Shown here: positions 1-64,000 of the stretch, piece after piece | How the letters are laid out: each line of letters starts with the position of its first letter | How positions within the stretch are numbered: the first letter of the stretch is position 1 | Assembly (NCBI GenBank): GCA_964354105.1 | Contig: CAYGXM010000003.1 | Location: 789 to 64,788 of the forward strand | DNA length: 64,000 bases | Origin: Candidatus Woesearchaeota archaeon | GTDB taxonomy: Archaea; Nanobdellota; Nanobdellia; UBA10117 | Direction: 5' to 3' | The notes under the pieces: model-generated | What the model was told of the DNA's origin: nothing | Seen by the model: only the letters and a program-made list of their open reading frames with translations | The model's database searches: none | Program-made: the position numbers and the translations under genes

Positions 1-2
1 AC

Positions 3-143
3 AGACTGTTGCTTGCAAACGTCCCGCTTCTTGTCGGGAAAGAATTGTTGATATTCCCGATATTCTATGGCTTGGGTGCACTTTTACTTGTAATGGGAAA
101 CATTGAACTAAGAGAAGCAATGCCAGGCAAAAGGAGAAGATAA
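3..143 (+). CDS. 3' end of a membrane-protein gene cut by the window edge
   Basis: Frame 3 is open from the window edge to TAA at 141-143. The translation ...LLLANVPLLVGKELLIFPIFYGLGALLLVMGNIELREAMPGKRRR is hydrophobic with a basic tail. No family recognised. Confidence 0.3.
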   Translation, partial: RLLLANVPLLVGKELLIFPIFYGLGALLLVMGNIELREAMPGKRRR

Positions 144-145
144 TC

Positions 146-283
146 ATGGCTAGACGAAGAACATTGTTAAGAGGATTAACACGAGAACGTGAAGCAGAGA
201 TTGAATACGGTCTAAAAGAATTTCTACAGGGCCTGCTAATTGGCTTTATACTGGGATTCCTGATAGCAACGCAAATCATGTAG
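146..283 (+). CDS. small hypothetical membrane protein (45 aa)
   Basis: ATG at 146 lies 2 nt after the upstream stop, and TAG is at 281-283. The product MARRRTLLRGLTREREAEIEYGLKEFLQGLLIGFILGFLIATQIM has a C-terminal hydrophobic helix. It is below the ORF-track size cutoff. Confidence 0.3.
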   Translation: MARRRTLLRGLTREREAEIEYGLKEFLQGLLIGFILGFLIATQIM

Positions 284-373
284 GTGCAAAATGAACTTAG
301 ACGACTGGACAATCTTTGTTATAGTAGCAGGCCTGATAGCTGGCGCTGCTCTTCTTTAATTTTTTAAATTGTT

Positions 374-385
374 AAGCTTTAAAAA
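374..385 (+). promoter_or_regulatory. BRE/TATA-like box for tRNA-Lys(CUU)
   Basis: AAGCTTTAAAAA, with its core centred about 28 nt upstream of the tRNA 5' end at 410. The same motif and spacing occur upstream of five other tRNA genes in the window. Confidence 0.5.
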
Positions 386-409
386 CCGTCTAGAATTCTT
401 TTTCTTTAC

Positions 410-483
410 GGGCTCGTAGCTCAGTCAGGTAGAGCGCTGACCTCTTAAGTCAGCTGTCAAGGGTTCAAATCCCTTCGGGCCCG
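410..483 (+). tRNA. tRNA-Lys (anticodon CTT), no intron
   Basis: Cloverleaf read by hand: acceptor GGGCTCG/CGGGCCC, anticodon stem CTGAC/GTCAG with loop CTCTTAA, variable CTGTC, T arm AAGGG-TTCAAAT-CCCTT, discriminator G. Confidence 0.9.
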
Positions 484-518
484 CTTAGTTTATAAAACAT
501 TGAGTTATCGTTTTGATT

Positions 519-1007
519 ATGGGATTTTGTTCGGTGTGTCATCGGCTGATGGTGTGGGATAGCGCTTCTGGGGAATTGAAGTGCAAAAATGATAATTGTG
601 GCAGACCAAAACAAATTAGTGATTTAAATAATGAGAGCGTGCAAAATGGAGCAAAAAGAGGCAAACATATTGGTAATAGCTATTCGGGATCGGATGATTT
701 TCTAGAAACAATTATGCAAAATCATCGAAGCGAGGTTTTCTATCAAAACAAGCGTTTCAAGCTCAGTGACCATCCAATCTATGAAGCAGACACTGTAAAC
801 TACTACAACGAAAAAACCGGGTTATATCTGACTGCAACCAGATGGAACCTGCCAAAAGCAAAATACATCGACCTTCCAGGCAGTGCCCTTACAGGCATGG
901 ACAAATATTATAAAAAAATGCTGACATTCTTCCTTGCAGAAACACCGCATGACCAATCAAACTATGAAAGATTCGAGAGGCAATTCAGCCTGCAAAGAGG
1001 GCGTTAA
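519..1007 (+). CDS. hypothetical protein with N-terminal zinc-ribbon-like motif
   Basis: The ORF-track start at 513 is TTG. The first ATG at 519 gives MGFCSVCHRLMVWDSASGELKCKNDNC (CxxC...CxxxxC). The rest is unrecognised, and the 3' end overlaps the possible starts of taw1. Confidence 0.5.
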   Translation: MGFCSVCHRLMVWDSASGELKCKNDNCGRPKQISDLNNESVQNGAKRGKHIGNSYSGSDDFLETIMQNHRSEVFYQNKRFKLSDHPIYEADTVNYYNEKTGLYLTATRWNLPKAKYIDLPGSALTGMDKYYKKMLTFFLAETPHDQSNYERFERQFSLQRGR

Positions 1008-1992
1008 ATTCACTCCTACAAGACTAAAGCAATACAAAAGAGCAGGTTACCGAATTATTGGAAAACATCAGCATTCCGGTGTTGAAGTCTGCAGATGGGC
1101 CAAGTCTGTTCTTCGTGGCGGTCGTAATTGTTACAAGGGAGTTTATGGCGTAGCATCACACAGATGCCTGCAAATGACCCCAACTTTGGATTTCTGCACC
1201 TTCAACTGTAAATTCTGCTGGCGCACATTCGGAAAAGAGAGATTTAAGGCAACAAGAAAATGGGACAATCCAAAAGAAATACTGGATGCTGCAATAGCTG
1301 CACAGAGAGAATTAATGAGCGGCTGGAAAGGCAACAAACTTACAACAATTGAACGATATAATGAAGCTATGAAGCCAATGCATATTGCAATTTCTTTGGA
1401 TGGCGAGCCAACCCTTTATCCAAAAATTGCAGAGCTAATTAGAGAAGTAAAGAAAAGGGGAATGACAGCTTTTCTTGTAACAAATGGCACGATGCCGAAC
1501 CGTTTGAAGGAATTGTTGAAGAAAAAAGCAGAGCCTACCAATTTGTATGTGTCTGTGTATGCTACCAACTATAGAGATTACCAGAAAATCACAAATTCAT
1601 TTTTGCCTGACGCTTTTGAACGGGTTTTGGAATCCCTTATGCTCCTGAAAAAGTTCAAAGAAGCTAGGACCATTATGAGATTAACCCTCGTCAGGGGTTT
1701 AAACTTGAAGGACGCGGAAGAATGGTCAAGACTTATAGACCTAGCACAGCCAAAATTTGTCGAATTCAAAGGATACACCTGGCTTGGCGAGTCTAGAAAA
1801 AGATTGAAGCAGGAAGATATGCCTTCCATGCTCGATTTGGAGAAATTTGCAAAGAAGATTGCAAAGTTGACTAGCTATAAAATAAAGCACAAGGATAAGG
1901 TCTCGAGAGTAATAATTTTCGCAAGGGACGAGGAAACCTGGAAGTGGAGCTTAAGCAAAATTGGAGAAATTGTAATCTCTTTAGGTTTGTAA
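949..1992 (+). CDS. taw1: tRNA 4-demethylwyosine synthase (TYW1/Taw1, radical SAM)
   Basis: Radical-SAM CxxxCxxC (CTFNCKFC) is preceded by the Cys-rich segment CRWAKSVLRGGRNCYKGVYGVASHRCLQMTP, which is typical of TYW1/Taw1. The ORF-track start 934 is TTG; the ATGs at 949 and 964 are equally possible starts. Confidence 0.85.
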   Translation: MTNQTMKDSRGNSACKEGVKFTPTRLKQYKRAGYRIIGKHQHSGVEVCRWAKSVLRGGRNCYKGVYGVASHRCLQMTPTLDFCTFNCKFCWRTFGKERFKATRKWDNPKEILDAAIAAQRELMSGWKGNKLTTIERYNEAMKPMHIAISLDGEPTLYPKIAELIREVKKRGMTAFLVTNGTMPNRLKELLKKKAEPTNLYVSVYATNYRDYQKITNSFLPDAFERVLESLMLLKKFKEARTIMRLTLVRGLNLKDAEEWSRLIDLAQPKFVEFKGYTWLGESRKRLKQEDMPSMLDLEKFAKKIAKLTSYKIKHKDKVSRVIIFARDEETWKWSLSKIGEIVISLGL

Positions 1993-2097
1993 AGCTCAAA
2001 AGCCCACATTTGCAAAAGGAAAGCATTCTGATGTTGAGGGATAACTCTTTAGTCAAGAGTAAGGCTTAAAATCCAAAACTGCAACAAAATAATAGCT

Positions 2098-2343
2098 ATG
2101 GTAAAGAATGTTTACGAAATTGTTGACGATACAAATGACTTGCGTGAAAGAATACACAAGTCAATTAAGACAAAAAGGAACAAGCTTAGAGTAGGCGAAG
2201 TAGCCGGCTGGCATGACAAGTCTCTAGCTTTGCAGGCAGACCTCGCAAAGAAAGTTGATGAGCTTTATGAGCGCTTTGTTAGACTGGAAGATGAGGTCAG
2301 AAAGAAAGTAAGGCCGGAAATGCTGAGAAAGGGAAAGCGGTAA
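2098..2343 (+). CDS. small hypothetical helical protein (81 aa)
   Basis: ATG-started ORF with a TATA-like AAGGCTTAAAATCC about 32 nt upstream. The sequence is charged and helical. No family recognised. Confidence 0.5.
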   Translation: MVKNVYEIVDDTNDLRERIHKSIKTKRNKLRVGEVAGWHDKSLALQADLAKKVDELYERFVRLEDEVRKKVRPEMLRKGKR

Positions 2344-2345
2344 TT

Positions 2346-2603
2346 ATGCCTACAGAAGCCGAACACGTCGTAACTGAAGTACTGTTAGATTACCTAATAT
2401 TATCTGAAATTTCTCGCGGCGCATACAACAAACAAGCAGTGATTGAAAAATTGGGGCTTCCTGCAGGCAAACACTTGGAAGAACTAATAGCACATAATTA
2501 TTTAGTTGCGCGCGGCGAAACTCTCGAAATAACAAAGAAAGGCTACGAAAGATGCGCAGCTTATGATAAATTAGCGGATAATCTTTTTCCAATCAGCAAC
2601 TAA
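2346..2603 (+). CDS. small winged-helix-like DNA-binding protein (85 aa)
   Basis: Starts 2 nt after the previous stop. The segment EKLGLPAGKHLEELIAHNYLVARGETLEITKKGYE resembles a wHTH recognition helix plus wing. Confidence 0.45.
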   Translation: MPTEAEHVVTEVLLDYLILSEISRGAYNKQAVIEKLGLPAGKHLEELIAHNYLVARGETLEITKKGYERCAAYDKLADNLFPISN

Positions 2604-2615
2604 AAGCTTTTAATT
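2603..2615 (+). promoter_or_regulatory. BRE/TATA-like box for the tRNA-Ala/tRNA-Met pair
   Basis: AAAGCTTTTAATT, with its core centred about 26.5 nt upstream of the tRNA 5' end at 2638. Confidence 0.5.
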
Positions 2616-2637
2616 CTAATAAATTTGCTCTTTATTT

Positions 2638-2731
2638 GGGCCGATGGTCTAACGGTTATGACGCACGCATGGCAAGCTCAGAGATGAGCCCACAGTGCGT
2701 GAGGCTCCGGGTTCGAATCCCGGTCGGTCCA
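2638..2731 (+). tRNA. tRNA-Ala (anticodon GGC) with a 21-nt intron at 37/38
   Basis: Acceptor GGGCCGA/TCGGTCC contains the G3:U70 Ala identity pair. Anticodon stem CACGC/GCGTG, loop AT-GGC-A. The predicted intron at 2675-2695 (AGCTCAGAGATGAGCCCACAG) contains the hairpin GCTCA/TGAGC. T arm CCGGG-TTCGAAT-CCCGG. A32 is unusual. Confidence 0.8.
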
Positions 2732-2734
2732 CTT

Positions 2735-2843
2735 GGCGAGGTAGTTTAGCCTGGTGGAACGCCGCTCTCATATAACGCGGCACTGCCGTTGGGCAGTTGT
2801 CTGAGACAGGCGGATGTCGCCGGTTCAAATCCGGCCCTCGCCA
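2735..2843 (+). tRNA. tRNA with anticodon CAT (elongator Met or Ile2) and a 35-nt intron at 37/38
   Basis: Acceptor GGCGAGG/CCTCGCC. Anticodon stem CCGCT/GGCGG, loop CT-CAT-A. The predicted intron at 2773-2807 contains the hairpin ACTGCC/GGCAGT. T arm GCCGG-TTCAAAT-CCGGC. It starts only 3 nt after tRNA-Ala. Confidence 0.8.
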
Positions 2844-2849
2844 TTATGA

Positions 2850-2888
2850 AAAAATCAGGGTTTAAAACCTGGCTTTAGCCTGATTTTT
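2850..2888. terminator. 10-bp stem hairpin flanked by T/A runs (putative bidirectional terminator)
   Basis: AAAAATCAGG (2850-2859) pairs with CCTGATTTTT (2879-2888). It lies between the tRNA-Met 3' end and the 3' end of the convergent minus-strand gene. Confidence 0.4.
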
Positions 2889-2895
2889 CCATTCC

Positions 2896-2949
2896 AAAAA
2901 TTGCCACATTTGACCAGCTAAAATTCCATCAAACCAAGTGGCAATTTTT
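2896..2949. terminator. 12-bp stem inverted repeat flanked by T/A runs
   Basis: AAAAATTGCCAC (2896-2907) pairs with GTGGCAATTTTT (2938-2949), with a 30-nt loop. The stop of the minus-strand gene is at 2962. Confidence 0.35.
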
Positions 2950-2961
2950 TGTTAATTAAAA

Positions 2962-3375
2962 CTAAATACTGTCATAAGGATACATGGTCTGTGGTATTGA
3001 TATGGGCATTCTAAATTCTACATATCTCAATGTCACGCCTTTGCCTTCGTACTTGTCGGAAAAGGTTTGCAAATAAGTTTTAACTTTATCCAGGCGCCAG
3101 TCTGAACTTTGGGGTGTTGCTACAATAATATTTCCCTGCAGTTCAATGTCCATCATTGCTTTTCTGTGCCCTTTTCTTGAAATGCGGGAAGTTCTGTAAA
3201 TTTCCATAACATTGTCATCTGTGCGCAAATGATATTCCTTATTTCCAAGCTTCTCGAGCGAATTCAATCCTTTGTTGAATTTCCCGATAATGTCCTCTAA
3301 GCCCTTCTGCAGCTCATTAAACAGGATAGCTTCCATACCATCAAATAGAAACAAATAGAGATTTAAATCTTCCAT
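2962..3375 (-). CDS. hypothetical protein (137 aa; alternative start at 3336 gives 124 aa)
   Basis: The ORF track gives 2962..3657, but its first 94 aa are low-complexity and antisense to the divergent gene. The plausible part starts at ATG 3375 (MEDLNLY...) or ATG 3336 (MEAILFNEL...). The latter fits the palindromic TATA at 3359-3370. Confidence 0.5.
   Translation of the reverse strand: MEDLNLYLFLFDGMEAILFNELQKGLEDIIGKFNKGLNSLEKLGNKEYHLRTDDNVMEIYRTSRISRKGHRKAMMDIELQGNIIVATPQSSDWRLDKVKTYLQTFSDKYEGKGVTLRYVEFRMPISIPQTMYPYDSI
3359..3370. promoter_or_regulatory. perfectly palindromic TATA-like box AGATTTAAATCT between divergent genes
   Basis: The 12-nt perfect palindrome is centred 24.5 nt from the plus-strand ATG (3389) and 28.5 nt from the minus-strand ATG at 3336. 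Confidence 0.4.
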
Positions 3376-3388
3376 ATCAAAAAATGAT

Positions 3389-4693
3389 ATGGAGGCTGCT
3401 AGGGAGAAGGAAAAAGGAAAGCTTGCCAAGAAAGCCGGCAAGAAAACACTTGCAGGAATGTCTTGGCTTGGAAGAAAAACTGGGAAGCTTTTCAGGGATT
3501 CTATTCTTTTGGCAAGGCCTTTGAACAAAAAAGAAAGCTTTGTATTTTCAAAAGTCCGGCCATACTTAAAAGAAGGCGAGGAATTCAAGCTGCAGAAAGC
3601 GATTAAGCAAGGCAAGGCTAAGATCAAATTAAACAGATACGGCTGGTCTTTTCTCATTTCTGGAAATGACCTGCGGCCAAAAATCTTTTTTGTAAAGCCC
3701 GAGAAAAGAAGATTGAATCCGGATCATGATATAGAGGAAAAGCAGCAATTTTGGATAGAAGAATTGGACAAAAGAATCCGGAGACAATTTTTTGAACATA
3801 ATTTCCGGGAATTTGCAGAAAAAGCATGGACAGCAGCGCCACAATTCATTGGGCCAAATATTATTGGGTTAAAACATGTCAAGGAAGCTGCAGCTTTGCA
3901 GTTGTTTTGCAAAGAGCAGACTCATATTTTATTGCTTGGAGACCCTGGAACAGGAAAAACTGATATTTTGCGGTCAACTGCAGATTTGAATCCAATATCT
4001 GTATTTGGATTGGGCTCAGGAACATCAGGAGTCGGCTTAGCTGTTACAGTAAAAGGAAAATATGTGAGTCCTGGATTGTTGCCGAAAGCAGATTTGGGTT
4101 TGGCATGCATAGACGAATTAAATCTGATGAAGAAGGACGATTACGCGGCCCTGTACAACGCAATGGAAAAAGGCTTCATCACATATGACAAAGGAGGGCA
4201 TCACTACAGGTTTAATGCCCGCATTAAAGTATTGGCTACTGGAAATCCAAAAGGAGATAAATTTACAGCCTATGATTTGGAAACTGTAAAATCACAAATT
4301 CCTTTTGATTCTGCGCTTTTATCGAGATTCCATTTAGTTTTTATTGTAAAGAAGGCGACATTAAATGAATTTTCAGAAATTGCAGAAAAGATAATTTCTG
4401 AAGACAAAGTAAAAATAAATCTTGCAGATATTTTATTCTTGAAGAATTATGTTCGTTTTGTAAACAAATTAGATGCAGAAATCCCACATAATCTTGCTGA
4501 AAAAATCAAGGACTTTGTAACAAATCTGAAGGAAAAGGAAGCAGAACTGCCATTTGAGATAACCCCAAGAACAGTAATCGGAGTTACAAGACTGGCAAAA
4601 GCATCAGCCAGGATGGAACTAAGAAGTATTGTAGAAGGAAAAGATTTGGACAGGGTATTTAATATTATTACAAAAGCATATTTACTCTCATGA
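3389..4693 (+). CDS. MCM-family AAA+ ATPase without a recognisable MCM N-terminal domain
   Basis: Walker A LLLGDPGTGKT, Walker B ACIDELNLM, sensor-1 VLATGNP and an Arg-finger-like SRFHLVF occur in MCM-like order and spacing. Only about 160 Lys-rich aa precede the ATPase core, and no OB-fold or Zn motif was seen. Confidence 0.7.
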   Translation: MEAAREKEKGKLAKKAGKKTLAGMSWLGRKTGKLFRDSILLARPLNKKESFVFSKVRPYLKEGEEFKLQKAIKQGKAKIKLNRYGWSFLISGNDLRPKIFFVKPEKRRLNPDHDIEEKQQFWIEELDKRIRRQFFEHNFREFAEKAWTAAPQFIGPNIIGLKHVKEAAALQLFCKEQTHILLLGDPGTGKTDILRSTADLNPISVFGLGSGTSGVGLAVTVKGKYVSPGLLPKADLGLACIDELNLMKKDDYAALYNAMEKGFITYDKGGHHYRFNARIKVLATGNPKGDKFTAYDLETVKSQIPFDSALLSRFHLVFIVKKATLNEFSEIAEKIISEDKVKINLADILFLKNYVRFVNKLDAEIPHNLAEKIKDFVTNLKEKEAELPFEITPRTVIGVTRLAKASARMELRSIVEGKDLDRVFNIITKAYLLS

Positions 4694-4711
4694 TTTTAGA
4701 GTAATTGTTTA

Positions 4712-7700
4712 CTAGGCATTCTTTAATGCTTCTTCTTGTCTTTTTCTCCATATTTCCTCACGGTAACTATCGATTGCAGCTTCACGGCGCAGAATTCTTG
4801 GCGGCATGCCAAGCCACTTGTAGAACTCATGAGGAAGAGATGTAAATACCACGTTCTTTTTGGCTTTATTAACTTCTTCAATAGATTTAATTATATCTAT
4901 TTTATTTTCTGCGAAATATTTCAAAACTTCTGTTCTCAGGTATATATTTTCCGCTAGCAAACGATTATCGTATCTACCCATTAGTATACCTTCTACATTA
5001 GTAGTGCCGTTTTCGTAAAGACTTTGCTGTGCTTTTGCTTCGATTAATTCTTCTAATAATAGAAAGCCCGCTTCGCGTCTTTCATCTGCCTCACCACGCA
5101 TCTCCTGCCAAAGTGTATTTATTTTGTCTAAATTTATGTGTAAAGCTTCGTCATTAAAGTAAATATTTTGTGAAACATCATCCCTAAATGAATACACAGG
5201 CTTCAAATGTTTAAGGCCAACTATGCTACTAATTTTTCTATCTAGCTCTCCAATAGAATCTAACAATGTTAAATATGCAGTATCATTTGGTTTTATTCTC
5301 GCAACCCTTTTAGTATCCAATATGCCAAAATCCTTTTTGTTTTTATTTCGGATTTTAAACGCTAGTTTTGAAAAATAGTCACCTATGTCTTGGAGTGTAT
5401 AGTCCTGATAGTTTGGAGGCGACTCACTTTTCCACAAATCAGTAAACCGCTCTTTCGCGTTCGCGAATTTGGTTTTTACGGCCTCGATGCGCCGTGCCCA
5501 CCCCTCGCTTCTCTTTTGTTTGGCTTCCTCTTTTTCCTTGAGCTTATTTTCTCTGATTGTAACCCACTCCATCTCTTGCTCCCTTAGCCGGGCCGCTTTT
5601 TTCCGAGCCCTAAATTCTCTTTCTGTAGCCTTTTTCTTCCTATCTTTTAGCCATCGCGTATACCAGGAACTACTGCTATCTACAAGACCTTGCGCAGCTA
5701 GCTTGCCATAAACATAAGGTATTCCAAACAATTGATAAAAGCCATAACCAACATCTCTACAAAAGTCGCCAATTGTGTCGAGATAATCTTCTAAAACTTT
5801 TACATCATATTTTTTATCAACCTTGAGTTTTATTTGGTCTAATCTTGTAACAATTCGATTGACTAGCGGATTACTATGTATGTCAACAAAATAGTCGCCA
5901 TCTTTTAACCAAAAAGCCTCTTTTTCAGTATCATATTTTAGCTTATCTTTAAAGTAAAGTTCTATCAATTTTTCAATGGATATGCGCATAGGTGCTCCGC
6001 GAAGATGTTTTCCGCTAAAAACATATCTTTCGCCGCCAATGATGTCTGACAAATAATTTTGCGCTTTTGGGCCTACAGAGACTGAGTCGCCAGCATATAA
6101 CGCGGCAGGTATTATGTCCTTAGACATTATTTCGCGAAAGAAATCGTCAGCCTTAATTTTCAGTGTATATTTCTTAGCCAATTTCTTACGTAACTTTTCT
6201 CTTTTTAATTCACGTTTTGCTTCAACATCTACATAAATATTTAATTTTTTCTTAAGGTCGTCTTTTATTTCATGCAAGTTATATTTTAGGTCACTCAAGG
6301 TAAATTTGTTTTTCGCATAAACCCCTACATCAAGTGCACCAAGTCCTATTGCAGCAAGTCCTGCAAGCGCTTGAGGCCCGTATGCTTTGTAAAGCGCGTC
6401 TAGACCAATAACAGCACCTATGCCGATGGCTGTTCCTGCGCCTATTACTCCGCCCGCCAGCAAAATTCCTTCTAGCGTAATATTGTGGCTGCTAGAAATT
6501 TTTTTCTTTGAAGATGGTGTTCGCGAGCGCATTTTGTCATAAACACTGCCTAGCCATTCTCTTACAGAACCACCAACTTCTATTATTTTTGCAGCTCCGG
6601 TAATGGCTCCACTATGGAAACGTCGCGAGATTGAATAATTTTGTTTAAATTTATTTGTCAAATCTGATTTATACTCAGATTCAAAAATATCTGCAAGCTC
6701 TTCAAGTAGTGCGCTCGATGGGTGCTTCATAATTCTATCATCACCCAATACGCCGCTAAGGAACAAATCCTCAAATGCTTCATACTCTGCAGTTAAAACT
6801 TCTATTTGATTATCTGCTATTATGCTGTTTCTACCTTTAGTTAATGTTACTGCTCTTGGCAGATTTACCCAAAAATCTACTCCTGTTTGCACTAAGCTAT
6901 TCATTAATTTGTAATGCAATGTTTTCTCGTCAAAAGGAATATTTTCATTTTTAATGAAAAGTCCGCGCTGTGTTAAAATAATTTTGTCGGAGTTAGAGTC
7001 ATCTTGAGATCCTGGACTTGTTAAATTCTGACATGAGTAAGCAATTGTCAACCCTTTGTCGCTGCCCTTGAGGTCAACGTCAACACCTTTTGATTTTGTA
7101 TATGCGCGTTCTGGATTATTGACCCACGCACCGTTAAAATAAACTCTTGCATCATTTGAGCTAACATGGCCAACATACTTAATGGCATTGGCCTTGAGCT
7201 GTTCAGGCTTGGTTATACTTTTTGGAATGTACATCGTAACTGTTGTTCCCTTGCCATTAAGCTCGAGCGGCGCATCTTTTGGCAATAAGTACACATCTGC
7301 AAGCCACTTTCCATCCTTTGTTTTTGATTCATTGTGCACAACTGATAAAATAGTATAATCTAGATTGGAAGTTTTACTCAATGTAGCTACAAATTCAGCC
7401 ATGTCTAGAGTTGAATACCAGCCTATACCATGTTCGCCTATTTTATTTGGGTTGAATTCTTTTGGCGAATTGTACGGAACTAAAAGGTCCCTAATTTGGC
7501 CCTCAAGGTCCATTCCACAGCCCTTGTCTGCTACGGTTAGGACATAGTATCGATCTTGCTCTTCTACACTATAATTTATTTTTCTTTCAGCATCAGATGG
7601 CTCATACGAATCCATCGAGTTCTGGTTAAGCTCGCGCAATGATGCATAACGATTGCCAAATTGTGCCTCTATTGTTTTATTAACAATGCCTTCAAACAAT

Positions 7701-7912
7701 TTTGGCGAAGTCTGCTTTTCGCGTGTTAATTCTATATATTTTACAGCCTGCTCAAAGCTGGCATTTTTAGTAGATTTAGGCAAAGCCTTAATAAAGCCAT
7801 CAAAATCGCCCGCCATTTGCATCATTACTAAATCATTGAGGTAGAATCTCTGATGGGGGTAGCTATTAAGATCCGTTAACAACTCATCAAGACCGTTATA
7901 AGATTCGTACAT
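4712..7912 (-). CDS. 1066-aa GHKL/Hsp90-like ATPase with central glycine-zipper hydrophobic segments and a basic coiled-coil region
   Basis: Bergerat-fold motifs: RELNQNSMDS (N box), VADKGCGMD (G1) and IGEHGIGWYS (G2), at residues about 93-166. Residues about 481-533 read GILLAGGVIGAGTAIGIGAVIGL...ALAGLAAIGLGALDVGVYA. Residues about 753-823 are a K/R/E-rich helix. It is the last gene of the operon. Confidence 0.7.
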   Translation of the reverse strand: MYESYNGLDELLTDLNSYPHQRFYLNDLVMMQMAGDFDGFIKALPKSTKNASFEQAVKYIELTREKQTSPKLFEGIVNKTIEAQFGNRYASLRELNQNSMDSYEPSDAERKINYSVEEQDRYYVLTVADKGCGMDLEGQIRDLLVPYNSPKEFNPNKIGEHGIGWYSTLDMAEFVATLSKTSNLDYTILSVVHNESKTKDGKWLADVYLLPKDAPLELNGKGTTVTMYIPKSITKPEQLKANAIKYVGHVSSNDARVYFNGAWVNNPERAYTKSKGVDVDLKGSDKGLTIAYSCQNLTSPGSQDDSNSDKIILTQRGLFIKNENIPFDEKTLHYKLMNSLVQTGVDFWVNLPRAVTLTKGRNSIIADNQIEVLTAEYEAFEDLFLSGVLGDDRIMKHPSSALLEELADIFESEYKSDLTNKFKQNYSISRRFHSGAITGAAKIIEVGGSVREWLGSVYDKMRSRTPSSKKKISSSHNITLEGILLAGGVIGAGTAIGIGAVIGLDALYKAYGPQALAGLAAIGLGALDVGVYAKNKFTLSDLKYNLHEIKDDLKKKLNIYVDVEAKRELKREKLRKKLAKKYTLKIKADDFFREIMSKDIIPAALYAGDSVSVGPKAQNYLSDIIGGERYVFSGKHLRGAPMRISIEKLIELYFKDKLKYDTEKEAFWLKDGDYFVDIHSNPLVNRIVTRLDQIKLKVDKKYDVKVLEDYLDTIGDFCRDVGYGFYQLFGIPYVYGKLAAQGLVDSSSSWYTRWLKDRKKKATEREFRARKKAARLREQEMEWVTIRENKLKEKEEAKQKRSEGWARRIEAVKTKFANAKERFTDLWKSESPPNYQDYTLQDIGDYFSKLAFKIRNKNKKDFGILDTKRVARIKPNDTAYLTLLDSIGELDRKISSIVGLKHLKPVYSFRDDVSQNIYFNDEALHINLDKINTLWQEMRGEADERREAGFLLLEELIEAKAQQSLYENGTTNVEGILMGRYDNRLLAENIYLRTEVLKYFAENKIDIIKSIEEVNKAKKNVVFTSLPHEFYKWLGMPPRILRREAAIDSYREEIWRKRQEEALKNA

Positions 7913-7914
7913 GT

Positions 7915-9537
7915 TTAAGAACCCCCTGCTTTTGCATTAGAGCGCGATATCATACGAATTACATCGCGCACCACAAGTTTGATCTCCTGCCGTAATTCTT
8001 TCAAGCTGCGCGGTTCTTCAATGTTAATTAAGAAATCGTTGAAAAGTGCATATGCTTTTTTGTAATCAAACTTGTCGCTAGCTACATACGGATGCGCTGC
8101 ATTAACATATACTACTTTATGGCGGTCCGAAAAAGTAAACACGCGAGACCCCACACTTCCAGGATTAACGACCTTCATTGTATAAAATGTATGATCAGGT
8201 TCGTCTAAATGCCTATAAATTAAACACAGATTAGGGTAGATTTGTAAATGTGGCATATCCAAATACTTTGCTCTATCATAGAGAAAGTCATTTTCAAAAT
8301 CTTCAAATTTTCCCCAATTTTTCCAAAATTCATATGTAGACGCTTGGTTCGTCACAAGGGCGATATTATCTAATTCAGGACCTATAAAATCTTCAAAAGT
8401 CGAGAAATCTCCTAACTTTAAAATATATTTTTTATCGTTAAAAATTAACTTTTGTAATGTACTCATATTTTTTGGATGTCCGCTAGTTGCAAATGCAACA
8501 TCCTTAACAAGGTCGGCTAATTTACTTGCATCACTAGGATATTCTAACTTAACATGCCTTAGGTACTCTTCAAGTAAATCGTAGATGCAATCTACGGCTT
8601 TAAAGTAATTATCATTTTGTTTGAATTCGTCTCTTCCTTCAACAGGGTTGACGGCGGACGGGAAGTTTAAAACCGCTCCGAGCGAATCTGCAAAACGCTC
8701 GCGTACGCGCACGCCTTGTGAGACAAGCTTTACTCGCTCGTTATTATCTATAGCAAGAGAAACAAATTGTTTCAATTTTTTGCCTTTGACATCAAATTCA
8801 ACTTCGCGATGTAATCTGTCAGGGGTTTGCGGATTTATCTGCTCGTTATTTACGTAAATAGCCGCCTTTTGAATAGGTATGTCTGCCAGTTGATTAGCTA
8901 AATATTTCTGGAGCCCATCCAGATTGTTTTTTGTTCTAATTGTTACTTTTGTACTGCGTAAACCTGGGTGTAAATTTGTTACTTTTCTATTAAGCTTCAT
9001 TCTCAAGTCCGAAACTTCAGAACCCGTCGAATAAAATGTCATTTTATTGCATTCAAGTCCAGTATTTGTTTCGACGTCAATTGAATTTCGCAAATCTTTC
9101 AAACAATAGTTAAGCGTTGACAAAAATCCAACTCCAAATTTACCTATAGTCTCAATGCCTTCTTTCTGCGTACTAAATGGAACTATTAAATCACTTAATA
9201 CGTCATAAAGAGTCATTGCTTTGCCAGCATCGCATATCGTTACATATTTTGGTCGAGCTTCTACCCAGATATTATACTGTTCGCAGTTCTCAGGCTTTGC
9301 ATCTATTGAATTAAGAATTACCTCAAGCACAGGGCGTTCTTGCTCAGGGAATTGTTTTATGGCCTCTTCACGCATTATTTTTTCTATGAATTTTCTATTT
9401 GTGCTGTACACTTTTATTTCATCAAGAGGCTTATTTTGGTCTATTAAATCAACTATTCTCTGAAGATTGTCTATGTTCAATCCGGACAATATCCAATCGG
9501 TTAGTGGGAGATCATACTCTCGCGCAAATAAGGCCAT
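7915..9537 (-). CDS. 540-aa GHKL/Hsp90-like ATPase
   Basis: Motifs are LEVILNSIDAKPEN (N box), ICDAGKAMT (G1) and IGKFGVGFLS (compare Hsp90 IGQFGVGFYS). The ORF-track start 9546 is GTG. The first ATG at 9537 lies 1 nt after the upstream stop (TAATATG). Confidence 0.7.
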   Translation of the reverse strand: MALFAREYDLPLTDWILSGLNIDNLQRIVDLIDQNKPLDEIKVYSTNRKFIEKIMREEAIKQFPEQERPVLEVILNSIDAKPENCEQYNIWVEARPKYVTICDAGKAMTLYDVLSDLIVPFSTQKEGIETIGKFGVGFLSTLNYCLKDLRNSIDVETNTGLECNKMTFYSTGSEVSDLRMKLNRKVTNLHPGLRSTKVTIRTKNNLDGLQKYLANQLADIPIQKAAIYVNNEQINPQTPDRLHREVEFDVKGKKLKQFVSLAIDNNERVKLVSQGVRVRERFADSLGAVLNFPSAVNPVEGRDEFKQNDNYFKAVDCIYDLLEEYLRHVKLEYPSDASKLADLVKDVAFATSGHPKNMSTLQKLIFNDKKYILKLGDFSTFEDFIGPELDNIALVTNQASTYEFWKNWGKFEDFENDFLYDRAKYLDMPHLQIYPNLCLIYRHLDEPDHTFYTMKVVNPGSVGSRVFTFSDRHKVVYVNAAHPYVASDKFDYKKAYALFNDFLINIEEPRSLKELRQEIKLVVRDVIRMISRSNAKAGGS

Positions 9538-9538
9538 A

Positions 9539-11356
9539 TTAACCACTTCCTCCTAAACCGTCACGCGTAGTTTTAATACTTTTTTTAATAAAATCCGCTG
9601 CAGATTCTATTAAATTAACGTCAGCGCCTATACCTCTCATGGCCGAACTAAAGTTGTCCTCTTCGCCAATCTTAAATAACACAAACTTGTCGCAGCCGTC
9701 TTCAAGCATTGGTGCTATTGTATCAACCACTTGCGTAGAATTTACAAGCCCGCCGTCCGTAAGCATTATAGACATATAATTATCACGCCTCGTATCGTGC
9801 ACTTTTTTAAGGTCATTAATTTCAAGCACAGTATCTGAACCACCAAATTTAAACGCTTTTTGTTTTGCTTCGTCCAAGCCATCAAAGCGCTGCCAGTCAG
9901 AACTTTCTGTTTTATCTGAAAATACAGTAACGTTATAGTTTAGTAAATACTGCAGGCCTAAACTTTCAATTGTGTTAAGCGTTCCGTAAAAGCCAAGTAA
10001 TGCCAAATGATAAGGACTGCTGTTGTCAAATGGAATAAAATTCATACTGCCGCTGCGGTCTAAGATGAAATTCAAATCAGGAATTGCGCCAGTCTTTTTA
10101 TAATTCTGCGCTATCCTCAGCGTAATAGGATATACTTTCTGGAATAGTTCTATGTATGGCTGGCCGTTTGGCTGTTTAGCCAATCTTATTGATGACCAGT
10201 CAACTCTGTTAAAATCAATGTCCTCAAGTGATGTTTCCTCAGAGCCGACATATTTTGAAAATGCAAGGCCTGCGCATTCGACGTCAAGCTCTATCCTTTT
10301 CGCCGCTTCTCTATATTTTCTGTCAAGCTCTTCAAATGAATATACGAAATTGTTTACATCTCTAACTTTACTATATTTCCTTTTTTCAGGTTTTTTAGAA
10401 TCTGGCCTTCTATTATTATTGTTATCTCCCGTAGGAGTGTTTCCTTGGCCGCCATCCTCTTCATCCTGATTTTCCTGCTGGTCATCTTTTTGCTTGACTA
10501 ATTGGTATATATCCAAGGGAGCAAGTATCTTTGCATACTCTCTTGCTTTAGCTTTCCACGCAGGCATCTTTGCCACCTCATCACAAATTTTTCTCGAAGT
10601 TTTATCGTCGATGTTGCAGTCAAGCACAGCATCGCACAAATCTTTGTCCTCGCCCAAAATTACATTCAAGAGTTTTTTGCGCATGCGTTTGTAGCCAAGC
10701 ATATATTTATCGAGAAAGCTTCTGTTTACATATGTGAGATACGATTCGCCGTTCCATAAGTAAAGATTTGTATCCATGAAAAGGTTGAATGATTTCTCGG
10801 TGCGCTCGAAAATACTTTTATCCTTTTTTGAGAACTCAAAATTACTTAAATAAGACCAAAGCATCCCATGTTTAAATCTCTCAGCATCTTTGTCCTCGTA
10901 AGATAAGATAGTATTGGCTATCGTATCCATAAACATATTGCTAATGCGTTGCGTTTTAGCCATAACCATTATAGGTTTCCATTCGTGTAGAATTACACCT
11001 TCGCGTATGCCTTTGAGAATTTCTTGTGCGCCTTTTTCTGTTGCAGGGCAATGTCTTGCATGGCCTTCTTCATGGCTTATAAGTCCGTACAGCGAATCGC
11101 ACGCCAATTCTTTTGTAGAGTCTTTCATGGCATGCTTGTATCTTAAATGATCGAGCACGTCGTAAAATTCAGGCCGAACGCCAATTCTTACCTGGTTTGA
11201 TAGCATATTAATATAAGCAAATGAGAGTGTAGGTATTTCTGGCTGAACTGTAAACTCTAAACTGGAAATTAGGTTTTTTTCTTGTAGCATCGCCTCGCAA
11301 GCTTGCCTTAGTTCTCCAATCTTAACTTCATTTTTGGTTGCCATTTTAATCTTCAT
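9539..11356 (-). CDS. predicted HExxH metallopeptidase-like domain fused to a C-terminal vWA (MIDAS) domain
   Basis: HExxH (SHEEGH, 11060-11074). An acidic/Asn-rich linker follows (QENQDEEDGGQGNTPTGDNNNN). The vWA MIDAS DxSxS motif is ILDRSGSM (10043-10060). An alternative ATG at 11344 lies 1 nt after the upstream stop. Confidence 0.75.
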   Translation of the reverse strand: MKIKMATKNEVKIGELRQACEAMLQEKNLISSLEFTVQPEIPTLSFAYINMLSNQVRIGVRPEFYDVLDHLRYKHAMKDSTKELACDSLYGLISHEEGHARHCPATEKGAQEILKGIREGVILHEWKPIMVMAKTQRISNMFMDTIANTILSYEDKDAERFKHGMLWSYLSNFEFSKKDKSIFERTEKSFNLFMDTNLYLWNGESYLTYVNRSFLDKYMLGYKRMRKKLLNVILGEDKDLCDAVLDCNIDDKTSRKICDEVAKMPAWKAKAREYAKILAPLDIYQLVKQKDDQQENQDEEDGGQGNTPTGDNNNNRRPDSKKPEKRKYSKVRDVNNFVYSFEELDRKYREAAKRIELDVECAGLAFSKYVGSEETSLEDIDFNRVDWSSIRLAKQPNGQPYIELFQKVYPITLRIAQNYKKTGAIPDLNFILDRSGSMNFIPFDNSSPYHLALLGFYGTLNTIESLGLQYLLNYNVTVFSDKTESSDWQRFDGLDEAKQKAFKFGGSDTVLEINDLKKVHDTRRDNYMSIMLTDGGLVNSTQVVDTIAPMLEDGCDKFVLFKIGEEDNFSSAMRGIGADVNLIESAADFIKKSIKTTRDGLGGSG

Positions 11357-12095
11357 TTACAGTCATGTACTGCGAAGGATTTCCAGTAAAGCGTTTTACT
11401 ATGAGTTTGAAAAGAGAATTTAGCTCTTCAAAACAAGGTTCAGGCAATGGATCTTTGTGTATTGTATGTATATTGTATAGCCAGTCATAAGTTTTATTGG
11501 GATTTTTTCTAATGTTGCAGGTGCTAATCATAACTTCACTGTATTCGTCCACGATTCCGCGTCTATACTCAAGTACCAAATGTGTTGCACCATCCAGTAT
11601 TTTTCGGATTCTTTCATCCTTGGTTTCCAGCAAATCGGAAATTGAACTAGGCGCGGAAAGCTGACCCTTTGCTATTCTTATACAATCTTCAATTCCAAAA
11701 ATGTCTAATTTCAACGGGCCTCTGGTGATGTAACCTTGCTCTAGCTCTTTTTTATCATATACCTTTATGTCAAAATTGCGCAGCTCTTGATTATCGAAAT
11801 GAAGCGTGATATTGTGTCTTCGAAGTTTATCCAGAATGCTCTGCCAGCTTTGCGCAGTTCCAACAATGTTTAAATCAACTACATCAACGCGTTCAGGACC
11901 ATATTTGAGGCTGAGCGCAAGTCTTGCACTATCTTTAGTGTAGTCTTTGTTAAATGTTACACTAAGATTATGTTCTCTTGCTTTAGTTTGTTCAATTGCC
12001 AACTGCACAAATGGCCTAATGTCTTTCGCATTAAATTTGTGGTCAAAAACTTCAGGGTAAAATTGCTCTTCAAATTTTTTGGGATCGAGAGGCAT
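11346..12095 (-). CDS. hypothetical protein (249 aa), operon member
   Basis: ATG at 12095 is preceded by GGAGG (minus-strand sequence TTAGGAGGACTCAAAATG). No motif recognised. It is tightly packed between the AAA+ and vWA genes. Confidence 0.6.
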   Translation of the reverse strand: MPLDPKKFEEQFYPEVFDHKFNAKDIRPFVQLAIEQTKAREHNLSVTFNKDYTKDSARLALSLKYGPERVDVVDLNIVGTAQSWQSILDKLRRHNITLHFDNQELRNFDIKVYDKKELEQGYITRGPLKLDIFGIEDCIRIAKGQLSAPSSISDLLETKDERIRKILDGATHLVLEYRRGIVDEYSEVMISTCNIRKNPNKTYDWLYNIHTIHKDPLPEPCFEELNSLFKLIVKRFTGNPSQYMTVNED

Positions 12096-12106
12096 TTTGA
12101 GTCCTC

Positions 12107-13693
12107 CTAATAAAGGTCCGTGCTGCCTTCAGTGATTTTTTTTGCAGGCTTGTTATACGCTTCAAGCACAACATGTAGCCAAGGATTATTCATATCACAA
12201 TCATTCTTAATTTTAGCCAGCGTGTCTTTATCAGCGGTGCCATTTACAACTGCTGCAAGATCTTGCGGGCCAATTTGCTGCAAACCTTCCATAAACTTTT
12301 TTTCCGCCCTATCTAGGAAAAATTCGACAGCAGCTAGTTTGTTTCCACCGAAGTTTTTGGTTACGTATGGTTGTGAAATATTTATTTTAGAGTATGCAAC
12401 AAAGCCGAGTGCAGCTTTAATATCGCCTATCTCTACTTCTAATTGGTTGGCATATTTTTTTACAGCTTGCTTTGCGAGCTGCTCATCAGTAATATTGCTT
12501 CCATTATCGACATAATTTCGTAATGAGTCCTTGAATTTTGTAGGATTTTTTATAGTATATGATAGTGGTATGCTGTTTTGGCCGCCTGTTAGATAGCCGT
12601 GCACAAGTTCTGCAAATTTTGTAGCCCTAATAGCAGCAAGTCCGCGCGCAATCAGAACAGTGTTTTTTGCCACGCCAGGAGTTAAACCACGTACATTTGG
12701 ACACAACTCTTTGCCGTCCTTATCGGTTCCATCAAGAATTTCGAGAAGACCGCAACGTGTGTGCACACTGCGGGCATCTAAGGCATCAGCATCGCCTGAA
12801 CAAAGTTTTCTTACTTGTTCTGGTGAAACCGCGCCTTTGCCTCGCTTCAATTTTTTGCAGTAATCAAATGCGCTAAGATATGAAACAAACATTTCTGCAT
12901 TAGGATTTACTGGAATGTTGCCAAGTTCTTTGTAAATGCAAAGCACATCTTCTAAGTTATCTGCTTTGTTGTTGAGGTCTATTTTTCTAGTTCTGCTTCG
13001 TTGTATTTCCAGCTTGTCGTGTGATGTTGGTGGAAAAGCATCTATTGGAATTTCAATCAAAGCTCGCCTTCGTGCAGCCTTGTCCATACCAAACGTGCCT
13101 GTGTAGTCTTCACCTTCATTTATGGCCATTATTTGAAATTGATAGCGCTGATTATTCCCGATGTCTGCGCCGATCAAGGCTCTCTTGCCATCAGGAAGAC
13201 TAATATCACCATCAAGAACGTGCATCAATTTATTCAGCAAAACAGCATGAGATCTGTTGAATTCATCTATAATCAATCCAGGCTTCAAAAAGAAAGCCCT
13301 CAAACTGTAAAATCCGTCAGATGATTTTTTACCTTCCGTTATAACGGAATAATCAATATCTGTAAAGGCTTCCTTGCCAAAATCAGTGTCGACATCGATT
13401 CTGTGCCAACCATCATTCTCCTGCCCAAAAAGCGCGTTCATTGTCAATTTTGCTAGTGTAGTTTTTCCAGTGTCTGTTCCACCAGTCAGCAAAACGGGAG
13501 AATTTGTTAAAGCACCGCTAAGCAGAATATCTTTAATTCCATAATGGACTGTAAACATGTGTTTTTGCTTTGATTCGTCAAGTATGATTTGGCTGTCTGA
13601 GTTGGCTAGTACAGCAGAATGTTGGTAGGGATTTGTGTTGTTGTAAAGTGCATACCTAAGCTTATGGGCCTTCTCCAAGATACCAATTTCCAT
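12107..13693 (-). CDS. MoxR/AAA_5-type AAA+ ATPase (528 aa)
   Basis: Walker A LLTGGTDTGKTT, Walker B GLIIDEFNRS, sensor-1-like MAINEG and the Arg cluster AARRRAL. A single AAA+ module is followed by about 300 aa of C-terminal extension. It is the first gene of the operon. Confidence 0.8.
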   Translation of the reverse strand: MEIGILEKAHKLRYALYNNTNPYQHSAVLANSDSQIILDESKQKHMFTVHYGIKDILLSGALTNSPVLLTGGTDTGKTTLAKLTMNALFGQENDGWHRIDVDTDFGKEAFTDIDYSVITEGKKSSDGFYSLRAFFLKPGLIIDEFNRSHAVLLNKLMHVLDGDISLPDGKRALIGADIGNNQRYQFQIMAINEGEDYTGTFGMDKAARRRALIEIPIDAFPPTSHDKLEIQRSRTRKIDLNNKADNLEDVLCIYKELGNIPVNPNAEMFVSYLSAFDYCKKLKRGKGAVSPEQVRKLCSGDADALDARSVHTRCGLLEILDGTDKDGKELCPNVRGLTPGVAKNTVLIARGLAAIRATKFAELVHGYLTGGQNSIPLSYTIKNPTKFKDSLRNYVDNGSNITDEQLAKQAVKKYANQLEVEIGDIKAALGFVAYSKINISQPYVTKNFGGNKLAAVEFFLDRAEKKFMEGLQQIGPQDLAAVVNGTADKDTLAKIKNDCDMNNPWLHVVLEAYNKPAKKITEGSTDLY

Positions 13694-13713
13694 ATACCAA
13701 ATAAATAACTTCA

Positions 13714-13727
13714 GTTTATAAGTGTTT
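13714..13727 (-). promoter_or_regulatory. TATA-like box for the five-gene operon
   Basis: The minus strand reads AAACACTTATAAAC, with its core centred about 24.5 nt upstream of the ATG at 13693. That suggests a leaderless or near-leaderless transcript. Confidence 0.4.
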
Positions 13728-13779
13728 CATATAATTTTGATATATTATGCAATTAACGTATGATGCTCAAACCTAACCT

Positions 13780-14112
13780 TTAATCCAGCTCTGGCTTATC
13801 CCACCACCAGTTGTATTCAACAGGTTTTAACTGCACGGTGGCCTCCAGACCATTAATTTTTAACCTGGCAGATACGTCAGCAGCTTCTTTTAATGCTATT
13901 TGTTCGTTTTCATCAGGGCTTTTTTGGGAAGTCAAATCATAGAGGCTGGCTTTTCGTTTCCCTGCAAGAAGCATTATGTTATGATGATATTTGTTGTCTT
14001 TCCAGAGAGAGATTTCTTCATACTTTGCAATAATAACTTCTACTCTTTTGTGGCCCTCTCTTCTTGCAGCTTCAACAAACCTGCCAAAGGTTTTAGTATT
14101 ATAAGCAGTCAT
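13780..14112 (-). CDS. hypothetical protein (110 aa)
   Basis: ATG-started ORF on the same strand, 86 nt upstream of the operon. No motif recognised. Confidence 0.5.
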   Translation of the reverse strand: MTAYNTKTFGRFVEAARREGHKRVEVIIAKYEEISLWKDNKYHHNIMLLAGKRKASLYDLTSQKSPDENEQIALKEAADVSARLKINGLEATVQLKPVEYNWWWDKPELD

Positions 14113-14132
14113 GATAGAATAAGTTACAGAAG

Positions 14133-14141
14133 CCTTTTAAG
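14133..14141. promoter_or_regulatory. single central TATA-like box (CCTTTTAAG) in a 51-bp divergent intergenic region
   Basis: The core TTTTAA (14135-14140) is 25.5 nt from the minus-strand ATG (14112) and 26.5 nt from the plus-strand ATG (14164). Confidence 0.4.
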
Positions 14142-14163
14142 TTTTTCAGAGGTATTATCGCGC

Positions 14164-14514
14164 ATGTTAGAGGTTGTTGTCACAGACGTAGGTCAGAATT
14201 ATAGGGAAAAAGTCGGGAAGCTTACGAAAGAGCTGGGTGAAATAAAGATCAAAGTTACAACAGATTATTTAAGAGAGTATTACAATTTAAAATTCAGTTG
14301 CCCTAATTCGCTGGCGCTTACACAAGAGCAGGAAAAGAAATTTGGCGAGGTTTTGGAGAAAATATTTTATTACGAGAAGAAGTCTGCCCAGCCCAGTAAA
14401 AATAAAGTTGATTATGGCTTGGCAAATAAAGCTCTCAAAAAACAACGGATGTTTTGGGGTTATGGAACAGTTAGGATTTATTTGGAAAACTTGCAAACGT
14501 ATGATTTAAAATAG
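14164..14514 (+). CDS. hypothetical protein (116 aa)
   Basis: The ORF track gives 13900..14514, but its first 88 aa are antisense to 13780..14112. The internal ATG at 14164 (MLEVVVTDVGQNYREK...) fits the TATA spacing. Confidence 0.45.
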   Translation: MLEVVVTDVGQNYREKVGKLTKELGEIKIKVTTDYLREYYNLKFSCPNSLALTQEQEKKFGEVLEKIFYYEKKSAQPSKNKVDYGLANKALKKQRMFWGYGTVRIYLENLQTYDLK

Positions 14515-14562
14515 ATTTTTAATCTTTTTTAATTTCTATGACAATGTCTGGCTTAAAGGATT

Positions 14563-14574
14563 AAGCTTTTTAAC
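14563..14574 (+). promoter_or_regulatory. BRE/TATA-like box for tRNA-Thr
   Basis: AAGCTTTTTAAC, with its core centred 27.5 nt upstream of the tRNA 5' end at 14598. Confidence 0.5.
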
Positions 14575-14597
14575 TATTAACAAATCAGCCATTGCAT

Positions 14598-14741
14598 GCC
14601 TCGGTAGCTCAGCCAGGAAGAGCGTTAGGTTTTCAAAAAAGAGATGGAAATCCGCTAAGCCTTGGTATGCGCAAAGTCCCCTTTGCGGGATTGATTGCAT
14701 CAATAAGGCAAAGGTCGCCGGTTCGATTCCGGCCCGAGGCA
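14598..14741 (+). tRNA. tRNA-Thr (anticodon GGT) with two predicted introns (32 nt at 28/29, 38 nt at 37/38)
   Basis: Acceptor GCCTCGG/CCGAGGC. D arm GCTC-AGCCAGGAA-GAGC. T arm GCCGG-TTCGATT-CCGGC. Removing 14627-14658 and 14668-14705 gives a perfect anticodon arm TTGCC-TTGGTAA-GGCAA and a 74-nt mature tRNA. The isotype depends on this splice model. Confidence 0.7.
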
Positions 14742-14786
14742 GCTTTTCAAAAGGTTTAAATCTCTTTAGCATTAAATTATAGTCCC

Positions 14787-15995
14787 ATGGCTCCAAAAAA
14801 TAAAAAAGAACAAGACAAAGCTGGCGTATTACGAGCGAAAGATGACTTATTAGATGATGTTTCAGAGCCTACAGACACTTTCCAGCGTATAGATTCTTCT
14901 GTGCTCAAAAAAGACTTAGAAGATGTGATATCTGCTATCGGTAATGAGCAAGCCCCAGATGTAGAGCGTTGCGAAAAGGCGTTAAGCCAATTGCAAACAT
15001 TGGGGACCCAGGCTGCCGAGAAAGCCTTTTTCGATGCGAAATTAGCAGTTATAGAAGTCAAAAAAACAGGTAGCGACATAGCTTTCTTGCGAGATTACCT
15101 CAAACTCGCAAAAGACGCACTGGACTCTGGAAAATACGCAGAAGCTTACAAGCAATCCATTCTTGCGAAAAAGGAAGCTGAAAAGCAAGAAGCAGTCTAT
15201 GCTGAAACCTTCGAAGCAATGAGCGTTGCTGCAGGTCTTATCGGAGAAGCAAAAAAGTTTAACGTTGATGCTACAAAAGCAATAGAGAAGCTTCTTGCAG
15301 GAAGGGTGGCATTTGAAAAGTGTGATTATGCAGCGGCCATGCAGTATGCCGTTGAATGCAGGGACGAAGCAAAGAAAATCATGAGTAGGTTCACGTCAGC
15401 AAAGAAAATAATTACAGTCACTGAGCAGGTTGCACTTGCTGATAAATTTGGATACGATGCGAGCAAAGCAAAAGAAACTCTGGAACGCGCAGTAGCCCTA
15501 ATAAAATCAGGAGATTATGTAACTGCCATGGATGTGGCGAACCTTGCCGAAAGCGAGGCGGATAAGATACTAACTGATAATATAGGAGCTTCTATAGCGA
15601 CTACAGCAAGTTTAGTAGATGCCGCAGGTAAAAGCAGCTTTGCTTCTGAACGTGCAACCAAATATATATCCGACGCTAGAGACGCTTTAGTTGGCAAGAG
15701 TTATGAACAAGCTGTAGAATATACAAATTTTGCAAGGGATGTGCTTGACAAAGTTGCTGGAGCAGCTGAGAACATTATGAGTGCATTTTCTGAAAAGTCC
15801 AAAACTTTGGAAATGCAGATCGAAGATGCAGAAAAATTGCAGATTAATATACCCGAGGCAAAGAAAATTTATACATCTGCAACAGAAGCCTTCAAAACAA
15901 AAAATTACCAGCAAGCCACAACACTTCTAGATTTGGCGTCTAAGAAGCTTATATCTGAAATTTTGGAAAATTACAAATTCGGCCAGAAAGCTTAG
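14787..15995 (+). CDS. Ala-rich helical-repeat protein (402 aa)
   Basis: A motif of the type G(D/K)Y-x2-A-x3-A recurs about every 45-50 aa (GKYAEAYKQS, CDYAAAMQYA, GDYVTAMDVA, KSYEQAVEYT, KNYQQATTLL). A TATA-like AAAGGTTTAAATC lies about 29 nt upstream of the ATG. Confidence 0.6.
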   Translation: MAPKNKKEQDKAGVLRAKDDLLDDVSEPTDTFQRIDSSVLKKDLEDVISAIGNEQAPDVERCEKALSQLQTLGTQAAEKAFFDAKLAVIEVKKTGSDIAFLRDYLKLAKDALDSGKYAEAYKQSILAKKEAEKQEAVYAETFEAMSVAAGLIGEAKKFNVDATKAIEKLLAGRVAFEKCDYAAAMQYAVECRDEAKKIMSRFTSAKKIITVTEQVALADKFGYDASKAKETLERAVALIKSGDYVTAMDVANLAESEADKILTDNIGASIATTASLVDAAGKSSFASERATKYISDARDALVGKSYEQAVEYTNFARDVLDKVAGAAENIMSAFSEKSKTLEMQIEDAEKLQINIPEAKKIYTSATEAFKTKNYQQATTLLDLASKKLISEILENYKFGQKA

Positions 15996-16402
15996 CAAGA
16001 AATTCCAGAATTAACTATCAGCCTGCCCAATTCTAAGTCTTCCTTTTCATTGCTTTTTCTCTTGATTGCATCAAGTTTCACATTGCTGCAGGCTTCAGAA
16101 TCTTTCATTATGTCCCTTCTCTTTTGGGAATCAAAATACCCAAGGTAGCTCATTACCTGTCTGTCTTCAGTTTTCGTATAATCATAAAATGCACGCAAAA
16201 CTTTTGCCAGAAGAGGCTGGTATTTTTCAGTATCATTTCTTATGGCTCTGGCCTTGCAGTCCAGCCAGCAGCCAGCTACAATATCATCAAGCTCTTTATT
16301 AGATGCTGTCTTGAAATTTAATGCAAGATTGATAACTTTTAGCTTGCATTTATCTCCATGGCAGTACCCCAATTCAGTTTGTTGAGATTCAGAATTTCCC
16401 AT
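15992..16402 (-). CDS. hypothetical Cys-containing protein (136 aa; longer starts at 16465/16471 possible)
   Basis: The ORF-track start 16471 is TTG and overlaps the upstream gene. ATG 16402 (MGNSESQQTELGYCHGDKCK...) avoids that overlap. Confidence 0.45.
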   Translation of the reverse strand: MGNSESQQTELGYCHGDKCKLKVINLALNFKTASNKELDDIVAGCWLDCKARAIRNDTEKYQPLLAKVLRAFYDYTKTEDRQVMSYLGYFDSQKRRDIMKDSEACSNVKLDAIKRKSNEKEDLELGRLIVNSGISC

Positions 16403-16409
16403 TGTAAAA

Positions 16410-16748
16410 TCAGCCAACTTCTTGTATTTTCTGCAGTGCCCTATAAGCTTTGCCTCTTTCAGCATCACCAATTCTATAAGCTAGCTCTGCAGCAGCTTCA
16501 TAGCAGCCAGCTTTTTCATAATTCAGTATGGCTTCGTCAAAATTACCTGCAAGAAACGCTTTTTCTGCAGCAGCAACATGCTCTACACTGGCGTTCAAAT
16601 CAGCGTCTTCGAAAGTCTGTTCTGTATATTTAGGATCATTAGTATAGCCTTTAGCGACAGCCATAGCTATAGCTTTGGCTTTGCCTTCATCTGTCTGAAG
16701 GTTATTTAGTATTGATTCCAGGTTTTCAACCTTGTCACCGTTTGCCAT
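16410..16748 (-). CDS. small TPR-like helical protein (112 aa)
   Basis: AFLAGNFDEAILNYEKAGCYEAAAELAYRIGDAERGKAY resembles a TPR-type helix pair. The ORF starts with ATG. Confidence 0.5.
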   Translation of the reverse strand: MANGDKVENLESILNNLQTDEGKAKAIAMAVAKGYTNDPKYTEQTFEDADLNASVEHVAAAEKAFLAGNFDEAILNYEKAGCYEAAAELAYRIGDAERGKAYRALQKIQEVG

Positions 16749-16807
16749 ATAGTATTATATTATATAAGGCGTATATAAAGCTTTCCATATAGAAGCCTAA
16801 CCAAAAG

Positions 16808-16820
16808 CTTTATAAATATA
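16808..16820 (+). promoter_or_regulatory. BRE/TATA-like box for the 16856-20208 operon
   Basis: AAAGCTTTATAAATATA-type motif about 43 nt upstream of ATG 16856. The predicted short leader would contain AAAGGAG. Confidence 0.4.
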
Positions 16821-16855
16821 GTCAATATAGAAAGTATATAAACAAAGGAGCAAAG

Positions 16856-17008
16856 ATGGCAATAAAAATCTTTGAAAAGCTGTCGGTAATACCTATAATT
16901 TCAACAATAGTTGTAGCTATTGAAGTTATCAAAGCAATAAGCTATGGCGTTGATGTCAGAAGCATGATAGCAAGGGAGGCTGCAGGATTCTTGCCTGCTT
17001 TGGCCTAA
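16856..17008 (+). CDS. small hydrophobic protein (50 aa)
   Basis: ATG is preceded by AAAGGAG. The product is MAIKIFEKLSVIPIISTIVVAIEVIKAISYGV.... It is below the ORF-track cutoff and lies directly upstream of the next gene. Confidence 0.35.
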   Translation: MAIKIFEKLSVIPIISTIVVAIEVIKAISYGVDVRSMIAREAAGFLPALA

Positions 17009-17021
17009 GGAGATAAATGAA

Positions 17022-17402
17022 ATGAAATTCTTTAAAACAAAGGAAAAGGAAAAACCAGAGCTTACCTTAGATAATTTTATCATTCATGCAACTAAAGGTG
17101 CTGTAGAAACTATTCGTGATTACAACAACATAGTTGAAAGTGAAGTTGGGCAAATTGCTAATTATTCAAGAGAGCAGCTAGAAATCGCCTTGAAGTCCTT
17201 TGAAGATTATGATAACATAAAAAAAGAAAACTTATCTGCTATAGACAAATGCATGCAATATCAATTTGAAAAGCTTACACCAGAACAGCGGAAAGAAGCT
17301 ATAAGCAAAATAACCGCTGCACAAAGTTATGTTTCTGAAATTGAGCGCTACAATTCATTAAGGCAGAAAATACAATCACAGCTCGAGGTAGCTGTTGCGT
17401 GA
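17022..17402 (+). CDS. hypothetical helical protein (126 aa)
   Basis: ATG is preceded by TAAGGAG. No motif recognised. Confidence 0.55.
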   Translation: MKFFKTKEKEKPELTLDNFIIHATKGAVETIRDYNNIVESEVGQIANYSREQLEIALKSFEDYDNIKKENLSAIDKCMQYQFEKLTPEQRKEAISKITAAQSYVSEIERYNSLRQKIQSQLEVAVA

Positions 17403-17410
17403 GGTGAAAA

Positions 17411-18886
17411 ATGAGCATAAATGATCTGCATCTTGTTCAAAGGAAGCGCATAGATAAAAATATGCTGGAAAGGCGTGCACGCAAGCTGGAATCAGGCCTT
17501 GAAAAGGAATGGTTTGTTTTTGCCAACCCTGATTTGCCTGACAAGATAGCTTACAGCAAGGCGGTCAGCCAGTGCCTTAAAAATCCAGATAGCAATGTTT
17601 ACAAAATACTTGATGACAACGAAATTGAAATTCTTAAGATGACCGCAGGCGGTTTGGTCTTTTACAAAAACAACCTTATATGGGCAGTATCAGGCGCGAC
17701 AGGTGCGCGCGAGTACGAGATAGAGGAATACGCAATACCTAAACTTGAAAGCATGCGAATAATAGCGGAGATGGATAACATAGAACAAAATGGAGCAAAG
17801 CCTGTTAGAAAAATAATCATGGGCCGAAGCCCCTGCATAGAATTCCAAGGAATCAAAAACGAACTTAAATTTTCAAGACCATATAACTTTCCAACCGGGG
17901 CTATTTTGGGCTGGACCATAGATGATGCATACATCAATAATCATAATCTTAAATACGGTGAAGGCGTGAAAACGCCTGAGTGTTATGTAAACTACCTAAA
18001 CGCTTGTCTTGATAATTATCTGATAGAACCCGTACAATTGAATTCCGAAGCGAAAGAGGTAGAACTAAAATTAACAGATATTGGAAAATGGTATGTTTGC
18101 AATGTCTCATCCTGCAATTTGCCAGAATACTACGATGCAAAAACGTGGAAGGAACTAATTGCTACTAAAAAGAAATATGAAGCCATTGCTGATGCAGTTC
18201 TAAATCACACGGATTGTGAAAACACAAGGCATGATGCCAGAAAGTTTAAAGCAGATATATGGCAGATACTCGCCAGACCGAAGGATTCCACCAATGAAGC
18301 GATTAAGTATTCTATCGATTATGCATATGGATGCATCGCTGGTGAAAAACTTCTTGAAAGAATAAAAATACTTGAAAAACTTTACGAGCAAGGCAAAATA
18401 GATATTGGGTCACGTTTTACTTCAAAGCAATTACATGACCTTTGCAACGAGCTAGATATGCGCATAGACCTCCGCATGTTATCAGAGCCGCCAGAAATAA
18501 AGGACCTTGAGTGGTTACTAGAAGACTTAGGGTTCCTAGCCAGGCATTTTAATGAAATATACGGCGGCAATAAAGATAAATTTACAAAATATGAAAATAA
18601 ATTAGAACAAGCAAGGTCCGCGCGTTCCAGGGGAGATTTTGGAGAAGCATTAAGCATATACAATGACGTGGGTTGGAATGTGCGTATAGACGCAATTCTC
18701 AGGGAAAAGAAGCTAAACCCTGGAAAGTGCTCTTCTTGTGATGGTGAATCTTACAGCTGGAAGGACGATAATATTCATTATGTAGTTTGTGAGAAGAATT
18801 TAAAGCATAGTCGTTACTCAAAACGTAAAACTCACGTAACAGAAGCTGAAGAGGATTTGCTGGCAAAATTAAAGGTGGGGGCATAA
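17411..18886 (+). CDS. hypothetical protein (491 aa) with C-terminal zinc-ribbon-like CxxC...C motif
   Basis: ATG is preceded by GAGGTGA. The C-terminus reads GKCSSCDGESYSWKDDNIHYVVCEKNLKH. No family recognised. Confidence 0.6.
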   Translation: MSINDLHLVQRKRIDKNMLERRARKLESGLEKEWFVFANPDLPDKIAYSKAVSQCLKNPDSNVYKILDDNEIEILKMTAGGLVFYKNNLIWAVSGATGAREYEIEEYAIPKLESMRIIAEMDNIEQNGAKPVRKIIMGRSPCIEFQGIKNELKFSRPYNFPTGAILGWTIDDAYINNHNLKYGEGVKTPECYVNYLNACLDNYLIEPVQLNSEAKEVELKLTDIGKWYVCNVSSCNLPEYYDAKTWKELIATKKKYEAIADAVLNHTDCENTRHDARKFKADIWQILARPKDSTNEAIKYSIDYAYGCIAGEKLLERIKILEKLYEQGKIDIGSRFTSKQLHDLCNELDMRIDLRMLSEPPEIKDLEWLLEDLGFLARHFNEIYGGNKDKFTKYENKLEQARSARSRGDFGEALSIYNDVGWNVRIDAILREKKLNPGKCSSCDGESYSWKDDNIHYVVCEKNLKHSRYSKRKTHVTEAEEDLLAKLKVGA

Positions 18887-19267
18887 ATGAAATCTGAAGA
18901 GATAGTAAAGTTCAGCCAGCATGTATTCGACCGCTATTCAGAGCGCATGAAAAAAATTCACGGCAGCCGCATCAAAGAATATGGCGTAGTCGACGAGGGA
19001 AAACTAAGAAACGAGATTCTGATGAAAGGTAATTTTTACCACGATGTTAAGTCTGGCGATCCAAATGAGTTTCACTGCATTGTAAATAAACTAACAGTTT
19101 ACGTTGGCAGCACAAATAAAGATGGGAGCCTGTATATTAAAACTACATACCCATACAGTAAAGACTTTCAAGGCTTGGTTACAAGATTTGAAAAAATAAA
19201 TACTCCTCCTGTTGTGCAGAGATGGCGGGAAGATTTAGAAAGTAGGCTAGGTGTAAAGATAAGATGA
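18887..19267 (+). CDS. hypothetical protein (126 aa), possibly a small toxin-like fold
   Basis: Starts 1 nt after the upstream stop. The N-terminal FSQHVFDRYSER and the later FHCIVNKLTVYVG...LYIKTTYPY are reminiscent of DUF4258-type small toxins. This similarity is weak and judged by eye. Confidence 0.5.
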   Translation: MKSEEIVKFSQHVFDRYSERMKKIHGSRIKEYGVVDEGKLRNEILMKGNFYHDVKSGDPNEFHCIVNKLTVYVGSTNKDGSLYIKTTYPYSKDFQGLVTRFEKINTPPVVQRWREDLESRLGVKIR

Positions 19268-19596
19268 CAACTGATTTTGGAGAAAGAAAGATGGTATCAT
19301 GCAGGTTGCCTAAAGGTCAATTAGGATTGCTCTGGACACTTGTCGAATCAGGAAAATTTAACAATCTTACTGCAACAATTGAAAAAGCAGTCCAGGATTT
19401 CATAAAGACCGAGCCGAGCCTTAATCCTGATACTGTTGTAGCAGTTTTGCCAAGGCAGGATTATATAACACTATTAAAAATGCATAAAGGCTATGCTGCT
19501 GAAGGCGCAAAAGAAGCTATTCAGCAGTACATAGAAAACAACGGAAGCGGGTTTCACAAGGATTTTGAAAAGCTTAAAAAATACGAAAATCAATAA
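19264..19596 (+). CDS. tandem ribbon-helix-helix-like protein (110 aa)
   Basis: ATGA overlap with the upstream gene. There are two RHH-like units: KMVSCRLPKGQLGLLWTLVESGKFNNLTATIEKAVQDFI and VVAVLPRQDYITLLKMHKGYAAEGAKEAIQQYI. Confidence 0.5.
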   Translation: MTTDFGERKMVSCRLPKGQLGLLWTLVESGKFNNLTATIEKAVQDFIKTEPSLNPDTVVAVLPRQDYITLLKMHKGYAAEGAKEAIQQYIENNGSGFHKDFEKLKKYENQ

Positions 19597-19608
19597 AAGG
19601 AATTGAAG

Positions 19609-20208
19609 ATGGAGAAAGAAAAGTTCATTAAGTATGTTGTTGGAGATGAAAATTCAGAATTCGTAGCAACAGACTTGCTGGACAAGGAAATTGAAAGGCT
19701 GAAAAGAGGCCAGTTTATGACTCCTTATAATTTTTCCTTATTCAAAGCCTATAAAAACGGCCGAATTAAATTAGGTGAAGTCGCTGAAAAACGTGATTCG
19801 CAGAGAAGTTTTCTCTATGCTTTGGCATTAGGCTTTATCCAAAGAGCAGATGAACCGATACCAAATGAAAATTCTGTTGAAGAACAAAAAGGTGCAAAGA
19901 TACTATACGATCTTGAAGAAAAAATCAGCATACCGTACTTGAGAAAGCCAAAGCCACCTGTACAATACTTGAGAGAGCCAAAGCCAAAGGTGCCGGATGA
20001 AACTCTTTCCAGGGTATTGATTTATGTGCACACGCGCTTGGAAAATAAACCTGATGGGTTTTTATGGGAAAGTTCCATAGAGACTGATTTAGGACTGGAT
20101 TATGTTACTGTTAACGATGCGCTGTCGGAACTGGGCAGGCAGGGTAAGCTTAAAATCCGCAAAGAAGACCCGCACAGGAAAGTACAATTACTCCAAACAT
20201 ACACCTAG
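19609..20208 (+). CDS. hypothetical protein with C-terminal wHTH-like domain (199 aa)
   Basis: The ORF-track start 19603 is TTG; ATG is at 19609. There is an internal tandem YLRKPKPP/YLREPKPK repeat. The C-terminal LGLDYVTVNDALSELGRQGKLKI looks like a wHTH. Confidence 0.55.
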   Translation: MEKEKFIKYVVGDENSEFVATDLLDKEIERLKRGQFMTPYNFSLFKAYKNGRIKLGEVAEKRDSQRSFLYALALGFIQRADEPIPNENSVEEQKGAKILYDLEEKISIPYLRKPKPPVQYLREPKPKVPDETLSRVLIYVHTRLENKPDGFLWESSIETDLGLDYVTVNDALSELGRQGKLKIRKEDPHRKVQLLQTYT

Positions 20209-20244
20209 CAATAAGCTTAAATCTTTCTTTTTTGATTCAAATTA

Positions 20245-20685
20245 ATGGTCACAACTTACAGAAAGTATGTAGCAGCCATAATATTCTATAGAACCAAATC
20301 TGCAGATTTGTTTTTGTTATTGCATCGTAAACAGAATTGGAGAGGCTGGGAATATGTCAAAGGCGGCCTTCTTCCTGGTGAATCTCTTAGGGCAGGCTTG
20401 AGGCGAGAAATAAGAGAGGAAACAGGGGCAAGGAAGTTTAAAGTTATCAAGAAGCTTCCACTAAAAATAAGATACAAGTGGCCGAAATCATATTTGAAGG
20501 ATGAAAAGCGATGGAGGGGTGCAGTACAGCAAGTTTATGTTGCTGAAGTCTTCAGCAAGAAAATCAAGCTTGACAAAAAAGAGCACTCTGGTTATAGATG
20601 GATTTCAGGAAAAACTACAGTTAAGATGCTGACATATAAGGAGCCAAAGGCTGCAATGAGATTCGTTTTGAAGAAATATATTTAG
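20245..20685 (+). CDS. Nudix hydrolase
   Basis: Complete Nudix box GGLLPGESLRAGLRREIREETGA (Gx5Ex7REUxEExGU). A TATA-like AAGCTTAAATC lies about 26 nt upstream of the ATG. Confidence 0.85.
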   Translation: MVTTYRKYVAAIIFYRTKSADLFLLLHRKQNWRGWEYVKGGLLPGESLRAGLRREIREETGARKFKVIKKLPLKIRYKWPKSYLKDEKRWRGAVQQVYVAEVFSKKIKLDKKEHSGYRWISGKTTVKMLTYKEPKAAMRFVLKKYI

Positions 20686-20766
20686 GGTAAGTGTTAAGGT
20701 TTGTGGAGCTTAGCAGAAGTTGCTTTTCCTAGACATAAGAGCTTACATGCGAGCAGGAAGCGAGCA

Positions 20767-21555
20767 TCAGCCATACATTGCATTGTAAGGGTCTGCTTTT
20801 TGCTTCAATGCATCTGAAATGCTTTTTTCATTAGTGATCTTGGAAAGCTCGGTTTGCCCCAACATCACAATATCACTCTTGTCCTTGCCCTTGCAGAATT
20901 TTTCTTTCCTGATTTCATGAGACTGGATATGGTTTATGTAGCCCAAAGCCACAAGCTTTGAATCGACTTCTGCCAAAGCTTCATTGGAAGTCTTGTGTTC
21001 GGCGTAAATCATTAAAGTGAAAAGGGAGTAGGCATTTGCCCGTATGTCGTCACGCTCTTCAGGCGTCTGACCTTCGATTTGCATAGAACCTGGGATGCGC
21101 AGCACTCTTGCCCCAATCACTACGGCTGAAACGAGGTTTGCAAAAGGGTTTCTCGTTATGTTCGCAAAATCCAGGTATTTCTGTTTAGCCTCAAGCAATT
21201 TAGCCATCTGTATCTCGCCATACCTGTTCTTGTAATTTTTTTCCTGGACAGCAAAGCTCTGTTCCAAATAAGCCCTTTCTTTTTCATCTTTCGCTTTTTG
21301 CAGTGCTTTCGCCTTTGCGGCAGCGAGATTTTTTGCAAAATCATCTGGCTCAACAGCAGAGGTTATTACTTTCGTGACATAATTAACCAAAGCTTCCCGC
21401 GCAAGATCGAGACGTGTGTTTAGCTCTTCGTACGTTCTCCTGTCCAGCTTCTGGAATCCATCAACTAAATCTTCCTGGGCTTCCAGGATTAATGTTTCCA
21501 GGCTCTTCGCCTTCGTCATCATCATCACCGCCACAGCTATCACTAACTGCGGCAT
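20767..21555 (-). CDS. hypothetical helical protein (262 aa)
   Basis: ATG-started ORF whose first 95 nt overlap the 3' end of the upstream gene in another frame. No motif recognised. Confidence 0.5.
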   Translation of the reverse strand: MPQLVIAVAVMMMTKAKSLETLILEAQEDLVDGFQKLDRRTYEELNTRLDLAREALVNYVTKVITSAVEPDDFAKNLAAAKAKALQKAKDEKERAYLEQSFAVQEKNYKNRYGEIQMAKLLEAKQKYLDFANITRNPFANLVSAVVIGARVLRIPGSMQIEGQTPEERDDIRANAYSLFTLMIYAEHKTSNEALAEVDSKLVALGYINHIQSHEIRKEKFCKGKDKSDIVMLGQTELSKITNEKSISDALKQKADPYNAMYG

Positions 21556-22399
21556 TTATGAACAATTCAATGTTTGAGGGCCGCTCATCTAACATGTCAT
21601 CAGTTTCGTATAATGCGGCAGAATAGTGGTTTCGGTAATCGAACATAGCCTCTTCATAGCCAATTTTGACAACTTCTGATCCGAGCTTCTCGAATTTTGT
21701 CAGTTTGTCAATAAGTCGGGCTTGCCGCCTTTCCAGACTCCCGAATTTTCTCGCAGCTTTTTCATCTGGAGCAAGCAATTTCCTGTCAAAATTTATGTCG
21801 GTATATGTCATGGTAACTTGCAGGTAAGATATTGCAGCATAAAGCAGCCCATGCACAAGCTTCGTCGTGGTACTTCTCCTGTCAGAATATGTTTTCAATG
21901 CCTCGGAGAGCGAAAGCACAACATCATTTCCACCTTTTAGTTTTGTCAGTCTGCTGTCCAACTGGCCTATCATGCTTTCAAGGTCTTTTTCAGCAGGATA
22001 TTTATTCCCGTAGCGTTTGAGCAATTTCATGCCGCGCTTTTTCATGCGCTCCAGCCTGTGTTGCTTGAAAATATAATGCCTTATGTATGGATTATCGAGC
22101 CAGAGGCGCGGCCTTTCTAAGTGCTCCTTCACGTCTTTGTTCTCCTCTAATTTGGCCATGTCTCTTTTCAAGTTAAAGTAAGCGCGCAAGTCGTGCAGGT
22201 CCCTGTATTCGCGGACATCAGGGTCCGCAACATTTTCTAAGGCACTAATCTGGCTTTCGAGGTTGTTGAGCTCTTTTCTTATAACGCCATCTGGGCCGAA
22301 TTCTACCTCGACAGTTTCGCATAGATATTCAGCATCGTCCAGCAGACCTCCAACCAAATGCTGTGTTTCCCAGAATAGCTCTGTAGTTCTATTAACCAT
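21461..22399 (-). CDS. hypothetical protein (312 aa) with acidic Gly/Asp tail
   Basis: ATG-started ORF with a TATA-like CTTAAAAAG about 26 nt upstream. The C-terminus reads CGGDDDDEGEEPGNINPGSPG. Confidence 0.55.
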   Translation of the reverse strand: MVNRTTELFWETQHLVGGLLDDAEYLCETVEVEFGPDGVIRKELNNLESQISALENVADPDVREYRDLHDLRAYFNLKRDMAKLEENKDVKEHLERPRLWLDNPYIRHYIFKQHRLERMKKRGMKLLKRYGNKYPAEKDLESMIGQLDSRLTKLKGGNDVVLSLSEALKTYSDRRSTTTKLVHGLLYAAISYLQVTMTYTDINFDRKLLAPDEKAARKFGSLERRQARLIDKLTKFEKLGSEVVKIGYEEAMFDYRNHYSAALYETDDMLDERPSNIELFINAAVSDSCGGDDDDEGEEPGNINPGSPGRFS

Positions 22400-22460
22400 T
22401 TCAAGCTAGAATTAGCAAGTCTTAAAAAGCAAGCGCCTAAGTTTACTTTAAAATTTCAGC

Positions 22461-22955
22461 ATGGCAAAAAATGACAAAACAGGAATACATAATTCAAATG
22501 TATTTTACATGTCATCAGGCATGCTGCCGCCAATGACAAAAGTCGATAATCTTTATGGAAAATACAAAAAGCAAATCCAAGAATTAATTACTAATTACGA
22601 AGATCAAGACGGCCAAAAAACTCAGATAGAATATTATATTTCTGAGTTGCCCACTATCGCAACAATGCTAGGCAACAGCGAAGAAATTGTTAAAAAGGTT
22701 CTTAATGCTTTGGAAAAATATTCTGGAAAAGAGCCAGCAAAAGAACCTCTATTGCTAAACCCGCCATTATGGCCAAGACATCTGGCTGCAGCATACTATT
22801 TTGCAACTAAAGACACTGCAGAGCGCAGGAAACAGAAGGACATAGCAGATGCTTTTGGAATAGACCCTAAAACACTAAATAAAGGCATTAAAGATGTAAC
22901 CGGCCTTCTCGACGGCTTCTTTCAAGAAAGTAGCAAGGCGCAGAAAGCTTTATAA
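22461..22955 (+). CDS. hypothetical protein with a single TFB-like cyclin-repeat/HTH segment
   Basis: HLAAAYYFATKDTAERRKQKDIADAFGIDPKTLNKGIKDV aligns by eye with the second cyclin repeat of the window's own TFB ([40 protein letters not shown]). Confidence 0.45.
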   Translation: MAKNDKTGIHNSNVFYMSSGMLPPMTKVDNLYGKYKKQIQELITNYEDQDGQKTQIEYYISELPTIATMLGNSEEIVKKVLNALEKYSGKEPAKEPLLLNPPLWPRHLAAAYYFATKDTAERRKQKDIADAFGIDPKTLNKGIKDVTGLLDGFFQESSKAQKAL

Positions 22956-22991
22956 TATTGAAAATATAGTAAATAATATACCAAAGGTATT

Positions 22992-23417
22992 ATGCAGATG
23001 ACAAGCCAAGATACAATAGCGACGGTCACAGTTCAGAACATTTCAGAACTTGAGAGCCAAATTCGAAAAGCAAAACACGTCAACATAGATTTTTCTTTTG
23101 AGCGCAATAGATTAGGGCCAACACAGCAATACAAGTACGTACCAATGATAATTGCAAAGACAGAGAAAAAAACTGTAATATATGATGGTATTAATGAAGA
23201 AGACCCAGATTTTGGATACTGCAGGATACGAACGTTAAGCGCTGGAATAAACCTTGCTGATAGGCTGGAAGGTGAAGTTTATATTACAATTGATGGTGTG
23301 CCGTACAACAAGGTAAGAAAAGTGCTCAAGACTCATATAGAAGCGTTGCATGAAAAGATGCAGGCAAGGAAAACGAAAGACAGTATACCCACAGCGTATA
23401 ACAGCTTAAATACCTGA
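22992..23417 (+). CDS. hypothetical protein (141 aa)
   Basis: ATG-started ORF with AAAGCTTTATAATATT upstream. No motif recognised. Confidence 0.5.
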   Translation: MQMTSQDTIATVTVQNISELESQIRKAKHVNIDFSFERNRLGPTQQYKYVPMIIAKTEKKTVIYDGINEEDPDFGYCRIRTLSAGINLADRLEGEVYITIDGVPYNKVRKVLKTHIEALHEKMQARKTKDSIPTAYNSLNT

Positions 23418-23478
23418 AGATTTGGACAAAAATACCTAGAGCAAGCTTAAAAACCTAATTTTGCTATTTTGATTTGTT

Positions 23479-23961
23479 ATGCCAGAGAAAACAAACAAAT
23501 TAGAAAAACTGAAAGCAGAATATGACAAATTAAAACAGAAATATAAATTACCACAATTTGATGAGCTGAATAATGAATTTGAAATTTATGATATCAAAAC
23601 AAATTCTTTCATAATAAGGGAAATAAGCAGAAGGATTATCCGCAAGGCAGAAGATTTTCTCAGCATGTTGAATCCGATTCTAAACCCAAATCCAAACAGC
23701 CTGCACAGCATAATTGAAACAAAGATTTTCGAGAAGCAGGATTTGGAGCCGATGTTTGATTTTTACAGGAAATTATTCCAGCTGGCGCATAAAGGCATAA
23801 CTGCCTCTTTCGAATCTGAAGCTGTAGAAGCTGCATGGATAAATGAAGTTTGGAAAGCCTGGCCAGAAATTAAAAAACAAATTGCCGGCTATAGCAAGAA
23901 GATAACTGAAGGCTGGGGCAAAGTAGAAAAAGAAGTTTTTACAGATAAATATTTGGGCTAA
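23479..23961 (+). CDS. hypothetical protein (160 aa)
   Basis: ATG-started ORF with a TATA-like AAGCTTAAAAACC centred about 28 nt upstream, which suggests a leaderless mRNA. No motif recognised. Confidence 0.5.
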   Translation: MPEKTNKLEKLKAEYDKLKQKYKLPQFDELNNEFEIYDIKTNSFIIREISRRIIRKAEDFLSMLNPILNPNPNSLHSIIETKIFEKQDLEPMFDFYRKLFQLAHKGITASFESEAVEAAWINEVWKAWPEIKKQIAGYSKKITEGWGKVEKEVFTDKYLG

Positions 23962-23980
23962 GGGGAAGTCCTTAATGCAA

Positions 23981-24026
23981 GCGAAATTCATATTTCGCTG
24001 CACAACAAAATCTTTAAGATTTTGTT
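23981..24026 (+). terminator. two consecutive hairpins downstream of 23479..23961
   Basis: GCGAAAT-TCAT-ATTTCGC (23981-23998) and AACAAAATCT-TTA-AGATTTTGTT (24004-24026). Confidence 0.35.
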
Positions 24027-24103
24027 TGTGTCAGAGAAAGCTTAACTTGCCGCTAACAATGCTTGTAAACTTTTTGCAGACATTTACAGATTCACCTTTG
24101 GCA

Positions 24104-24117
24104 AACCTCTTAAAAGT
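24104..24117 (+). promoter_or_regulatory. TATA-like box for tRNA-Pro
   Basis: AACCTCTTAAAAGT, with its core centred 27.5 nt upstream of the tRNA 5' end at 24139. Confidence 0.45.
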
Positions 24118-24138
24118 ATGATACTAACTATTGGTTCT

Positions 24139-24382
24139 GGGGCTGTAGTCTAACTTGGTAGGACATATCCTTGGGGTGGTCGTCCACAAGCGCAGCTTGA
24201 TGTGCTTGTTCGATTGAAACAAAATGGGTATAATCTGAGTTCAAACAGCCTGCGGAGCTGTAAGATGCTCCTCAGAAAGCAAAGCCCTAGCTGAATAAAA
24301 TTCAGCGGGGACCAGAAAAAGTGCGATACTTTTTCTTGGTCTTGTCTCTGCTTGTTCGGCTGAGAAAATCTCAGCAGCCCCA
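24139..24382 (+). tRNA. tRNA-Pro (anticodon GGG) with two predicted introns (48 nt at 37/38, 123 nt at 59/60 in the T-loop)
   Basis: Acceptor GGGGCTG/CAGCCCC. D arm GTCT-AACTTGGTA-GGAC. Anticodon arm TATCC-TTGGGG[intron 24177-24224]T-GGGTA. Variable TAAT. T arm CTGAG-TTCAAA[intron 24246-24368]T-CTCAG. Discriminator A. The mature length would be 73 nt, and G37 fits Pro. Confidence 0.75.
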
Positions 24383-24387
24383 TTTTT

Positions 24388-24831
24388 ATGGTGCACATAC
24401 CGAAAGATACGCTCGAGAGAATCCTAGAAGAAGCGAACTCAGTAGTGGGAACTAAATTATACACTGCAATGGAAAAGGCCTGCCTAAAAGTTCTTCATAA
24501 TGGTTCATACGGCTTGCAACTGGTTGAACTTAATTACATCTCATTTTCTGGCGGCAAATTTGTAGCTAAGCGCAAAAAAATACCATCTCCTGCAGAATTG
24601 TCTGCACAATATATAGCCAAAAAACTATTGGACAGAGGCGCAATTTACACCAGATCCAGCCCTCTTGCCGATGAGAACTGCTCCATACAATCTGCAAGGC
24701 AGGCTTTTAGATATCTAAAAACTGTAAGGGCAGTAAAAATTCACCGCACAAGCCGTCAAGGTTCAGTCGTCACATATAAAGTAATAAATAGAAGAAAATT
24801 AAAGGAGATTGCTGAAGGTAATTTTACATAA
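24388..24831 (+). CDS. hypothetical protein, paralog A of a tandem pair (147 aa)
   Basis: The ATG is 5 nt after the tRNA-Pro 3' end. It shares LE+xLExAN near the N-terminus, KFVxxxKxIPSPxxxxAQYxAKK in the middle and an identical C-terminal IAEGNFT with the next gene. Confidence 0.55.
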   Translation: MVHIPKDTLERILEEANSVVGTKLYTAMEKACLKVLHNGSYGLQLVELNYISFSGGKFVAKRKKIPSPAELSAQYIAKKLLDRGAIYTRSSPLADENCSIQSARQAFRYLKTVRAVKIHRTSRQGSVVTYKVINRRKLKEIAEGNFT

Positions 24832-24888
24832 TGACAAAAATTCTACCGCAAGATTAAATAACAAGCAACAACATATTATAACACTGGG

Positions 24889-25344
24889 ATGAGCCAGTTA
24901 AACAGCGAGCTTGAAAAGGTGCTTGAAAAAGCAAATGAATTCTTAAGCGGAAATCCCGATTTAGACCCTGAAGAAGTATTGCACAAGGCAAGCGAACTTG
25001 TATTCTCAAGAAATTCGCACTATGGCAATTTGTTGTTAAACATGAAGTATATTTACTTGAGGAAGAATAAATTTGTAAAAAATGGCAAAGCTATACCTTC
25101 ACCCCATGACGCAATAGCGCAATATGCAGCCAAAAAGATTCTTATGCAGAAGGACAGGAAAATTTTCAAGGCAATATACCTGAGAGACGAGCTCTGCAGC
25201 GCGGTGTCTGCAGGACACGCGCTCGTTCGTCTGGCAGATGATTATGGAGGCTTAAAGATTCAAAGCATACGCCACAAGTATCATTCATACACCATTAATG
25301 ATAAAGAGAAACTAGAGCAAATTGCAGAGGGAAATTTCACTTAG
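24889..25344 (+). CDS. hypothetical protein, paralog B of a tandem pair (151 aa)
   Basis: See paralog A. The C-terminus is KLEQIAEGNFT, against KLKEIAEGNFT in paralog A. Confidence 0.55.
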   Translation: MSQLNSELEKVLEKANEFLSGNPDLDPEEVLHKASELVFSRNSHYGNLLLNMKYIYLRKNKFVKNGKAIPSPHDAIAQYAAKKILMQKDRKIFKAIYLRDELCSAVSAGHALVRLADDYGGLKIQSIRHKYHSYTINDKEKLEQIAEGNFT

Positions 25345-25404
25345 TTATAGTCGCAATTTGGCAAAGAAAAGACTTTTAAATTGCGAATGGCCATTTAAGT
25401 TAAA

Positions 25405-26805
25405 ATGAGGCCACGACATCTAGTTTTAGCACTGCTTTTCCTGTTGTTAATAGGCACTGTAAGAGCCGAGCTTGAAATCAAGGTTAATCCTGTTAAAGAT
25501 GCAATCGACTGGAACGGCACAGCAGTTTATGATGTAACTGTTACAGGCATCGCAGACCCTATACGATTAAGACCAGCAACTTTTGAATGGGGATCTGTTC
25601 GCTTCGACGATCCTATTCTGACATCAGGCTCATCGACAAGAGTTTACGTCCAGCCGCCTCGCGATGTTTTAATTGGAAATTATGCGGTTGAAATTCTAGC
25701 ATTATCATATGTTAATGCAGATATCCGCACATCAGACTTTTTACGACTGACAGTTCTTTCAGAATTGGCGCACATCGAGCCGAATTGGGGCATACCGGCA
25801 GAAATAGAGCCCGGCTCAGTTGATGCCAATTTAATTTTGAAAAACACAGGGACAACTGCAGTTGAAGACATAACTGCAAAATTAAGCTCCCCTCTTCTTA
25901 AAACACCGGTTGAACTTGATGTCGGTGCAATGCCAAAAGGCGAAGCGAGAGAAGTTTGGGATGAAACTTTGGACATTCCGCTGGACACACCTGCACAACC
26001 ATATGACTTTACCCTGTCGGTTTACAAAGGCACGGAATTCGTCAAAGATTATAAATTTACACCTACTGTATTAGAAAAAGAATCAGTTAAAGTGGATGTA
26101 TTTGAAGATCCAAAACTTTTAGGCAAGACTTACATGGTCAGCATTAAAAACATCGGCAACACTGTGGCAGACGATTATTATAAGATAGAAGTGCCGAGCT
26201 GGCAGCGTTTCTTCATTGAGGGAAAAGTAAAGCCCGCGGTAACATTAATCGGAAAAAATGCAGAAGCTGCCTGGCCATACTCCCTGCCGATTGGAGCCAG
26301 CACGACTTTAGTCTATTCCATTTCATTCCTGCCATTGCTTGCAATCCTGATATCTTTGTTGTTGCTGCTGTACATTGGCTTCTGGTATTTCGGCCAAGGG
26401 CTTTCAATCTCAAAAGAGCTAAGCTCTGCAGAACGCGCTTTGAAAGTTAAATTGCATGTAAAGAACAACTCAACAAAGCCGCAAAGAAATGTCATAATTG
26501 AAGATACAATCCCAACACCGTTGACATTATCCAGAGAATTTGCAACTATGCACCCAACCGCAATAAAAAAATCCGATGGTGCTGTAAAAGTGCTCTGGAA
26601 GTTTGATGTCATCTGGCCGCATGAAGAGAAAATACTGACTTACAACATGAAATCTTCATTAGCAATATCTGGAATGATAATGCTGCCTGCCGCAAAGATA
26701 AGAAAAAAGGGCGATGTTGGCGAGACTCCAAAAGTATTCTTGAGCAACAGGGTATCTGTAAAAGGAAGAATCAGGGCAACAGGCTCTGAAGAGACTTACA
26801 AGTAA
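25405..26805 (+). CDS. secreted/membrane protein with Ig-like (CARDB/NEW3-like) repeats and one internal TM helix
   Basis: An N-terminal signal-like MRPRHLVLALLFLLLIGTVRA. The segment LILKNTGTTAVEDITAKLSSP is typical of CARDB/NEW3-type domains. There is a TM segment LLAILISLLLLLYIGFWYF. A TATA-like AAAGACTTTTAAATTG lies about 30 nt upstream. Confidence 0.6.
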   Translation: MRPRHLVLALLFLLLIGTVRAELEIKVNPVKDAIDWNGTAVYDVTVTGIADPIRLRPATFEWGSVRFDDPILTSGSSTRVYVQPPRDVLIGNYAVEILALSYVNADIRTSDFLRLTVLSELAHIEPNWGIPAEIEPGSVDANLILKNTGTTAVEDITAKLSSPLLKTPVELDVGAMPKGEAREVWDETLDIPLDTPAQPYDFTLSVYKGTEFVKDYKFTPTVLEKESVKVDVFEDPKLLGKTYMVSIKNIGNTVADDYYKIEVPSWQRFFIEGKVKPAVTLIGKNAEAAWPYSLPIGASTTLVYSISFLPLLAILISLLLLLYIGFWYFGQGLSISKELSSAERALKVKLHVKNNSTKPQRNVIIEDTIPTPLTLSREFATMHPTAIKKSDGAVKVLWKFDVIWPHEEKILTYNMKSSLAISGMIMLPAAKIRKKGDVGETPKVFLSNRVSVKGRIRATGSEETYK

Positions 26806-26876
26806 GTCTCTAAAGGGTGAAGGAGATTGTAAGCCTGAATTTGTGTTAATGTTTAGATCTGTCTGAATTCAAGAGA

Positions 26877-26890
26877 TAACACTTTTAAAT
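26877..26890 (+). promoter_or_regulatory. TATA-like box for tRNA-Tyr
   Basis: TAACACTTTTAAAT, with its core centred 27.5 nt upstream of the tRNA 5' end at 26913. Confidence 0.5.
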
Positions 26891-26912
26891 TCAAATTTTA
26901 ACTCTAAATCAT

Positions 26913-27073
26913 CCCGCCTTAGCTCAGACTGGTTAGAGCGCCTGGCTGTAGACAGCACTTATCGCTAGATAAGCACTGAATTATAGCGCTCAGAACCCGG
27001 GAGGTCGCTGGTTCAAAGAAAACAGCGAAGCTGTTTAGGCTTTACTGCTTTCGAACAGATCCGGCAGGCGGGA
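26913..27073 (+). tRNA. tRNA-Tyr (anticodon GTA) with two predicted introns (44 nt at 37/38, 42 nt at 59/60)
   Basis: Acceptor CCCGCCT/AGGCGGG carries C1:G72, the archaeal/eukaryal Tyr identity pair. Anticodon arm CCTGG-CTGTAG[intron 26952-26995]C-CCGGG. Variable AGGTC. T arm GCTGG-TTCAAA[intron 27018-27059]T-CCGGC. The mature length would be 75 nt. Confidence 0.8.
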
Positions 27074-27147
27074 TTCCTAGTCAAAAACATTTTAAAAGCC
27101 CAAATTCCAGCAAAAGATTTATATTTAAGATAGGAGAGATAACTGTC

Positions 27148-27780
27148 ATGGCCAAGTTAAAAATGTCTACTAGGTTAGCAGAATTTGTCGGAATTATGCT
27201 GGGCGACGGGTCTATTGTTGCCAACAGCAGAATTAAACAGTATGCTGTTTATGTTTGCGGGAATTCCGAAGATGATGAAAGATATCTTCTAAATTTTATC
27301 AAGCCGTTAATTAAAGATTTGTTTGCTATTGAGATGTCTGTAAAATATCACCAAAAATTCAAGGAAATTTTATTGTACAAGTATAGTAAAGATTTTGTTA
27401 AAATTTTAGAGGGAGTCGGGCTAAAAGCAGGAAATAAAAAAGATAATAATGTTGGCTTCCCCAACTGGATTTTTACCGATAAGAAATTCATTGCGGCTTG
27501 TTTACGCGGATTGTTTAATACAGACGGCACAATCTATAAAAGATGGAAACACAAAGGTTATTTTATAGAGTTTACGTCTAATATATTTAAACTTCAAACA
27601 GACATTATAAAAGCTCTAGATTTATTAGAAATTAATCATAGTATATGGTTTAGGAGCAAAGGTCCTATAGCTAATAGGTGTAGTATTTGTTCTCAGGCTG
27701 CAGTGAAAAGATTTTTAAGCACTGTAGGCTCGAGTAATCCTAAGTACAATAAAATTGTACTGAAAGCCCGGGTAGTCTAG
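27148..27780 (+). CDS. free-standing double-motif LAGLIDADG homing endonuclease (210 aa)
   Basis: Two LAGLIDADG motifs: LAEFVGIMLGDGSI and FIAACLRGLFNTDGTI. The ATG is preceded by TAGGAGAG. The last 15 nt, including the stop, overlap the 5' end of tRNA-Asp. Confidence 0.85.
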   Translation: MAKLKMSTRLAEFVGIMLGDGSIVANSRIKQYAVYVCGNSEDDERYLLNFIKPLIKDLFAIEMSVKYHQKFKEILLYKYSKDFVKILEGVGLKAGNKKDNNVGFPNWIFTDKKFIAACLRGLFNTDGTIYKRWKHKGYFIEFTSNIFKLQTDIIKALDLLEINHSIWFRSKGPIANRCSICSQAAVKRFLSTVGSSNPKYNKIVLKARVV

Positions 27781-27876
27781 CGGTTAGGATAGAAATGCTG
27801 TGAGAAATTATGGCACTATTGCCCTGTCAATTACCGCAGAACGGTTCAGACCCGAGTTCAAATCTCGGCCCGGGCG
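27766..27876 (+). tRNA. tRNA-Asp (anticodon GTC) with two predicted introns (27 nt at 29/30, 12 nt at 37/38)
   Basis: Acceptor GCCCGGG/CCCGGGC with discriminator G. D arm GTCT-AGCGGTTA-GGAT. Removing 27795-27821 and 27830-27841 gives the anticodon arm GAACC-CTGTCAC-GGTTC, with a perfect stem. The variable loop is 4 nt (AGAC). T arm CCGAG-TTCAAAT-CTCGG. Confidence 0.7.
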
Positions 27877-27877
27877 C

Positions 27878-28546
27878 TTATTCTTCTGCGCATCTCATTG
27901 CAAAACTATGCTGCCCTAAAAAATTCTGCACAAACTGTTTTTGAAATGACTGCAGCCTTTTTGCAAGCTCCTTTGCAGTTCTGGTGTGCAACCTCTTTTC
28001 TAGGATATGAATATGCCACTCGATGTTATGAATTGTACAATCTTCATGAGTTCCTTTGGGCTTATACACCATTTTTCCATGTCCATAGCCATAGATTATC
28101 AATCTGGTCAGGCCTATTGCACCCATTGCTTCAAGATTGTCTGCATCTTGTACAACTTTAATTTCATTTTCAACATTCCGCACGTTATTGCCCCAATGCT
28201 TGGTGTCATCGTGCAGCCTTATTCCTTTAAGGACGTCTTCAATTTTAGATTCCGGGAAACCAATTCTCTTTAAAACTGGCTCGATCATTTGAGCACTATA
28301 CTCTGGATGCTTCTCTCCTTTAGGGTCTTCCTTCAGAACAGCAGGATTTGAATATCTAGTCCAGCCGATATCGTGAGGTATAGCAATCGCATAGACTTTA
28401 TCGCCGTCAACCTCCAAAGGTTCATGCGCAATAATGTATTTGGCCAGTCCGTAAGTCCGCATGGGATGAAATGGGTCATGCCCGGATGTATCCTTGCAGG
28501 TAATCTCAGAAACATATTCCCAGAGAGCTTTTCTCCACACACTCAT
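27878..28546 (-). CDS. HD-domain metal-dependent phosphohydrolase
   Basis: The HD motif is IAIPHDIGW, with further His/Asp motifs GIRLHDDTKH and VQDADNLEAMGAIG. The stop is 2 nt from the tRNA-Asp 3' end. There is an ATGA overlap with the upstream gene. Confidence 0.8.
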   Translation of the reverse strand: MSVWRKALWEYVSEITCKDTSGHDPFHPMRTYGLAKYIIAHEPLEVDGDKVYAIAIPHDIGWTRYSNPAVLKEDPKGEKHPEYSAQMIEPVLKRIGFPESKIEDVLKGIRLHDDTKHWGNNVRNVENEIKVVQDADNLEAMGAIGLTRLIIYGYGHGKMVYKPKGTHEDCTIHNIEWHIHILEKRLHTRTAKELAKRLQSFQKQFVQNFLGQHSFAMRCAEE

Positions 28547-29118
28547 ATTTCATACCTCTTCATCTTGGTGCCTTTTCCAATGCTGCCCGCAATCCTGATT
28601 CGCTCGAAATATTGCAAGCCAAAAACCAGATTATTATTTTCAGTTTGCAATCCTATTATATCGCAATTGCCTGCCAGCAGGGTTTTCAAAAACAGGTTTT
28701 TCACCCCACGTTCTATAAATTTTTCTTTGACGAGCTCCCTGAAGCTTGCATTATCAAAAGCCTGCAAGTCACCAGTCTCCTGGACATTAAACTGCTCCTT
28801 TACAAAACTCTTCAATTTTTTAACAGCGGGAAGCTGGTCTACATTTTCACCATAAGTATAAAATGTTGCAGAATCCGGAGATATGTAATAAACTCCTCTT
28901 AAAGCATTCTTGTTGTACACAAACTTGATATCACAATAGTCGGAAAAACCAAGAGCTATTGAATCAACGTCGTCTCGCATTACATTTAAGGAACAGATAG
29001 CCCTGTTTTTAGCAGAATTCAGCAGTTCTTCAAGCTGTTTTTTAAGCATGGTAAGCCTAACGTAATAAAGCAAAAAGTTTAAAAAGCCACCCAAAAAGAC
29101 CCTTACAGCCTTCCCCAT
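28543..29118 (-). CDS. hypothetical protein (191 aa)
   Basis: ATG-started ORF translationally coupled to the HD hydrolase gene. No motif recognised. Confidence 0.5.
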   Translation of the reverse strand: MGKAVRVFLGGFLNFLLYYVRLTMLKKQLEELLNSAKNRAICSLNVMRDDVDSIALGFSDYCDIKFVYNKNALRGVYYISPDSATFYTYGENVDQLPAVKKLKSFVKEQFNVQETGDLQAFDNASFRELVKEKFIERGVKNLFLKTLLAGNCDIIGLQTENNNLVFGLQYFERIRIAGSIGKGTKMKRYEI

Positions 29119-29177
29119 TCCTGTAAACGGATACTGAGGGAAAATCGCATCCTGTAGGCAAGGTGCACACGGTTAGA

Positions 29178-29429
29178 ATGGCTGTTGAAGCTGAAGCTAA
29201 AAAAGTCGTTGATATCCAAAAACATATTCTAGTTCCTAAACAAGCCATCTTGACTGAAGAAGAAGCTGCAAATCTTCTGGAGCAATTAAATGTAACTGCA
29301 ATACAATTACCTGTAATTTTTTTAACAGACCCGATCGTAAAACTCATCGGAGGCAAGCCAGGCCAAATAATTAAGATAGAAAGAGAAAGTCCGACAGGAA
29401 AAAACCCTTATTACAGAAGGATCGTCTAA
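29178..29429 (+). CDS. rpoH: DNA-directed RNA polymerase subunit H (Rpo5)
   Basis: KHILVPKQAILTEEEAANLLEQLNVTAIQLPVIFLTDPIVKLIGGKPGQIIKIERESPTGKNPYYRRIV matches the RpoH/Rpb5 C-domain pattern. The ORF-track start 29163 is GTG; the first ATG is at 29178. Confidence 0.85.
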   Translation: MAVEAEAKKVVDIQKHILVPKQAILTEEEAANLLEQLNVTAIQLPVIFLTDPIVKLIGGKPGQIIKIERESPTGKNPYYRRIV

Positions 29430-30947
29430 ATGCCAAACGCCGAAGTAAAATTGAGCAAAGAAGATAGAACACTATTAGTAAAAAAATATTTTGAAGAGAA
29501 CAATTTTGTGCAGTCAAATATAGAAAGTTTCAATGATTTCATAGAACGCAGACTGCAAAAAATCATAGACGAAGTTGCTGAAGCGACGCCGTCTGTAATC
29601 CCGCCAGAAGCCGAAGAAGTTAAGGTGGTTTTCGGGAAAATCAGGATCGAAAAGCCGACATTGATAGAGGCTGATGGCACAAAGTGGAAAATACTTCCCG
29701 TCGAGTCCAGAATAAGAGATTTAACATATTCCGCGCCTGTTTTCATTGAGGTTAGCTTAGTCATAGATGGAAAGGAGAGGGAAAGATCTGAAGTGCAATT
29801 ATGCGATTTGCCGATAATGCTGAAGTCAAAAAATTGCTACCTGTATAATTCATCAAAAGACGATTTGATTATGGCCGGCGAAGACCCTTATGACACCGGC
29901 GGTTACTTCCTGATAAATGGAACGGAGCGTGTTCTTGTATTATTGGAAGACTTAGCTGCAAATACAATTTTCGTGCAGAAAGAAAAATCAGGCCCGATAA
30001 CACATTCTGCAAATGTATACTCGGCATCTGATTTATACAAGATACCGCACACCGTAGAAAGGACAAAGGAAGGAGTTCTTCTTGTTACATTCGGCTCCAA
30101 CAAAAGGTTGCCTTTAATTCTGATTTTGAAAGCTCTAGGCCTGGTAAAAGATGCAGACATAGCTTCTGCAATAGGAGTTTCAGACGACGATGTTTATATT
30201 AATTTGATAGAAGCAGTCGATATAAGGACAGAAGAAGCTGCACAAGACAAGATTGGGCAGGAAATTGGGATAATGATGCCCAAAGAGCAGCGCGTCGAAC
30301 GCGTACAGCACATTCTTGATAATTTCTTGTTGCCGCACATAGGCACGCCGGCAGAACTTAGAATAGCAAAGGCAAGGTATCTTTGCACGGCAATCAAAAA
30401 ATTATTGTTGCTGAAACAAGGCAAGCTGAAGAAAGACGACAAAGACCACTACCAAAACAAAAGGGTAAGAATGGCTGGCGACTTGTTGGAAGATTTATTC
30501 AGGCAAAATTTCCGCATACTTGTAAATGACATGCTGTATATTTTCCAGCGCGGTGTAAGGAGAGGAAAAGTATTGCCATTAGGCGCAATAATCCGGACAA
30601 AATTCCTTTCTGACAGAATTAAATCTGCACTGGCAACTGGAAACTGGACGGCCAACAGGCAGGGAGTATCGCAAAGACTGGACAGGGAAAATGCCTTAGC
30701 AACATTATCACATTTGCAAAGAGTTGTGTCATTATTGGAAGCACAAAGGGAATCATTTGAAGCCCGACAATTACACAGCACTCACTGGGGCAGACTTTGC
30801 GCATTAGAATCCCCTGAAGGCAAGCACATAGGGCTTAGAAAAAATCTTGCATTGCTCGCCTCTATAACGCCAGAGCTCGGAATAGAAGAGGCAAAGGCGA
30901 ATCTAAACGCACTAACTTCACTTGGATTGAAGTTACAATCTAACTAA
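29430..30947 (+). CDS. rpoB2: DNA-directed RNA polymerase subunit B'' (N-terminal half of split RpoB)
   Basis: 505 aa. Its position after rpoH and its conserved Rpb2 N-terminal segments (GGYFLINGTERVLV, HWGRLCALESPEGKHIGLRKNLA) identify it. The ATG directly follows the rpoH stop. Confidence 0.9.
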   Translation: MPNAEVKLSKEDRTLLVKKYFEENNFVQSNIESFNDFIERRLQKIIDEVAEATPSVIPPEAEEVKVVFGKIRIEKPTLIEADGTKWKILPVESRIRDLTYSAPVFIEVSLVIDGKERERSEVQLCDLPIMLKSKNCYLYNSSKDDLIMAGEDPYDTGGYFLINGTERVLVLLEDLAANTIFVQKEKSGPITHSANVYSASDLYKIPHTVERTKEGVLLVTFGSNKRLPLILILKALGLVKDADIASAIGVSDDDVYINLIEAVDIRTEEAAQDKIGQEIGIMMPKEQRVERVQHILDNFLLPHIGTPAELRIAKARYLCTAIKKLLLLKQGKLKKDDKDHYQNKRVRMAGDLLEDLFRQNFRILVNDMLYIFQRGVRRGKVLPLGAIIRTKFLSDRIKSALATGNWTANRQGVSQRLDRENALATLSHLQRVVSLLEAQRESFEARQLHSTHWGRLCALESPEGKHIGLRKNLALLASITPELGIEEAKANLNALTSLGLKLQSN

Positions 30948-30948
30948 C

Positions 30949-32745
30949 ATGGCAGACGCATTTTTCAATGGGCAGCTCGTCGGAAACGTTGAACAGCCGC
31001 AGGAATTTGTAAAATCTGTAATAGAAGCAAGGAGAGCAGGCAAGCTGTCAAAATATTTGAACATACAATTCAGGAAAGCCCTTGATGCAGTATATGTTGT
31101 AACAGAAAAGGACAGAGTTGTAAGGCCCCTGATTGTTGTGAAGGACGGAAAGTCTCTTCTTACAACAGAGCACGTTGAAAGATTGCGCAGTGGAGAGGTA
31201 AAGTGGTCTGACTTAGTAAGGGAAGGCATCATAGAGTATGTAGACTGTTTAGAAGAGGAAAACACATTCATTGCCTTGAATGAAAATGATATAAAATCGG
31301 AGCACACTCATTTAGAGATAAATCCAATAGCGATTTTCGGAGTCACAACTTCCCTAGTTCCGTATGCAAATTACAATCAGTCATCTAAATTAAATAGGGG
31401 ACAGAAAACCCAGAAGCAAGCAATGGGCTGTTACGCTCTTAATTTCCCAAACAGGACAGATACTGCTTTGAATTTACTGCACTATCCTCAAACACCAATT
31501 GTAAGATCGTTCACGCAATCTTTATTGGGAGACGAAAGGGCTGCAGGCCAGAATGTCGTAATTGCAATCCTAAATATGGATGGCTATAACATGTCCGACG
31601 CTTCTGTTCTTAACAAAGGTTCCATACAAAGAGGCTTAGGCAAAAGTACTTATTTCAGACCGTACCGAACCGAAAAACTGCGGTATCCTGGCGGACAAGT
31701 TGATGAAATTTTAGTTCCACCTAAGGATATACAAGGTTATACTGTTGAAAATGATTATAAATTATTGACAGAAGATGGCATAGTTTATCCCGAGGCAGAA
31801 GTTTCTGGTGGTGATGTTTTAATTGGAAAGACAAGTCCGCCAAGATTTTTAGGAAAATTAGAAGCCTTTAGTACAGCAGCAAATGTCAGAAAAGATTCTT
31901 CAATAAGAGTGCGACATGGTGAAAATGGCGTTGTTAATAAAGTCGTAATCACAGAGAGTGAAGGCGGTTCTATGTTGATTAAAGTTGAAGTAAGAGAAAC
32001 AAGAACGCCAGAAGTTGGCGACAAAATGAGCTCCAGGCACGGGCAGAAAGGAGTCATCGGGTTGTTATTGCCGGAGGCTGATGTTCCATTTACCGCATCT
32101 GGAATAAAGCCAGACATCATATTCTCTCCTAATGGCCTGCCAAAGCGTATGACAGTCGCACATCTTTTGGAAGCGCTAGCAGGAAAAGTCGGTGCATTAT
32201 CAGGAAGGAACATCGATGGAACTGCTTTCGTTAACGAGCCAGTCCAAGATCTTCGCTCTGAACTTTTGAAGTTAGGCTTCAGAGACGACGGCACTGAAAT
32301 CCTTTACGATGGAAGAACCGGAAAACAATTTCCGGCAAGAATTTTTGTCGGTGATATTTATTATCTGAGATTAAAGCATCAAGTTGCAGACAAAGTGCAG
32401 AGTCGTGCAAGAGGACCCATCGCTTTATTGACGCACCAGCCAACAGAAGGCAAAGCAAAGGAAGGCGGCCTGCGACTTGGAGAGATGGAAAAAGAATGCT
32501 TCATCGCACACGGCGCATCCCTGTTGATGAAAGAAAGATTTGATTCTGACAAGGCAATAATCTGGGCTTGCGAGCGTTGCGGCGATATTGCGATACATGA
32601 TGTTTACAAAAATAAAGCCTATTGCTTATGCGGTGAAAAGACAAAAGTCTCGCCAATTGAACTTTCTTATGCATTCAAGCTGTTCCTTGATGAGCTAAAA
32701 TCACTGCATATCAGGCCAAAATTAAAATTGAAGGATAAATACTAA
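30949..32745 (+). CDS. rpoB1: DNA-directed RNA polymerase subunit B' (C-terminal half of split RpoB)
   Basis: 598 aa with Rpb2 C-terminal motifs (SSRHGQKGV, GGLRLGEMEKECFIAHGAS) and a C-terminal Zn ribbon CERCG...CLCG. Confidence 0.9.
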   Translation: MADAFFNGQLVGNVEQPQEFVKSVIEARRAGKLSKYLNIQFRKALDAVYVVTEKDRVVRPLIVVKDGKSLLTTEHVERLRSGEVKWSDLVREGIIEYVDCLEEENTFIALNENDIKSEHTHLEINPIAIFGVTTSLVPYANYNQSSKLNRGQKTQKQAMGCYALNFPNRTDTALNLLHYPQTPIVRSFTQSLLGDERAAGQNVVIAILNMDGYNMSDASVLNKGSIQRGLGKSTYFRPYRTEKLRYPGGQVDEILVPPKDIQGYTVENDYKLLTEDGIVYPEAEVSGGDVLIGKTSPPRFLGKLEAFSTAANVRKDSSIRVRHGENGVVNKVVITESEGGSMLIKVEVRETRTPEVGDKMSSRHGQKGVIGLLLPEADVPFTASGIKPDIIFSPNGLPKRMTVAHLLEALAGKVGALSGRNIDGTAFVNEPVQDLRSELLKLGFRDDGTEILYDGRTGKQFPARIFVGDIYYLRLKHQVADKVQSRARGPIALLTHQPTEGKAKEGGLRLGEMEKECFIAHGASLLMKERFDSDKAIIWACERCGDIAIHDVYKNKAYCLCGEKTKVSPIELSYAFKLFLDELKSLHIRPKLKLKDKY

Positions 32746-32859
32746 ATGGTGAATGTTGATAATGCCGAAATAAGCCGCTCAATAAGAGAAAAGGTGAATG
32801 GTCAGCAAGTACCATGCAAGCTAACAGGAAAATGCAAGATGGAGGCTAACAGATAAAAG

Positions 32860-36568
<3,709 letters not shown>

Positions 36569-36569
36569 A

Positions 36570-36833
36570 ATGTCAGTTGATGCAATAATCAAAGCACAAA
36601 AGGAAAAGAAACTAATAATCGGCATGAACGTGTGCCTCAAGGCACTAAAATTAGGCAAAACCAATGATGTTTTCATAACAAAAACCTGTTCTGATGTAAT
36701 GAAAAGACAATTAAAAGGAGCAGCAGAGCTGGCAAGAGCCAAACTCACAGAACTAACACAAACAAGTGAAGAGCTTTCAGCATTATTAAAGAGGCCGTTT
36801 ACAATTACTGTGGCTGCAATAGCGAACAAATAA
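36570..36833 (+). CDS. rpl30e: ribosomal protein eL30 (L30e/L7Ae-fold family)
   Basis: 87 aa. The pattern KLIIGMNVCLKALKLGKTNDVFI...SEELSALLKRPFTITVAAI fits L30e, as does the canonical position after rpoA''. Confidence 0.75.
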   Translation: MSVDAIIKAQKEKKLIIGMNVCLKALKLGKTNDVFITKTCSDVMKRQLKGAAELARAKLTELTQTSEELSALLKRPFTITVAAIANK

Positions 36834-36871
36834 TTCGCAAGTCTTTTATTCTTAACTAATTGTTAAACATT

Positions 36872-37318
36872 ATGCAATACGAAATTTGGTTGGATTTTGT
36901 AAATTATAGAACTTATACAGGAAATATAGACAAAGAACTAACAAATTTTATATTCAATGCTCGTGTCGATGATAGTTGTCCTGAGATACCAAAAGAATGG
37001 GAAAATAAATTGCTCCCTTTTCCGCACGATGAATACGGTTTAGTCTTGTGCGACATTGGTGGTAAGAAATATAGTTCTGAAGAAGTCCAAAAATACAACC
37101 TCAAAGACAAAAGTCTTAAAGAAGGGCCTTTCCGAATCTTTTGGAAATTTGAATTACCGTCCGATAAAGTGGCAAAGAAGACTGCAGAATTCATGATTAA
37201 AAAGAGCCAGGAATATATGAAAACAGAACCTAAACCGCTAACTAGCAGGAAGAAATTTACTGATAATAAGGAAATACCAATTGAGATTTACAGATTAGAA
37301 AAGATATTGGTACCTTAG
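36872..37318 (+). CDS. hypothetical protein occupying the position where archaeal nusA is normally found (148 aa)
   Basis: The ORF-track start 36860 is TTG; ATG is at 36872. No KH-domain GxxG pattern of the IGKGG type was seen. No motif recognised. Confidence 0.5.
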   Translation: MQYEIWLDFVNYRTYTGNIDKELTNFIFNARVDDSCPEIPKEWENKLLPFPHDEYGLVLCDIGGKKYSSEEVQKYNLKDKSLKEGPFRIFWKFELPSDKVAKKTAEFMIKKSQEYMKTEPKPLTSRKKFTDNKEIPIEIYRLEKILVP

Positions 37319-37361
37319 ATAACCTTTATAAATCATATTCTGGAGGCTAATTCAACTAAAT

Positions 37362-37802
37362 ATGGGTAAAAAAGGAAGAGGATTATTTGCGGGAAAACAA
37401 GTTCGAAATAGAAGAAAGAATGCCCGCTGGCATAACAAGTGGTTTGTCAAGCGAGCTCTGCGGTTAAAAGAGAAGGTTGATCCTTTAGAAGCTGCTCCAC
37501 AAGCAAGAGGAATTGTTCTGGAAAAGAGGCAATTGGAAGCAAAGCAGCCTAATTCTGCTATGAGAAAGGCAGTCCGCGTTCAATTAACAAAGAACAACAA
37601 GCAGATTACAGCATTTTGCCCTGGAAATCACGCAATTACTTTCATCAATGAGCATGACGAAGTTTTAGTTGATGGAATAGGCGGCCGAATGGGCAAATCC
37701 AAAGGCGATATTCCCGAAGTTAAATGGAAAGTCATATCTGTAAACAACCAGCCACTAAAATGGCTGTGCAAAGGCAAGATAGAGAAGACTGCAGGCAGGT
37801 AA
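37362..37802 (+). CDS. rps12: ribosomal protein uS12
   Basis: [28 protein letters not shown] and [17 protein letters not shown] are typical of S12. A TATA-like AACCTTTATAAATC and GGAGG lie upstream. Confidence 0.92.
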
Positions 37803-38560
37803 TGGTAGAAGAAAAAATCGAAGAGGCAAAAGAAGAAATTGAAACTCAACCTAAAGTCATTTCGGAAGAGCAAGCTGAAATTAAAGAAACTCCCATTAAG
37901 CCAAAGAGGGTTAGAAAACCAAAGGAAAAGAAAAAAGAGGAAGTAAGACCTCTTCCAAATTACAGAGCAAACATAAAACTTTTCGGCAAGTGGGCAACAA
38001 ATGTTGAAGTCAGAGATGCCGGCTTAAAGCCGTATTTGAATTTGACTGCAGTTTATGTCCCTTATTCTGCTGGCAGGGCAATTAAAAAACAGTTCTGGAA
38101 ATCGAAGAAATCAATTGTTGAAAGGCTCGCTTTAAAATTAATGGTCACAGGCCACAAAGGAAAGAAACACTATTGGACTTCAAACGTGAACACTGGAAAA
38201 GGTTCAACACAATATAAAGTCATAATAAAAGCCTTTGAAATTATAGAGAAAAAGACAGGCAAAAATCCAATTGAAGTTCTAGTCAAGGCAATCGAAGCAG
38301 GCACGCCAAGGGAAGGCATTGCAACTATTGAATATGGCGGTGTTCGTTATCCAAAAGCAGCTGACCTGGCCCCGCAAAGAAGAATTGATTTAGTTTTAAG
38401 ATGGATTATCCAGGGCGCATTCTTGGCTTCATTAAAAGGGAAAAATCACATTCAAGATACATTAGCAAATGAAATAATCGCAACAGCAGCAGGCGATGCC
38501 AAAGCAACAGCAATGAGCAAGAGAACAGACCTGGAAAGGCAGGCTGCAGCTAGCAGGTAA
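37802..38560 (+). CDS. rps7: ribosomal protein uS7 with a K/E-rich N-terminal extension
   Basis: The ORF track starts at 37724, inside rps12. ATG 37802 overlaps the rps12 stop (TAATG). The conserved S7 core runs from LFGKWATNVEVRDAGLKPYLNL onward, so about 56 charged residues precede it. Confidence 0.88.
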   Translation: MVEEKIEEAKEEIETQPKVISEEQAEIKETPIKPKRVRKPKEKKKEEVRPLPNYRANIKLFGKWATNVEVRDAGLKPYLNLTAVYVPYSAGRAIKKQFWKSKKSIVERLALKLMVTGHKGKKHYWTSNVNTGKGSTQYKVIIKAFEIIEKKTGKNPIEVLVKAIEAGTPREGIATIEYGGVRYPKAADLAPQRRIDLVLRWIIQGAFLASLKGKNHIQDTLANEIIATAAGDAKATAMSKRTDLERQAAASR

Positions 38561-38565
38561 ATGAA

Positions 38566-38790
38566 ATGGAAAACGAAACTGAAGCAAATAAAAAAACGTA
38601 CAAGCCTGGAAATGAGACTTATGAAATTACATATAGTTCTCCACTCTTAAGACCTGGCGTTCAAATTAAAACTCAAGTAAGCGGAAGATATCTTGTTAAG
38701 ACAATGCATTATATGATGCAAGAAGCCAGAAAATTCAATAAAGAACAAGAAGGGCAAGGCGAATTGGAGAAGAAATTGAAAAATGGTTGA
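38566..38790 (+). CDS. small hypothetical protein (74 aa)
   Basis: ATG-started ORF between rps7 and rps6e, overlapping rps6e by 8 nt. No motif recognised. Confidence 0.4.
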   Translation: MENETEANKKTYKPGNETYEITYSSPLLRPGVQIKTQVSGRYLVKTMHYMMQEARKFNKEQEGQGELEKKLKNG

Positions 38791-39223
38791 ATTCAAAATA
38801 GTAATAGGAGATTCAAAAACTAAGAGGGCGTTCAAGTCAGAGCTCAAGAGCCCTGATGCTGAACAATTACTGGGAAAGAAGATAGGGGAAACTTTCCGTG
38901 GAGAACTGATTAATCTGCCCGGCTTTGAATTTACAATAACAGGCGGAAGCGATAAGGCAGGCTTTCCATTGTACCCAGATTTAGAAGGCCAGGGAAAACG
39001 CCGATTACTGCTGGAAAAAGGCGACGTTGGCTTTAATGAGCCAAAGAAATTCAAGGGTGTCCGTGTCAGGAAACTAGTCAGAGGCAACACAATTGCAAAT
39101 GACACTGCGCAAATAAACTGCAAGATAACAAAATGGGCTGAAGGTATTGATTTGATGAAGCACTTCAATGTCATAGAGAAGCCAAAGGCAGAAAAACCAG
39201 CTGAAGCAGTTCCTGCAGCTTAA
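38783..39223 (+). CDS. rps6e: ribosomal protein eS6
   Basis: MVEFKIVIGDSKTKRAFKSEL...FEFTITGGSDKAGFPLYPDLEGQGKRRLLL matches the S6e pattern. Confidence 0.88.
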   Translation: MVEFKIVIGDSKTKRAFKSELKSPDAEQLLGKKIGETFRGELINLPGFEFTITGGSDKAGFPLYPDLEGQGKRRLLLEKGDVGFNEPKKFKGVRVRKLVRGNTIANDTAQINCKITKWAEGIDLMKHFNVIEKPKAEKPAEAVPAA

Positions 39224-39252
39224 TTTTTAAACTCTAATTTATTTCTAAGTCT

Positions 39253-40029
39253 ATGAAACTAATTGTTATTGCCAAGGGGAACACCGCATCAGCCAACATA
39301 GGGAAAATCCTCAAAGAGAAATACCCTAAAATTGCAGGAGCAGAGTATTTTAAAATTGAAGACAATGTTCTTGATTTAGATAAATACGAAAAAGAGCTGC
39401 AAAAGAAAAAGCCAGAGCTGATTATTGTTGCATCTTCGCATAGGTCCGAGGCAGGCGTTCCTATGCTGAATGCTCATGCTACTGGTAATTGGAGTTCTGA
39501 TAATAGTTATGGCGGTAAGCAAAGGACATTATCGATAGCACCTGCTCTTTACATAGCTTCAGCAATTAAGGCATTGAAGGATAAAAAAGAACAATTAAAA
39601 CTGAATTATGAAGTCGGCTTGGAAGTCACGCATCACAGTCCAACAAGTCCTTTTCCAGTGATATTTGTTGAAGTAGGCTCTTCTGAAGAGCAATGGACAG
39701 ATATGAAAGCCTGCGAAGCTGTTGCAGATGTTATCGCAAAGATTGCAACAAGCGAGCCTGAAAAGCTTGATGTCTGCATTGGCTTTGGCGGCCCGCACTA
39801 TGCACCGCAGTTTACAAGGCGCGTTCTGGCTGGGAAATATGCAACAGGCCATATCTGCCCGAAGCATCATATTGATTCGCTAACTGAAGAAATGATATTG
39901 CAGGCATTTGAAAAGACAATTCCAAAGCCATCCTTCGCCGTTATAGAGTGGAAAGGCCTCAAAGGTGGGCAAAGGAACAGAATTATTGAGATCTTAGAGA
40001 AAAATAAGATTAGTTGGGAGAAAATCTAA
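39253..40029 (+). CDS. dtdA: D-aminoacyl-tRNA deacylase, archaeal type (DtdA)
   Basis: IVASSHRSEAG, LEVTHHSPT and IFVEVGSSEEQW match the conserved DtdA (DTD2) motifs. The length is 258 aa. Confidence 0.8.
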   Translation: MKLIVIAKGNTASANIGKILKEKYPKIAGAEYFKIEDNVLDLDKYEKELQKKKPELIIVASSHRSEAGVPMLNAHATGNWSSDNSYGGKQRTLSIAPALYIASAIKALKDKKEQLKLNYEVGLEVTHHSPTSPFPVIFVEVGSSEEQWTDMKACEAVADVIAKIATSEPEKLDVCIGFGGPHYAPQFTRRVLAGKYATGHICPKHHIDSLTEEMILQAFEKTIPKPSFAVIEWKGLKGGQRNRIIEILEKNKISWEKI

Positions 40030-40470
40030 TCAGTCTAAATAATAAACAGTTATTTCTTTCTTTTCAACGCTATCTGCCGCCTTTTCTAAATTTTTGTGTA
40101 AGCTTTCGTCAAATTCTTTTTTGAAGTAAAGAAACATATTGGCGCGCAATACGTTTGTAGAGCTATAGTTGATTGGTTTTGGTACACGCTCTGCCTTTAC
40201 TGCAGAAACGCGACTATCTGAGGGACTATCATAAAGAAATGGTTTAAATAAATCATATAGAAAATTTTGCAATCCATCTGGAGTATGTGGTACTTCTATA
40301 GCTTGATTGTCGCCACTAAACATGGCATCGTAAACCATTAATGTCCAGTCGTGCGCTTTATCGTAAACATATGCTGAATTTAGTGAAGGCCCAGCATCAT
40401 TAAGGGCTTCAAATGCATCGTCTAAGGTCTTTATTTTGGTTATTTTGCCTTCCCTTGCTACAACTTCCAT
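40030..40470 (-). CDS. hypothetical protein (146 aa)
   Basis: ATG-started ORF convergent with dtdA. No motif recognised. Confidence 0.5.
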   Translation of the reverse strand: MEVVAREGKITKIKTLDDAFEALNDAGPSLNSAYVYDKAHDWTLMVYDAMFSGDNQAIEVPHTPDGLQNFLYDLFKPFLYDSPSDSRVSAVKAERVPKPINYSSTNVLRANMFLYFKKEFDESLHKNLEKAADSVEKKEITVYYLD

Positions 40471-40557
40471 AATACAATTAGCATAGTTAGTTTTTTAAAA
40501 TAATCGCTGGAGAAAATTTAAATAAAAGAAAACAAAATAAAAAATAAAAAAGGGAAT

Positions 40558-40725
40558 TTATCTTCCCTTTCCAGTTGTCTTAAAGTAACCGCCTATTATT
40601 GTTAGCAATGCTAGTATTGCTACTGCACCCGCAAGGTTCATTCCGAGTCCTTCCTTCCAGGAGAACCAAAGTGCAACTAGGCCACCGATCACTTTTATCC
40701 ATCCCCAAGTTTTCGTGTCTGCCAT
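40558..40725 (-). CDS. small two-helix membrane protein (55 aa)
   Basis: Hand-translated: MADTKTWGWIKVIGGLVALWFSWKEGLGMNLAGAVAILALLTIIGGYFKTTGKGR, ending in TAA. It is below the ORF-track cutoff. Confidence 0.4.
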   Translation of the reverse strand: MADTKTWGWIKVIGGLVALWFSWKEGLGMNLAGAVAILALLTIIGGYFKTTGKGR

Positions 40726-40793
40726 GTTTCTCACATTAAATAGTCGGAAAAATAATTAATAAAGGCTAGTTACTATTAGTAGATGAAGGAAAC

Positions 40794-41840
40794 ATGCCAA
40801 AAGTAAAAACAGTGCAAATCAATGAAGGTTCGGCCAAATTAAACATACCAGACCCTAAAAAATACAAGCTTGATGCCAAGTCTCCAGCCTTCTACAACCC
40901 TACAATGATATCCAACAGGGATATCTCTATATTACTCCTGAAAGTTTTTTTCGGAAACAAGAAGTTTAATGCTTTGGATCTGTTGTCAGCAACAGGTGCG
41001 CGCGCAATTAGAATCAAAAAAGAGATTCCACAGTCAGTAGTGTGGGCAAATGACGCAAAAGAGTCTGCATTTGCCTTGATTAAAGAAAATGCAAAGCTGA
41101 ACAAACTAAAAATCAAAATTACAAACGAGTTTGCCAATAAACTCTTAGGAAATTCCCCAAAGTTTGACTACATCGATTTAGATCCTTTTGGAACTCCTGT
41201 TCCATTTCTTGATGCAGTTGTGCAGAAATTAAATCCAAATGGCATTCTTGCTGTAACAGCAACAGATACCACAGTATTATGCGGAGCAGAATACAAAGCT
41301 TGCGTGAGAAGATACAAGGCAAAACCTCTGCATAATTATCTTATGCATGAAGTTGGCGTTAGAATCCTGACAAAATATGTTATTGAAACAGGATTAAAGT
41401 ATGGACTATCCCTCAAGCCCGTCTTCTCGCAGTCAACGAGGCATTACATGCGGATCTATTTCAAGGCAGTGAAAGACAAACCAATCAAGAGAGATATCAA
41501 AGTGTGGAAATCGGCAGGGCCTATGTGGCTTGGCTCTCTTTGGGATGTTGATTTAGTGGAAAAGATGTTGAATCTGTCAAGGTCTTTATCGCCAAAAACC
41601 ATCTCGCGGGAAACTGTAAACTTACTTTACAAGATATCTGAAGAAGCAAAGGTTCCAATAGTTGGCTTTTTTGATTTGGCTGAAATGAAGCTAAAGCAGG
41701 TCCCAAAACTATTTGATGTTATCTCAAAACTGCAGGAAAAAGGCTATTTTGCAGCAAGAACACATTTCAGCCCAACTGGAATTAAAACAAATGCAAAACA
41801 AACAGAATTTTTAAAAATTTTAAGAAGCCTGACCGGCTAA
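40794..41840 (+). CDS. trm1: tRNA (guanine26-N2)-dimethyltransferase Trm1
   Basis: FYNPTMISNRDISILLL and ALDLLSATGARAIRIKKE (SAM-binding region), with the length, fit the TRM1 family. Confidence 0.85.
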   Translation: MPKVKTVQINEGSAKLNIPDPKKYKLDAKSPAFYNPTMISNRDISILLLKVFFGNKKFNALDLLSATGARAIRIKKEIPQSVVWANDAKESAFALIKENAKLNKLKIKITNEFANKLLGNSPKFDYIDLDPFGTPVPFLDAVVQKLNPNGILAVTATDTTVLCGAEYKACVRRYKAKPLHNYLMHEVGVRILTKYVIETGLKYGLSLKPVFSQSTRHYMRIYFKAVKDKPIKRDIKVWKSAGPMWLGSLWDVDLVEKMLNLSRSLSPKTISRETVNLLYKISEEAKVPIVGFFDLAEMKLKQVPKLFDVISKLQEKGYFAARTHFSPTGIKTNAKQTEFLKILRSLTG

Positions 41841-42122
41841 GCGTTTTTCTAAGCCGAATTCTATTTCAAATCTCTTTACAAGATTATCAACCTTCATCTG
41901 AGCTTTGTAAAAATCTGATGTCTGGGCTTCGTAATCAATCTTTTTGACATCATCTATTAATTGTAAAGCTCTTTTCTTGTAGGCAGGAGTCATTTTTGAA
42001 AGATAAACGTTGTAATATAATCCTATTTTTTTGAGTTCAGTTTCTTCTTCAGGAGCAAAGCTGACTAACTTTGTCAGGTGCAGTGTTCTTCCCAAGTATG
42101 CGAAAATATGTGGTAATGCCAT
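41820..42122 (-). CDS. hypothetical protein (100 aa; longer starts 42143/42179 possible)
   Basis: The ORF-track start 42179 is TTG. ATG 42122 lies 1 nt after the upstream stop (TAAAATG junction, as at several other gene pairs). The 3' end overlaps the trm1 3' end by 21 nt. Confidence 0.45.
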   Translation of the reverse strand: MALPHIFAYLGRTLHLTKLVSFAPEEETELKKIGLYYNVYLSKMTPAYKKRALQLIDDVKKIDYEAQTSDFYKAQMKVDNLVKRFEIEFGLEKRLAGQAS

Positions 42123-42123
42123 T

Positions 42124-42375
42124 TTAACAATTAGCTTCTTCATAGTTATTAATATTATTGTAAGATTGTTTCTTGCCAATCTGGTGTATCACGATAAACA
42201 CAGAGTAATCTTCATTTGGCATTCTTTGCAAGTTTACGGAAGTTTCCTTTAGAGCTTCTCGTGTTGCCTCATCAAATGTGAAAGCTTCACCCGATTCAAT
42301 CATTTCCCTTAGGCCAGGCCGTTCTCTAAAAGATTTTTCAACATTTTTTGTTTTTAATACGCATTGCCAAACCAT
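42124..42375 (-). CDS. hypothetical protein (83 aa)
   Basis: ATG-started ORF downstream of tfb on the same strand. No motif recognised. Confidence 0.45.
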   Translation of the reverse strand: MVWQCVLKTKNVEKSFRERPGLREMIESGEAFTFDEATREALKETSVNLQRMPNEDYSVFIVIHQIGKKQSYNNINNYEEANC

Positions 42376-42385
42376 TTTAGAATCC

Positions 42386-43288
42386 TTAATCGTCTTCAGG
42401 CATCTTTAAGCCTAATTTCTCTATGATTTCCTTGTATCTGTTTCTGATTGTAACTTCTGTGACGCCAACAGCATCAGCTATTTCTCTTTGTGTCCTTTTC
42501 TCTCCTGTTAATAGTGATGCTACATACAAAGCTGCAGCACTTAATCCGATTGGACCCCTTCCAGATGTCAGCTCCAGGTTTTGTGCTTTCTTCAGGATTT
42601 CAACTGCTTTTGTCTGTGTAGCTCCGCTAAAGTTTAATTTGTTTGCAAATTTAGGTATGTAGTCAACAGGACCAGATGGCAATAGCTTTATGCCTAATGA
42701 TCTTGCTATGAATCTGTATGTCTTGCCAACGTCTCTTTTATTAGCACCTGTAATCTTGCAGATTTCACTTAAACTTCTTGGCAAATTAAAACGTCTTGAA
42801 GCTATGTAAATAGCTCCAACAACTACTGATTCCATGCTTCTGCCTCGTACAAGGGTCTTTCTGACAGCCAGATTGTAAATTCTTGCAGATTCCTCTTCAA
42901 TTGAAGGTGGAAGGTTCAGCATAGATGCTACTCTTTTCAGCTCGACTAATGCATATCTCAAATTTCGCTCAAGAGAAGTTGATGCTCTGTTTTGCCATTC
43001 TCTCAATCTCAAAAATCGTCTTCGCTGCGCACCAGGTAAATTATAAATCTCAGAACCACTTCCTATAGTTGTTCCTGTACCCATATCTGCTTTTGTGAAT
43101 GTAGCAGGAGCACCAGCCCTTCGATGGTCTTCACCATCTTCTGAAAACTCGCGCCATTCAGGACTTGTATCAACAATATTTTCGTCAATAACAGTTCCAC
43201 AGCTTCGGCAATGGATTTCGCCGTGCTTCTCATCAATTGTCAAGTTAATTGAATTGCATTCCGGACATCTTTTAACAAATTCAGGCAT
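42386..43288 (-). CDS. tfb: transcription initiation factor IIB (TFB)
   Basis: It has an N-terminal Zn ribbon CPECNS...CRSCG, a B-finger region and two cyclin repeats (SVVVGAIYIASRRFNLPRSLSEI and LSAAALYVASLLTGEKRTQREIADAVGVTEVTIRNRYKEI). Confidence 0.92.
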   Translation of the reverse strand: MPEFVKRCPECNSINLTIDEKHGEIHCRSCGTVIDENIVDTSPEWREFSEDGEDHRRAGAPATFTKADMGTGTTIGSGSEIYNLPGAQRRRFLRLREWQNRASTSLERNLRYALVELKRVASMLNLPPSIEEESARIYNLAVRKTLVRGRSMESVVVGAIYIASRRFNLPRSLSEICKITGANKRDVGKTYRFIARSLGIKLLPSGPVDYIPKFANKLNFSGATQTKAVEILKKAQNLELTSGRGPIGLSAAALYVASLLTGEKRTQREIADAVGVTEVTIRNRYKEIIEKLGLKMPEDD

Positions 43289-43289
43289 T

Positions 43290-43814
43290 TTACAAACTCT
43301 CCTTACCTAATTTTGAACCGGGAGGTAAAGGTAATTCACTCTCACCTAAATGAGAACCTGCACGTTTAGGCAGCTCAGATTTACCGAGATACGAAGTTTG
43401 GGCTTCAGATTTTTGGATTACGTATGGTTTAAGGATGCCATACAGTTTTCGTATTTGTTCTTCTGTGCATATGCTAGCATTGACACCAATGATTTTCGAG
43501 TCATCTAATGCAAAATAAATGCCAAAATCATCTTCACGAGGCTCGAATGATATAACAGTGCTCTCAGGAACGTATTTCATATCATGGCTTCGCAAAGCTT
43601 GCATGTCTTCCAGTAAAGATTGATAATGAATATGTGTGGAGTCTGTTTGAATTCGGCCTTCACCAGTAGATAGGCATTCATCGTATATTCTGCCTGGCAG
43701 AATTACCTTAAGGCCTTCCCTAACGTCTTTTGCAAGATTAACCAAGTTGGCATCTTGCTTTAGAACATAATCTTCCAAATTAACAGGTTCAGTTTTAGTT
43801 TTGTTTTTGGGCAT
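43290..43814 (-). CDS. hypothetical protein (174 aa)
   Basis: The ORF-track start 43826 is GTG; ATG is at 43814. The stop lies 1 nt before the tfb ATG (TAAAATG). No motif recognised. Confidence 0.5.
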   Translation of the reverse strand: MPKNKTKTEPVNLEDYVLKQDANLVNLAKDVREGLKVILPGRIYDECLSTGEGRIQTDSTHIHYQSLLEDMQALRSHDMKYVPESTVISFEPREDDFGIYFALDDSKIIGVNASICTEEQIRKLYGILKPYVIQKSEAQTSYLGKSELPKRAGSHLGESELPLPPGSKLGKESL

Positions 43815-43935
43815 TTTCACAAGCACCTCGCTCGCATGTGATTTTCACTATTCAGTCCCATTTATTGCCTTTATAAGCATTGCGCTGTATTTATATATAA
43901 AACCTATAATTGCTTTAAAAGACTTTCGATTAGGC

Positions 43936-44319
43936 TTATTTTGCTTTAATCAAAACAGCATTTACCATGCCGTCTCTTGATGGCCTCGATGTTACTTTAG
44001 CCATGCCATCTTCTGTTTCAATTATTGCTCCTTTTGTCATGACGTTCATTCTAGCAAAATTCCTGTTTGCAGGGTTCTCCTTTACCAGTTTGATTTTGGA
44101 TTTTTTGAAAGTAGTTCCTATCTGCAAATTAGCAATATCTGCAGTGATTATTTTTGTGGCTGTATGGCCACCCCTGATTCGTCTTTCCCTTTTTACAAGC
44201 TTGCCAACTTTAGTTAAGGTCGCATCTGAGCCCATTTCAGAAAGTCTTTTCTTTCTAGCAGGCCAGAACTTTCCGCCAGTTGGCTTTTGTCCGTGCTTTG
44301 CAGATTTCCAGTTTGTCAT
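43936..44319 (-). CDS. rps8e: ribosomal protein eS8
   Basis: WKSAKHGQKPTGGKFWPARKKRLSEMG... matches the S8e N-terminal pattern. The ORF-track start 44379 is TTG; ATG 44319 gives the typical length of about 127 aa. Confidence 0.8.
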   Translation of the reverse strand: MTNWKSAKHGQKPTGGKFWPARKKRLSEMGSDATLTKVGKLVKRERRIRGGHTATKIITADIANLQIGTTFKKSKIKLVKENPANRNFARMNVMTKGAIIETEDGMAKVTSRPSRDGMVNAVLIKAK

Positions 44320-44485
44320 TCTGAAGTTGAGTTCCTGAAGTTGATTTTTAAACCTTCCGTAGACAGTGGAAGCTCTCAAGGTCCGTAAAACTTTCTCAAG
44401 AGCAGCGAAGCCTGGTGTTTGCAGATTCCCCTCGTTTACTTTTAACTGAAAAAGCTTTTATATGTCAAATCTAAGCTATTTTGCA

Positions 44486-44722
44486 ATGGAAAATAGCTTT
44501 GAAAGACCTCTGGATTTGCTTAATGAAGCCCGGGGCAAAAGAGTTTTAGTGGAAACTAAAGCAAAAAAACAGATTATGGGCATCTTGAAGGCATTCGATA
44601 TACACATAAACATAGTGCTTGCAGATGCTGAAGAGCGTGATGAACAAGGCCAAGTTGCAAGGAAGATAGGGAATGTCTTCATCCGCGGAGACATGATCGT
44701 TTTGGTAGCTCCTTCTCCGTGA
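44486..44722 (+). CDS. Sm-like archaeal protein (SmAP/LSm)
   Basis: The Sm1/Sm2 pattern reads PLDLLNEARGKRVLVETKAKKQIMGILKAFDIHINIVLADAEE...IGNVFIRGDMIVLV. ATG 44486 lies about 27 nt downstream of AAAGCTTTTATATG, which suggests a leaderless mRNA. The ORF-track ATG 44462 lies inside that TATA-like box. Confidence 0.8.
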   Translation: MENSFERPLDLLNEARGKRVLVETKAKKQIMGILKAFDIHINIVLADAEERDEQGQVARKIGNVFIRGDMIVLVAPSP

Positions 44723-44805
44723 TCTTTTGGCTTGAGAATCTGCTTGGAAATCTGAGATTGCAGCCTAGTGTAAAGGCTTAAAAACCTAGTTTAAAGGAGC
44801 GAATT

Positions 44806-45066
44806 ATGGTAGTGATAGAAGCTCAATATGGCATTTGTGCAGTACCAGGAAAAGACTTCGAAGTTTATACATCTTTAAAGCATAAAGTGGATGCTGGAAT
44901 CAAATATGTTGTTCCATATTCAGCAGGCTTTACCATACTCGTAGCAGTAAGCGCTTTGGACCAAGTTGGTATTGATATGTTAGAAAAAAAGTTAAAAGAG
45001 GACGCGCGAATTGCAGTAGTGAAAAGGCTTGATTGCACACCCCAAGAAACAACTAAGGGTAAATAA
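44806..45066 (+). CDS. small protein, possibly a stand-alone Lrp/AsnC-type ligand-binding (RAM-like) domain
   Basis: 86 aa. A beta-alpha-beta-like pattern resembles that of the next gene. The ATG is preceded by AAAGGAG. Confidence 0.4.
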   Translation: MVVIEAQYGICAVPGKDFEVYTSLKHKVDAGIKYVVPYSAGFTILVAVSALDQVGIDMLEKKLKEDARIAVVKRLDCTPQETTKGK

Positions 45067-45067
45067 A

Positions 45068-45325
45068 ATGGAACAAAGATACTTTTTGATACAAACAGCA
45101 CCGAAAAAAGAAGGCGAAGTATATAGTGCATTAATTGCAAAGCCTTGCATTTTAGAAGCCCATCTGATAAAGGGTGAATATGACATTATTGCTAAAGGCC
45201 AAGCAGAAAATAATCCTATCGCCATGCACGATTTAGAGATTAGTATAAGAAGTGTACCTGGCGTTATCGGTACAAAAGATTTAGGTGAGATAGTGAAGTC
45301 ATCTGTTAAAGCTGGAGGTAACTAA
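45068..45325 (+). CDS. stand-alone Lrp/AsnC-type ligand-binding (RAM-like) domain protein
   Basis: MEQRYFLIQTAPKKEGEVYSALIAKPCILEAHLIKGEYDIIAKGQAEN...IRSVPGVIGTKDL fits the AsnC C-terminal domain pattern. The ORF-track start 45029 lies inside the previous gene. Confidence 0.5.
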   Translation: MEQRYFLIQTAPKKEGEVYSALIAKPCILEAHLIKGEYDIIAKGQAENNPIAMHDLEISIRSVPGVIGTKDLGEIVKSSVKAGGN

Positions 45326-45327
45326 AA

Positions 45328-45510
45328 ATGGCAAAAGGAACACCTGCGCACGGAAGGAAAACTGGAAAGAAAACACATCTCAGATGCAGGAGATGCGGCA
45401 AACACACCTATCACTATCAAAAGAAAAGATGCAGTTCTTGCGGCTTTCCTGACAAAAAACTGCGAAAGTATCATTGGGCAGTTAGATGGTTTGGGAAAAG
45501 AAGAAAGTAA
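45328..45510 (+). CDS. rpl37e: ribosomal protein eL37
   Basis: MAKGTPAHGRKTGKKTHLRCRRCGKHTYHYQKKRCSSCGFP contains the L37e Zn-ribbon pattern. Confidence 0.9.
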   Translation: MAKGTPAHGRKTGKKTHLRCRRCGKHTYHYQKKRCSSCGFPDKKLRKYHWAVRWFGKRRK

Positions 45511-45891
45511 TTATATTTTTCTTTCTTCACCTAATTTGTGTACTATTGTCCAATCATATTTGTTTGCAATTTCTTGCACTTGTTCTTCAAGATCTTTAGG
45601 CATATCTTCACACAGAATTTTTTTAGTTATGACATTTAACTTTAGCTTATGACCCTCAAGAGTCCCATAAATTTCTCTTGGCGTTATGGTTAGGTCTACT
45701 GAACCATCCTTTGCTAATTTATCAAGAGCAGTAAAATTCACCAAGAACAATTCCGGGTTTTTTAATTGAACGCCATTATTAACGAGTTCATAATTATCGC
45801 TTTCATCACTTGTGAAAGCATCACCCAAACAAGTAACATCTAATCTTAAATATCTTATTATTTCAATTGCGCTTTCGTATGGTTGTACCAT
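45511..45891 (-). CDS. hypothetical protein (126 aa)
   Basis: ATG-started ORF whose stop abuts the rpl37e stop. No motif recognised. Confidence 0.5.
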   Translation of the reverse strand: MVQPYESAIEIIRYLRLDVTCLGDAFTSDESDNYELVNNGVQLKNPELFLVNFTALDKLAKDGSVDLTITPREIYGTLEGHKLKLNVITKKILCEDMPKDLEEQVQEIANKYDWTIVHKLGEERKI

Positions 45892-45935
45892 ATCTGGAGA
45901 TTGAAAGCATAGTTATTTAACTTTTGCCTGAGCGA

Positions 45936-45948
45936 CATCTTTTTAATG
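45936..45948 (+). promoter_or_regulatory. TATA-like box for tRNA-Lys(UUU)
   Basis: CATCTTTTTAATG, with its core centred 27.5 nt upstream of the tRNA 5' end at 45971. Confidence 0.5.
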
Positions 45949-45970
45949 CGATTTTTAATCTGTTTTATGT

Positions 45971-46045
45971 GGGCCCGTAGCTCAGCCAGGTCAGAGCATT
46001 GGCCTTTTAAGCCAGTGGTCGCGGGTTCAAATCCCGTCGGGCCCG
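45971..46045 (+). tRNA. tRNA-Lys (anticodon TTT), no intron
   Basis: Acceptor GGGCCCG/CGGGCCC, anticodon arm TTGGC-CTTTTAA-GCCAG, variable TGGTC, T arm GCGGG-TTCAAAT-CCCGT, discriminator G. Confidence 0.9.
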
Positions 46046-46050
46046 CTCCC

Positions 46051-46401
46051 ATGAAATTATGTGAAATCCTGCCGGAAACAAAAGAATTAGAACGGTTTTT
46101 CAAAGAAAGCGATTTAGGTGGCTTTGGCGGCGAACTCCCATTACTTTTAGCAGACATAATCGTTGGCGTAAGAACTGGTGTTTATTCTTTAGGCGATGAG
46201 ATTAGTCTGCTGCAACAATCAAAATTGGCTAAAATGGGGCTTACCGCAGAACAGGCTAGAGACTATATGTCTGATACTAGTTTTCCAGAATATGTTGTGA
46301 AAGTATGTCAAAAAATGTATCCTTCAGATGTTCATGCGCCAGCTTTTATTCAAATTGCGCTAAATGATTTTGTAAAAGACAAGAAGTGTATTCTGAAGTA
46401 G
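46051..46401 (+). CDS. hypothetical protein (116 aa)
   Basis: The ORF track starts at 45946, inside the tRNA. The internal ATG 46051 (MKLCEILPETKELERFF...) lies 5 nt after the tRNA 3' end. Confidence 0.45.
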   Translation: MKLCEILPETKELERFFKESDLGGFGGELPLLLADIIVGVRTGVYSLGDEISLLQQSKLAKMGLTAEQARDYMSDTSFPEYVVKVCQKMYPSDVHAPAFIQIALNDFVKDKKCILK

Positions 46402-46444
46402 AGAATTCTTTTTAAACTTAAATTATATCACACAAGAGTTGTAC

Positions 46445-47857
46445 ATGGCTGGCCTATTCGGAGTAGCTGATAAAACTGACTGTTCGAAAGAGCTTTTCTA
46501 TGGCACAGATTATCATTCACATTTGTCTGCAGATTGGGCAGGTGTCGCTTTGTATACGGGCCCGGCAGAGAAGATTTTCAAAAAAAGCCATCAACTTCAA
46601 AATGTGCCATTTAAAATAGAATTTGACAACATCAAGGATAAGACTGGAAAATATGGCATTGGCGCATTATCCAATGAAAGACAGCCGCTTGGCAAGACAT
46701 CTAAGCTAGGGGATTTTGCAATAGCTACAAATTCTACAATTTTTAATCTCGAAGACATTCTAAAAGGAATTTTTGATAAAGGCGGCTCACTTTCAGAAGC
46801 AACTGCAGGGCAGATAAATAATACTGAGGTTATAGCACAATTAATTTGCCAGAAGGATAACATTCCAGACGGAATCGAATATGCGATGAACAACATTGAC
46901 GGCTTTTGTTCTGTGCTTTTGATGAATGAACAAGGCATTTACGCCGCAAGGGATAAGCGTGGCATAGACTCTCTAGTTTTAGGCAAGCGAGATGGCGCAA
47001 TTGCTGTAACTTCAGAAACATCAGCCTTTGCGAACTTAGGATTTAAAACTGAAAAATATCTTGCTCCTGGCGAAATTGTAATATTTAATGAAGATAGCCA
47101 CGGTACAATAAAAATCATAGATGATTCAAAGCTGAAACTTTGCATATTCTACTTTACTTATTTTAGCGATCCTGGAGCAATGCACGAAGAAGTTAATGTT
47201 GAGTATACTAGAAATAATTGCGGCGCAGCTTTAGCGGATAAAGATATTGAACGCGGCATAAAAGCAGATTTAGTCTGCCCCGTTGCAGATTCAGGAACTG
47301 GCCACGCAATCGGTTACGCAAATAAATCAGGCATCCCTTTTGGAAGAGCTTTGACAAAATTTACTGCTGGCTGGAGTAGAAGTTATATGCCTCCAAACCA
47401 AAAAACTAGGGACGAAATAGCATATTTTAAACAAATCCCAAATGTAACTTTTATTAAAGACAAAAAAATTGTAATAGTTGACGATTCAATCAGGCGCGGC
47501 ACTCAATTAAGGAATTTACTTAAGCAAAAGCTTTGGCCCCTTGAGCCTGCAGAAATTCACGTCAGGATTGCCTCTCCACCCCAGCTTTATCCTTGCATAA
47601 GAGATCCTAAGGATGCCAGCAGGCTTGCTGCAAGACGCGCCATAAGAGCTGTAGAGAACACGGAAAACCTCGATGGTTTTGATTTTAGTGAATATTTGGT
47701 GTACGATTCAGAAAAATACAATAAAATGGTAGATCTTATGGCTAAAGAGCTTACCGCAACGACTTTAGATTTCATATCATTAGAGAATGCGGTAAAAGCT
47801 ACTGGCTTGCCGAAAGAAAGCTTTGATTTGTATTGTTGGGATGGCAAGAAGTTTTAA
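46445..47857 (+). CDS. amidophosphoribosyltransferase (PurF)-like protein lacking the N-terminal catalytic Cys
   Basis: The type I PRTase motif KIVIVDDSIRRGTQL is present, with PurF-like overall length and order. The N-terminus is MAGLFGV instead of MCGI(V/F)G, and the ORF-track start 46439 is TTG. Confidence 0.65.
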   Translation: MAGLFGVADKTDCSKELFYGTDYHSHLSADWAGVALYTGPAEKIFKKSHQLQNVPFKIEFDNIKDKTGKYGIGALSNERQPLGKTSKLGDFAIATNSTIFNLEDILKGIFDKGGSLSEATAGQINNTEVIAQLICQKDNIPDGIEYAMNNIDGFCSVLLMNEQGIYAARDKRGIDSLVLGKRDGAIAVTSETSAFANLGFKTEKYLAPGEIVIFNEDSHGTIKIIDDSKLKLCIFYFTYFSDPGAMHEEVNVEYTRNNCGAALADKDIERGIKADLVCPVADSGTGHAIGYANKSGIPFGRALTKFTAGWSRSYMPPNQKTRDEIAYFKQIPNVTFIKDKKIVIVDDSIRRGTQLRNLLKQKLWPLEPAEIHVRIASPPQLYPCIRDPKDASRLAARRAIRAVENTENLDGFDFSEYLVYDSEKYNKMVDLMAKELTATTLDFISLENAVKATGLPKESFDLYCWDGKKF

Positions 47858-47881
47858 AAACAGCCTTTTGTTTTGTTGATT

Positions 47882-49381
47882 ATGGTCGATTCAGACAGGC
47901 TGGAGAAGCTTAACCAGATTAAAAAATTGGGGATAAATCCTTACCCAGGCAAAGCTTTCGAGCGAACACACACTACAAATCAAATTCGTGCAGATTTTGC
48001 TAAGTTAGAAGGCAAGAAAGTTGCGATAGCCGGCCGTTTGATGTCTATAAGAGAACATGGCAAGCTAACTTTCGGGGATTTGGAAGATTTTTCCGGCAAA
48101 GTCCAGCTCTGGCTGTCTGAAGATTCTCTAGGTAAGTCTTATGATTTGCTGAGATTGATAGAACGCGGAGATTTTCTCGGCATTAATGGAATTGTAGCAA
48201 AAACTAAACGCGGCGAGGTTTCGGTTAAGGTGGATAAATTTATAATTTTGTCAAAAGCCCTTAGGCACTTGCCAGTAGAATGGTTTGGCTTGAAAAATGT
48301 CGAAGAGCGTTATCGGCAGAGGTATGTTGATCTGATTCTAAATAAAAATGTCCGGGAAATTTTCCTCAAAAGAACACAAATTTTAAGAGAAATTAGAAAT
48401 TTCCTGGATGAGCGGGGCTTTATCGAAGTTGAAACTCCTGTAATCCAATCAGTTTACGGCGGAGCAGCTGCAAAACCATTCAAAACATACATAAATGATT
48501 TGAAAATGGATGCTTTCTTGAGGATTTCAGATGAATTGCACCTGAAAAGACTGATTGTCGGCGGATTTGAAAAAGTCTATGAGGTTTCAAAGGACTTCAG
48601 AAATGAATCCATAGACACGCAGCATAATCCTGAATTCACACAAATAGAATTTTATGAGGCTTATGCGGATTACAACAAATTGATGAAAATGACTGAAGAA
48701 ATGCTGACAAGAGTTATCAAGAAAGTTAATGGAAGCTTGAAAGTAAAATACGGCGATATAGAATTGGACTTTACACCTCCTCTGCCAAGAGTAAAATTCA
48801 GAGATATTGTTTTGAAAGAGACAGGAATAGATTTGGATAAGCAAAATACTGAAGAAAAACTGAAGAAGGCTATCAAAGACAAAAAACTAAACTTAGACAT
48901 GAAGGGCGTCATAGGTTTTGGAGCATTGGCAGACAAGCTTTACAAAGAATATATCCGGGTGAAGTTGATTCAGCCGGCTTTCCTGATAGATTACCCTACT
49001 GAGATGATTCCACTGGCAAAAAGAAAAGATGACGACCCAACAAAAATCGCCACAGTACAACTGCTGGCAAATGGTTCCGAGATTCTGAAAGCTTACAATG
49101 AGCTGAATGACCCCCTAGACCAAAAAGCAAGGTTTGAAGAGCAAGCTGAGCTGGGGGAGAAGGGCTTTGAAGAAGCTCATATGCTTGATGAAGATTTTGT
49201 AAGAGCTTTGGAATGCGGAATGCCCCCAACTGCTGGCTGGGGCATGGGTATTGAACGACTAGCTATGTTGCTTACAAACAACCAATCCATGAAAGAAGTA
49301 ATTTTGTTCCCGTTCATGGCGCTTAGCGAAGAAGAAAAACACAAGCACAAGAAAATTACAAAGGCAAAGAAGGGAAAGTAA
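47882..49381 (+). CDS. lysS: lysyl-tRNA synthetase, class II
   Basis: There is an OB-fold N-domain. The class II LysRS signature is VEERYRQRYVDLI. Motif 2 is VYEVSKDFRNES, and motif 3 is GMGIERLAMLLT. The ORF-track start 47873 is TTG; ATG is at 47882. Confidence 0.88.
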   Translation: MVDSDRLEKLNQIKKLGINPYPGKAFERTHTTNQIRADFAKLEGKKVAIAGRLMSIREHGKLTFGDLEDFSGKVQLWLSEDSLGKSYDLLRLIERGDFLGINGIVAKTKRGEVSVKVDKFIILSKALRHLPVEWFGLKNVEERYRQRYVDLILNKNVREIFLKRTQILREIRNFLDERGFIEVETPVIQSVYGGAAAKPFKTYINDLKMDAFLRISDELHLKRLIVGGFEKVYEVSKDFRNESIDTQHNPEFTQIEFYEAYADYNKLMKMTEEMLTRVIKKVNGSLKVKYGDIELDFTPPLPRVKFRDIVLKETGIDLDKQNTEEKLKKAIKDKKLNLDMKGVIGFGALADKLYKEYIRVKLIQPAFLIDYPTEMIPLAKRKDDDPTKIATVQLLANGSEILKAYNELNDPLDQKARFEEQAELGEKGFEEAHMLDEDFVRALECGMPPTAGWGMGIERLAMLLTNNQSMKEVILFPFMALSEEEKHKHKKITKAKKGK

Positions 49382-49941
49382 TGAAGCTTCTAAACCTAAC
49401 TTTGCTTGTTTTGCCAACAGTTTATGCGCCTAGAGAAGACAGTTTTTTGCTGATTAAAGCATTAAAAGTAAAACCTAAAGAGAAAATCCTTGAGATTGGC
49501 ACAGGCTCAGGTATTATTGCCATACATTGCGCCAAAGCAGGAGCAGATGTCGCAGCTACGGACATAAACGCGCATGCTGTAAATTCTGCAAAATTCAATG
49601 CAGAAATGAATAAAGTTAGGCTGAAAGTGTTAATGTCTGATTTGTTTTCAAATGTTAAAGGCAAGTTTGACAAGATAATTTTCAATCCGCCATATCTTCC
49701 GTCAGATAAAAAAGATAGATTCTATGATATTTCTTATAGCGGAGGTAAGTCCGGCATTGAAATTACAAATAAGTTCCTAAAGCAAGCTCCAAAATTCCTA
49801 AAGAAAGGCGGAGAAGTTTACTTTATACTTTCATCCTTGGCAACAGGAAAGATAGTCCTGCCATACAACATAACAGAAAAGAAAAAAATGGGAAAAGAAA
49901 CTATTTTTGTCTGCACAAGCACGAGAAAGGTTAAAAGCTAA
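49381..49941 (+). CDS. HemK/Mtq2-family SAM-dependent (N5-glutamine-type) methyltransferase
   Basis: The SAM motif is ILEIGTGSGIIAI and the catalytic motif is NPPY (IIFNPPYLP). The length of 186 aa is typical of the archaeal Mtq2-like family. The ATG overlaps the lysS stop. Confidence 0.7.
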   Translation: MKLLNLTLLVLPTVYAPREDSFLLIKALKVKPKEKILEIGTGSGIIAIHCAKAGADVAATDINAHAVNSAKFNAEMNKVRLKVLMSDLFSNVKGKFDKIIFNPPYLPSDKKDRFYDISYSGGKSGIEITNKFLKQAPKFLKKGGEVYFILSSLATGKIVLPYNITEKKKMGKETIFVCTSTRKVKS

Positions 49942-49972
49942 AAGTAGAAGAAAAAAAGAAAGTTAAATAAAA

Positions 49973-50209
49973 TTATTTAAAGTTTATGCGATAGTCTTTG
50001 CCATTAATGCTTGTTAGTTGGCTGCTCAATTTGTAATCTAAGTCACCACTCGAAATGGACTCCACACTTAAACTTTGGTCTAACAGCGCAGATCCTAATG
50101 GACGATGGTCGTCAGGATCGAGAACAGTCACTTCGTTTCTTTCGCGGATTACACCGTTTCGATCTATCGCACTAACTTTCGCTTCTAAATATTCATAATC
50201 TTGTACCAT
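49973..50209 (-). CDS. hypothetical protein (78 aa)
   Basis: ATG-started ORF. No motif recognised. Confidence 0.4.
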   Translation of the reverse strand: MVQDYEYLEAKVSAIDRNGVIRERNEVTVLDPDDHRPLGSALLDQSLSVESISSGDLDYKLSSQLTSINGKDYRINFK

Positions 50210-50345
50210 TTTTTCACTTCTAATAGCATTAACCTATTTACCCCATAAATATCGTTCGGCTTAACGTTAATGAATAATATTAATTAATTATATAATTATT
50301 TATATAGACCAATAAGTTTATATATTAATTATAAGCCACATCATC

Positions 50346-51128
50346 ATGACGGGGGAGTTAGTGCAAATAACGTTTATCGGTGACCACGACACACATGTAG
50401 AACGATATAAATATCTTTTCAGAAAATTCATACCGCATAAGGTTTATTTTATCCATTATTCCGAAGGCACTGCGGAAAGTTCTGAAAGAACAGCCGCCAA
50501 GAATTTAGAGAAAGAGCTTAGGGCTGAATTGCCTAGATGGGCTAATCAACAGTCTGTAAGTTTGTCCCTGCCGCTTTTTGATTATAAAACGAGTTTTCCG
50601 CAGCTCCTTAAAATTATGTTGAATGAAAAAAAGAACGGAAATGAGGTTATAATAAATTTGCATGATATTCCGCATTCTTTGATCCCATTTGCAACTACTG
50701 CTGCAACGCTAACTGGCACAAAAATATATTTTGTAAAGGCAAAAGAGTATAAGCATTTTAGGGGAAAAATCGCAAATAAGGAGCATGTTTTTTGTGTGCC
50801 TATCGGCGCAGTCGGTTTAGAGGAAATTAAATTTCCATTATTACCCCGACTGCCAGAGCACCCAGAAAGTGATGTTTTACGATTTATATTTAAAAATAAG
50901 GGGAAAATAGAGGGAAAGTTAGTTACTTTCGCACAAAGAATTGGGCTTGAGAATTTAGGAAAAATAAAGGAGAAAAGTAGTGGTGCTGTAAAATTGTCGA
51001 AAATAATAGCATCGTTAAGAGAAAAAGGATTTGTAGAAACTCATAGAATTAGTCGAAAGGCGTTTGAGGTTTTACTTACATCTGAAGGTCATTTTATATC
51101 TGAAGTTTTGAATATTTTGGAATATTAA
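50346..51128 (+). CDS. predicted regulator: Rossmann/CARF-like N-domain plus C-terminal wHTH (Csa3/HFX_2341-like architecture)
   Basis: The N-terminus VQITFIGDHDTHVERYKYLFRKFIPHKVYFIHYSEG resembles the first strand-loop of CARF-like domains. The C-terminus LSKIIASLREKGFVETHRISRKAFEVLLTSEG looks like a wHTH. The assignment was made by eye only. Confidence 0.4.
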   Translation: MTGELVQITFIGDHDTHVERYKYLFRKFIPHKVYFIHYSEGTAESSERTAAKNLEKELRAELPRWANQQSVSLSLPLFDYKTSFPQLLKIMLNEKKNGNEVIINLHDIPHSLIPFATTAATLTGTKIYFVKAKEYKHFRGKIANKEHVFCVPIGAVGLEEIKFPLLPRLPEHPESDVLRFIFKNKGKIEGKLVTFAQRIGLENLGKIKEKSSGAVKLSKIIASLREKGFVETHRISRKAFEVLLTSEGHFISEVLNILEY

Positions 51129-51129
51129 T

Positions 51130-52443
51130 TTAAGGCGTAAGCCTTTCTGTATCCCTCGGGAAGAGTACTGCTTCGCGGATGTTTTCCAGATTTAGAATAT
51201 TTTTTACCAAGCGGTCTATTCCAAGGCCAAAACCACCGTGTGGAGGACAGCCGTATTTGAAAGCACTCAAATAGAATTCAAAGTCTTTGGGCTTCAAACC
51301 TTTTTCTTTCATTTGCTGCACTATAACATCATATCTGTGCTCTCTTTGTCCGCCTGATGCCATTTCTTCGCCTTTGTATTCAAAATCAAATCCTTTGCTT
51401 GCTTTTTTGCCATCTTTCATTATATAAAATGGCTTGATATCGTATGGATATTTCGTAATGAAATAGGCATCAGTTTTGTATTTCGCCCTTACAATCTCAC
51501 CAAGCTTTCTCTCGTCATCTGTGCCAATATCTTCGCCTGCTTTTATCTTAACTCCGGATTTTTTCAATAATTCAACCGCTTCTTCATATGTTATTCTCGG
51601 AAATGGAAGTTTTGGAACCTCAATGGTAATATTAAGCAAATCTAAGTCTGCTTTGTTTTTTTCTTTAAGATTTTTTAGAACATCCACAAAACAGTTTTCC
51701 AGGACTTTCAAAACATCATCTTCATCTTCAATCCAGGCCATTTCAAAATCAAAATGTGTAAATTCTGCAAGATGTCTTGTGGTATGTGAGACTTCTGCCC
51801 TGAAAGTAGGTGCGATTTCAAACACTTTATCAAGTCCTGTTGCAAGAAGCATCTGTTTGTATAACTGCTGAGATTGGCTAAGGTATGCTTTCTTGCCATA
51901 ATAAGAAACAGGGAATAAAGTTGCTCCACCTTCTGCTCCAGCTCCAACTATTTTAGGGCTTTGCATTTCGATAGAGCCATTTTTAATCAGAAATTCGCGA
52001 ATGTAGTGATTTATTGCTGACCTTAGCTTAAAAATAGCCAGATGTTTTGGATTTCTCAAATCCAAAACTCTCCAATCCAATCTTTTGGATAAATCAGTAG
52101 TTATTTTTCCAGTCATATCAATTGGCAAATGTGAGTCTGCTGCAGAAAGAACCTCAAAATCTTCTAACTGCAGCTCTTTCCCGCCAGCTTTAGCTTTGGA
52201 TGGCTTGACTTTTCCCCTAACTACTATAACCGACTCTAAAGATAATTTGGATAAATTCTTGAAGCCCTTAAAGTCTTCAGTTGCAACAAGCTGCAGAATG
52301 CCTGTTCTATCCCGGAGCTTGAGAAAAGCTAATTTACCTAACAGCTTAACATCAGCAACCCAGCCAGCTACAACAACTTCAGAGCCGTCCTTCTTGTGCT
52401 GGACTGCTGAATTGTAAATTCTGCTGTGGAGTGGAATAGCCAT
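51130..52443 (-). CDS. aspS: aspartyl-tRNA synthetase, archaeal type
   Basis: It carries class IIb motifs: LSQSQQLYKQ, VFEIAPTFRAEVSHTTRHLAEF, GGQREHRYD and GGFGLGIDRLV...LFPRDTERLTP. At 437 aa it closely resembles the archaeal AspRS pattern. Confidence 0.8.
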   Translation of the reverse strand: MAIPLHSRIYNSAVQHKKDGSEVVVAGWVADVKLLGKLAFLKLRDRTGILQLVATEDFKGFKNLSKLSLESVIVVRGKVKPSKAKAGGKELQLEDFEVLSAADSHLPIDMTGKITTDLSKRLDWRVLDLRNPKHLAIFKLRSAINHYIREFLIKNGSIEMQSPKIVGAGAEGGATLFPVSYYGKKAYLSQSQQLYKQMLLATGLDKVFEIAPTFRAEVSHTTRHLAEFTHFDFEMAWIEDEDDVLKVLENCFVDVLKNLKEKNKADLDLLNITIEVPKLPFPRITYEEAVELLKKSGVKIKAGEDIGTDDERKLGEIVRAKYKTDAYFITKYPYDIKPFYIMKDGKKASKGFDFEYKGEEMASGGQREHRYDVIVQQMKEKGLKPKDFEFYLSAFKYGCPPHGGFGLGIDRLVKNILNLENIREAVLFPRDTERLTP

Positions 52444-52481
52444 ATATTAGTTCAGAAAAGGGTATTTATTAAGTTTACTCG

Positions 52482-52566
52482 CAATGTTTGGCTTGCGCAA
52501 AGCTACTGTTATTATGACAATATCGGCGCAAGCCCCCTATTCTAAGATGGGGGTTCCCAAACATTG
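52482..52566. other. structured intergenic element (nested inverted repeats)
   Basis: CAATGTTTGG (52482-52491) pairs with CCAAACATTG (52557-52566). GGCTTGCGC (52490-52498) pairs with GCGCAAGCC (52526-52534). CCCCC (52533-52537) pairs with GGGGG (52549-52553). It lies between the protease stop and the aspS start. Confidence 0.35.
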
Positions 52567-52577
52567 TGACCCAATTG

Positions 52578-55500
52578 CTAATCTTCGTCAATTAACTCCC
52601 AGCCCTTTTTTCGCTTCCTTGCCTTGGTAAACTGATTAATGGCAACCCAAGTAATCACAGCAGTCACTATTAATATTGAGATCAGGAATACTTTATTGCG
52701 CTCCATTGCAGGCTGCGCCTCAGGAGCTGCCCTAGCTGATGGTGCTGCCAAATTAGCCTCTGCAGTCTCATTGGCTGTTTCAGCTTCTGCAACAGGTGCA
52801 ATGGTCTCGGCCAGTAGTTTTAGCCTCAGTTTTACTGAATTTCCAATTAATGATAATAATGTCAGCTCCAGGTCATTTTGCCCGTTATCATTTACATCAA
52901 CAGCTTTTGTTTCGCCAACTTTCAGCAAAACTTTGATAGGGCTTGAAGTGATTGTAAGCTCTGCAGAATCGCCAATTACGCCCGATAGCTTAATTGTGTG
53001 AGTTTCACTATCAGTGTTGTATGCAATTGAGCCGCCGCCAACTGAAAGCTCGATAACTTTAGATTCCCCAGGAGAGATGTCATATGTTTCTATAATAGTT
53101 GTGCCATCTCCACCCCCTCCACCACCATTATTGCTTGAAGACGCCTTCTTTACGCTAAAGGTTAGATAATATGAACTTGTCATGGTGTTGCCGCTGGAAT
53201 CATTGCATCTGAAATAGTAATCATAAGTGTGTTCATCTTGCAGGCCTGTAACAGCTACAGTATGTGTTATAGAATTTGTAGTATCCATAGCATCCATGCT
53301 TGCATAACTTTCATCAGATGTGCTGTATCTGCAAATTGCCTGCTCGTCTGTTGTTATAGTGATTGTTGTTGATGTTGTTCCAGAAGAAAGCTGCGTGCCA
53401 TTTGCAGGCGTACTGCCTGTTATGTAAGGCATATCTGTTACATAAAACATAACATCATCTGCATCAGCATAAGCACCGCTGCCGCAAGTCTCGCTTATGT
53501 CATCTCCTATCAGCAAATTTTGCATTGTTCCTCTGATGCTGTGGTTTCCCTCTTTGTTATCAAGTGTAAATGTAGCTGAAAAATTCTGGAAAACTCCACC
53601 AACAGTGCAATTGCCGCCCGAAATAATTCTCCAGTTTAATTCGTCAGGGTCTGAGGAATTTGAATAAATTATTTTCATATAATCAGTTATTATGGCGCCA
53701 AGTATGACCCCATCATAGCAATAACCCCATATGTTAACAGTTACATTGGAGCCTGGCTTGAATTTGCCGATATCCGATGTTACTGTAATGTTTTCCAGCG
53801 ATTCATCATGCAAATAGCCACCTGTTTCCTGTCCAGTACCATCAAGACAGGCATCTATTGTATTCGGCTGGTTTGGCTCAACTGTTCCGGCAATGGAATC
53901 TCTCGATTTAATTAAATTAGAACTTGCAATGCAAGGTGAAGTGGTGCAATAAATCGCCGCGTCTGTTATGCTGAAAGATTTAGTCAAAGTTTTTGTCATT
54001 GAGCTGTCAATGACCTCAAGCTTCAAATCATAATTTCCTCTTGTCAGGCCTGTTGTATTGAGAGTTGCTAACTTGCTGTTAGAAACAACAGTTGTCTCGT
54101 TTCCCATTAAAGTCCACGTGCTTCCGCTTGATGGTTTTATTGAAACAGTGTAGTTTGTGAATGATGCACCTTCTGCATTATATGCAGTTCCATTGACATC
54201 ATATGAGCTGTCCCTTGCTATTATTGCATCTGCTAGTGGAGTTGTTATCTGTGCTATTGTTTCTGTTGTAAAGCCCGCACAGTAATTGCTGAAGATGCCG
54301 TGATTATTTGCAAACGCATCACAGATTTCTGAGATTTCCGGTGTTCCATCAGTTAGATTTGTGTTATTGTCGTTTAATGATATTATAGCATCTAAAAATG
54401 CAGTGAGATTTTGTGTTTCCGCCTTGATGCCTCTCATTACAAGAGTGTCTGTAAATGTTGCATTAGTATAACCGCGCAAATCCCACATCGCTCCGCTAAA
54501 GATTCTGCTATCATCGTGGCATTCATTTACCCAGCTATCAGGATAAATGTAAGTATTGTTCAGCTGCCTCAAACAATCCTGGCCCGCAAACTCTTCAGCA
54601 GCACAGGAATTATTGTTTATTGTAGCCGCAAAATAGTCCGCAAAGCCTTCATGCATCGCGCTGCTTTCCGCAGTGGCGACATCGCAATTATACGCCAAAT
54701 CGTAAATATGGTCTACAACACCGTGTGTATATTCGTGATAAATAACATCAGACATCAATGCAAGATTGCCGCAAGTGCTTGAATTTCCAAAACGAGTGCT
54801 GTTATCAGTCATACTGTAAAATGCATTGCAGTAATTATTGTCATATTCAACAGTTGCAATCATTTGATAATTCATTGCGGTTATGTTGAACGGATCTCCT
54901 GCCGTGAAGAAATCATGAACTTTGTTTATGTGATAAAAGACATTTGATTCTTCATAATCTGCTGAAGTATCATTATCCTGCCAATTCCAGGAGTGTTCAG
55001 TCGGCGATGTTACATCAACAACATGATTTGCAGGAGCCTGGTCAGCATTTACGACTTTAACATAAGGGCCTGCCAGCGATGAATTGACAGTAACAGTCCC
55101 GCTTATGCTGACATTGTAAAATCCTGTGGCGTTTGTAGTTGTCTCCAAAGAAATAGTCCCATTGTTAAAAGTTATGTTCAAATTCTTGAGCTGCATGCTG
55201 ACTTTTACATCAGACGGCTTTTCAGGTGTAATTAGGCCGCTTACATTTCCATAAACATCATCATAGATAATATTGCTTAACTCATATAAGACTCCGCCTT
55301 TTACAGCATCTACAAAAATAGTTTTTTCAGGATAAACCACTTCATAAGCCAGATAATAATACCTGCCATGCGGCAAGATAACTAATGAAGCCTGCAGCTC
55401 AGTATTATCTTTAACTTGCATGCCGGCGATCTTTTTAGCGGATTTTTCCATTACAAGAGGCTTCGTATTGACATTAATGTCTTTGTAGAAATTATCATTC

Positions 55501-55787
55501 TCATAAATCAGCTCATTATTTTTGTAAATAAAGCCGATCTTGCCGCCGTAAACTGGAATCCCATTGTAATATTGGTCATAAAACTGGTATCTGAACTCGG
55601 CATCTTTGTCAGCACGCCTTAGTTCCAAGTTACTTGCAGGGATGCCTTTTTCAGCCAGCTTTATAGAAATATCGTTATTTATTACAGACGCACCAGTAAT
55701 GCCATTGCCTTCTTGTATTGCTAATAAAAAGGTCAGGGAAATGGCGAAAATTACTGCCAATACGCCTGCAGCCAGCCTCATGTTCAT
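52578..55787 (-). CDS. large secreted, C-terminally membrane-anchored zinc metalloprotease (thermolysin/fungalysin-like HExxH)
   Basis: The signal-like N-terminus is MNMRLAAGVLAVIFAISLTFLLA. The zinc site is VIYHEYTHGVV plus a downstream MHEGFADYFA (third ligand Glu). There are long Thr/Ser/Asn-rich beta-type domains and a Gly run NNGGGGGDG. The C-terminal TM is VFLISILIVTAVITWVAINQF, followed by KARKRKKG. Confidence 0.75.
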   Translation of the reverse strand: MNMRLAAGVLAVIFAISLTFLLAIQEGNGITGASVINNDISIKLAEKGIPASNLELRRADKDAEFRYQFYDQYYNGIPVYGGKIGFIYKNNELIYENDNFYKDINVNTKPLVMEKSAKKIAGMQVKDNTELQASLVILPHGRYYYLAYEVVYPEKTIFVDAVKGGVLYELSNIIYDDVYGNVSGLITPEKPSDVKVSMQLKNLNITFNNGTISLETTTNATGFYNVSISGTVTVNSSLAGPYVKVVNADQAPANHVVDVTSPTEHSWNWQDNDTSADYEESNVFYHINKVHDFFTAGDPFNITAMNYQMIATVEYDNNYCNAFYSMTDNSTRFGNSSTCGNLALMSDVIYHEYTHGVVDHIYDLAYNCDVATAESSAMHEGFADYFAATINNNSCAAEEFAGQDCLRQLNNTYIYPDSWVNECHDDSRIFSGAMWDLRGYTNATFTDTLVMRGIKAETQNLTAFLDAIISLNDNNTNLTDGTPEISEICDAFANNHGIFSNYCAGFTTETIAQITTPLADAIIARDSSYDVNGTAYNAEGASFTNYTVSIKPSSGSTWTLMGNETTVVSNSKLATLNTTGLTRGNYDLKLEVIDSSMTKTLTKSFSITDAAIYCTTSPCIASSNLIKSRDSIAGTVEPNQPNTIDACLDGTGQETGGYLHDESLENITVTSDIGKFKPGSNVTVNIWGYCYDGVILGAIITDYMKIIYSNSSDPDELNWRIISGGNCTVGGVFQNFSATFTLDNKEGNHSIRGTMQNLLIGDDISETCGSGAYADADDVMFYVTDMPYITGSTPANGTQLSSGTTSTTITITTDEQAICRYSTSDESYASMDAMDTTNSITHTVAVTGLQDEHTYDYYFRCNDSSGNTMTSSYYLTFSVKKASSSNNGGGGGGDGTTIIETYDISPGESKVIELSVGGGSIAYNTDSETHTIKLSGVIGDSAELTITSSPIKVLLKVGETKAVDVNDNGQNDLELTLLSLIGNSVKLRLKLLAETIAPVAEAETANETAEANLAAPSARAAPEAQPAMERNKVFLISILIVTAVITWVAINQFTKARKRKKGWELIDED

Positions 55788-55788
55788 C

Positions 55789-56124
55789 TCAACTCACAAA
55801 CAACTGCTCCTTTTTAATTATTTGTTCGCCAGACTCATCAAAATAAATATCCCAAGCCAAACTTTCGCCAATGTGCGCTTTCCAAACTGTATTATTGTTG
55901 AGGGTTGTTTTTTCTATGCTCTTGATGTCATTAGCAGTTATTGTAAAGGTCAATGGCTGGCCTGCTATATTGGAATAAGTCAGCTCCATTCCAATCAGCT
56001 GCTCTCTTATTTTTTCTTTAGGCGTTTTCTCAACAGCAGTTGTCAGTTTGCCGCCAAAATAAGCTCCTGCAAGCAAAAGCAATAGAGCTATCACTGCAGC
56101 AGCAATGTACAATGATTTGGCCAT
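55789..56124 (-). CDS. small N-terminally anchored protein (111 aa), possibly PepSY-like
   Basis: The TM anchor is LYIAAAVIALLLLLAGAYFGG, followed by a small beta-rich domain. The stop lies 1 nt before the protease ATG. Confidence 0.5.
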   Translation of the reverse strand: MAKSLYIAAAVIALLLLLAGAYFGGKLTTAVEKTPKEKIREQLIGMELTYSNIAGQPLTFTITANDIKSIEKTTLNNNTVWKAHIGESLAWDIYFDESGEQIIKKEQLFVS

Positions 56125-56154
56125 ATTAATATTTGAAGAAAGTGAAATTTAAGC

Positions 56155-56571
56155 TTATTGCCCCGATTTTTTCCTGTAATTTACAATCGCTTCCCTCAAA
56201 GCTGCTATTGGTAAGGCAGAACAATGTATCTTGTATTCCGGCAGGGCCTTCAGCTCTTTCAAAATGTCCTTTTGTGTAATCTTTAGTGCTTTAGCGATTG
56301 GCTTCCCTTTTACCATAACAGTCAGGACAGAGCTTGAAGCAACAGATGCTGGGCAGCCCCCTGTTACAAACTTGATGTCTTTGATTTTCTTGCCGTCTTT
56401 GGAGACTTTAATCCAAATTGTCACGCGATCAAAGCAAATCTGGTCAACAGTTGTAGCCATCCCGTCAGCACTTTTCATCTGCCCCCAGTTCTTTGGATGT
56501 TTTGAGTGCTTGAGAACTTGTTTTGAATATGAGCTTTGCGCATAACTAGAAGGGTTATCTCTTGATTTCAT
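56155..56571 (-). CDS. IscU/NifU-N-type Fe-S cluster scaffold protein
   Basis: The three conserved Cys contexts are QICFD (compare ACGD), FVTGGCPASVASSS and LPEYKIHCSALPIAALREAI. Confidence 0.8.
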   Translation of the reverse strand: MKSRDNPSSYAQSSYSKQVLKHSKHPKNWGQMKSADGMATTVDQICFDRVTIWIKVSKDGKKIKDIKFVTGGCPASVASSSVLTVMVKGKPIAKALKITQKDILKELKALPEYKIHCSALPIAALREAIVNYRKKSGQ

Positions 56572-56643
56572 TTTGCTTTTCCTCCCTGCTAACTTTGTCG
56601 GTAAGCTCTTTTTCTAACCATGAGACATTCCACGCAGTAAACA

Positions 56644-56886
56644 TCATTTAAACTGGCACATTCCGCATAGTCTGCAGACTTCAGGAATAGTTCTAGATTT
56701 TTCTTCTGCAGCCTTTTTCTTGTTTTTAGCTCTTTTTCCGGATAAATACTGGGAAACAGCGGCTTCTGTAACATCAAGAAGTGCGGCAATCTCTTTTTGG
56801 CTCAGGCCTTTTTCTTTCAGCTCTTTGGCCAATTTTGCCTTTATTGCAGGAACTTTATGCTTTGCAGCAGATTCGCAACGCAACAT
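56644..56886 (-). CDS. XRE-type HTH transcriptional regulator with C-terminal Cys cluster (80 aa)
   Basis: The HTH is KEKGLSQKEIAALLDVTEAAVSQYLSGKR. The C-terminus is CRLCGMCQFK. A TATA-like TATATATAAAAA lies about 24.5 nt upstream. Confidence 0.7.
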   Translation of the reverse strand: MLRCESAAKHKVPAIKAKLAKELKEKGLSQKEIAALLDVTEAAVSQYLSGKRAKNKKKAAEEKSRTIPEVCRLCGMCQFK

Positions 56887-56972
56887 TTTAATTAACAGTG
56901 TTAGTATATATAAAAACTTAACGGTGTTAACTCATTGACAAACTTTAAATCACTTATGCTTTAATGTTAGAC

Positions 56973-57323
56973 ATGGCAGATGAACAAGATTATGACGTCC
57001 TTAAGGAAAAAGCCAAGAAGTACGACGGACTTGCTGCAAAGCTAAGACAGGAGTTTGATGAAGCTCTCCAGAAAAATAATATGGGCAAAATTATGAAAAT
57101 CTACTCGCGTGCAGAAACAACAATAGGCGATATTCTTCTCCTGAGCAGGAAGTTTAGCGGGGAAGATGCTGATGGGACTATCAGGCACAAGCTCGGGGAA
57201 AATGCAAAATCCGTTGCCGATGTAGTGACATACATACAGGACAAAGCAAAAGAAGCAGACATATCTTTAGAAAAAACAAAATCCGAAAAGGATCCAGGTT
57301 TTTGCCATGCAAGAGCCGAATAG
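56973..57323 (+). CDS. hypothetical helical protein (116 aa)
   Basis: The ORF-track ATG is 56964. ATG 56973 (MADEQDYDVLKEK...) fits better, at 26.5 nt downstream of CTTTAAAT. Confidence 0.45.
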   Translation: MADEQDYDVLKEKAKKYDGLAAKLRQEFDEALQKNNMGKIMKIYSRAETTIGDILLLSRKFSGEDADGTIRHKLGENAKSVADVVTYIQDKAKEADISLEKTKSEKDPGFCHARAE

Positions 57324-57378
57324 AAATTGTATACTTTGGTATAGCAAGTTTTAATACGCTTTAATTTGCCCAAATAGC

Positions 57379-58662
57379 ATGGGGATGTTCGATTCCTTGA
57401 AAAACATCTTTGGCAGCAAGAAGGAAGAGGTCAAAGTTGTAGAAGCTCCTAAAGAAGAGAGCGTTCTAATTCCAAATCTAGAAAGCTGGTTTGCGGCCAA
57501 AGAAGCCGGAATAATCAAATCTGCAGAGATGATTATTAAAGAGAAGAGCCCGAAGGTTCAGGAACAGATCAAGATGTGCGAAGCTGCCCTTTCTGCGCTC
57601 AAAACCGCAGTGCCGAGATACCCGCAGCTCTACAACCAGGCGAAAAATATTGCTGATGGTAACAGGCTGGCTTTTGTGAACTCAACAGAGAACTTTTTGA
57701 GGTCAATAAAACTGCCAAATTCTCCAAGCCTGCTGCACGACTTTGTTGTGGCGTCTGAACTAAATATGACTAATTTTATGGCGGATAGCAATAGGAGCTT
57801 CATAATATCAAATGAATTCTTTACAGAGCAGGCAGTTTCTGTTAAAACAAGTATCCAGGAGTTGGATAAAATGCTGCAGGAAGTAAGGAATTTTTGCCAG
57901 CAGAACAAGCTGGCTGAATTGAAGAAGGCCAAGGAAGACATTACGAAACTGATAAAGAAAATTCAGCAGGGCCAGCAGTTGAAGGATGAGCTGAGGGAAG
58001 TTGATGCTAAATTAACAGAACTGCTGAAACAAAAAGATGGCATAAAACTGGAGCAGTCTGCGTTCTTGCAAAGTGCAGAATTCCTGGAGAAACAAAATCT
58101 TGAAAAGGAGCTGAAAGAGGTTCAGATTCAAATAAGGGCTAAAGAAGATGAAATTTACAGCGTTTTTGGAACATTGGACACTCCTTTAAGGAAGCTGGCC
58201 TGGGAAAATCCAAAGCTGAAGAAGCACATCAATAACTATCTGAATAACTTAGTGGCTGCGGTCTCGGATGATAAAGATTTCACTTTCAAAGAAACCCTAA
58301 TCAAATTAAGGCTGGCAATAGAAGCTGGCGAGGTTGATTTGAAAGACAAGAAAAGAGCGCAGGCAATCAAGGAAATAAACCAGCTTACAGACAGTTTTGT
58401 CCAAATTTGGCGGAGCATTCACAAAGGGCTAAAGGAAAAAGAAGCTGAATTGCGGGGAAAACTGGAAAGTTCAACTGTACTTAAAAGAGAGCAGGGGCTG
58501 AAAGCGCAATTGCAGCTACTGGAAACTGAGCAAGAAGCTCTGAATAAGCAGAAAGGGATTCTTGTCACCAAAATAAACAAAGCCAATCTTGATAAAGATG
58601 TAGAAGAAATCAGCCAAAAGCTAAGCTTGTTAGTAAATAATAAGATTAAGATTTCTGTTTGA
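57379..58662 (+). CDS. long coiled-coil protein (427 aa) with N-terminal amphipathic MGMFDSLKNIFG motif
   Basis: K/E/L/Q-rich heptad-like sequence runs throughout. The N-terminus resembles the membrane-binding helix of PspA/Vipp1/ESCRT-III-type proteins (MGxFDRL...), judged by eye only. Confidence 0.55.
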   Translation: MGMFDSLKNIFGSKKEEVKVVEAPKEESVLIPNLESWFAAKEAGIIKSAEMIIKEKSPKVQEQIKMCEAALSALKTAVPRYPQLYNQAKNIADGNRLAFVNSTENFLRSIKLPNSPSLLHDFVVASELNMTNFMADSNRSFIISNEFFTEQAVSVKTSIQELDKMLQEVRNFCQQNKLAELKKAKEDITKLIKKIQQGQQLKDELREVDAKLTELLKQKDGIKLEQSAFLQSAEFLEKQNLEKELKEVQIQIRAKEDEIYSVFGTLDTPLRKLAWENPKLKKHINNYLNNLVAAVSDDKDFTFKETLIKLRLAIEAGEVDLKDKKRAQAIKEINQLTDSFVQIWRSIHKGLKEKEAELRGKLESSTVLKREQGLKAQLQLLETEQEALNKQKGILVTKINKANLDKDVEEISQKLSLLVNNKIKISV

Positions 58663-59035
58663 GCTTTTGTCTGTAGAAATAATAATTTATCCCTGTATAG
58701 ATTATGCCGCCTATGAGGAATGTAGTGACATCATATAATGCATCAACAGGGCCGCCTGTTTGAAGTATCCAATAGGGAGTACATTGCAGGATCTCGCTTA
58801 CTGTTCCTGTATTGAGCGCGGACATAACGCCAAATGAATCCACACATGCAGAGTCTTGAGTTTTCTTCATTTTTGTAATCTTGCGGAGGAAACCCCTGCC
58901 GAGCCAGGCAAACAAAAGACCCCCACCAATATGCGCAGGCTCATGTATTGGAGTGAAGCTGCTCAGCAGGCTTATTGCAGATGCGCCTACAGCAGTTGCT
59001 TTTACCTTGTTTTCAAGAGTGTTTAGCTTAAACAT
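58646..59035 (-). CDS. hypothetical membrane protein (129 aa)
   Basis: Several hydrophobic segments (AVGASAISLLSSF, GGGLLFAWLG, TTFLIGGIIYTGINYYFY). Convergent 17-nt overlap with the previous gene. Confidence 0.5.
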   Translation of the reverse strand: MFKLNTLENKVKATAVGASAISLLSSFTPIHEPAHIGGGLLFAWLGRGFLRKITKMKKTQDSACVDSFGVMSALNTGTVSEILQCTPYWILQTGGPVDALYDVTTFLIGGIIYTGINYYFYRQKLKQKS

Positions 59036-59125
59036 CGTATGCTCGAGTATACAATTAACCTTTAAAGTGTTTCCAAAAATGGGGAAATTATTGTTTTCTC
59101 AGGCATAGAAAGGTTTATATAATAG

Positions 59126-59166
59126 TAGTGTATTAATTACACTAACATAGTGTATAAAAAACACTA
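59126..59166 (+). promoter_or_regulatory. two tandem palindromic operator-like sites downstream of a TATA box
   Basis: TAGTGTA-TTAAT-TACACTA (59126-59144) and TAGTGT-ATAAAAA-ACACTA (59148-59166) lie between GGTTTATATAAT (about 59112-59123) and the ATG at 59181. Confidence 0.5.
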
Positions 59167-59180
59167 ATGAACAGGCGAAA

Positions 59181-59564
59181 ATGGAAAAGCTAATGAATCG
59201 TGAGGAAATGGAAAAAGAGGTTAAGGAATATCTCAGCAGTGCGTATAAAACTAAGTATCCTTTAGAACGATATGGTATTTGGGATGTTCATGGGGATGAT
59301 CCCAATTGTGATTTAGGAGGTTCGCACATACAGCCATTTCTTGGAAGATTTGAAGGTCGTTTTATTGATGTTTTAAGATATGCAGTAACGATGCCTAGAT
59401 GGCGGTGCTGGGGGCAAGGAAGTGTTGGGTTATCCGCACCAGTTAAAAAACTAACTCCTGCTGATGTTATTGATAAAGAGGACCTCGTGGTTAAAATTAA
59501 AGAAAAACAAGCGGAGGTTGACGTTTTGAAAAAGGAATTAGCTTCCCTAGAGGAGGCCCTATGA
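59181..59564 (+). CDS. hypothetical protein (127 aa), first gene of the NAD-salvage operon
   Basis: ATG-started ORF with an ATGA overlap onto pncB. The C-terminus is coiled-coil. No motif recognised. Confidence 0.55.
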   Translation: MEKLMNREEMEKEVKEYLSSAYKTKYPLERYGIWDVHGDDPNCDLGGSHIQPFLGRFEGRFIDVLRYAVTMPRWRCWGQGSVGLSAPVKKLTPADVIDKEDLVVKIKEKQAEVDVLKKELASLEEAL

Positions 59565-60934
59565 GCAACAAACCGCAATCCGGTTTGATTCCCGACGATA
59601 AGCTTGGAATAGCTACTGATTTATATCAATTAACAATGGCGAATGGCTATTCTGCTTTGAAAAAGAAAGATGAGGTTGCAATTTTTGACTTGTTTGTAAG
59701 AAAGTTACCAAACAATCGTTCTTATTTAATGGTTGCCGGCTTAGAGCAGGCACTTCATTACCTTTTAAATATTCACTTCACAGAAAAGGATATAGATTTG
59801 CTTCGCAGCAAATCAACTTTTAAGAATGCAGATGAAAAATTTTGGCAACTTTTGCGAGAGTTTAAATTTACAGGCGATGTTTGGGCGATGCCTGAAGGTA
59901 CGATAGCTTTTGGAAATGAACCATTGATGATTGTTGAAGCTCCAATAATAGAAGCGCAGATTGCAGAAACTTATCTCTTAACATGCTATAATCACCAGGC
60001 AAAAATTGCTTCTAAAGCAGCACGATGTGTTGAAGCTGCGAAAGGCAGGCCGATTATTGAATTTGGCATGCGAAGAACAGACATAGGTGCTGCATTAAGA
60101 GGCGCGAGAGCTGCATATGTTGGCGGTGCAATGGGCACGTCAAATGTGATGGCTGAGGCCCTTTTTGGCATCCCTTCATTTGGCACACACGCACATTCTT
60201 GGGTGATGAGCTTTGATTCTGAGGAAGAGGCGTTTGCAGCATACTTCCAAGTCTATGGAGAAGATACGTTAGCGTTAATTGATACTTATGATACGATTCA
60301 AGGCGCTGAAAAGGCGGTAAAACTTCCAGGTAAGATAAAAGGTATAAGATTAGACTCTGGTGATATAGCCAGTTTAAGTAAAAGCGTAAGACAAATTCTT
60401 GATGCCGCTGGAAAGAAAGATGGCAAAATCTTTGTAACAAATGACTTGAACGAATATAAAATTACAGATTTATTGAACAACGATGCAAAAGTTGATATTT
60501 TTGGAGTTGGAACTGAACTTGTGTTGTCTGCTGACGCACCAGCACTTGGAGGAGTGTATAAGCTTGCTGAATTGATTAAAGATGGAAAAGCTACTCCTAA
60601 ATTAAAATTAAGCAAGGATAAATGCACTTATCCTGGCAGAAAACAGGTTTATAGAGTTTCTAATAATAGCTTACCAGATCACGACATACTTGCCTTACGA
60701 GGAGAATTTGATGATAAATATGAAGCACTTCTTATTCCAATGATTAAAAAGGGTGAACTTGTGTACGAAGTTCCTAAGCTTTCTAATGTTCGCGCATATG
60801 GAATCAAAAACAGGGAAAAACTTCCAATGCAATACAGGAAAAATATTGCTGACCAGAGCTACCAGGTGTTGATTTCTCCAAATCTTGGCGCTTTAACTAA
60901 GGAAACAGCTGCAAAATACGGAGGCGCAAGATGA
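59561..60934 (+). CDS. pncB: nicotinate phosphoribosyltransferase
   Basis: DLYQLTMANGY at the N-terminus, FGMRR and GTSN segments, GIRLDSGD and FGVGT match the NAPRTase family pattern. Confidence 0.85.
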   Translation: MSNKPQSGLIPDDKLGIATDLYQLTMANGYSALKKKDEVAIFDLFVRKLPNNRSYLMVAGLEQALHYLLNIHFTEKDIDLLRSKSTFKNADEKFWQLLREFKFTGDVWAMPEGTIAFGNEPLMIVEAPIIEAQIAETYLLTCYNHQAKIASKAARCVEAAKGRPIIEFGMRRTDIGAALRGARAAYVGGAMGTSNVMAEALFGIPSFGTHAHSWVMSFDSEEEAFAAYFQVYGEDTLALIDTYDTIQGAEKAVKLPGKIKGIRLDSGDIASLSKSVRQILDAAGKKDGKIFVTNDLNEYKITDLLNNDAKVDIFGVGTELVLSADAPALGGVYKLAELIKDGKATPKLKLSKDKCTYPGRKQVYRVSNNSLPDHDILALRGEFDDKYEALLIPMIKKGELVYEVPKLSNVRAYGIKNREKLPMQYRKNIADQSYQVLISPNLGALTKETAAKYGGAR

Positions 60935-61686
60935 AAGCAATTTATGAAACAGATGTGCAAAATGACTTTTCATTAAAGACTGGAGCATTATTTGTACATG
61001 GCTTTGAACCGAAAAGCACGTACAAGTCATATGGTGCAGAAGCCAGATTGCCAAATATACTGCAGATGCATAATTATGCAAAAGAAAAAGGAATGTTAGT
61101 GCTAGGCTCTGTTGACAGGCATTTCTATGAAGATGCAGAGCTTGTTAGAAATGAAGGTGGGGCTTTTGATGACCATTGCATGAATGGCACTCATGGCCAG
61201 CTTAGAGTTGGCGGATTAGAAAGGCAGATTGATATCTACATACAAAGCAAAGAGGGCCCTGGCCTGCCCGTTAGAATTTTGAATGCGCAAGAGATTGCTG
61301 ATCGCGTAAATATCTGTTTAGAAAAGAATTATCACTTGATTTTTGAAAAACAGAGCTATGATGTTGGCACAAATCCAAACTTTGAACCAATTATGAAGGG
61401 CTTGATAGCAAAAGGTCAGCTCGATTCAATTATTATAAACGGATTTGCAACAGATTATTGTGTAAAAACAGCAGCTTTGAAAATTGCAGACATTGCAGAG
61501 AAAGCAGGCCATATTATTGGTAAAACTTTTGGCTTGTATGTTGTAACCGATGCCATAACTGCAGTAAATATAGATTTCTCAGGCAAAAAAGATATGGAAT
61601 TTGGCAAGAAAGCCCTTGAAGAAATGTTTGTTCGTGGCGTCAAGCCGATTACAACAAAAGAAGTTCTGGAGGGAACATTGGTATGA
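60931..61686 (+). CDS. pncA: nicotinamidase/isochorismatase-family hydrolase
   Basis: The pattern includes DVQNDF, an Asp/His metal-site region (SVDRHF...DHCMNGTHG) and the catalytic Cys context GFATDYCV. Confidence 0.75.
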   Translation: MKAIYETDVQNDFSLKTGALFVHGFEPKSTYKSYGAEARLPNILQMHNYAKEKGMLVLGSVDRHFYEDAELVRNEGGAFDDHCMNGTHGQLRVGGLERQIDIYIQSKEGPGLPVRILNAQEIADRVNICLEKNYHLIFEKQSYDVGTNPNFEPIMKGLIAKGQLDSIIINGFATDYCVKTAALKIADIAEKAGHIIGKTFGLYVVTDAITAVNIDFSGKKDMEFGKKALEEMFVRGVKPITTKEVLEGTLV

Positions 61687-62498
61687 AAATCAACGAAGCC
61701 GCTTCGCTATATATACAAAGTCCGGATAAGCTGCTTGAGCAGTCTTGCCCAAGTGTTGAGTCCTTAGTTGAATTTATTAAAAAAGAAAAACGCGGCGTTA
61801 TTGGCTTGAGCGGTGGGGTAGATTCTGCATTAGTTTTGGAATTAGCAGTTCGTGCCATGGGAAAAGATAATGTGTATGGGTTAATGATGCCTGCTAACAG
61901 CCAGAATATAGATGTTGATTATGCAAGAAACCATGCGGAAAAGTTAGGTATAAAATATCGCGTGGTGGATAAATTAAGTGCAGTCATTAAAGCGTGTAAA
62001 TTTAATATTGGTTTTTTTGATAACCCTCTCGATGAAGGAAATCTTAAGGCTAGATTGCGGATGGCGCATTTATACGCTGCAGCTAGGCAGTATCATGGTA
62101 TTGTTTTGGGGACTGGAAATAAATCTGAATTGATGCTTGGCTATTTTACAAAATATGGCGATGGCGGAGTCGATATGCTACCGATTGGCCAGCTTTACAA
62201 GACACAAGTATGGAAACTTGCTAAAGAAGTTGGCGTTCCTGGCGAAATTATAAAAAGAACTCCAACAGCAGGCTTGTGGCCAGGGCAGACAGATGAAGGA
62301 GAAATTGGCGTAAAATATTCTGATTTGGATAAAATTTTGCTCGGATTTGAGCTTGAGTTTGACACAGATGACATAGTTAAGTATGCTGAGGTTCCAGATG
62401 ACGTGGTAGAAAACTTAGGACTCAAATACATTTTTAGTACACATAAGCGCCAAATGCCGCCAATGCCTCCATCAAAGTTTGAAGGAGACCAAAAATGA
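61683..62498 (+). CDS. nadE: NH3-dependent NAD+ synthetase
   Basis: The PP-loop is GLSGGVDSA. GTGNKSELMLGYFTKYGDGG and RTPTAGLWPGQTDE are typical of NadE. Confidence 0.88.
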   Translation: MKINEAASLYIQSPDKLLEQSCPSVESLVEFIKKEKRGVIGLSGGVDSALVLELAVRAMGKDNVYGLMMPANSQNIDVDYARNHAEKLGIKYRVVDKLSAVIKACKFNIGFFDNPLDEGNLKARLRMAHLYAAARQYHGIVLGTGNKSELMLGYFTKYGDGGVDMLPIGQLYKTQVWKLAKEVGVPGEIIKRTPTAGLWPGQTDEGEIGVKYSDLDKILLGFELEFDTDDIVKYAEVPDDVVENLGLKYIFSTHKRQMPPMPPSKFEGDQK

Positions 62499-63370
62499 AA
62501 ATCCAAACCTTTAGCATTTTGGCAGGAAGTACAGCATGCAATGCAAAATGTCCTTTTTGCATATCCAAAATGACTCCAAAGGAAGGTGTTACGCTAAAAG
62601 AACCTGAAGTGAACTGGAGAAATTTTAGTAAAGCCTGCCTTTTAGCTAAGCAGGGCGGCGTAAATGCTGCAATGATAACAGGAAAGGGCGAGCCTACGCT
62701 TTATCCTAAACAAATTACAAAGTATTTGACGAATATGGAGCCATTTGAATTTCCAATAATAGAACTGCAGACTAATGGCATATTAATCGCAGAGAACAAA
62801 AAAGAATATGATAGGCATTTGCGCGACTGGTATGCAAAAGGCCTGACAACAATTGCAATATCTATAGTTCATTATGAACCAAAGAAGAACAAAGAAATCT
62901 ATCTGCCACATAAGAAATCTTACATCAACTTACCAGATCTAATAAAACAACTACATGACAAGAATATTTCCGTGAGGCTTTCGTGTATCATGGCTGATGG
63001 CTATATTTGCGATTCAAAAAGTTTGGAGGAATTAATTTTGTTTTCGAAGGAGAATAAAGTCGAACAGCTGACAGTAAGGCCAGTTAACAAGCCACAGAAC
63101 AGTGGAGATTTTGTTGCAGAGAAGTGGGTTTTGGAGCATTATATTAAACCAGAACAGAAGGAGGCTTTGCAAAATTATGTGACCAAAAACGGCCACCAGT
63201 TGATGAAGTTGCAGCATGGCGCGGCAATTTATGACATGCATGGCCAAAATATTTGCCTGACGAGTTCTCTCACCCTAGAGCCTAATTCTGAGGACATCCG
63301 CCAGCTGATATTTTTCCCGGATGGCCATCTAAGATATGACTGGCAATATGAGGGGGCAATATTGTTATGA
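62495..63370 (+). CDS. radical SAM protein of unknown specificity
   Basis: CxxxCxxC (CNAKCPFC) lies near the N-terminus, with GKGEPTLYP downstream. There is an ATGA overlap with nadE. Confidence 0.75.
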   Translation: MKIQTFSILAGSTACNAKCPFCISKMTPKEGVTLKEPEVNWRNFSKACLLAKQGGVNAAMITGKGEPTLYPKQITKYLTNMEPFEFPIIELQTNGILIAENKKEYDRHLRDWYAKGLTTIAISIVHYEPKKNKEIYLPHKKSYINLPDLIKQLHDKNISVRLSCIMADGYICDSKSLEELILFSKENKVEQLTVRPVNKPQNSGDFVAEKWVLEHYIKPEQKEALQNYVTKNGHQLMKLQHGAAIYDMHGQNICLTSSLTLEPNSEDIRQLIFFPDGHLRYDWQYEGAILL

Positions 63371-64000
63371 AACAGCTTGAAGCAATGAAGGCTGTTTATA
63401 CTTACTTTTTCCCTGAAGTAAGGTCACTAGTGCACTTCGGAGAAAAAATTCCTGATGAACTATACTTAACTTCAACTTCAGCAGAAACGGCACAATGCGC
63501 GCTTGATGGAATGTTCAAAAGTAGATTTGAAGTTCCCGCTACTTTAGAAGGCAAAGTTGATTTGGATAGCATACACATACCAATTATCGACAAAATAGTT
63601 GAAGCTTACGCAGAACATGCGTATGCACTAAGAGATTTTCCAAACAGATATCCTATGGCAGGCTCCAGCCAAGGCATTTTCCACTTGCTAGCCGAGTTAA
63701 AGGCAAAAGGGACAAATGAAATTTATGTTCTGAAAGGGGAATATGAAGGATATGCTGAATACGGAAAGACACTAGGAATAAATACACACGAAATTCCTCC
63801 GGAAGAAATTGAAAATGTTAAGCCAGGCACATGGTTTATATCGAATCCATCTGCCAGGGATGGAAATATAATCCCAAATGAATTTATAACTAAACTTTGT
63901 GAAAACGGACATAAAATTATATTAGACTTAGCTTATGTCGGCTCAACAAAACCATATGAATTTGATATCAGCAACGAAAATATTCCTGCAGTGCTGCTGT
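63367..64000 (+). CDS. PLP-dependent aminotransferase-fold protein (5' part; runs off the window end)
   Basis: Hand-translated, this frame is open to the window end. The ATG overlaps the upstream stop (ATGA). FISNPSARDGNIIP (compare NPxNPTG) and IILDLAYVG fit fold type I aminotransferase-like enzymes. It is absent from the ORF track because no stop lies within the window. Confidence 0.55.
   Translation, partial: MKQLEAMKAVYTYFFPEVRSLVHFGEKIPDELYLTSTSAETAQCALDGMFKSRFEVPATLEGKVDLDSIHIPIIDKIVEAYAEHAYALRDFPNRYPMAGSSQGIFHLLAELKAKGTNEIYVLKGEYEGYAEYGKTLGINTHEIPPEEIENVKPGTWFISNPSARDGNIIPNEFITKLCENGHKIILDLAYVGSTKPYEFDISNENIPAVLL

What the first reader, a model, noticed from the sequence alone, without database searches (positions are those of the whole stretch)
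2638..27876. Exceptional tRNA intron load: 6 of 8 tRNA genes interrupted, 10 predicted introns, four genes with two introns
Hand-folding gives single canonical (37/38) introns in tRNA-Ala (21 nt) and tRNA-CAT (35 nt). It gives double introns in Thr (28/29 + 37/38), Asp (29/30 + 37/38), Pro (37/38 + 59/60) and Tyr (37/38 + 59/60). Only the two tRNA-Lys genes are continuous. In each case, removing the proposed introns restores a standard 72-75-nt cloverleaf with fully paired stems. Multiple and non-canonical tRNA introns are established for some archaeal lineages (for example Thermoproteales). This density in one 64-kb window is still striking. It implies a splicing endonuclease with relaxed BHB specificity (inference).
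Basis: partly seen in the sequence, partly recalled or inferred. Interest (0 to 1): 0.6.

Follow-up and report, generated by a model that had tools for sequence, protein, structure and literature searches.

The report
Intron-riddled tRNA genes in DPANN archaeon
Six of the eight tRNA genes in this window of a tiny DPANN archaeon are really split by ten short archaeal-type introns, but this load is normal for the whole genome and its relatives and is a known kind of gene structure.

Summary
The window holds eight tRNA genes. Removing them gives perfect cloverleaves. Relatives and metagenome contigs carry intron-less alleles that match nine of the ten predicted junctions; only Tyr 37/38 has none.

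The load is not exceptional for this organism, a 723-kb DPANN (Nanoarchaeia/Woesearchaeota-like) genome. I count 38 tRNA genes, 27 of them interrupted, about 41 introns and three triple-intron genes. Relatives show the same pattern with fast gain and loss.

Only one intron (Asp 29/30) has a strict bulge-helix-bulge (BHB) motif by my rule; most are relaxed. The genome and 36 of 40 relatives each show one alpha-type EndA gene, and RtcB is present. This EndA lacks the Nanoarchaeum-type loop. It has a 3-residue, lysine-rich insert at the site where a loop is known to broaden specificity.

Related intron sequences occur in different tRNA genes. All four free-standing LAGLIDADG endonuclease genes overlap a tRNA gene end.

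Heavy tRNA disruption with alpha4 EndA in DPANN was published in 2018, so this is a new member of a known kind.

The parts
410..483 (+). tRNA-Lys(CTT), continuous
   Evidence: ARAGORN and Rfam at 69.5 bits.
2638..2731 (+). tRNA-Ala(GGC) gene with G3:U70 and one intron
   Evidence: Rfam 52.1 bits; solver; the spliced form is called Ala(GGC).
2675..2695 (+). Ala intron, 21 nt, at 37/38. Near-strict BHB: central helix 3/4, outer helix 5 bp, inner helix 5 bp.
   Evidence: An intron-less orthologue exists in G004 (L014:257-327).
2735..2843 (+). tRNA-CAT gene (elongator Met or Ile2 type; G1:C72), one intron. It lies 3 nt after tRNA-Ala.
   Evidence: Rfam 52.6 bits; solver.
2773..2807 (+). CAT intron, 35 nt, at 37/38. 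Central helix CTCA/TGAG 4/4, outer helix 5 bp, and an enlarged 5' bulge (relaxed motif).
   Evidence: A 97% identical intron sits in G004 (L014:147-253). Intron-less CAT tRNA genes with the same anticodon loop (about 82% identical to the spliced sequence) are in G001 and G005.
14598..14741 (+). tRNA-Thr(GGT) gene with two introns
   Evidence: Rfam 43.3 bits; solver; the spliced form is called Thr(GGT).
14627..14658 (+). Thr intron 1, 32 nt, at 28/29 in the anticodon stem. Central helix AGCG/CGCT 4/4 and an inner helix of 8 bp. The 3' site lies in a 3x3 internal loop.
   Evidence: A homologous 27-nt intron sits at the same site in G010 (L023:3093-3216). Intron-less Thr(GGT) genes are in G005, G011 and G012.
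14668..14705 (+). Thr intron 2, 38 nt, at 37/38. Central helix TTGG/TCAA 4/4, outer helix 5 bp, no inner helix in register (relaxed). Its 3' end carries the motif GCGGGATTGATTGCATCAATA, shared with the Ile(GAT) and Arg(CCT) introns.
24139..24382 (+). tRNA-Pro(GGG) gene with two introns. Rfam and ARAGORN both miss it.
   Evidence: Acceptor/D-arm scan; solver; the spliced form is called Pro(GGG). The syntenic same-genus orthologue has no intron (L004:2823-2894).
24177..24224 (+). Pro intron 1, 48 nt, at 37/38. Central helix 3/4 and outer helix 6 bp (relaxed).
   Evidence: Relatives carry introns of 13, 32 or 41 nt, or none, at this site.
24246..24368 (+). Pro intron 2, 123 nt, at 59/60 in the T-loop. 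Central helix TTCA/AGAA 3/4 and outer helix 5 bp (the T-stem).
   Evidence: Metagenome contigs in X1 and X3 skip exactly 123 nt here. The intron aligns over the whole 64-nt 37/38 intron of a CAT tRNA gene in same-genus G001, apart from a 56-nt internal insertion.
26913..27073 (+). tRNA-Tyr(GTA) gene (C1:G72) with two introns. Rfam and ARAGORN both miss it.
26952..26995 (+). Tyr intron 1, 44 nt, at 37/38. Central helix 3/4 and outer helix 5 bp (relaxed).
   Evidence: The first 22 nt are identical to the G001 Tyr intron. Every relative examined has an intron at this site.
27017..27058 (+). Tyr intron 2, 42 nt, in the T-loop at 58/59 or 59/60 (1-nt ambiguity, same product). Central helix GTTC/GAAC 4/4 and inner helix 4 bp.
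   Evidence: The 3' half of the tRNA is contiguous and 94-100% identical in G001, G003, G004 and G005 (100% in G001 and G005). One metagenome contig in X1 skips 45 nt spanning this intron.
27766..27876 (+). tRNA-Asp(GTC) gene with two introns. Its first 15 nt are overlapped by the 3' end of a LAGLIDADG ORF.
   Evidence: 42 bits; solver; the spliced form is called Asp(GTC).
27795..27821 (+). Asp intron 1, 27 nt, at 29/30. Strict hBHBh' motif: outer helix 4 bp, 3-nt bulges, central helix 4 bp, inner helix 7-8 bp.
   Evidence: The consensus fold of four genomes keeps the motif, with compensatory changes at 2 pairs. The intron is absent in G004, G005 and G012.
27830..27841 (+). Asp intron 2, 12 nt, at 37/38. 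Bulge-helix-loop type mini-intron with central helix CTGT/GCAG 4/4 and outer helix 5 bp.
   Evidence: It is absent in G001, G003 and G010, which keep only the 29/30 intron. Metagenome contigs lack both Asp introns.
45971..46045 (+). tRNA-Lys(TTT), continuous
   Evidence: 72.5 bits.

Best explanation
These are functional tRNA genes of a small DPANN archaeon (Nanoarchaeia/Woesearchaeota-like, from freshwater sediment). They are interrupted by protein-spliced archaeal introns.

Proposed mechanism:
- In the precursor, each exon-intron junction folds into a bulge-helix-bulge motif or, for most introns here, a relaxed HBh'/BHL version of it.
- A 4-bp central helix forms between the four exon nucleotides that end 2 nt before the 5' cut and the four intron nucleotides that end 2 nt before the 3' cut.
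- The anticodon stem, the T-stem or an alternative helix serves as the outer helix.
- The genome's single alpha-type EndA, inferred to be an alpha4 homotetramer, cuts both sites, and RtcB joins the exons.
- T-loop 59/60 introns are the structural equivalent of 37/38 introns, with the T-arm standing in for the anticodon arm.

The load is a lineage-wide state, at about 1.1 introns per gene across the genome. It is kept in flux by frequent DNA-level gain and loss, and part of the gain is copying of intron sequences between different tRNA genes.

What is shown: the gene structures, the motifs, the intron-less alleles, the enzyme inventory and the shared intron sequences.

What is inferred: that splicing really happens, that EndA is a homotetramer, and that it has broad specificity.
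For: - All six in-silico spliced genes give perfect cloverleaves and the correct ARAGORN calls.
- Intron-less or differently interrupted orthologues in the same genus and family match the spliced sequences across nine of the ten junctions. Pro is 90% identical over 72 nt in G001, Asp 92-93% over 71 nt in G005 and G012, and the Tyr 3' half 100% in G001 and G005.
- Metagenome contigs skip exactly the 123-nt Pro intron, both Pro introns, and both Asp introns.
- The Asp 29/30 motif is conserved with compensatory changes.
- EndA has an N domain, a catalytic domain, the Y/H/K triad and an acidic L10-like loop DAEGE.
- One EndA gene is found in this genome and in 36 of 40 relatives. RtcB is present.
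- The genome has no uninterrupted second copy of these isoacceptors.
- Intron-intron similarity gives 24 pairs against 0-3 in shuffles, including cross-gene pairs.
Against: - There is no RNA evidence. No RNA run holds the locus, so the junctions are inferred from DNA only and several can slide by 1-3 nt without changing the product.
- By my rigid rule most introns lack one outer helix. According to the literature, alpha4 enzymes cut only strict BHB (PMC3488258, PMC5829648).
- This EndA lacks the Nanoarchaeum-type loop.
- The genome is 87% complete, so a divergent second subunit cannot be fully excluded.
Confidence: 0.9

Rival explanations
1. The interrupted genes are decaying pseudogenes, or tRNA genes disrupted by insertions that are never removed. 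Functional tRNAs would come from elsewhere, either from unassembled genes or from a host.
For: The genome is tiny and only 87% complete. His, Cys and several other isoacceptors were not found. DPANN organisms depend on hosts.
Against: - All stems pair perfectly after removal of the introns.
- The exons are conserved at 80-100% in relatives while the introns turn over.
- 27 of 38 genes would be dead, including the only copies of most isoacceptors.
- EndA and RtcB are retained in a reduced genome.
- The BHB motif is conserved with compensatory changes.
Confidence: 0.03
2. The introns are real, but they are cut by a heteromeric or otherwise unrecognised endonuclease rather than by an alpha4 homotetramer. 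The partner could be a divergent beta subunit or another helper protein.
For: Published enzymology says that relaxed motifs need (alpha-beta)2 or epsilon2 enzymes with specific loops (PMC5829648, PMC3488258). The best PDB hit for this EndA is the catalytic alpha subunit of the heteromeric Nanoarchaeum equitans enzyme, 3IEY_A.
Against: - Pfam PF01974 finds exactly one full gene in this genome and in 36 of 40 relatives, including 11 genomes that are at least 90% complete. The NEQ beta subunit is detectable with this query at 2e-13, so a similar paralogue would have been seen.
- The protein keeps the acidic L10-type loop (DAEGE, like M. jannaschii DADGD). The NEQ alpha subunit has lost that loop.
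Confidence: 0.12
3. Some of the junctions are placed wrongly. For example, ARAGORN's alternative readings would be right: Thr as SeC(TCA) with one 52-nt intron, and Asp as His(GTG) with one 37-nt intron.
For: ARAGORN -i gives those calls.
Against: - Those models have mismatched anticodon stems and, for Thr, a long false variable arm.
- The two-intron models give perfect 5-bp stems.
- Intron-less Asp(GTC) and Thr(GGT) orthologues match the two-intron products base for base across the junctions.
Confidence: 0.02

Closest known systems
Multi-intron tRNA genes of Thermoproteales (Pyrobaculum, Thermofilum; Sugahara 2008, Fujishima 2010, as cited in bioRxiv 10.64898/2026.10.13.758758)
   Same: Up to three BHB-type introns per gene at canonical and non-canonical positions (28/29, 29/30, 59/60, D-loop). 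About 70% of genes are interrupted. Related intron sequences recur in different tRNA genes and positions, which has been read as intron transposition.
   Different: The lineage is DPANN rather than TACK, in a genome under 1 Mb. EndA is a single alpha-type gene, not (alpha-beta)2 with the Crenarchaea-specific loop. The load of about 1.1 per gene is lower than the 1.54 of P. calidifontis.
Disrupted tRNA genes of DPANN with alpha4/epsilon2 EndA (ARMAN-2, Woese-/Pacearchaeota; Fujishima 2011 PMC3239211, Hirata 2012 PMC3488258, Kaneta 2018 PMC5829648)
   Same: An ultrasmall archaeon with more than half of its tRNA genes interrupted, T-loop introns with relaxed motifs, and standard predictors that miss genes. 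Kaneta et al. explicitly link alpha4 EndAs of DPANN to a marked increase in tRNA disruption.
   Different: This EndA is not the three-unit epsilon2 type. By alignment it lacks the Nanoarchaeum/ARMAN-2 loop around the catalytic His (L3). Instead it has a 3-residue insert followed by K-E-K-R at the ASL/CSL site.
Heavily interrupted tRNA genes of Asgard archaea (bioRxiv 10.64898/2026.10.13.758758)
   Same: Hidden introns are missed by annotation, especially outside the anticodon loop. Gains are repeated on many branches.
   Different: In Asgard archaea almost no intron families are shared across tRNA types. Here cross-gene families are evident. The load is also lower than in the focal Asgard lineages.

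Membership tests
Archaeal endonuclease-spliced (BHB) tRNA introns | Removing the insert restores a canonical cloverleaf with a sensible anticodon. | tested here: met
   All six genes pass: acceptor, anticodon and T stems fully paired, D-stem 4/4 (3/4 in Ala), consensus T-loop, and ARAGORN calls Ala, Met(CAT), Thr, Pro, Tyr and Asp.
Archaeal endonuclease-spliced (BHB) tRNA introns | A bulge-helix-bulge motif, or a relaxed HBh'/hBH/BHL form, spans both splice sites. | tested here: met
   The central helix has 4/4 pairs in 6 introns and 3/4 in 4. At least one flanking helix of 4 bp or more is present in all ten. Asp 29/30 is strict, and Ala, Thr 28/29 and Tyr T-loop are near-strict.
Archaeal endonuclease-spliced (BHB) tRNA introns | The genome encodes the splicing endonuclease EndA and the ligase RtcB. 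| tested here: met
   EndA is at C4:60704-61198(-). RtcB is at C6:4341-5585(-), 528 bits.
Archaeal endonuclease-spliced (BHB) tRNA introns | Spliced mature tRNA and excised or circular intron are observed as RNA. | not testable with these tools
   No RNA run holds the locus. Only DNA metagenomes do.
alpha4-type (homotetrameric) EndA | A single EndA gene of about 170-230 aa with one N domain and one catalytic domain carrying the Y/H/K triad. | tested here: met
   The protein is 225 aa, with PF02778 at 53-121 and PF01974 at 131-217. Y161, H171 and K202 are invariant. One full gene is found in the own genome and in 36 of 40 relatives.
alpha4-type (homotetrameric) EndA | An acidic L10 loop for dimer-dimer contact is retained in the catalytic subunit. 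| tested here: met
   IVDAEGEVTYY aligns with M. jannaschii IVDADGDIVYY. The N. equitans alpha subunit lacks this loop.
alpha4-type (homotetrameric) EndA | Homotetrameric assembly. | not testable with these tools
   This needs biochemistry.
Broad-specificity EndA loops (L1 CSL, L2 ASL, L3 Nanoarchaea/ARMAN-2 loop) | L3: a basic insertion around the catalytic His (NEQ residues 90-98, ARMAN-2 residues 240-247). | tested here: not met
   YPRGIKPGQDHAKW has the same length as M. jannaschii YERGANIDKEHSVY. NEQ has 6 extra residues here and ARMAN-2 has 5. All 15 homologues aligned also lack the insertion.
Broad-specificity EndA loops (L1 CSL, L2 ASL, L3 Nanoarchaea/ARMAN-2 loop) | L1/L2: an inserted surface loop in the N-terminal part carrying a key Lys (APE K44, ARMAN-2 K161). 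| tested here: inconclusive
   FGELHGIKEKRLE is 3 residues longer than the loop in M. jannaschii, A. fulgidus and M. kandleri. The insert sits exactly between AFU E174 and K175, where grafting the ASL broadens specificity (PMC3488258). HMMER aligns its Lys with ARMAN-2 K161, and the motif HG[IV]K[EK]K[RQ] is conserved in close homologues. It is far shorter than the ASL or CSL, and its function is untested.
Mobile ('transposing') BHB intron families as in Thermoproteales | Closely related intron sequences occur in tRNA genes of different isotype and/or at different positions. | tested here: met
   The Pro 59/60 intron aligns with the G001 CAT 37/38 intron: a 24/24 identical 3' block and a roughly 75% identical 5' block. 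The Thr, Ile and Arg(CCT) 37/38 introns share a 21-nt motif. The Ser(TGA) D-arm intron matches the G010 Pro 37/38 intron at 22/23. In all, 24 pairs were found against 0-3 in shuffles.
Self-splicing group I / group II introns | A catalytic RNA core of several hundred nucleotides. | tested here: not met
   The introns are 12-123 nt long, and Rfam gives no intron family hit in the window.

The most novel reading that the evidence does not exclude
In this DPANN lineage, tRNA introns may be an actively mobile DNA population. Intron copies would move between tRNA genes and positions, shown by presence/absence differences between congeners and between co-occurring strains. Free-standing LAGLIDADG homing endonuclease genes, each sitting on the end of a tRNA gene, would either drive this turnover or select for it, if introns break the endonuclease target sites. 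The single alpha4-type EndA would tolerate the resulting relaxed motifs through a previously undescribed 3-residue Lys-rich mini-loop at the ASL/CSL site. That loop would be a third, independent route to broad specificity.
Probability: 0.2. Interest if true: 0.7.

Novelty: new member of a known kind. Interest (0 to 1): 0.42.

Why it matters
The finding shows that standard annotation loses a sizeable part of the tRNA set of DPANN genomes. Rfam scored only 23 of the 38 tRNA genes found here above its cut-off. It missed Pro(GGG) and Tyr in this window and iMet, Phe and Glu(CTC) elsewhere. Apparent 'missing tRNAs' in such genomes should therefore not be read as host dependence.

It also offers a compact test case for two open questions. 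First, how can an alpha4-type EndA without the known specificity loops handle BHL and T-loop introns? Second, how does intron DNA get into tRNA genes? For the second question, the material here includes intron-plus and intron-minus alleles, homologous intron copies in different genes, and neighbouring homing-endonuclease genes.

Tried and rejected
- RNA evidence: no RNA sequencing run holds the locus, so splicing could not be checked at the RNA level.
- ARAGORN -i readings of Thr as SeC and Asp as His were rejected. They need mismatched stems and contradict intron-less orthologues.
- My first solver ranking over-split some introns: Tyr 37/38 in two steps, and Val(GAC), Ser(GCT) and Arg(CCT) as double. 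After re-ranking they are single introns.
- C5:58127-58236 is probably Arg(GCG) with one 37-nt 37/38 intron rather than Gly(GCC) with two. This is hand analysis and is not resolved.
- A depth-3 search of the remaining acceptor/D-arm candidates gave nothing. The triple-intron genes had to be found by targeted acceptor patterns and looser thresholds, so more hidden genes (His, Cys) may remain.
- I looked for a C/D-box sRNA or a nested BHB intron inside the 123-nt Pro intron. Only sub-threshold Rfam snoRNA hits appear, and those lie elsewhere in the window. No consistent nested motif was found.
- The supplement of Kaneta 2018, which would define L3 in Woesearchaeota, is not held. I defined L3 from Hirata 2012.
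- I did not run structure prediction of EndA, because the tools return no coordinates to measure the distance from the loop to the active site.

Full report
**What is there**

ARAGORN in default mode and Rfam at gathering threshold see only two continuous tRNA-Lys genes plus three long tRNA matches in the window. The whole-genome Rfam search adds the Asp gene.

A scan for a 7-bp acceptor stem plus a D-arm found two more candidates. One is a 243-nt gene at 24139-24381 and the other a 160-nt gene at 26913-27072. Both have T-loops that are interrupted, which is why Rfam and ARAGORN -i miss them.

I wrote a solver that removes up to three BHB-like inserts and scores the remaining cloverleaf.
- Ala(GGC): 2675-2695
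- CAT: 2773-2807
- Thr(GGT): 14627-14658 and 14668-14705
- Pro(GGG): 24177-24224 and 24246-24368
- Tyr(GTA): 26952-26995 and 27017-27058
- Asp(GTC): 27795-27821 and 27830-27841

Each spliced product has fully paired acceptor, anticodon and T stems, a D-stem of 4/4 pairs (3/4 in Ala) and a consensus T-loop. ARAGORN without intron mode calls each with the expected anticodon. ARAGORN -i miscalls Thr as SeC and Asp as His by forcing a single intron.

**Independent support for the junctions**

I used the six in-silico spliced sequences as one BLAST query against 40 relatives. I then fetched and solved the hits.
- The same-genus genome G001 has, in the same gene order, an intron-less Pro(GGG). Its Tyr gene has the 37/38 intron but an uninterrupted T-loop (100% identical 3' half), plus an extra D-loop intron. 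Its Asp gene has only the 29/30 intron.
- Asp is completely continuous in G004, G005 and G012, at 85-93% identity to my spliced product.
- Ala is continuous in G004.
- CAT is continuous in G005 and G001.
- Thr(GGT) is continuous in G005, G011 and G012. G010 has homologous introns at both 28/29 and 37/38.
- Only the Tyr 37/38 intron has no intron-less counterpart. It is conserved in all relatives examined.

Contigs of related populations in freshwater-sediment metagenomes skip exactly 123 nt at the Pro T-loop intron. Other contigs lack both Pro introns or both Asp introns.

The Asp 29/30 intron folds in four genomes into a textbook motif: helix, 4-bp helix, 3-nt bulges, inner helix. Two pairs show compensatory changes.

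No RNA run holds the locus, so splicing itself remains inferred.

**Motif quality**

I applied the register rule that exon nucleotides p-5..p-2 pair with intron nucleotides n-5..n-2, with a 3-nt bulge on each strand. Under that rule:
- Only Asp 29/30 is strict.
- Ala 37/38 has one mismatch in the central helix.
- Thr 28/29 has its 3' site in a 3x3 internal loop.
- The Tyr T-loop intron has a good 5' bulge only.
- The six others have the outer and central helices but no inner helix in register, so they are HBh'/BHL-like. The 12-nt Asp mini-intron is one of them.

The rule is rigid, but the picture holds across the genome.

**The load is not special to the window**

The window is part of a 723-kb, 14-contig genome that is 87% complete. 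The closest named homologues of its EndA come from Nanoarchaeia, Woesearchaeota and DPANN MAGs.

Genome-wide I find 38 tRNA genes. Of these, 27 are interrupted by about 41 introns. Eight genes have two introns and three have three: initiator Met, Glu(CTC) and Phe(GAA). That is roughly 1.1 introns per gene, against 1.25 in the window. Relatives in the family and order show the same style.

Published benchmarks:
- ARMAN-2 has 56% of its genes interrupted (PMC3488258).
- Kaneta et al. [quoted passage not shown]

So the kind is known.

**The enzymes**

There is one EndA gene at C4:60704-61198(-), encoding 225 aa with an N domain and a catalytic domain. The Y/H/K triad is invariant and the acidic L10-type loop is retained. 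Apart from contig-end fragments, one EndA gene was found in this genome and in 36 of 40 relatives, including all 11 genomes that are at least 90% complete. This argues for a homotetramer. RtcB is present.

By alignment the protein lacks the basic insertion around the catalytic His that defines the Nanoarchaeum/ARMAN-2 loop. It does have three extra residues, followed by K-E-K-R (FGELHGIKEKRLE), relative to the narrow-specificity enzymes of M. jannaschii, A. fulgidus and M. kandleri. The insert sits exactly where grafting the ARMAN-2 loop makes the A. fulgidus enzyme broad-specific. HMMER aligns its Lys with ARMAN-2 K161. The motif is conserved in close homologues. A variable Lys/Glu-rich N-terminal tail of about 50 residues is also present. 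Whether either feature broadens specificity is untested.

**Intron turnover and mobility**

All-against-all comparison of 61 introns from this genome and the fetched loci of relatives gave 24 similar pairs, against 0-3 in shuffled sets.
- The 123-nt Pro T-loop intron aligns over the whole 64-nt 37/38 intron of a CAT tRNA gene in the congeneric G001. The 3' block is identical at 24/24 and the 5' block is about 75% identical, with a 56-nt insertion in between. G001's own Pro gene has no intron.
- The 37/38 introns of Thr(GGT), Ile(GAT) and Arg(CCT) share GCGGGAYTGATTRCATCARTA. In this genome that motif occurs only in those introns.
- G001 holds two contigs with the same Ala-CAT pair but different intron content. 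That points to polymorphism within a population.

This is the pattern interpreted as intron transposition in Thermoproteales.

**Neighbourhood**

Prompted by earlier notes, I checked the 210-aa LAGLIDADG ORF at 27148-27780. The genome has four such paralogues. The 3' end of each overlaps a tRNA gene by 13-37 nt: Asp, Arg(TCG), initiator Met and Phe. The same arrangement is seen in G001 (Asp) and G011 (Thr(GGT)). A rough chance expectation for one ORF is about 0.04. This may be connected with intron turnover, but that link is speculation.

**Verdict**

This is a new member of a known kind. Three side leads are worth an experiment: the EndA mini-loop, the shared intron families, and the endonuclease genes on tRNA gene ends.

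Noticed in passing
window 27148-27780 (+); also genome C1:96664-97350(+), C4:7552-8235(+), C5:32728-33447(-): There are four free-standing LAGLIDADG endonuclease paralogues. The 3' end of each overlaps a tRNA gene by 13-37 nt: Asp, initiator Met, Arg(TCG) and Phe. For Asp and Arg the stop codon is the TAG of the tRNA's D-arm. The same arrangement is seen in G001 (Asp, 82% identical protein) and G011 (Thr(GGT)).
   Followed up: partly
genome C5:32591-32740(+), C1:97314-97469(-), C4:9469-9663(+) (outside the window): Three triple-intron tRNA genes: Phe(GAA), initiator Met and Glu(CTC). Rfam and ARAGORN see none of them. His, Cys and several other isoacceptors are still not found.
   Followed up: partly
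L016:123-314 and L017:76-286 (G001 contigs C34 and C45): Two contigs of one relative's assembly carry the same Ala(GGC)-CAT gene pair with different intron content. In one, Ala has a T-loop intron and CAT has none. In the other, Ala has none and CAT has a 64-nt intron. This suggests intron presence/absence polymorphism within a population.
   Followed up: no
window 24388-24831 and 24889-25344 (+): Two adjacent paralogous ORFs of 147 and 151 aa lie between tRNA-Pro and tRNA-Tyr. Both end in ...IAEGNFT and neither has a Pfam match.
   Followed up: no
genome C6:4341-5677(-): The RtcB match is split. Residues 23-426 of the profile lie in a 415-aa frame, and the first 26 profile positions lie just upstream behind a TAA stop. 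This could be a frameshift, a sequencing error or a wrongly placed start.
   Followed up: no
genome C4:60704-61198(-) (EndA): EndA has a Lys/Glu-rich, low-complexity N-terminal extension of about 50 residues. It is present in close homologues, varies in length, and is absent from more distant homologues of 174-200 aa.
   Followed up: partly
window 2731-2735: tRNA-Ala and tRNA-CAT are separated by only 3 nt, so they are probably co-transcribed. The same pair is adjacent in G001, G004 and G011.
   Followed up: no

Follow-up and report, generated by a model that had tools for sequence, protein, structure and literature searches.

What function could join, in one archaeal operon, a MoxR-type ATPase, a protease-like vWA protein and two Hsp90-like ATPases? 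The minus strand of the window (the whole stretch of 64,000 nucleotides that was analysed) carries five tightly packed ORFs, g1 to g5, between 4712 and 13693, with the coordinates given by a first-pass annotation of this DNA (Table 1). Read directly, g2 and g3 overlap by 11 nt (ATG at 11356) or are separated by 1 nt (ATG at 11344). The g3/g4 junction is TAAtATG, a 1-nt spacer with GGAGGAAG upstream, and the g4/g5 junction is TAAacATG, a 2-nt spacer. Such spacers are too short for promoters or terminators, which suggests that g1-g5 are co-transcribed. The TATA-like box reported upstream of g1 is present as sequence, and its distance from the ATG fits a leaderless archaeal transcript, of which it is possibly the promoter. 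The operon is real: the ORFs, the junctions and all motifs listed earlier are present, the motifs being invariant or nearly so in orthologue alignments, and the five-gene order is kept in many independent loci.

Table 1. Positions of the operon features in the window
Feature	Position	Strand	Remark
TATA-like element	13714-13727	-	TTATAAA within AAACACTTATAAAC, ~27 nt upstream of g1 ATG; read directly
g1	12107-13693	-	528 aa ORF
g1 Walker A GGTDTGKT	13460-13483	-	residues 71-78
g1 Walker B IIDEFNR	13253-13273	-	residues 141-147; MoxR-type DExNR
g1 RRR arginine-finger region	13061-13078	-	R207-209 invariant
g1 four invariant cysteines	12701-12859	-	C278/C297/C313/C330 (alignment numbering)
g1/g2 junction	12096-12106	-	TAG then 11-nt spacer gaggactcaaa; ribosome-binding motif GGAGG spans stop codon
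g2	11346-12095	-	249 aa ORF
g3	9539-11356	-	605 aa ORF
g3 N-terminal helical HExxH (zincin-like) domain	~10502-11356	-	HEEGH at 11060-11074, residues 95-99
g3 disordered K/E/G/N-rich linker	~10349-10501	-
g3 C-terminal vWA domain	9539-10348	-	MIDAS DRSGSM at 10043-10060, residues 433-438
g4	7915-9537	-	540 aa counted from ATG; ORF list extends start to GTG at 9546
g4 N box LEVILNSIDA	9298-9327	-
g4 G1 DAGKAM	9214-9231	-
g4 G2 IGKFGVGFLS	9118-9147	-
g4 M-domain loop VEGRDEFK	8620-8643	-
g5	4712-7912	-	1066 aa ORF
g5 Hsp90-like N and M region	6662-7849	-
g5 RELNQNSMDS	7607-7636	-
g5 DKGCGMD	7508-7528	-
g5 IGEHGIGWYS	7412-7441	-
g5 LTKGRNSI	6821-6844	-
g5 operon-specific insert	5366-6661	-	~430 residues, charged helices and hydrophobic Gly/Ala hairpin
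g5 hydrophobic Gly/Ala hairpin	6314-6466	-	hydrophobic segments at residues 482-500, 514-532
g5 C-terminal domain, common to short forms	4715-5365	-

The last two genes encode paralogous, very divergent GHKL ATPases of the Hsp90 type. The g4 protein is a soluble, full-length Hsp90-like ATPase. It matches Pfam HATPase_c_3 (3e-6), and its family profile finds HtpG in the PDB (2e-4), with ExxxNxxD and IGxFGVGF aligned to the Hsp90 motifs. The top 50 PDB matches of its AF2 model (pLDDT 84) in Foldseek are all full-length Hsp90, HtpG, TRAP1 or GRP94 (E ~1e-12), mostly over 600-690 aligned columns with TM mostly 0.33-0.44. A g5 profile built from 11 orthologues returns only Hsp90 N-domains among the 60 PDB matches listed (best E 5e-10). 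The two families align with each other by hhalign (probability 99.2, E 1e-19) over 384 columns, and the two proteins by pairwise BLASTP (1e-9); no similarity was detected between their C-terminal domains. In both, the catalytic Glu and the Asn/Asp/Gly boxes are retained, and the hhalign alignment includes an Arg-containing middle-domain loop, GRD in g4 and GRN in g5, which resembles the Hsp90 catalytic loop SRE and, by motif and position, may be equivalent to that of Hsp90 Arg380. Since profiles and structures match Hsp90, the GHKL domains proposed earlier do not belong to another fold, and the Hsp90 type is borne out.

The relation to HtpG, TRAP1, Hsp82 and GRP94 is nevertheless distant. The Bergerat motifs, with a near-identical IGxFGVGF, and the three-domain fold are common to both, but identity in structural alignments is only 11-14% and Pfam HSP90 has no match. 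Unlike the Hsp90 homodimer, the operon genes are always two divergent paralogues, and g5 differs further in its long insert and in its C-terminal domain. Horizontal transfer is the proposed route of canonical Hsp90 into archaea (PMC8166112). The best NCBIfam match is the N-terminal ATP-binding-like domain of sacsin (g4 3.8e-8, g5 3.3e-5), with scores of 34 and 24 bits that miss the curated cut-off of 50. The sacsin repeat region combines an Hsp90-like ATPase with an S5-type module, whereas the operon lacks the DnaJ, Ubl and HEPN partners and the whole-protein fold matches Hsp90 itself.

The g5 insert is absent from short forms of the protein, which match HMM positions 25-424 and ~1000-1200 without the middle part. 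A membrane-type glycine zipper had been proposed within it. A clear hydrophobic hairpin is indeed present here (Kyte-Doolittle 2.0 and 1.7), but it is weaker in orthologues and falls under the threshold in locus L011. Membrane insertion, as predicted from hydrophobicity, is thus plausible but not robustly conserved.

In the g3 protein, a disordered linker connects a zincin-like HExxH domain to a vWA/MIDAS domain. All 14 aligned orthologues share H94/E95/H98, D432/S434/S436, T508 and D533 (alignment numbering); among wider relatives the MIDAS is kept in 47-48 of 48 and HExxH in most, and Pfam VWA matches 14 of the 48. The best Foldseek match of the AF2 model (pLDDT 84) in the PDB is NorD of the NorQD complex, and integrin I domains, TFIIH p44 and Rpn10 are also found. 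In BFVD, phage VWFA proteins match over the full length (E ~1e-9), together with ATV ORF892. The domain assignment made at first pass thus agrees with the invariant motifs, Pfam and Foldseek, but its DUF2201-type label does not hold by sequence. DUF2201-type proteins have the same order of N-terminal HExxH and C-terminal vWA domains and lie beside a MoxR gene, but PF13203 and PF09967 match neither g3 nor its 47 relatives (0/48, E <= 0.01), and membership is rejected.

The sequence of g1 identifies it as a divergent MoxR-class AAA+ ATPase. Invariant positions (alignment numbering) include G70, T72, D73, G75, K76, T77, D142, E143 and N145, in addition to the arginines and cysteines of Table 1. 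Against the PDB, the profile from 12 orthologues ranks the MoxR protein 2r44 first (E 9e-4) and D2 domains of ClpB/ClpC next. Pfam AAA_5 matches 10 of the 12 members and AAA_3 six, all under the curated cut-offs. These matches and the DExNR Walker B sustain the earlier MoxR assignment. By contrast, g2 has no match in Pfam, PADLOC, NCBIfam, PHROG or the PDB. Every complete five-gene locus has it, always between the AAA+ and vWA genes, at only 11-23% identity, the pattern of a fast-evolving orphan, possibly an adaptor or substrate. In distant three-gene modules its position is taken by unrelated small proteins, such as an ankyrin-repeat protein in L041.

The order g1-g2-g3-g4-g5 recurs in ~19 distinct DPANN loci (Woesearchaeota, Pacearchaeota and Nanoarchaeota) at only 25-48% identity, and is found wherever the contig allows, whether the search is seeded from g4 or independently from g3. 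The five genes are thus conserved as neighbours in related genomes. Five-gene loci number 12 among 185,579 species-representative genomes, in a search with patterns that all known members of the family contain. The genes on either side change from genome to genome, and no client gene is conserved beside the operon.

The operon unites two modules that are also found separately, and is therefore not one indivisible system. Module A (g1, g2 and g3) occurs alone elsewhere as a trio of AAA+ gene, small gene and g3-like gene; module B (g4 and g5) stands by itself in other archaea, in Polyangiaceae and in a probable spirochaete. In all 30 genome loci with contig sequence beyond g4, the g4 and g5 genes are neighbours, which would fit a heterodimer. 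Long g5, with the insert, accompanies g1-g3 in 12 genome loci and lacks them in one, whereas short g5 (17 loci) never occurs with g1-g3.

No named system matches the operon in PADLOC, PHROGs, NCBIfam or the papers searched, in which no description was found of MoxR, protease-vWA and two Hsp90-like ATPases together. The MoxR/vWA chaperone pairs NorQ-NorD, RavA-ViaA, CbbQ-CbbO and ATV p618-ORF892 likewise place a MoxR-type ATPase gene beside a vWA/MIDAS gene, and the matches of g3 to NorD and ORF892 and of g1 to 2r44, with its DExNR, agree with this likeness. The operon differs in the small gene between the pair, the extra HExxH domain of g3, and the sub-cut-off g1 with its four-cysteine C-terminal half; a client enzyme gene is absent and the Hsp90-like pair follows instead. 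In a phage 'chaperone-cochaperone' pair, MoxR is combined with a vWA protein that has a metallopeptidase domain at its N-terminus (Iyer et al. 2021, PMC7824862). This is the two-protein architecture of g1/g3, as the full-length structural matches of g3 also indicate, but the operon is cellular, matches no phage record or PHROG at the sequence level, and is coupled to Hsp90-like genes, which phages lack.

Two other candidates were rejected. The vWA-MoxR-VMAP systems (Kaur et al. 2020, PMC7159879) are likewise three genes built on MoxR and vWA, occasionally with peptidase domains fused to the vWA component, and their distribution, similar to that of the operon modules, includes multicellular bacteria. 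However, the operon has no detected VMAP protein or effector-associated domains, the bpMoxR Pfam model matches only 2/12 g1 orthologues (E 0.087), and PMC7159879 never mentions GHKL or Hsp90. Tiamat TmtA shares a GHKL-type ATP-binding motif with g4 (PADLOC TmtA models, 3e-6 to 8e-5), but the match covers only g4 residues 48-145 at 19-23 bits, the strength of the generic HATPase_c_3 match. TmtA is a single protein of 1063-1486 positions, and g5 has no PADLOC match.

We consider it possible, with a probability of roughly 40%, that the operon encodes an accessory, self-contained, ATP-driven machine for protein remodelling and processing. In such a machine, g4 and g5 would form an obligate heterodimeric Hsp90-style ATP clamp. 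The insert of the operon version of g5, between the middle and C-terminal domains, would tether the clamp to the membrane and serve as a docking site or target for module A. The vWA domain of g3 would plug the g1 hexamer, one g3 molecule per hexamer, as in NorQ/NorD, while its MIDAS grips an acidic residue in a client or in the insert of g5. Powered by ATP hydrolysis, g1 would then pull or remodel the MIDAS-held partner, and the HExxH domain would cleave the held protein. The client may be g2 or g5 itself. The net effect would be a protein remodelled at the membrane and proteolytically matured or activated, which is chaperone-like rather than toxic.

The conserved gene order, the Hsp90 type, the NorD match, the MoxR Walker B, the co-variation of the g5 insert with g1-g3 and the lack of any detected nuclease, NADase or other toxin domain support this chaperone-like reading. 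All relatives with an experimentally established function are, to our knowledge, chaperones or maturation factors: cNOR is remodelled by NorQ/NorD, which depends on carboxylates at the surface of this client (PMC9976466); a part in virion or tail assembly is ascribed to the phage pairs of MoxR and metallopeptidase-vWA protein and to the MoxR-vWA pair of ATV (PMC7824862); and the Hsp90-like module of sacsin acts as a chaperone (PMC3710099).

Some observations fit a remodelling machine less well. The operon is rare and its modules are patchy across archaea and bacteria; unlike norCBQD-type chaperone operons, it has no conserved client neighbour. The g5 hairpin is weak or sub-threshold in some orthologues, and the C-terminal domains of g4 and g5 lack detected similarity.

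The main rival, tentative in its turn, is essentially the idea of the first-pass annotation, an NTP-dependent conflict system (anti-virus or abortive infection). Here the Hsp90-like pair would be the sensor for a foreign or misfolded protein, and the MoxR-vWA switch would let the HExxH protease free or activate the g5 hairpin, damaging the membrane. A rare, patchy spread is equally typical of defence systems. This reading stays live on account of the rarity and patchy distribution of the operon, which is self-contained and has no conserved client neighbour, and modules common to DPANN archaea, Polyangiaceae and a probable spirochaete imply horizontal transfer. It also accords with the very fast divergence, especially of g2, with the variable small middle gene of related trios, which resembles diversifying adaptors, and with the hairpin insert, present in every protease-module locus and only once without the module. 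One contig carries both a five-gene operon and a second, short g4-g5 pair (L012, L021), and toxin-antitoxin-type or restriction-type genes stand next to some loci (MNT/HEPN in L020; GmrSD and MazE in L041). The weak PADLOC match of g4 to Tiamat TmtA also points this way. MoxR-vWA ternary conflict systems have been described, preponderantly in multicellular prokaryotes (PMC7159879).

Several results argue against a conflict system. PADLOC yields only the weak TmtA match of g4, a generic Bergerat motif of ~23 bits over ~75-100 residues, and no other homologues were found among PADLOC, PHROG, plasmid or phage records. Pfam, PADLOC, NCBIfam and PHROG detect no nuclease, NADase, other toxin or recognised pore domain in the operon proteins. 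In orthologues the hairpin reaches only moderate hydrophobicity, some loci adjoin ribosomal-protein, NDK and TruD genes, and the fold is that of Hsp90, whereas restriction contexts feature the MORC/paraMORC type. Of the tRNA-flanked accessory block proposed earlier, the tRNA genes stand, with three further intron-containing ones found by Rfam (2638-2731, 2735-2843 and 14598-14741), but att-like repeats were not found around the operon in the window and its GC content does not deviate (0.385 versus 0.394 for the window).

A two-component ATP-dependent protease or quality-control system is unlikely. Here g1 and g3, as metalloprotease and vWA receptor, would resemble a split degradation machine of the FtsH/Lon or proteasome-lid type, with the Hsp90-like pair holding substrates and g2 as tag or adaptor. 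The constant pairing of an AAA+ ATPase with a conserved HExxH protease in the family fits this, but we know of no MoxR-class AAA+ protein that threads and unfolds substrates. The vWA domains of Rpn10 and midasin are receptors for ubiquitin-like or acidic tags, and Rpn10 is among the structural matches of g3. In the distant relative L040 the pair directly follows two Pup-ligase-family genes and a Pup-like 54-aa protein ending in QGQ; this Pup link, however, is confined to a single contig, and within the window the operon and its surroundings contain no tag-ligase genes. The protease reading overlaps with the remodelling machine and does not exclude it.

Fortuitous adjacency of two functionally unrelated modules in a compact genome is very unlikely, for although each module occurs alone elsewhere and DPANN genomes are tightly packed, ~19 loci at 25-48% identity share the identical order with 1-11-nt junctions or overlaps in surroundings that are not conserved, and the presence of the g5 insert is correlated with that of g1-g3.

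The operon couples a divergent, paired branch of Hsp90-type ATPases (g4 and g5) to a MoxR/vWA-zincin module (g1, g2 and g3), and its individual parts are familiar. The ORF list of the window confirms the five minus-strand ORFs at the boundaries proposed in the first-pass annotation. Direct reading reproduces all four of its junctions exactly, and every motif that it quoted is present in the five proteins. The ATG at 9537 is most likely the start of g4, since a 540-aa product is on record (P0001). A TTATAAA element, read directly in the window, lies about 27 nt ahead of the g1 ATG, a spacing that would fit a leaderless archaeal transcript. The window is of archaeal origin: it encodes a Taw1-type wyosine radical-SAM protein, in addition to an MCM-like protein and intron-containing tRNAs. 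The nearest relatives of its genes come from Woesearchaeota, Pacearchaeota and Nanoarchaeota MAGs.

Positions of the operon genes, their junctions and neighbouring features in the window
Feature	Position	Strand	Remarks
g1, MoxR-class AAA+	12107-13693	-	
g1 four-cysteine segment	12701-12859		g1 residues 279-331
g1/g2 junction			TAG, then 11-nt spacer containing GGAGG
g2, orphan	11346-12095	-	
g2/g3 junction			1-nt spacer or 11-nt overlap
g3, HExxH plus vWA	9539-11356	-	
g3/g4 junction			TAAtATG
g4, Hsp90-like	7915-9537	-	540 aa
g4/g5 junction			TAAacATG
g5, Hsp90-like	4712-7912	-	1066 aa
g5 C-terminal HxxxH region	about 4880-4990		alignment A5 columns about 1570-1650
Short MCM-family protein	3389-4693	+	434 aa; MCM P-loop (9e-38) and MCM lid
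tRNA-Lys	410-484		
Intron-containing tRNA gene	2638-2731	+	Rfam; missed by ARAGORN
Intron-containing tRNA gene	2735-2843	+	Rfam; missed by ARAGORN
Intron-containing tRNA gene	14598-14741	+	Rfam; missed by ARAGORN; insertion of roughly 70 nt

The AAA+ protein g1 carries a Walker A motif (GGTDTGKT), a Walker B motif of the DExNR type (IIDEFNR) and an RRR arginine-finger region, all invariant in 12 orthologues. When the g1 family profile is compared with the PDB, the first match is the MoxR protein 2r44 (E 9e-4), aligned over residues 52-271. The vWA gene g3 lies two genes downstream in the same operon at all loci. The motifs of g1 are those of MoxR ATPases, but its scores stay below the curated cut-offs of Pfam AAA_3 and AAA_5. 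The window protein reaches 18.4 bits with AAA_5 (cut-off 22), and at E ≤ 0.1 AAA_5 matches 10 and AAA_3 matches 6 of the 12 orthologues. An McrB-type GTPase is ruled out by the MoxR-type DExNR motif, the MoxR best match and the lack of an McrC partner. The C-terminal half of g1 contains four cysteines (C278, C297, C313 and C330, alignment numbering) that are invariant in 12/12 orthologues and partly kept in the g1-like proteins of three-gene modules. This segment may form a metal-binding insert.

The small protein g2 has no match in Pfam, PDB-profile, PADLOC, NCBIfam or PHROG searches. In related three-gene modules on two other contigs, the slot of g2 holds an ankyrin-repeat protein (Ank_2, 1e-12; L041 9223-9987 and L042 3529-4293), which suggests that the middle gene encodes an adaptor or substrate that can be exchanged.

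The AlphaFold model of g3 (pLDDT 84) is composed of an N-terminal domain of a sheet plus helices, a disordered linker and a C-terminal vWA fold. The HExxH motif lies on a long helix, residues 80-100, that follows a three-stranded sheet. Close orthologues all have it, as do most of the wider relatives. D144, which belongs to a conserved NxxxDxxxN motif, and C103 are candidates for the third ligand of a putative zincin site. The MIDAS motif, DxSxS...T...D, is complete (D433/S435/S437, T509 and D534, ORF numbering); it does not vary among 14 orthologues, and 47-48 of 48 wider relatives retain it. Foldseek matches in the PDB include NorD, integrin I domains, TFIIH p44 and Rpn10, with target-normalised TM scores of 0.5-0.68. 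The best solved match for the vWA fold is NorD of the NorQD complex. In a viral structure library, phage VWFA proteins and ATV ORF892 are matched over the whole of g3. The HExxH plus vWA/MIDAS assignment made in the first-pass annotation is borne out by conserved motifs and, for the vWA domain, by the fold of the model. Its DUF2201-type label is not, as PF13203 and PF09967 match neither g3 (E ≤ 1) nor the 48 family members (E ≤ 0.01). Pfam VWA matches 14 of the 48 wider relatives, at best with 2e-7.

A full HMMER library search places g3 in a family of 276 clusters at 50% identity. A word-indexed homologue search with full g3 found only the protein itself, probably because the low-complexity linker swamped the index; the same search with a vWA-only alignment found nothing. 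One distant g1/g3-like pair (L040, 2535-7799) directly follows two Pup-ligase-family genes (1e-82 and 4e-34) and the gene of a 54-aa protein that ends in ...NDTQGQ and is Pup-like in appearance. This gene context suggests a link between the vWA-zincin family and tag conjugation.

The other two proteins, g4 and g5, contain Bergerat motifs that align to those of Hsp90 in HMM alignments. The motifs are E72/N76/D79, DAGKAM and IGKFGVGFLS in g4, and E94/N98/D101, DKGCGMD and IGEHGIGWYS in g5. They are invariant within each family, and both proteins retain the catalytic Glu of ExxxNxxD. The top 50 Foldseek matches of the g4 model (pLDDT 84) in the PDB are all full-length members of the Hsp90 family, with E values of 2e-12 to 5e-10. 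The alignments mostly span 600-690 columns with TM scores mostly of 0.33-0.44, and g4 is predicted to share the whole N-M-C fold of solved Hsp90 structures. The best 60 PDB matches of the g5 family profile are all Hsp90 N-domains, with a best E of 5e-10. These profile and structure matches uphold the earlier GHKL/Hsp90-type call and exclude a MORC, MutL, GyrB or histidine-kinase identity. The pair nevertheless fails the curated Pfam HSP90 model; at E ≤ 0.1 only HATPase_c and HATPase_c_3 are matched.

The g4 and g5 families are paralogous over about 385 columns (probability 99.2, E 1e-19), which comprise an N-terminal extension, the ATP-binding domain and the middle domain. In Hsp90, the middle domain supplies a catalytic arginine from a loop with the motif SRE (R380 in yeast). 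An invariant EGRDEFK in the middle domain of g4 aligns with TKGRN in g5 and resembles NLSREMLQ. By this resemblance, the invariant G-R-(D/N) loop may be equivalent to the S-R-E catalytic loop.

Comparison of the g4 C-terminal region with the g5 C-terminal region or insert by hhalign gives no significant match (best E 0.016 over 15 columns). A short motif is common to VVYVNAAHPYV in the g4 C-terminal domain (about 470-485) and DYFVDIHSNPLV in the g5 insert (about 668-690). It hints at a remote relationship, to which hhalign (E 0.33) lends no support. The C-terminal domain of g5 bears an HxxxH motif (e.g. LIHQRVHD) with a downstream His in 9/11 long orthologues. The motif is lost in the window g5 (LIEAKAQQ) and at locus L005.

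To follow the operon across genomes, g4 relatives were traced to contigs and then located in one genome per GTDB species, and the loci were annotated by HMMs built for each gene family. The complete g1-g2-g3-g4-g5 order is found in 12 species-representative loci. Metagenome loci seeded independently with g3 show the full order wherever the contig is sufficiently long, and about 19 distinct versions of the operon are known in total. Sequence identity to the window proteins is lowest for g2 (11-23%), highest for g1 (38-48%) and intermediate for g3, g4 and g5. The flanks are not conserved, consisting of L7Ae/S28e/NDK/TruD in one genome, RNA-repair genes in another, and tRNAs and the MCM-like gene in the window. 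The conservation of the five-gene order is far beyond chance, and the five genes stay together across related genomes, the point on which the first-pass proposal had been made to depend.

The proposal of a single five-gene system does not hold in its simple form, because the g4/g5 pair and the AAA+/g3-type genes each also occur alone. The genes g4 and g5 are side by side in every locus whose contig reaches past g4. The pair lacks g1-g3 at 17 loci, among them other DPANN contigs, eleven loci of Polyangiaceae or related myxobacteria (Polyangium, Chondromyces) and a contig labelled Spirochaetia with bacterial-type neighbours. Distant relatives of g3 adjoin a g1-like AAA+ gene, usually with one small unrelated gene in between, and the Hsp90-like pair is absent at those of their loci that were examined. 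On one contig, CAYOKQ010000009.1, the complete operon and an additional short g4/g5 pair (L012 and L021) lie about 10 kb from each other. Its Methanosarcinales label may reflect an error of binning.

The two kinds of locus differ in g5. The short g5 of the stand-alone pairs matches only the N plus M region and the C-terminal domain of long g5, and lacks a middle of about 430 residues that corresponds to residues 418-849 of the window protein. Besides a hydrophobic Gly/Ala hairpin (483-533), this insert has two helical stretches rich in K, E and R. Long g5 accompanies g1-g3 in 12 genome loci and occurs without them in one (L005); short g5 is never accompanied by g1-g3. Since long g5 co-varies with g1-g3, the insert is presumably the meeting place of the two modules, and we take the co-variation as the best clue.

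The operon is rare. The genome scan used two peptide patterns, one or the other of which is carried by 35/35 known g4-family proteins; it found 35 loci in 185,579 species genomes, with all five genes in 12. A 2026 preprint lists 870 NCBI Nanobdellota assemblies and 1,239 tree taxa. The frequency of the operon is about 1% of roughly a thousand Nanobdellota genomes, a rough figure given that MAGs are incomplete. Owing to this rarity the operon is regarded as accessory, and a housekeeping role is ruled out.

The description of the region as a tRNA-flanked accessory block stands in part. The tRNA-Lys and the three Rfam tRNAs bracket the MCM-like gene and the operon, but no att-like repeats of the flanking tRNAs were found. 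The GC content of the window is normal, and tblastn found no match for g4 in plasmids and phages or for g1 in phages. By these measures, the window operon bears no sign of a mobile element. The short MCM-family protein lacks the usual N-terminal domain, and its gene is convergent with g5, with 18 nt between the stops. Short MCMs often travel in archaeal integrated elements. A viral origin of the operon is ruled out, as the single IMG/VR match, L043 (IMGVR_UViG_3300028840_008160, 329.8 kb), mirrors the metagenome loci L002 and L047. Filed as viral, L043 contains a complete operon whose genes equal those of L002 and L047 in length and have near-identical HMM scores; it has the look of DPANN cellular DNA, with or without a provirus elsewhere.

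Known systems that combine similar parts differ from the operon. In comparison with vWA-MoxR-VMAP systems, bpMoxR matches only 2 of 12 g1 orthologues (E 0.087), g2 has no detectable domain, and no effector domains are found in the five proteins. With Tiamat TmtA, g4 aligns over only 72-95 of the 1063-1486 PADLOC model positions (19-23 bits). Membership in the DUF2201-type proteins, the VMAP ternary systems and Tiamat is thereby ruled out. A search of published full texts found no system that contains MoxR, vWA and Hsp90-like/GHKL genes together, in agreement with the earlier view that the combination has no name.

We favour, with a probability of about 0.4, an accessory ATP-driven machine for protein remodelling and processing. 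NorQ/NorD is a hexamer plugged by a single vWA protein (PMC9976466), phage pairs of MoxR and metallopeptidase-vWA proteins, like the ATV pair, are linked to the assembly of virions or tails (PMC7824862), and Hsp90 and sacsin are chaperones (PMC3710099, PMC11687934). By analogy, a similar role would be expected here, as the experimentally studied relatives of both modules all remodel or mature proteins. The identity of the operon parts, their conservation and their co-variation are established directly, and we infer the physical contacts, cleavage and membrane location in the proposed mechanism. The main rival, a conflict system, is only slightly less probable: the rarity, self-contained make-up, patchy distribution across domains of life and fast divergence of the operon speak for it, whereas no toxin domain is detected in the operon proteins and no defence model matches. 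Whether it is chaperone or defence, the role would explain what about 1% of a very small genome does, together with at least 276 g3-related protein clusters that are as yet uncharacterised.

A more specific form of the remodelling reading appears rather unlikely at present. It holds that g4 and g5 represent an unrecognised, deeply divergent Hsp90 branch, which in archaea and certain bacteria would function solely as a heterodimer. In DPANN this clamp would be tethered to the membrane, with a dedicated MoxR/vWA-zincin module to load or process it. If true, the operon would define a new class among chaperone machines, perhaps with a part in building or operating the cell-surface or host-contact apparatus of the episymbionts. 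The prevailing view of Hsp90 is of a chaperone of bacteria and eukaryotes that archaea acquired only through transfer. It is studied as a homodimer, in which asymmetry has to be engineered; paralogous and always adjacent Hsp90-like genes would provide a natural system with built-in asymmetry. The DPANN operon joins two ATP-driven remodelling machines, a MoxR-vWA-protease and the Hsp90-like pair, that were not found described together. Specialists in chaperones would be surprised by this pairing of modules, by heterodimer-like Hsp90 genes in archaea and by homologues open to experiment in myxobacteria.

The pair is present in cultured myxobacteria (Polyangium, Chondromyces apiculatus DSM 436), where it would be testable. 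At the Polyangiaceae loci L033 (8172-9548 (-), 4891-6516 (+)), L032 and L036, it is divergent from a conserved Cys-rich lipoprotein gene. In the lipoprotein, a signal peptide and a lipobox are accompanied by a vWA-like MIDAS motif, DASASM (VWA_2, E 0.002). L033 also has, a few kb upstream, the gene for a Cpn60/TCP-1 chaperonin.

Follow-up and report, generated by a model that had tools for sequence, protein, structure and literature searches.

The last of five operon genes in the window, the 64,000-nucleotide stretch of DNA analysed here, encodes a long Hsp90-like GHKL protein of 1066 residues (P0001; positions 4712 to 7912, minus strand, from the open reading frame list and its translation; all coordinates given below are on this strand). 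From its sequence and from structural modelling, we consider it likely that residues 482-533 of this protein, which belongs to a tiny DPANN archaeon, form a two-helix hairpin that lies in the cytoplasmic membrane, has its N- and C-terminal ends facing the cytoplasm and ties this unusual Hsp90-like ATPase to the membrane. The comparative evidence, namely the Lys and Arg residues bracketing the helices, the hydrophobic helices found at this position in some homologues and the lack of confident packing in the AlphaFold model, favours membrane embedding, and the hairpin would probably be a dimerisation element besides being an anchor.

Sequence and predicted structure of the module

Translation of positions 6314 to 6472 gives residues 481-533 as EGILLAGGVIGAGTAIGIGAVIGLDALYKAYGPQALAGLAAIGLGALDVGVYA, in exact agreement with an earlier sequence-only reading that had placed a Gly-rich hydrophobic module at about these residues of the 1066-residue GHKL protein. 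The basic flank described there is also present, as the tract RSRTPSSKKKISSS at residues 462-475, directly upstream of the module. It forms part of a basic, Ser-rich stretch, MRSRTPSSKKKISSSHNITL (residues 461-480, positions 6473 to 6532), which precedes helix 1 and which, judging from its sequence and charge, is a candidate cytoplasmic flank. Helix 1 of the putative hairpin, GILLAGGVIGAGTAIGIGAVIGL (residues 482-504, positions 6401 to 6469), consists of 23 uncharged residues, including 8 Gly, and contains three GxxxG motifs. A 9-residue turn, DALYKAYGP (residues 505-513, positions 6374 to 6400), would on the basis of conservation and charge be a short extracellular or interfacial loop. Helix 2, QALAGLAAIGLGALDVGVYA (residues 514-533, positions 6314 to 6373), is a second apolar segment of 20 residues, with D528 near its C-terminal end and Lys (KNK) directly after it. 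Gly and Ala make up 25% and 23%, respectively, of the 53 residues, compared to 6% and 7% of the whole protein, and a 53-residue window with 13 Gly was reached in just 0.16% of shuffles of P0001.

The hydrophobicity of the module was assessed in several ways. Only two stretches of P0001 exceed a Kyte-Doolittle (KD) value of 1.6, residues 483-501 (2.01) and 515-533 (1.71), and a TopPred-style GES scan, in a re-implementation of our own that is biased towards Gly and Ala, similarly yields only two 'certain' segments, 483-503 (1.84) and 511-531 (1.12). Hydrophobic on both scales, the module justifies its original description in that respect; it is also, as shown below, conserved. The hydropathy peak taken alone is unexceptional when compared with shuffles (p ~0.09), and the summed Hessa apparent free energy is marginal for helix 1, at +1.3 kcal/mol, and worse than +4 for helix 2.

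In the AlphaFold model, helices are predicted at residues 481-511 and 514-534 with pLDDT values of 30-44, compared to 80-90 for the neighbouring domains. The hairpin is therefore not confidently packed onto any soluble domain of P0001, and the buried soluble core that had been allowed for earlier does not appear in the monomer model; the low pLDDT values are also compatible with disorder.

Conservation across homologues

Long-form homologues of P0001, sharing 31-42% identity with it, fall into around 50 clusters, mostly from Woesearchaeota, Nanoarchaeota and Pacearchaeota. All 30 long forms included in the alignment, and nearly all of the ~50 in total, carry the module at the corresponding position, contrary to the possibility, also raised in the sequence-only reading, that homologues might lack it entirely: only distant short forms, in which nothing follows residue ~430, have no hairpin. 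It is exclusive to the long-form family. A profile search for stand-alone small proteins with the module yielded none among 3672 candidates.

Across the family the module comprises two uncharged stretches of at least 15 residues and an aromatic turn, YGxYxLYxxYGWxPF, bracketed by Lys or Arg. In the 30 homologues the two helices have median lengths of 17 and 21 residues and the turn one of 9, and most of these sequences have Lys or Arg directly at the helix ends. The mean net charge is +2.3 for the N-terminal flank, +1.3 for the C-terminal flank and +0.17 for the turn, a positive-inside pattern, bearing in mind that the 30 sequences are related and do not represent independent observations. The hairpin is better conserved than the linkers that flank it, with majority identities of 0.37-0.51 and 0.23-0.30, respectively; the turn is the best conserved part (0.51), and G503 in helix 1 and G512 in the turn are nearly invariant in the family alignment.

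Five homologues (P0027, P0164, P0166, P0033 and the L020 protein) have classic, strongly hydrophobic helices in place of the Gly-rich ones, their KD values reaching ~2.2 where the hairpin lies and 2.5-3.0 in other parts of the middle region, and in P0027 and P0164 the turn motif is retained as LYKSFGWAPF. The homologous segments have mean KD values mostly of 0.3-1.2, many homologues falling below 1.6, and in many of them helix 1 has just ~16-17 uncharged residues, often with Pro, which is short for a full span. The periodicity of the module also varies among homologues. Many homologues have a second pair of hydrophobic segments downstream, at ~760-1070, which would keep the number of spans even and the topology the same; some have four to seven hydrophobic segments.

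Glycine spacing and helix packing

The GxxxG-type spacing claimed for both helices holds for helix 1, where G487, G493 and G499 each open a GxxxG, but not for helix 2, where there are small-xxx-small pairs only. A ladder of small residues, G487-G491-A495-G499-G503, runs through helix 1. The zipper motif, reportedly defined by Kim et al. in 2005 as an apolar helix bearing (G,A,S)xxxGxxxG or GxxxGxxx(G,S,T), is satisfied in helix 1 by A495-x3-G499-x3-G503. Given the composition of the P0001 module, however, the i+4 spacing of Gly is no commoner there than other spacings, and the zipper periodicity proposed earlier does not extend to the family: across 30 homologues Gly i+4 spacing has a z value of -0.57 relative to shuffles, enrichment is seen at spacings 2, 5 and 6 but not at 4, and the canonical motif is present in 15 of the 30. 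Since GxxxG periodicity is not family-wide, we no longer use 'glycine zipper' as a defining label.

A Pfam scan with three hairpin fragments at E <= 10 found no glycine-zipper family, the sole match being to DUF7248 and insignificant. The module thus has Gly/Ala-rich apolar helices in common with the known glycine-zipper modules (Gly-zipper_Omp, Gly-zipper_YMGG, Rick_17kDa_Anti and Transgly_assoc) but differs from them in giving no HMM match at that threshold and in having an i+4 spacing that is neither enriched nor conserved. Its helix-turn-helix layout resembles that of the ATP-synthase c-subunit hairpin, with its Gly-rich inner helix. The enriched Gly spacing of 2 prompted consideration of a beta-hairpin resembling those of pore-forming toxins; this was set aside as a leading idea since periodicity varies between homologues and helices are predicted by the model.

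With Gly and Ala on several helix faces, very close helix-helix packing would be possible within the hairpin, and we infer that the hairpins of two protomers may pack together when the GHKL domains dimerise on binding ATP.

The ATPase and the C-terminal half

The Hsp90-like N-terminal ATPase and middle domain occupy residues ~25-430 (positions 6623 to 7840), as indicated by profile and Foldseek comparisons, by motifs and by pLDDT values mostly of 80-90. The ATP-binding motifs E94-x3-N98-x2-D101, D129-x-G131 and G159-E-H-G-I-G-W165 are intact, and their alignment columns are invariant or nearly so; K359 and R361 are also invariant. The family profile matches the Hsp82 N domain with an E-value of 5.4e-10, and Foldseek superimposes the model on the TRAP1 NTD-middle structure (PDB code 4ivg) with an E-value of 1.6e-10 over ~414 columns, the N+M regions of TRAP1, GRP94 and HtpG aligning over ~400-437 columns. 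P0001 gives no match to Pfam HSP90, only one to HATPase_c (E 0.0029) that is under the curated cut-off, and the Hsp90 C-terminal dimerisation domain is absent: in Foldseek, full-length Hsp90 targets align over N+M only.

The hairpin would sit between this N-terminal and middle module and a C-terminal half without known fold. With both its ends cytoplasmic, the ATPase module and the C-terminal half would both be retained on the cytoplasmic face of the membrane.

After the hairpin comes a conserved basic helix, IYVDVEAKRELKREKLRKKLAKKY... (residues 557-600, positions 6113 to 6244; helix modelled at 563-584), which opens a domain spanning residues 565-720. Its majority identity of 0.64 is the highest outside the ATPase, with Y560, K570, F591 and K598 invariant. 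The K/R/E-rich helices anticipated at about residues 753-823 correspond to a single long K/R/E-rich helix modelled by AlphaFold, at low pLDDT, at residues 751-828 (positions 5429 to 5662); the alignment has a gap in P0001 here, and the helix stands where most homologues have their second hydrophobic zone. Residues 846-1066 (positions 4715 to 5377; pLDDT 75-90) form a predicted C-terminal alpha/beta domain that matches no known fold. The columns of H958 and H962 are nearly invariant in homologues, while P0001 has lost this His motif and reads LLEELIEAKAQQ. When the C-terminal half was modelled separately and compared with the PDB by Foldseek, no match was significant; the best, to the TM/metalloprotease domain of BlaR1, had an E-value of 0.31 and was not relied on.

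Operon partners and distribution

P0002 (543 residues, positions 7915 to 9546) is a paralogous short GHKL ATPase, matching HATPase_c_3 with an E-value of 3.2e-6 and P0001 in BLASTP with an E-value of 1e-9 over the ATP-binding motifs; it is the proposed dimer partner of P0001. P0003 (605 residues, positions 9539 to 11356) is a soluble protein with HExxH and vWA-like DxSxS motifs, whose residues H95, E96 and H99 and D433, S435 and S437 are invariant in four orthologues; it has no HMM support, and PDB searches with the single sequence and with a four-orthologue profile produced nothing usable. P0004 (249 residues, positions 11346 to 12095), also soluble, is conserved in its position in the operon and matches no family in Pfam, NCBIfam, PHROGs or PADLOC. 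P0005 (528 residues, positions 12107 to 13693) is a soluble, weakly MoxR/AAA_5-like AAA+ ATPase: its AAA_5 match (E 0.0023) is under the curated cut-off, its Walker A sequence GGTDTGKT is invariant and the best PDB match of its profile is 2r44 (E 0.0098). When all five operon proteins were compared with Pfam, NCBIfam, PHROGs and PADLOC, weak GHKL and AAA+ matches only were obtained and no system was assigned.

None of the four partner proteins has a hydrophobic segment, either in the P0001 operon or in three others. The P0001 hairpin being the only hydrophobic element among the five products, the earlier suggestion that it may be what targets the operon products to the membrane is a reasonable one, and through it the whole five-protein assembly would be localised there. 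The operon is sporadic: of 41 related genomes two have it, and its flanks differ from genome to genome. An MCM-like gene adjoins it.

Alternative explanations

The hairpin might instead be a regulated, membrane-perturbing effector: when the GHKL clamp closes, driven by ATP and perhaps under the control of the AAA+ and vWA-like proteins, inserted or peripherally poised hairpins would cluster through their small-residue faces into a pore or lesion, depolarising either the cell itself or the host cell of the episymbiont, much as abortive-infection effectors do. Having Gly and Ala on several faces, the helices would suit tight multi-helix packing, the turn motif is conserved beyond the needs of a bare anchor, and a sporadic operon with differing flanks and an MCM-like neighbour has the distribution that accessory or conflict systems typically show. 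Repeated recruitment of GHL ATPases to defence is described in a preprint (10.64898/2026.09.30.754977). We nevertheless consider this explanation unlikely. PADLOC gave no system-level match, only weak TmtA matches on the ATPase motifs of P0002, and the searches turned up neither a nuclease nor any other known effector domain. The family does not conserve the canonical zipper spacing. Several homologues exchange the Gly-rich helices for ordinary hydrophobic ones and lose the motif, suggesting that what is essential is embedding in the membrane and not one particular pore architecture.

Similarly unlikely, in our view, is a soluble oligomerisation core in which the apolar helices form a buried inter-protomer bundle in place of the four-helix dimerisation bundle at the C-terminus of Hsp90. 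A second dimer interface is required by GHKL/Hsp90 ATPases, and P0001 lacks a detectable Hsp90 C-terminal domain; most homologues have a module of marginal hydrophobicity for insertion into a membrane, and a bundle formed between chains would be invisible to a monomer AlphaFold run. Helix 1, however, has no polar face among its 23 uncharged residues, so that a soluble bundle of two or four helices would expose apolar surface, and both helices are bracketed by Lys or Arg with an aromatic-rich turn between them. Homologues having helices with KD values of 2-3 and four to seven hydrophobic segments are also hard to reconcile with it. A flexible, low-complexity Gly/Ala linker or beta-structured segment, acting as a spacer between domains with no defined helical hairpin, might account for the low pLDDT, for the enrichment of Gly spacings 2, 5 and 6 rather than 4 and for the varying periodicity, but is very improbable given that length, uncharged character, aromatic turn and flanking charges are conserved, that the module is more conserved than the true linkers adjoining it and that its segments are hydrophobic, with Ile, Leu and Val interspersed, unlike typical disordered Gly-rich linkers.

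Comparison with known systems

P0001 shares with Hsp90 proteins (HtpG, TRAP1, GRP94 and cytosolic Hsp90) the Bergerat-fold motif order ExxxNxxD, DxGxG, GxxGxG, followed by a middle domain. It differs in having only ~15% identity in fold alignments, in the missing Pfam HSP90 match and C-terminal dimerisation domain, and in continuing from the middle domain into the hydrophobic hairpin and a ~500-residue C-terminal half of unmatched fold; its gene is, furthermore, paired with that of a second GHKL protein and accompanied by those of AAA+ and vWA-like partners. To our knowledge, no member of the Hsp90 family has an integral membrane hairpin, and the conserved hydrophobic module is indeed, as the sequence-only reading had proposed, unusual for an Hsp90-like ATPase. 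Literature searches found no description of the operon (MoxR with vWA and GHKL/Hsp90, in DPANN or other archaea), nor of any Hsp90-like protein embedded in a membrane.

P0001 and P0002 give weak matches to the sacsin N-terminal ATP-binding-like model, scoring 24 and 34 bits, respectively, against a cut-off of 50. Tiamat TmtA likewise matches weakly, on P0002 only and over 70-100 ATPase residues, P0001 having no PADLOC match; and Pfam and fold searches found no DUF3684, NOV_C or PD-(D/E)xK nuclease domain in P0001, unlike Tiamat. In the preprint cited above, GHL defence proteins are described as having modular, fast-evolving C-terminal regions and a sporadic distribution, features which the P0001 family shares, and the text consulted describes no membrane hairpin for Tiamat- or sacsin-type GHL families (10.64898/2026.09.30.754977). 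The operon also resembles the MoxR-vWA pairs, such as RavA-ViaA, the Bat operon and an archaeal virus tail-assembly pair, whose coupling has been reviewed (PMC7159879), in linking a weakly MoxR-like AAA+ protein to a protein with an invariant DxSxS. That review lists no system in which such a pair is combined with two Hsp90-like ATPases, one of them putatively membrane-embedded, and the terms Hsp90, HATPase and sacsin occur in it 0 times (PMC7159879). Support for membership of the MoxR and vWA families is weak in the present case, lying below curated cut-offs.

Atlastin/Sey1 and mitofusin offer a functional analogy only, as large NTPases in which a dimerising head and helical regions are combined with a central two-helix membrane hairpin whose flanks both lie on the same side. 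In P0001 long helices and a conserved basic helix adjoin the putative hairpin. Its ATPase, however, is of the GHKL type and not a dynamin-like GTPase, and it has no known relationship of sequence or fold to these proteins.

Implications

Hsp90-type ATPases are known as soluble chaperones or nucleic-acid-directed enzymes. If such an ATPase is indeed joined to a conserved membrane hairpin here, the GHKL superfamily would gain a new architecture. The P0001-type family is found mainly in DPANN archaea, organisms with minimal genomes, a requirement for membrane contact with their hosts and accessory genes mostly without assigned function. A membrane location would narrow the hypotheses for the operon to the maturation of membrane proteins or surface structures, defence and host interaction, with the hairpin, its Gly residues and the catalytic Glu as testable handles. 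More speculatively, and with a low probability in our estimation, the hairpin could be the working end of an undescribed ATP-driven membrane machine, in which a heterodimeric clamp of the short and long GHKL proteins, controlled by the AAA+ and HExxH-vWA partners, forces hairpins together to bring about pore formation, remodelling or fusion. If that were so, the machine could be an abortive-infection effector or part of the cell-cell interface between DPANN episymbionts and their hosts.

The Hsp90-like half of P0001

The 1066-aa long Hsp90-like GHKL protein, P0001, is encoded by an ORF at 4712-7912 on the reverse strand. Its sole Pfam match, to HATPase_c, is sub-threshold, as is an NCBIfam match of sacsin-N ATP-binding-like type. 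A profile of ten homologues matched the Hsp82/Hsp90 N-terminal domain with an E-value of 5.4e-10, and an AlphaFold2 model (30-sequence input, mean pLDDT 68, reaching 80-90 across most of residues 10-430) matched the N-terminal plus middle domains of TRAP1, GRP94 and HtpG over some 400-437 columns (E about 1e-10). The ATP-binding motifs, comprising E94, N98, D101, D129, G131 and G159-W165, are invariant or nearly so. P0001 is Hsp90-like in its first 430 residues: past the middle domain no resemblance to Hsp90 is seen, and the protein has neither the Hsp90 C-terminal domain nor a match to the family HMM.

Homologues and the C-terminal half

HMMER, run exhaustively against 1.84 billion cluster representatives, produced 155 matches, 70 of them with E-values below 1e-30, which split into two groups. 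The long forms, of about 900 to 1900 aa and almost all from Woesearchaeota, Nanoarchaeota and Pacearchaeota MAGs, share the whole architecture. The short forms (650 to 800 aa), spirochaete sequences among them, align over residues 24-420 only and contain no uncharged stretch of at least 17 residues.

The C-terminal half of P0001, modelled separately (pLDDT 65), gave no significant match in a PDB fold search. Residues 751-828 (5429-5662, reverse strand) are modelled as a single K/R/E-rich helix of about 78 residues that resembles an ER/K-type single alpha-helix or coiled coil, and that stands where most homologues carry a second pair of hydrophobic segments. The C-terminal domains of the long-form homologues have in common a His motif, LLDxLIHxRAHxx...H...H, in which columns H958 and H962 hardly vary and which looks like a metal site. 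In the corresponding region of P0001 (4715-5377, reverse strand; residues about 950-985) the motif is gone, the sequence reading LLEELIEAKAQQ..., so that P0001 may be without whatever role the His site serves.

The proposed Gly/Ala-rich hairpin

Translation of 6314-6472 on the reverse strand reproduces exactly the 53 residues, 481-533 of P0001, in which the sequence-only reading had seen a glycine-zipper module, and residues 462-475, shortly before them, form the flanking basic tract that this reading described, RSRTPSSKKKISSS. Gly makes up 25% and Ala 23% of the segment, compared with 6% and 7% for the whole protein, and as many as 13 Gly in 53 residues are reached in just 0.16% of P0001 shuffles. 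Only two stretches of P0001 exceed a Kyte-Doolittle value of 1.6, at 483-501 (2.01) and 515-533 (1.71), and a re-implemented TopPred-style scan on the GES scale likewise gave two 'certain' segments only, 483-503 (1.84) and 511-531 (1.12). By itself, the hydropathy maximum of P0001 is ordinary when set against shuffles (p about 0.09), and summed Hessa apparent free energies are marginal: helix 1 comes to +1.3 kcal/mol and helix 2 exceeds +4.

In 30/30 aligned long forms, sequences that are mutually related so that such counts are not independent, the position of the segment holds a pair of uncharged stretches (medians 17 and 21 residues); the pair is present in nearly all of the approximately 50 long forms. 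The turn between them has a median length of 9 residues and the consensus YGxYxLYxxYGWxPF; G503 and G512 hardly vary. Majority identity in the hairpin is 0.37-0.51, as against 0.23-0.30 in the adjoining linkers and 0.60 in the ATPase. In P0031 and P0162, both homologues of P0001, the module is tandemly duplicated within one protein, with the turns YGGYELYQNYG and YGLHEVYSHYG. A search for a stand-alone small protein bearing the module found none.

The GxxxG-type spacing attributed to both segments holds for helix 1, which has GxxxG from G487, G493 and G499 (three of the seven in P0001), an i+4 ladder of small residues (G487, G491, A495, G499, G503) and a match to (G,A,S)xxxGxxxG, but not literally for helix 2. 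As a family feature the zipper does not stand. Across the 30 homologues, Gly-Gly spacing 4 is not enriched relative to shuffles of the same helices (z = -0.57), while spacings 2, 5 and 6 are over-represented and directly adjacent Gly under-represented; the canonical motif is present in only 15/30 and a single-face zipper is not conserved. Within P0001, spacing 4 is not favoured over other spacings among small-residue pairs, and the module matches none of the Pfam glycine-zipper families. The family conserves an uncharged composition of small plus aliphatic residues, the length of the module, its aromatic turn and its basic brackets. With small residues on several faces, a helix could pack closely against two or more neighbours, an arrangement that would fit hairpin-hairpin association.

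Operon and distribution

The P0001 gene closes a tightly spaced, co-directional run of five genes. The first encodes an AAA+ ATPase with weak similarity to AAA_5/MoxR (E 0.0023, below cut-off; best PDB profile match 2r44, E 0.0098), the second a 249-aa protein, the third a protein in which HExxH and DxSxS motifs are invariant but which has no HMM support, and the fourth a 543-aa GHKL paralogue (HATPase_c_3, E 3.2e-6; BLASTP against P0001, E 1e-9). The gene order recurs in other DPANN MAGs with differing flanking genes. Further afield, a complete five-gene operon (L020:5392-15423) lies on a 1.3-Mb contig labelled Blastocatellia, an acidobacterial bin, with 47.7% GC, its long GHKL having several classic hydrophobic helices, and a related long GHKL (L025) is found on a 330-kb IMG/VR contig filed as viral (34.5% GC). 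In a spirochaete MAG, two overlapping GHKL genes (L023:8403-12076; 530 and 694 aa), kin to the 543-aa paralogue and to P0001, adjoin parA/parB; they are accompanied by neither AAA+ nor vWA genes and lack the hydrophobic hairpin. Since the GHKL pair occurs alone there, it suggests itself as the ancient core of the system, possibly a heterodimer, with the hairpin and C-terminal half added within the long-form lineage.

The genome of the window measures 0.72 Mb, and a P0001-type protein is present in only 2/41 related genomes; the five-gene system thus counts as accessory and is probably transferred horizontally. Its neighbours are archaeal, namely a wyosine-forming radical-SAM enzyme and an MCM-like ATPase. 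The latter, a 434-aa protein with the MCM P-loop and lid but without the usual N-terminal domain, is encoded immediately downstream of the operon on the opposite strand (3389-4693, forward strand), and this gene may mark a mobile-element remnant. ARAGORN finds just two tRNA genes in the window (1-64000), at 410-484 and 45971-46046.

Probable membrane insertion and alternative readings

Strongly hydrophobic ordinary helices replace the Gly-rich ones in the homologues P0027, P0164, P0166 and P0033 and in the 1319-aa protein of L020, and despite the swap the turn motif is kept, as LYKSFGWAPF, in P0027 and P0164. Over the 30 sequences, net charge averages +2.3 in the N flank, +1.3 in the C flank and +0.17 in the turn, and Lys or Arg stands directly at the helix ends in most. 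Such charges follow the positive-inside pattern of a hairpin whose two ends face the cytoplasm, the side on which an ATPase must lie. In the AlphaFold model, helices 481-511 and 514-534 have pLDDT values of 30-44, so neither is packed with confidence against a soluble domain, and the buried soluble core that would have spoken against the sequence-only reading is thus not seen. Most homologues have an extra hydrophobic-segment pair around residues 760-1070, which keeps the number of spans even; P0001, deleted at this second zone, is a minimal, single-hairpin member of the family. The four operon partners are free of hydrophobic segments, both here and in three further operons. Against a membrane location stand the marginal hydrophobicity of most members, the shortness of helix 1 in many homologues and Asp528 inside helix 2 of P0001.

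On balance we favour a membrane hairpin with both ends cytoplasmic, which would anchor the paired Hsp90-like ATPases, would through them hold the soluble operon partners at the membrane, and would probably double as a dimerisation element. An ATP-regulated, membrane-perturbing effector would fit the accessory distribution, and also the way GHL ATPases are known to be recruited for defence, as covered in a preprint (10.64898/2026.09.30.754977), yet we consider it unlikely. Because the anchor and effector readings both need it, insertion as such is firmer than either, and we regard it as likely. A soluble inter-protomer helical bundle, standing in for the missing Hsp90 C-terminal dimerisation domain, is quite improbable: helix 1 is wholly apolar, Lys and Arg bracket the helices, and strongly hydrophobic variants exist among the homologues. 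An unstructured Gly/Ala linker is very improbable.

Significance

Full-text literature searches found neither the five-gene operon nor any membrane-embedded Hsp90-like ATPase described. The Tiamat preprint, a survey of defence-associated GHL ATPases, makes no mention in the passages covered of an architecture of this kind (10.64898/2026.09.30.754977). The ATPase fold is already known. What is undescribed is the operon, together with the C-terminal half and the putative membrane module of P0001. The hairpin itself is best seen as a supporting detail, one that would place a more interesting and still unexplained system at the membrane.
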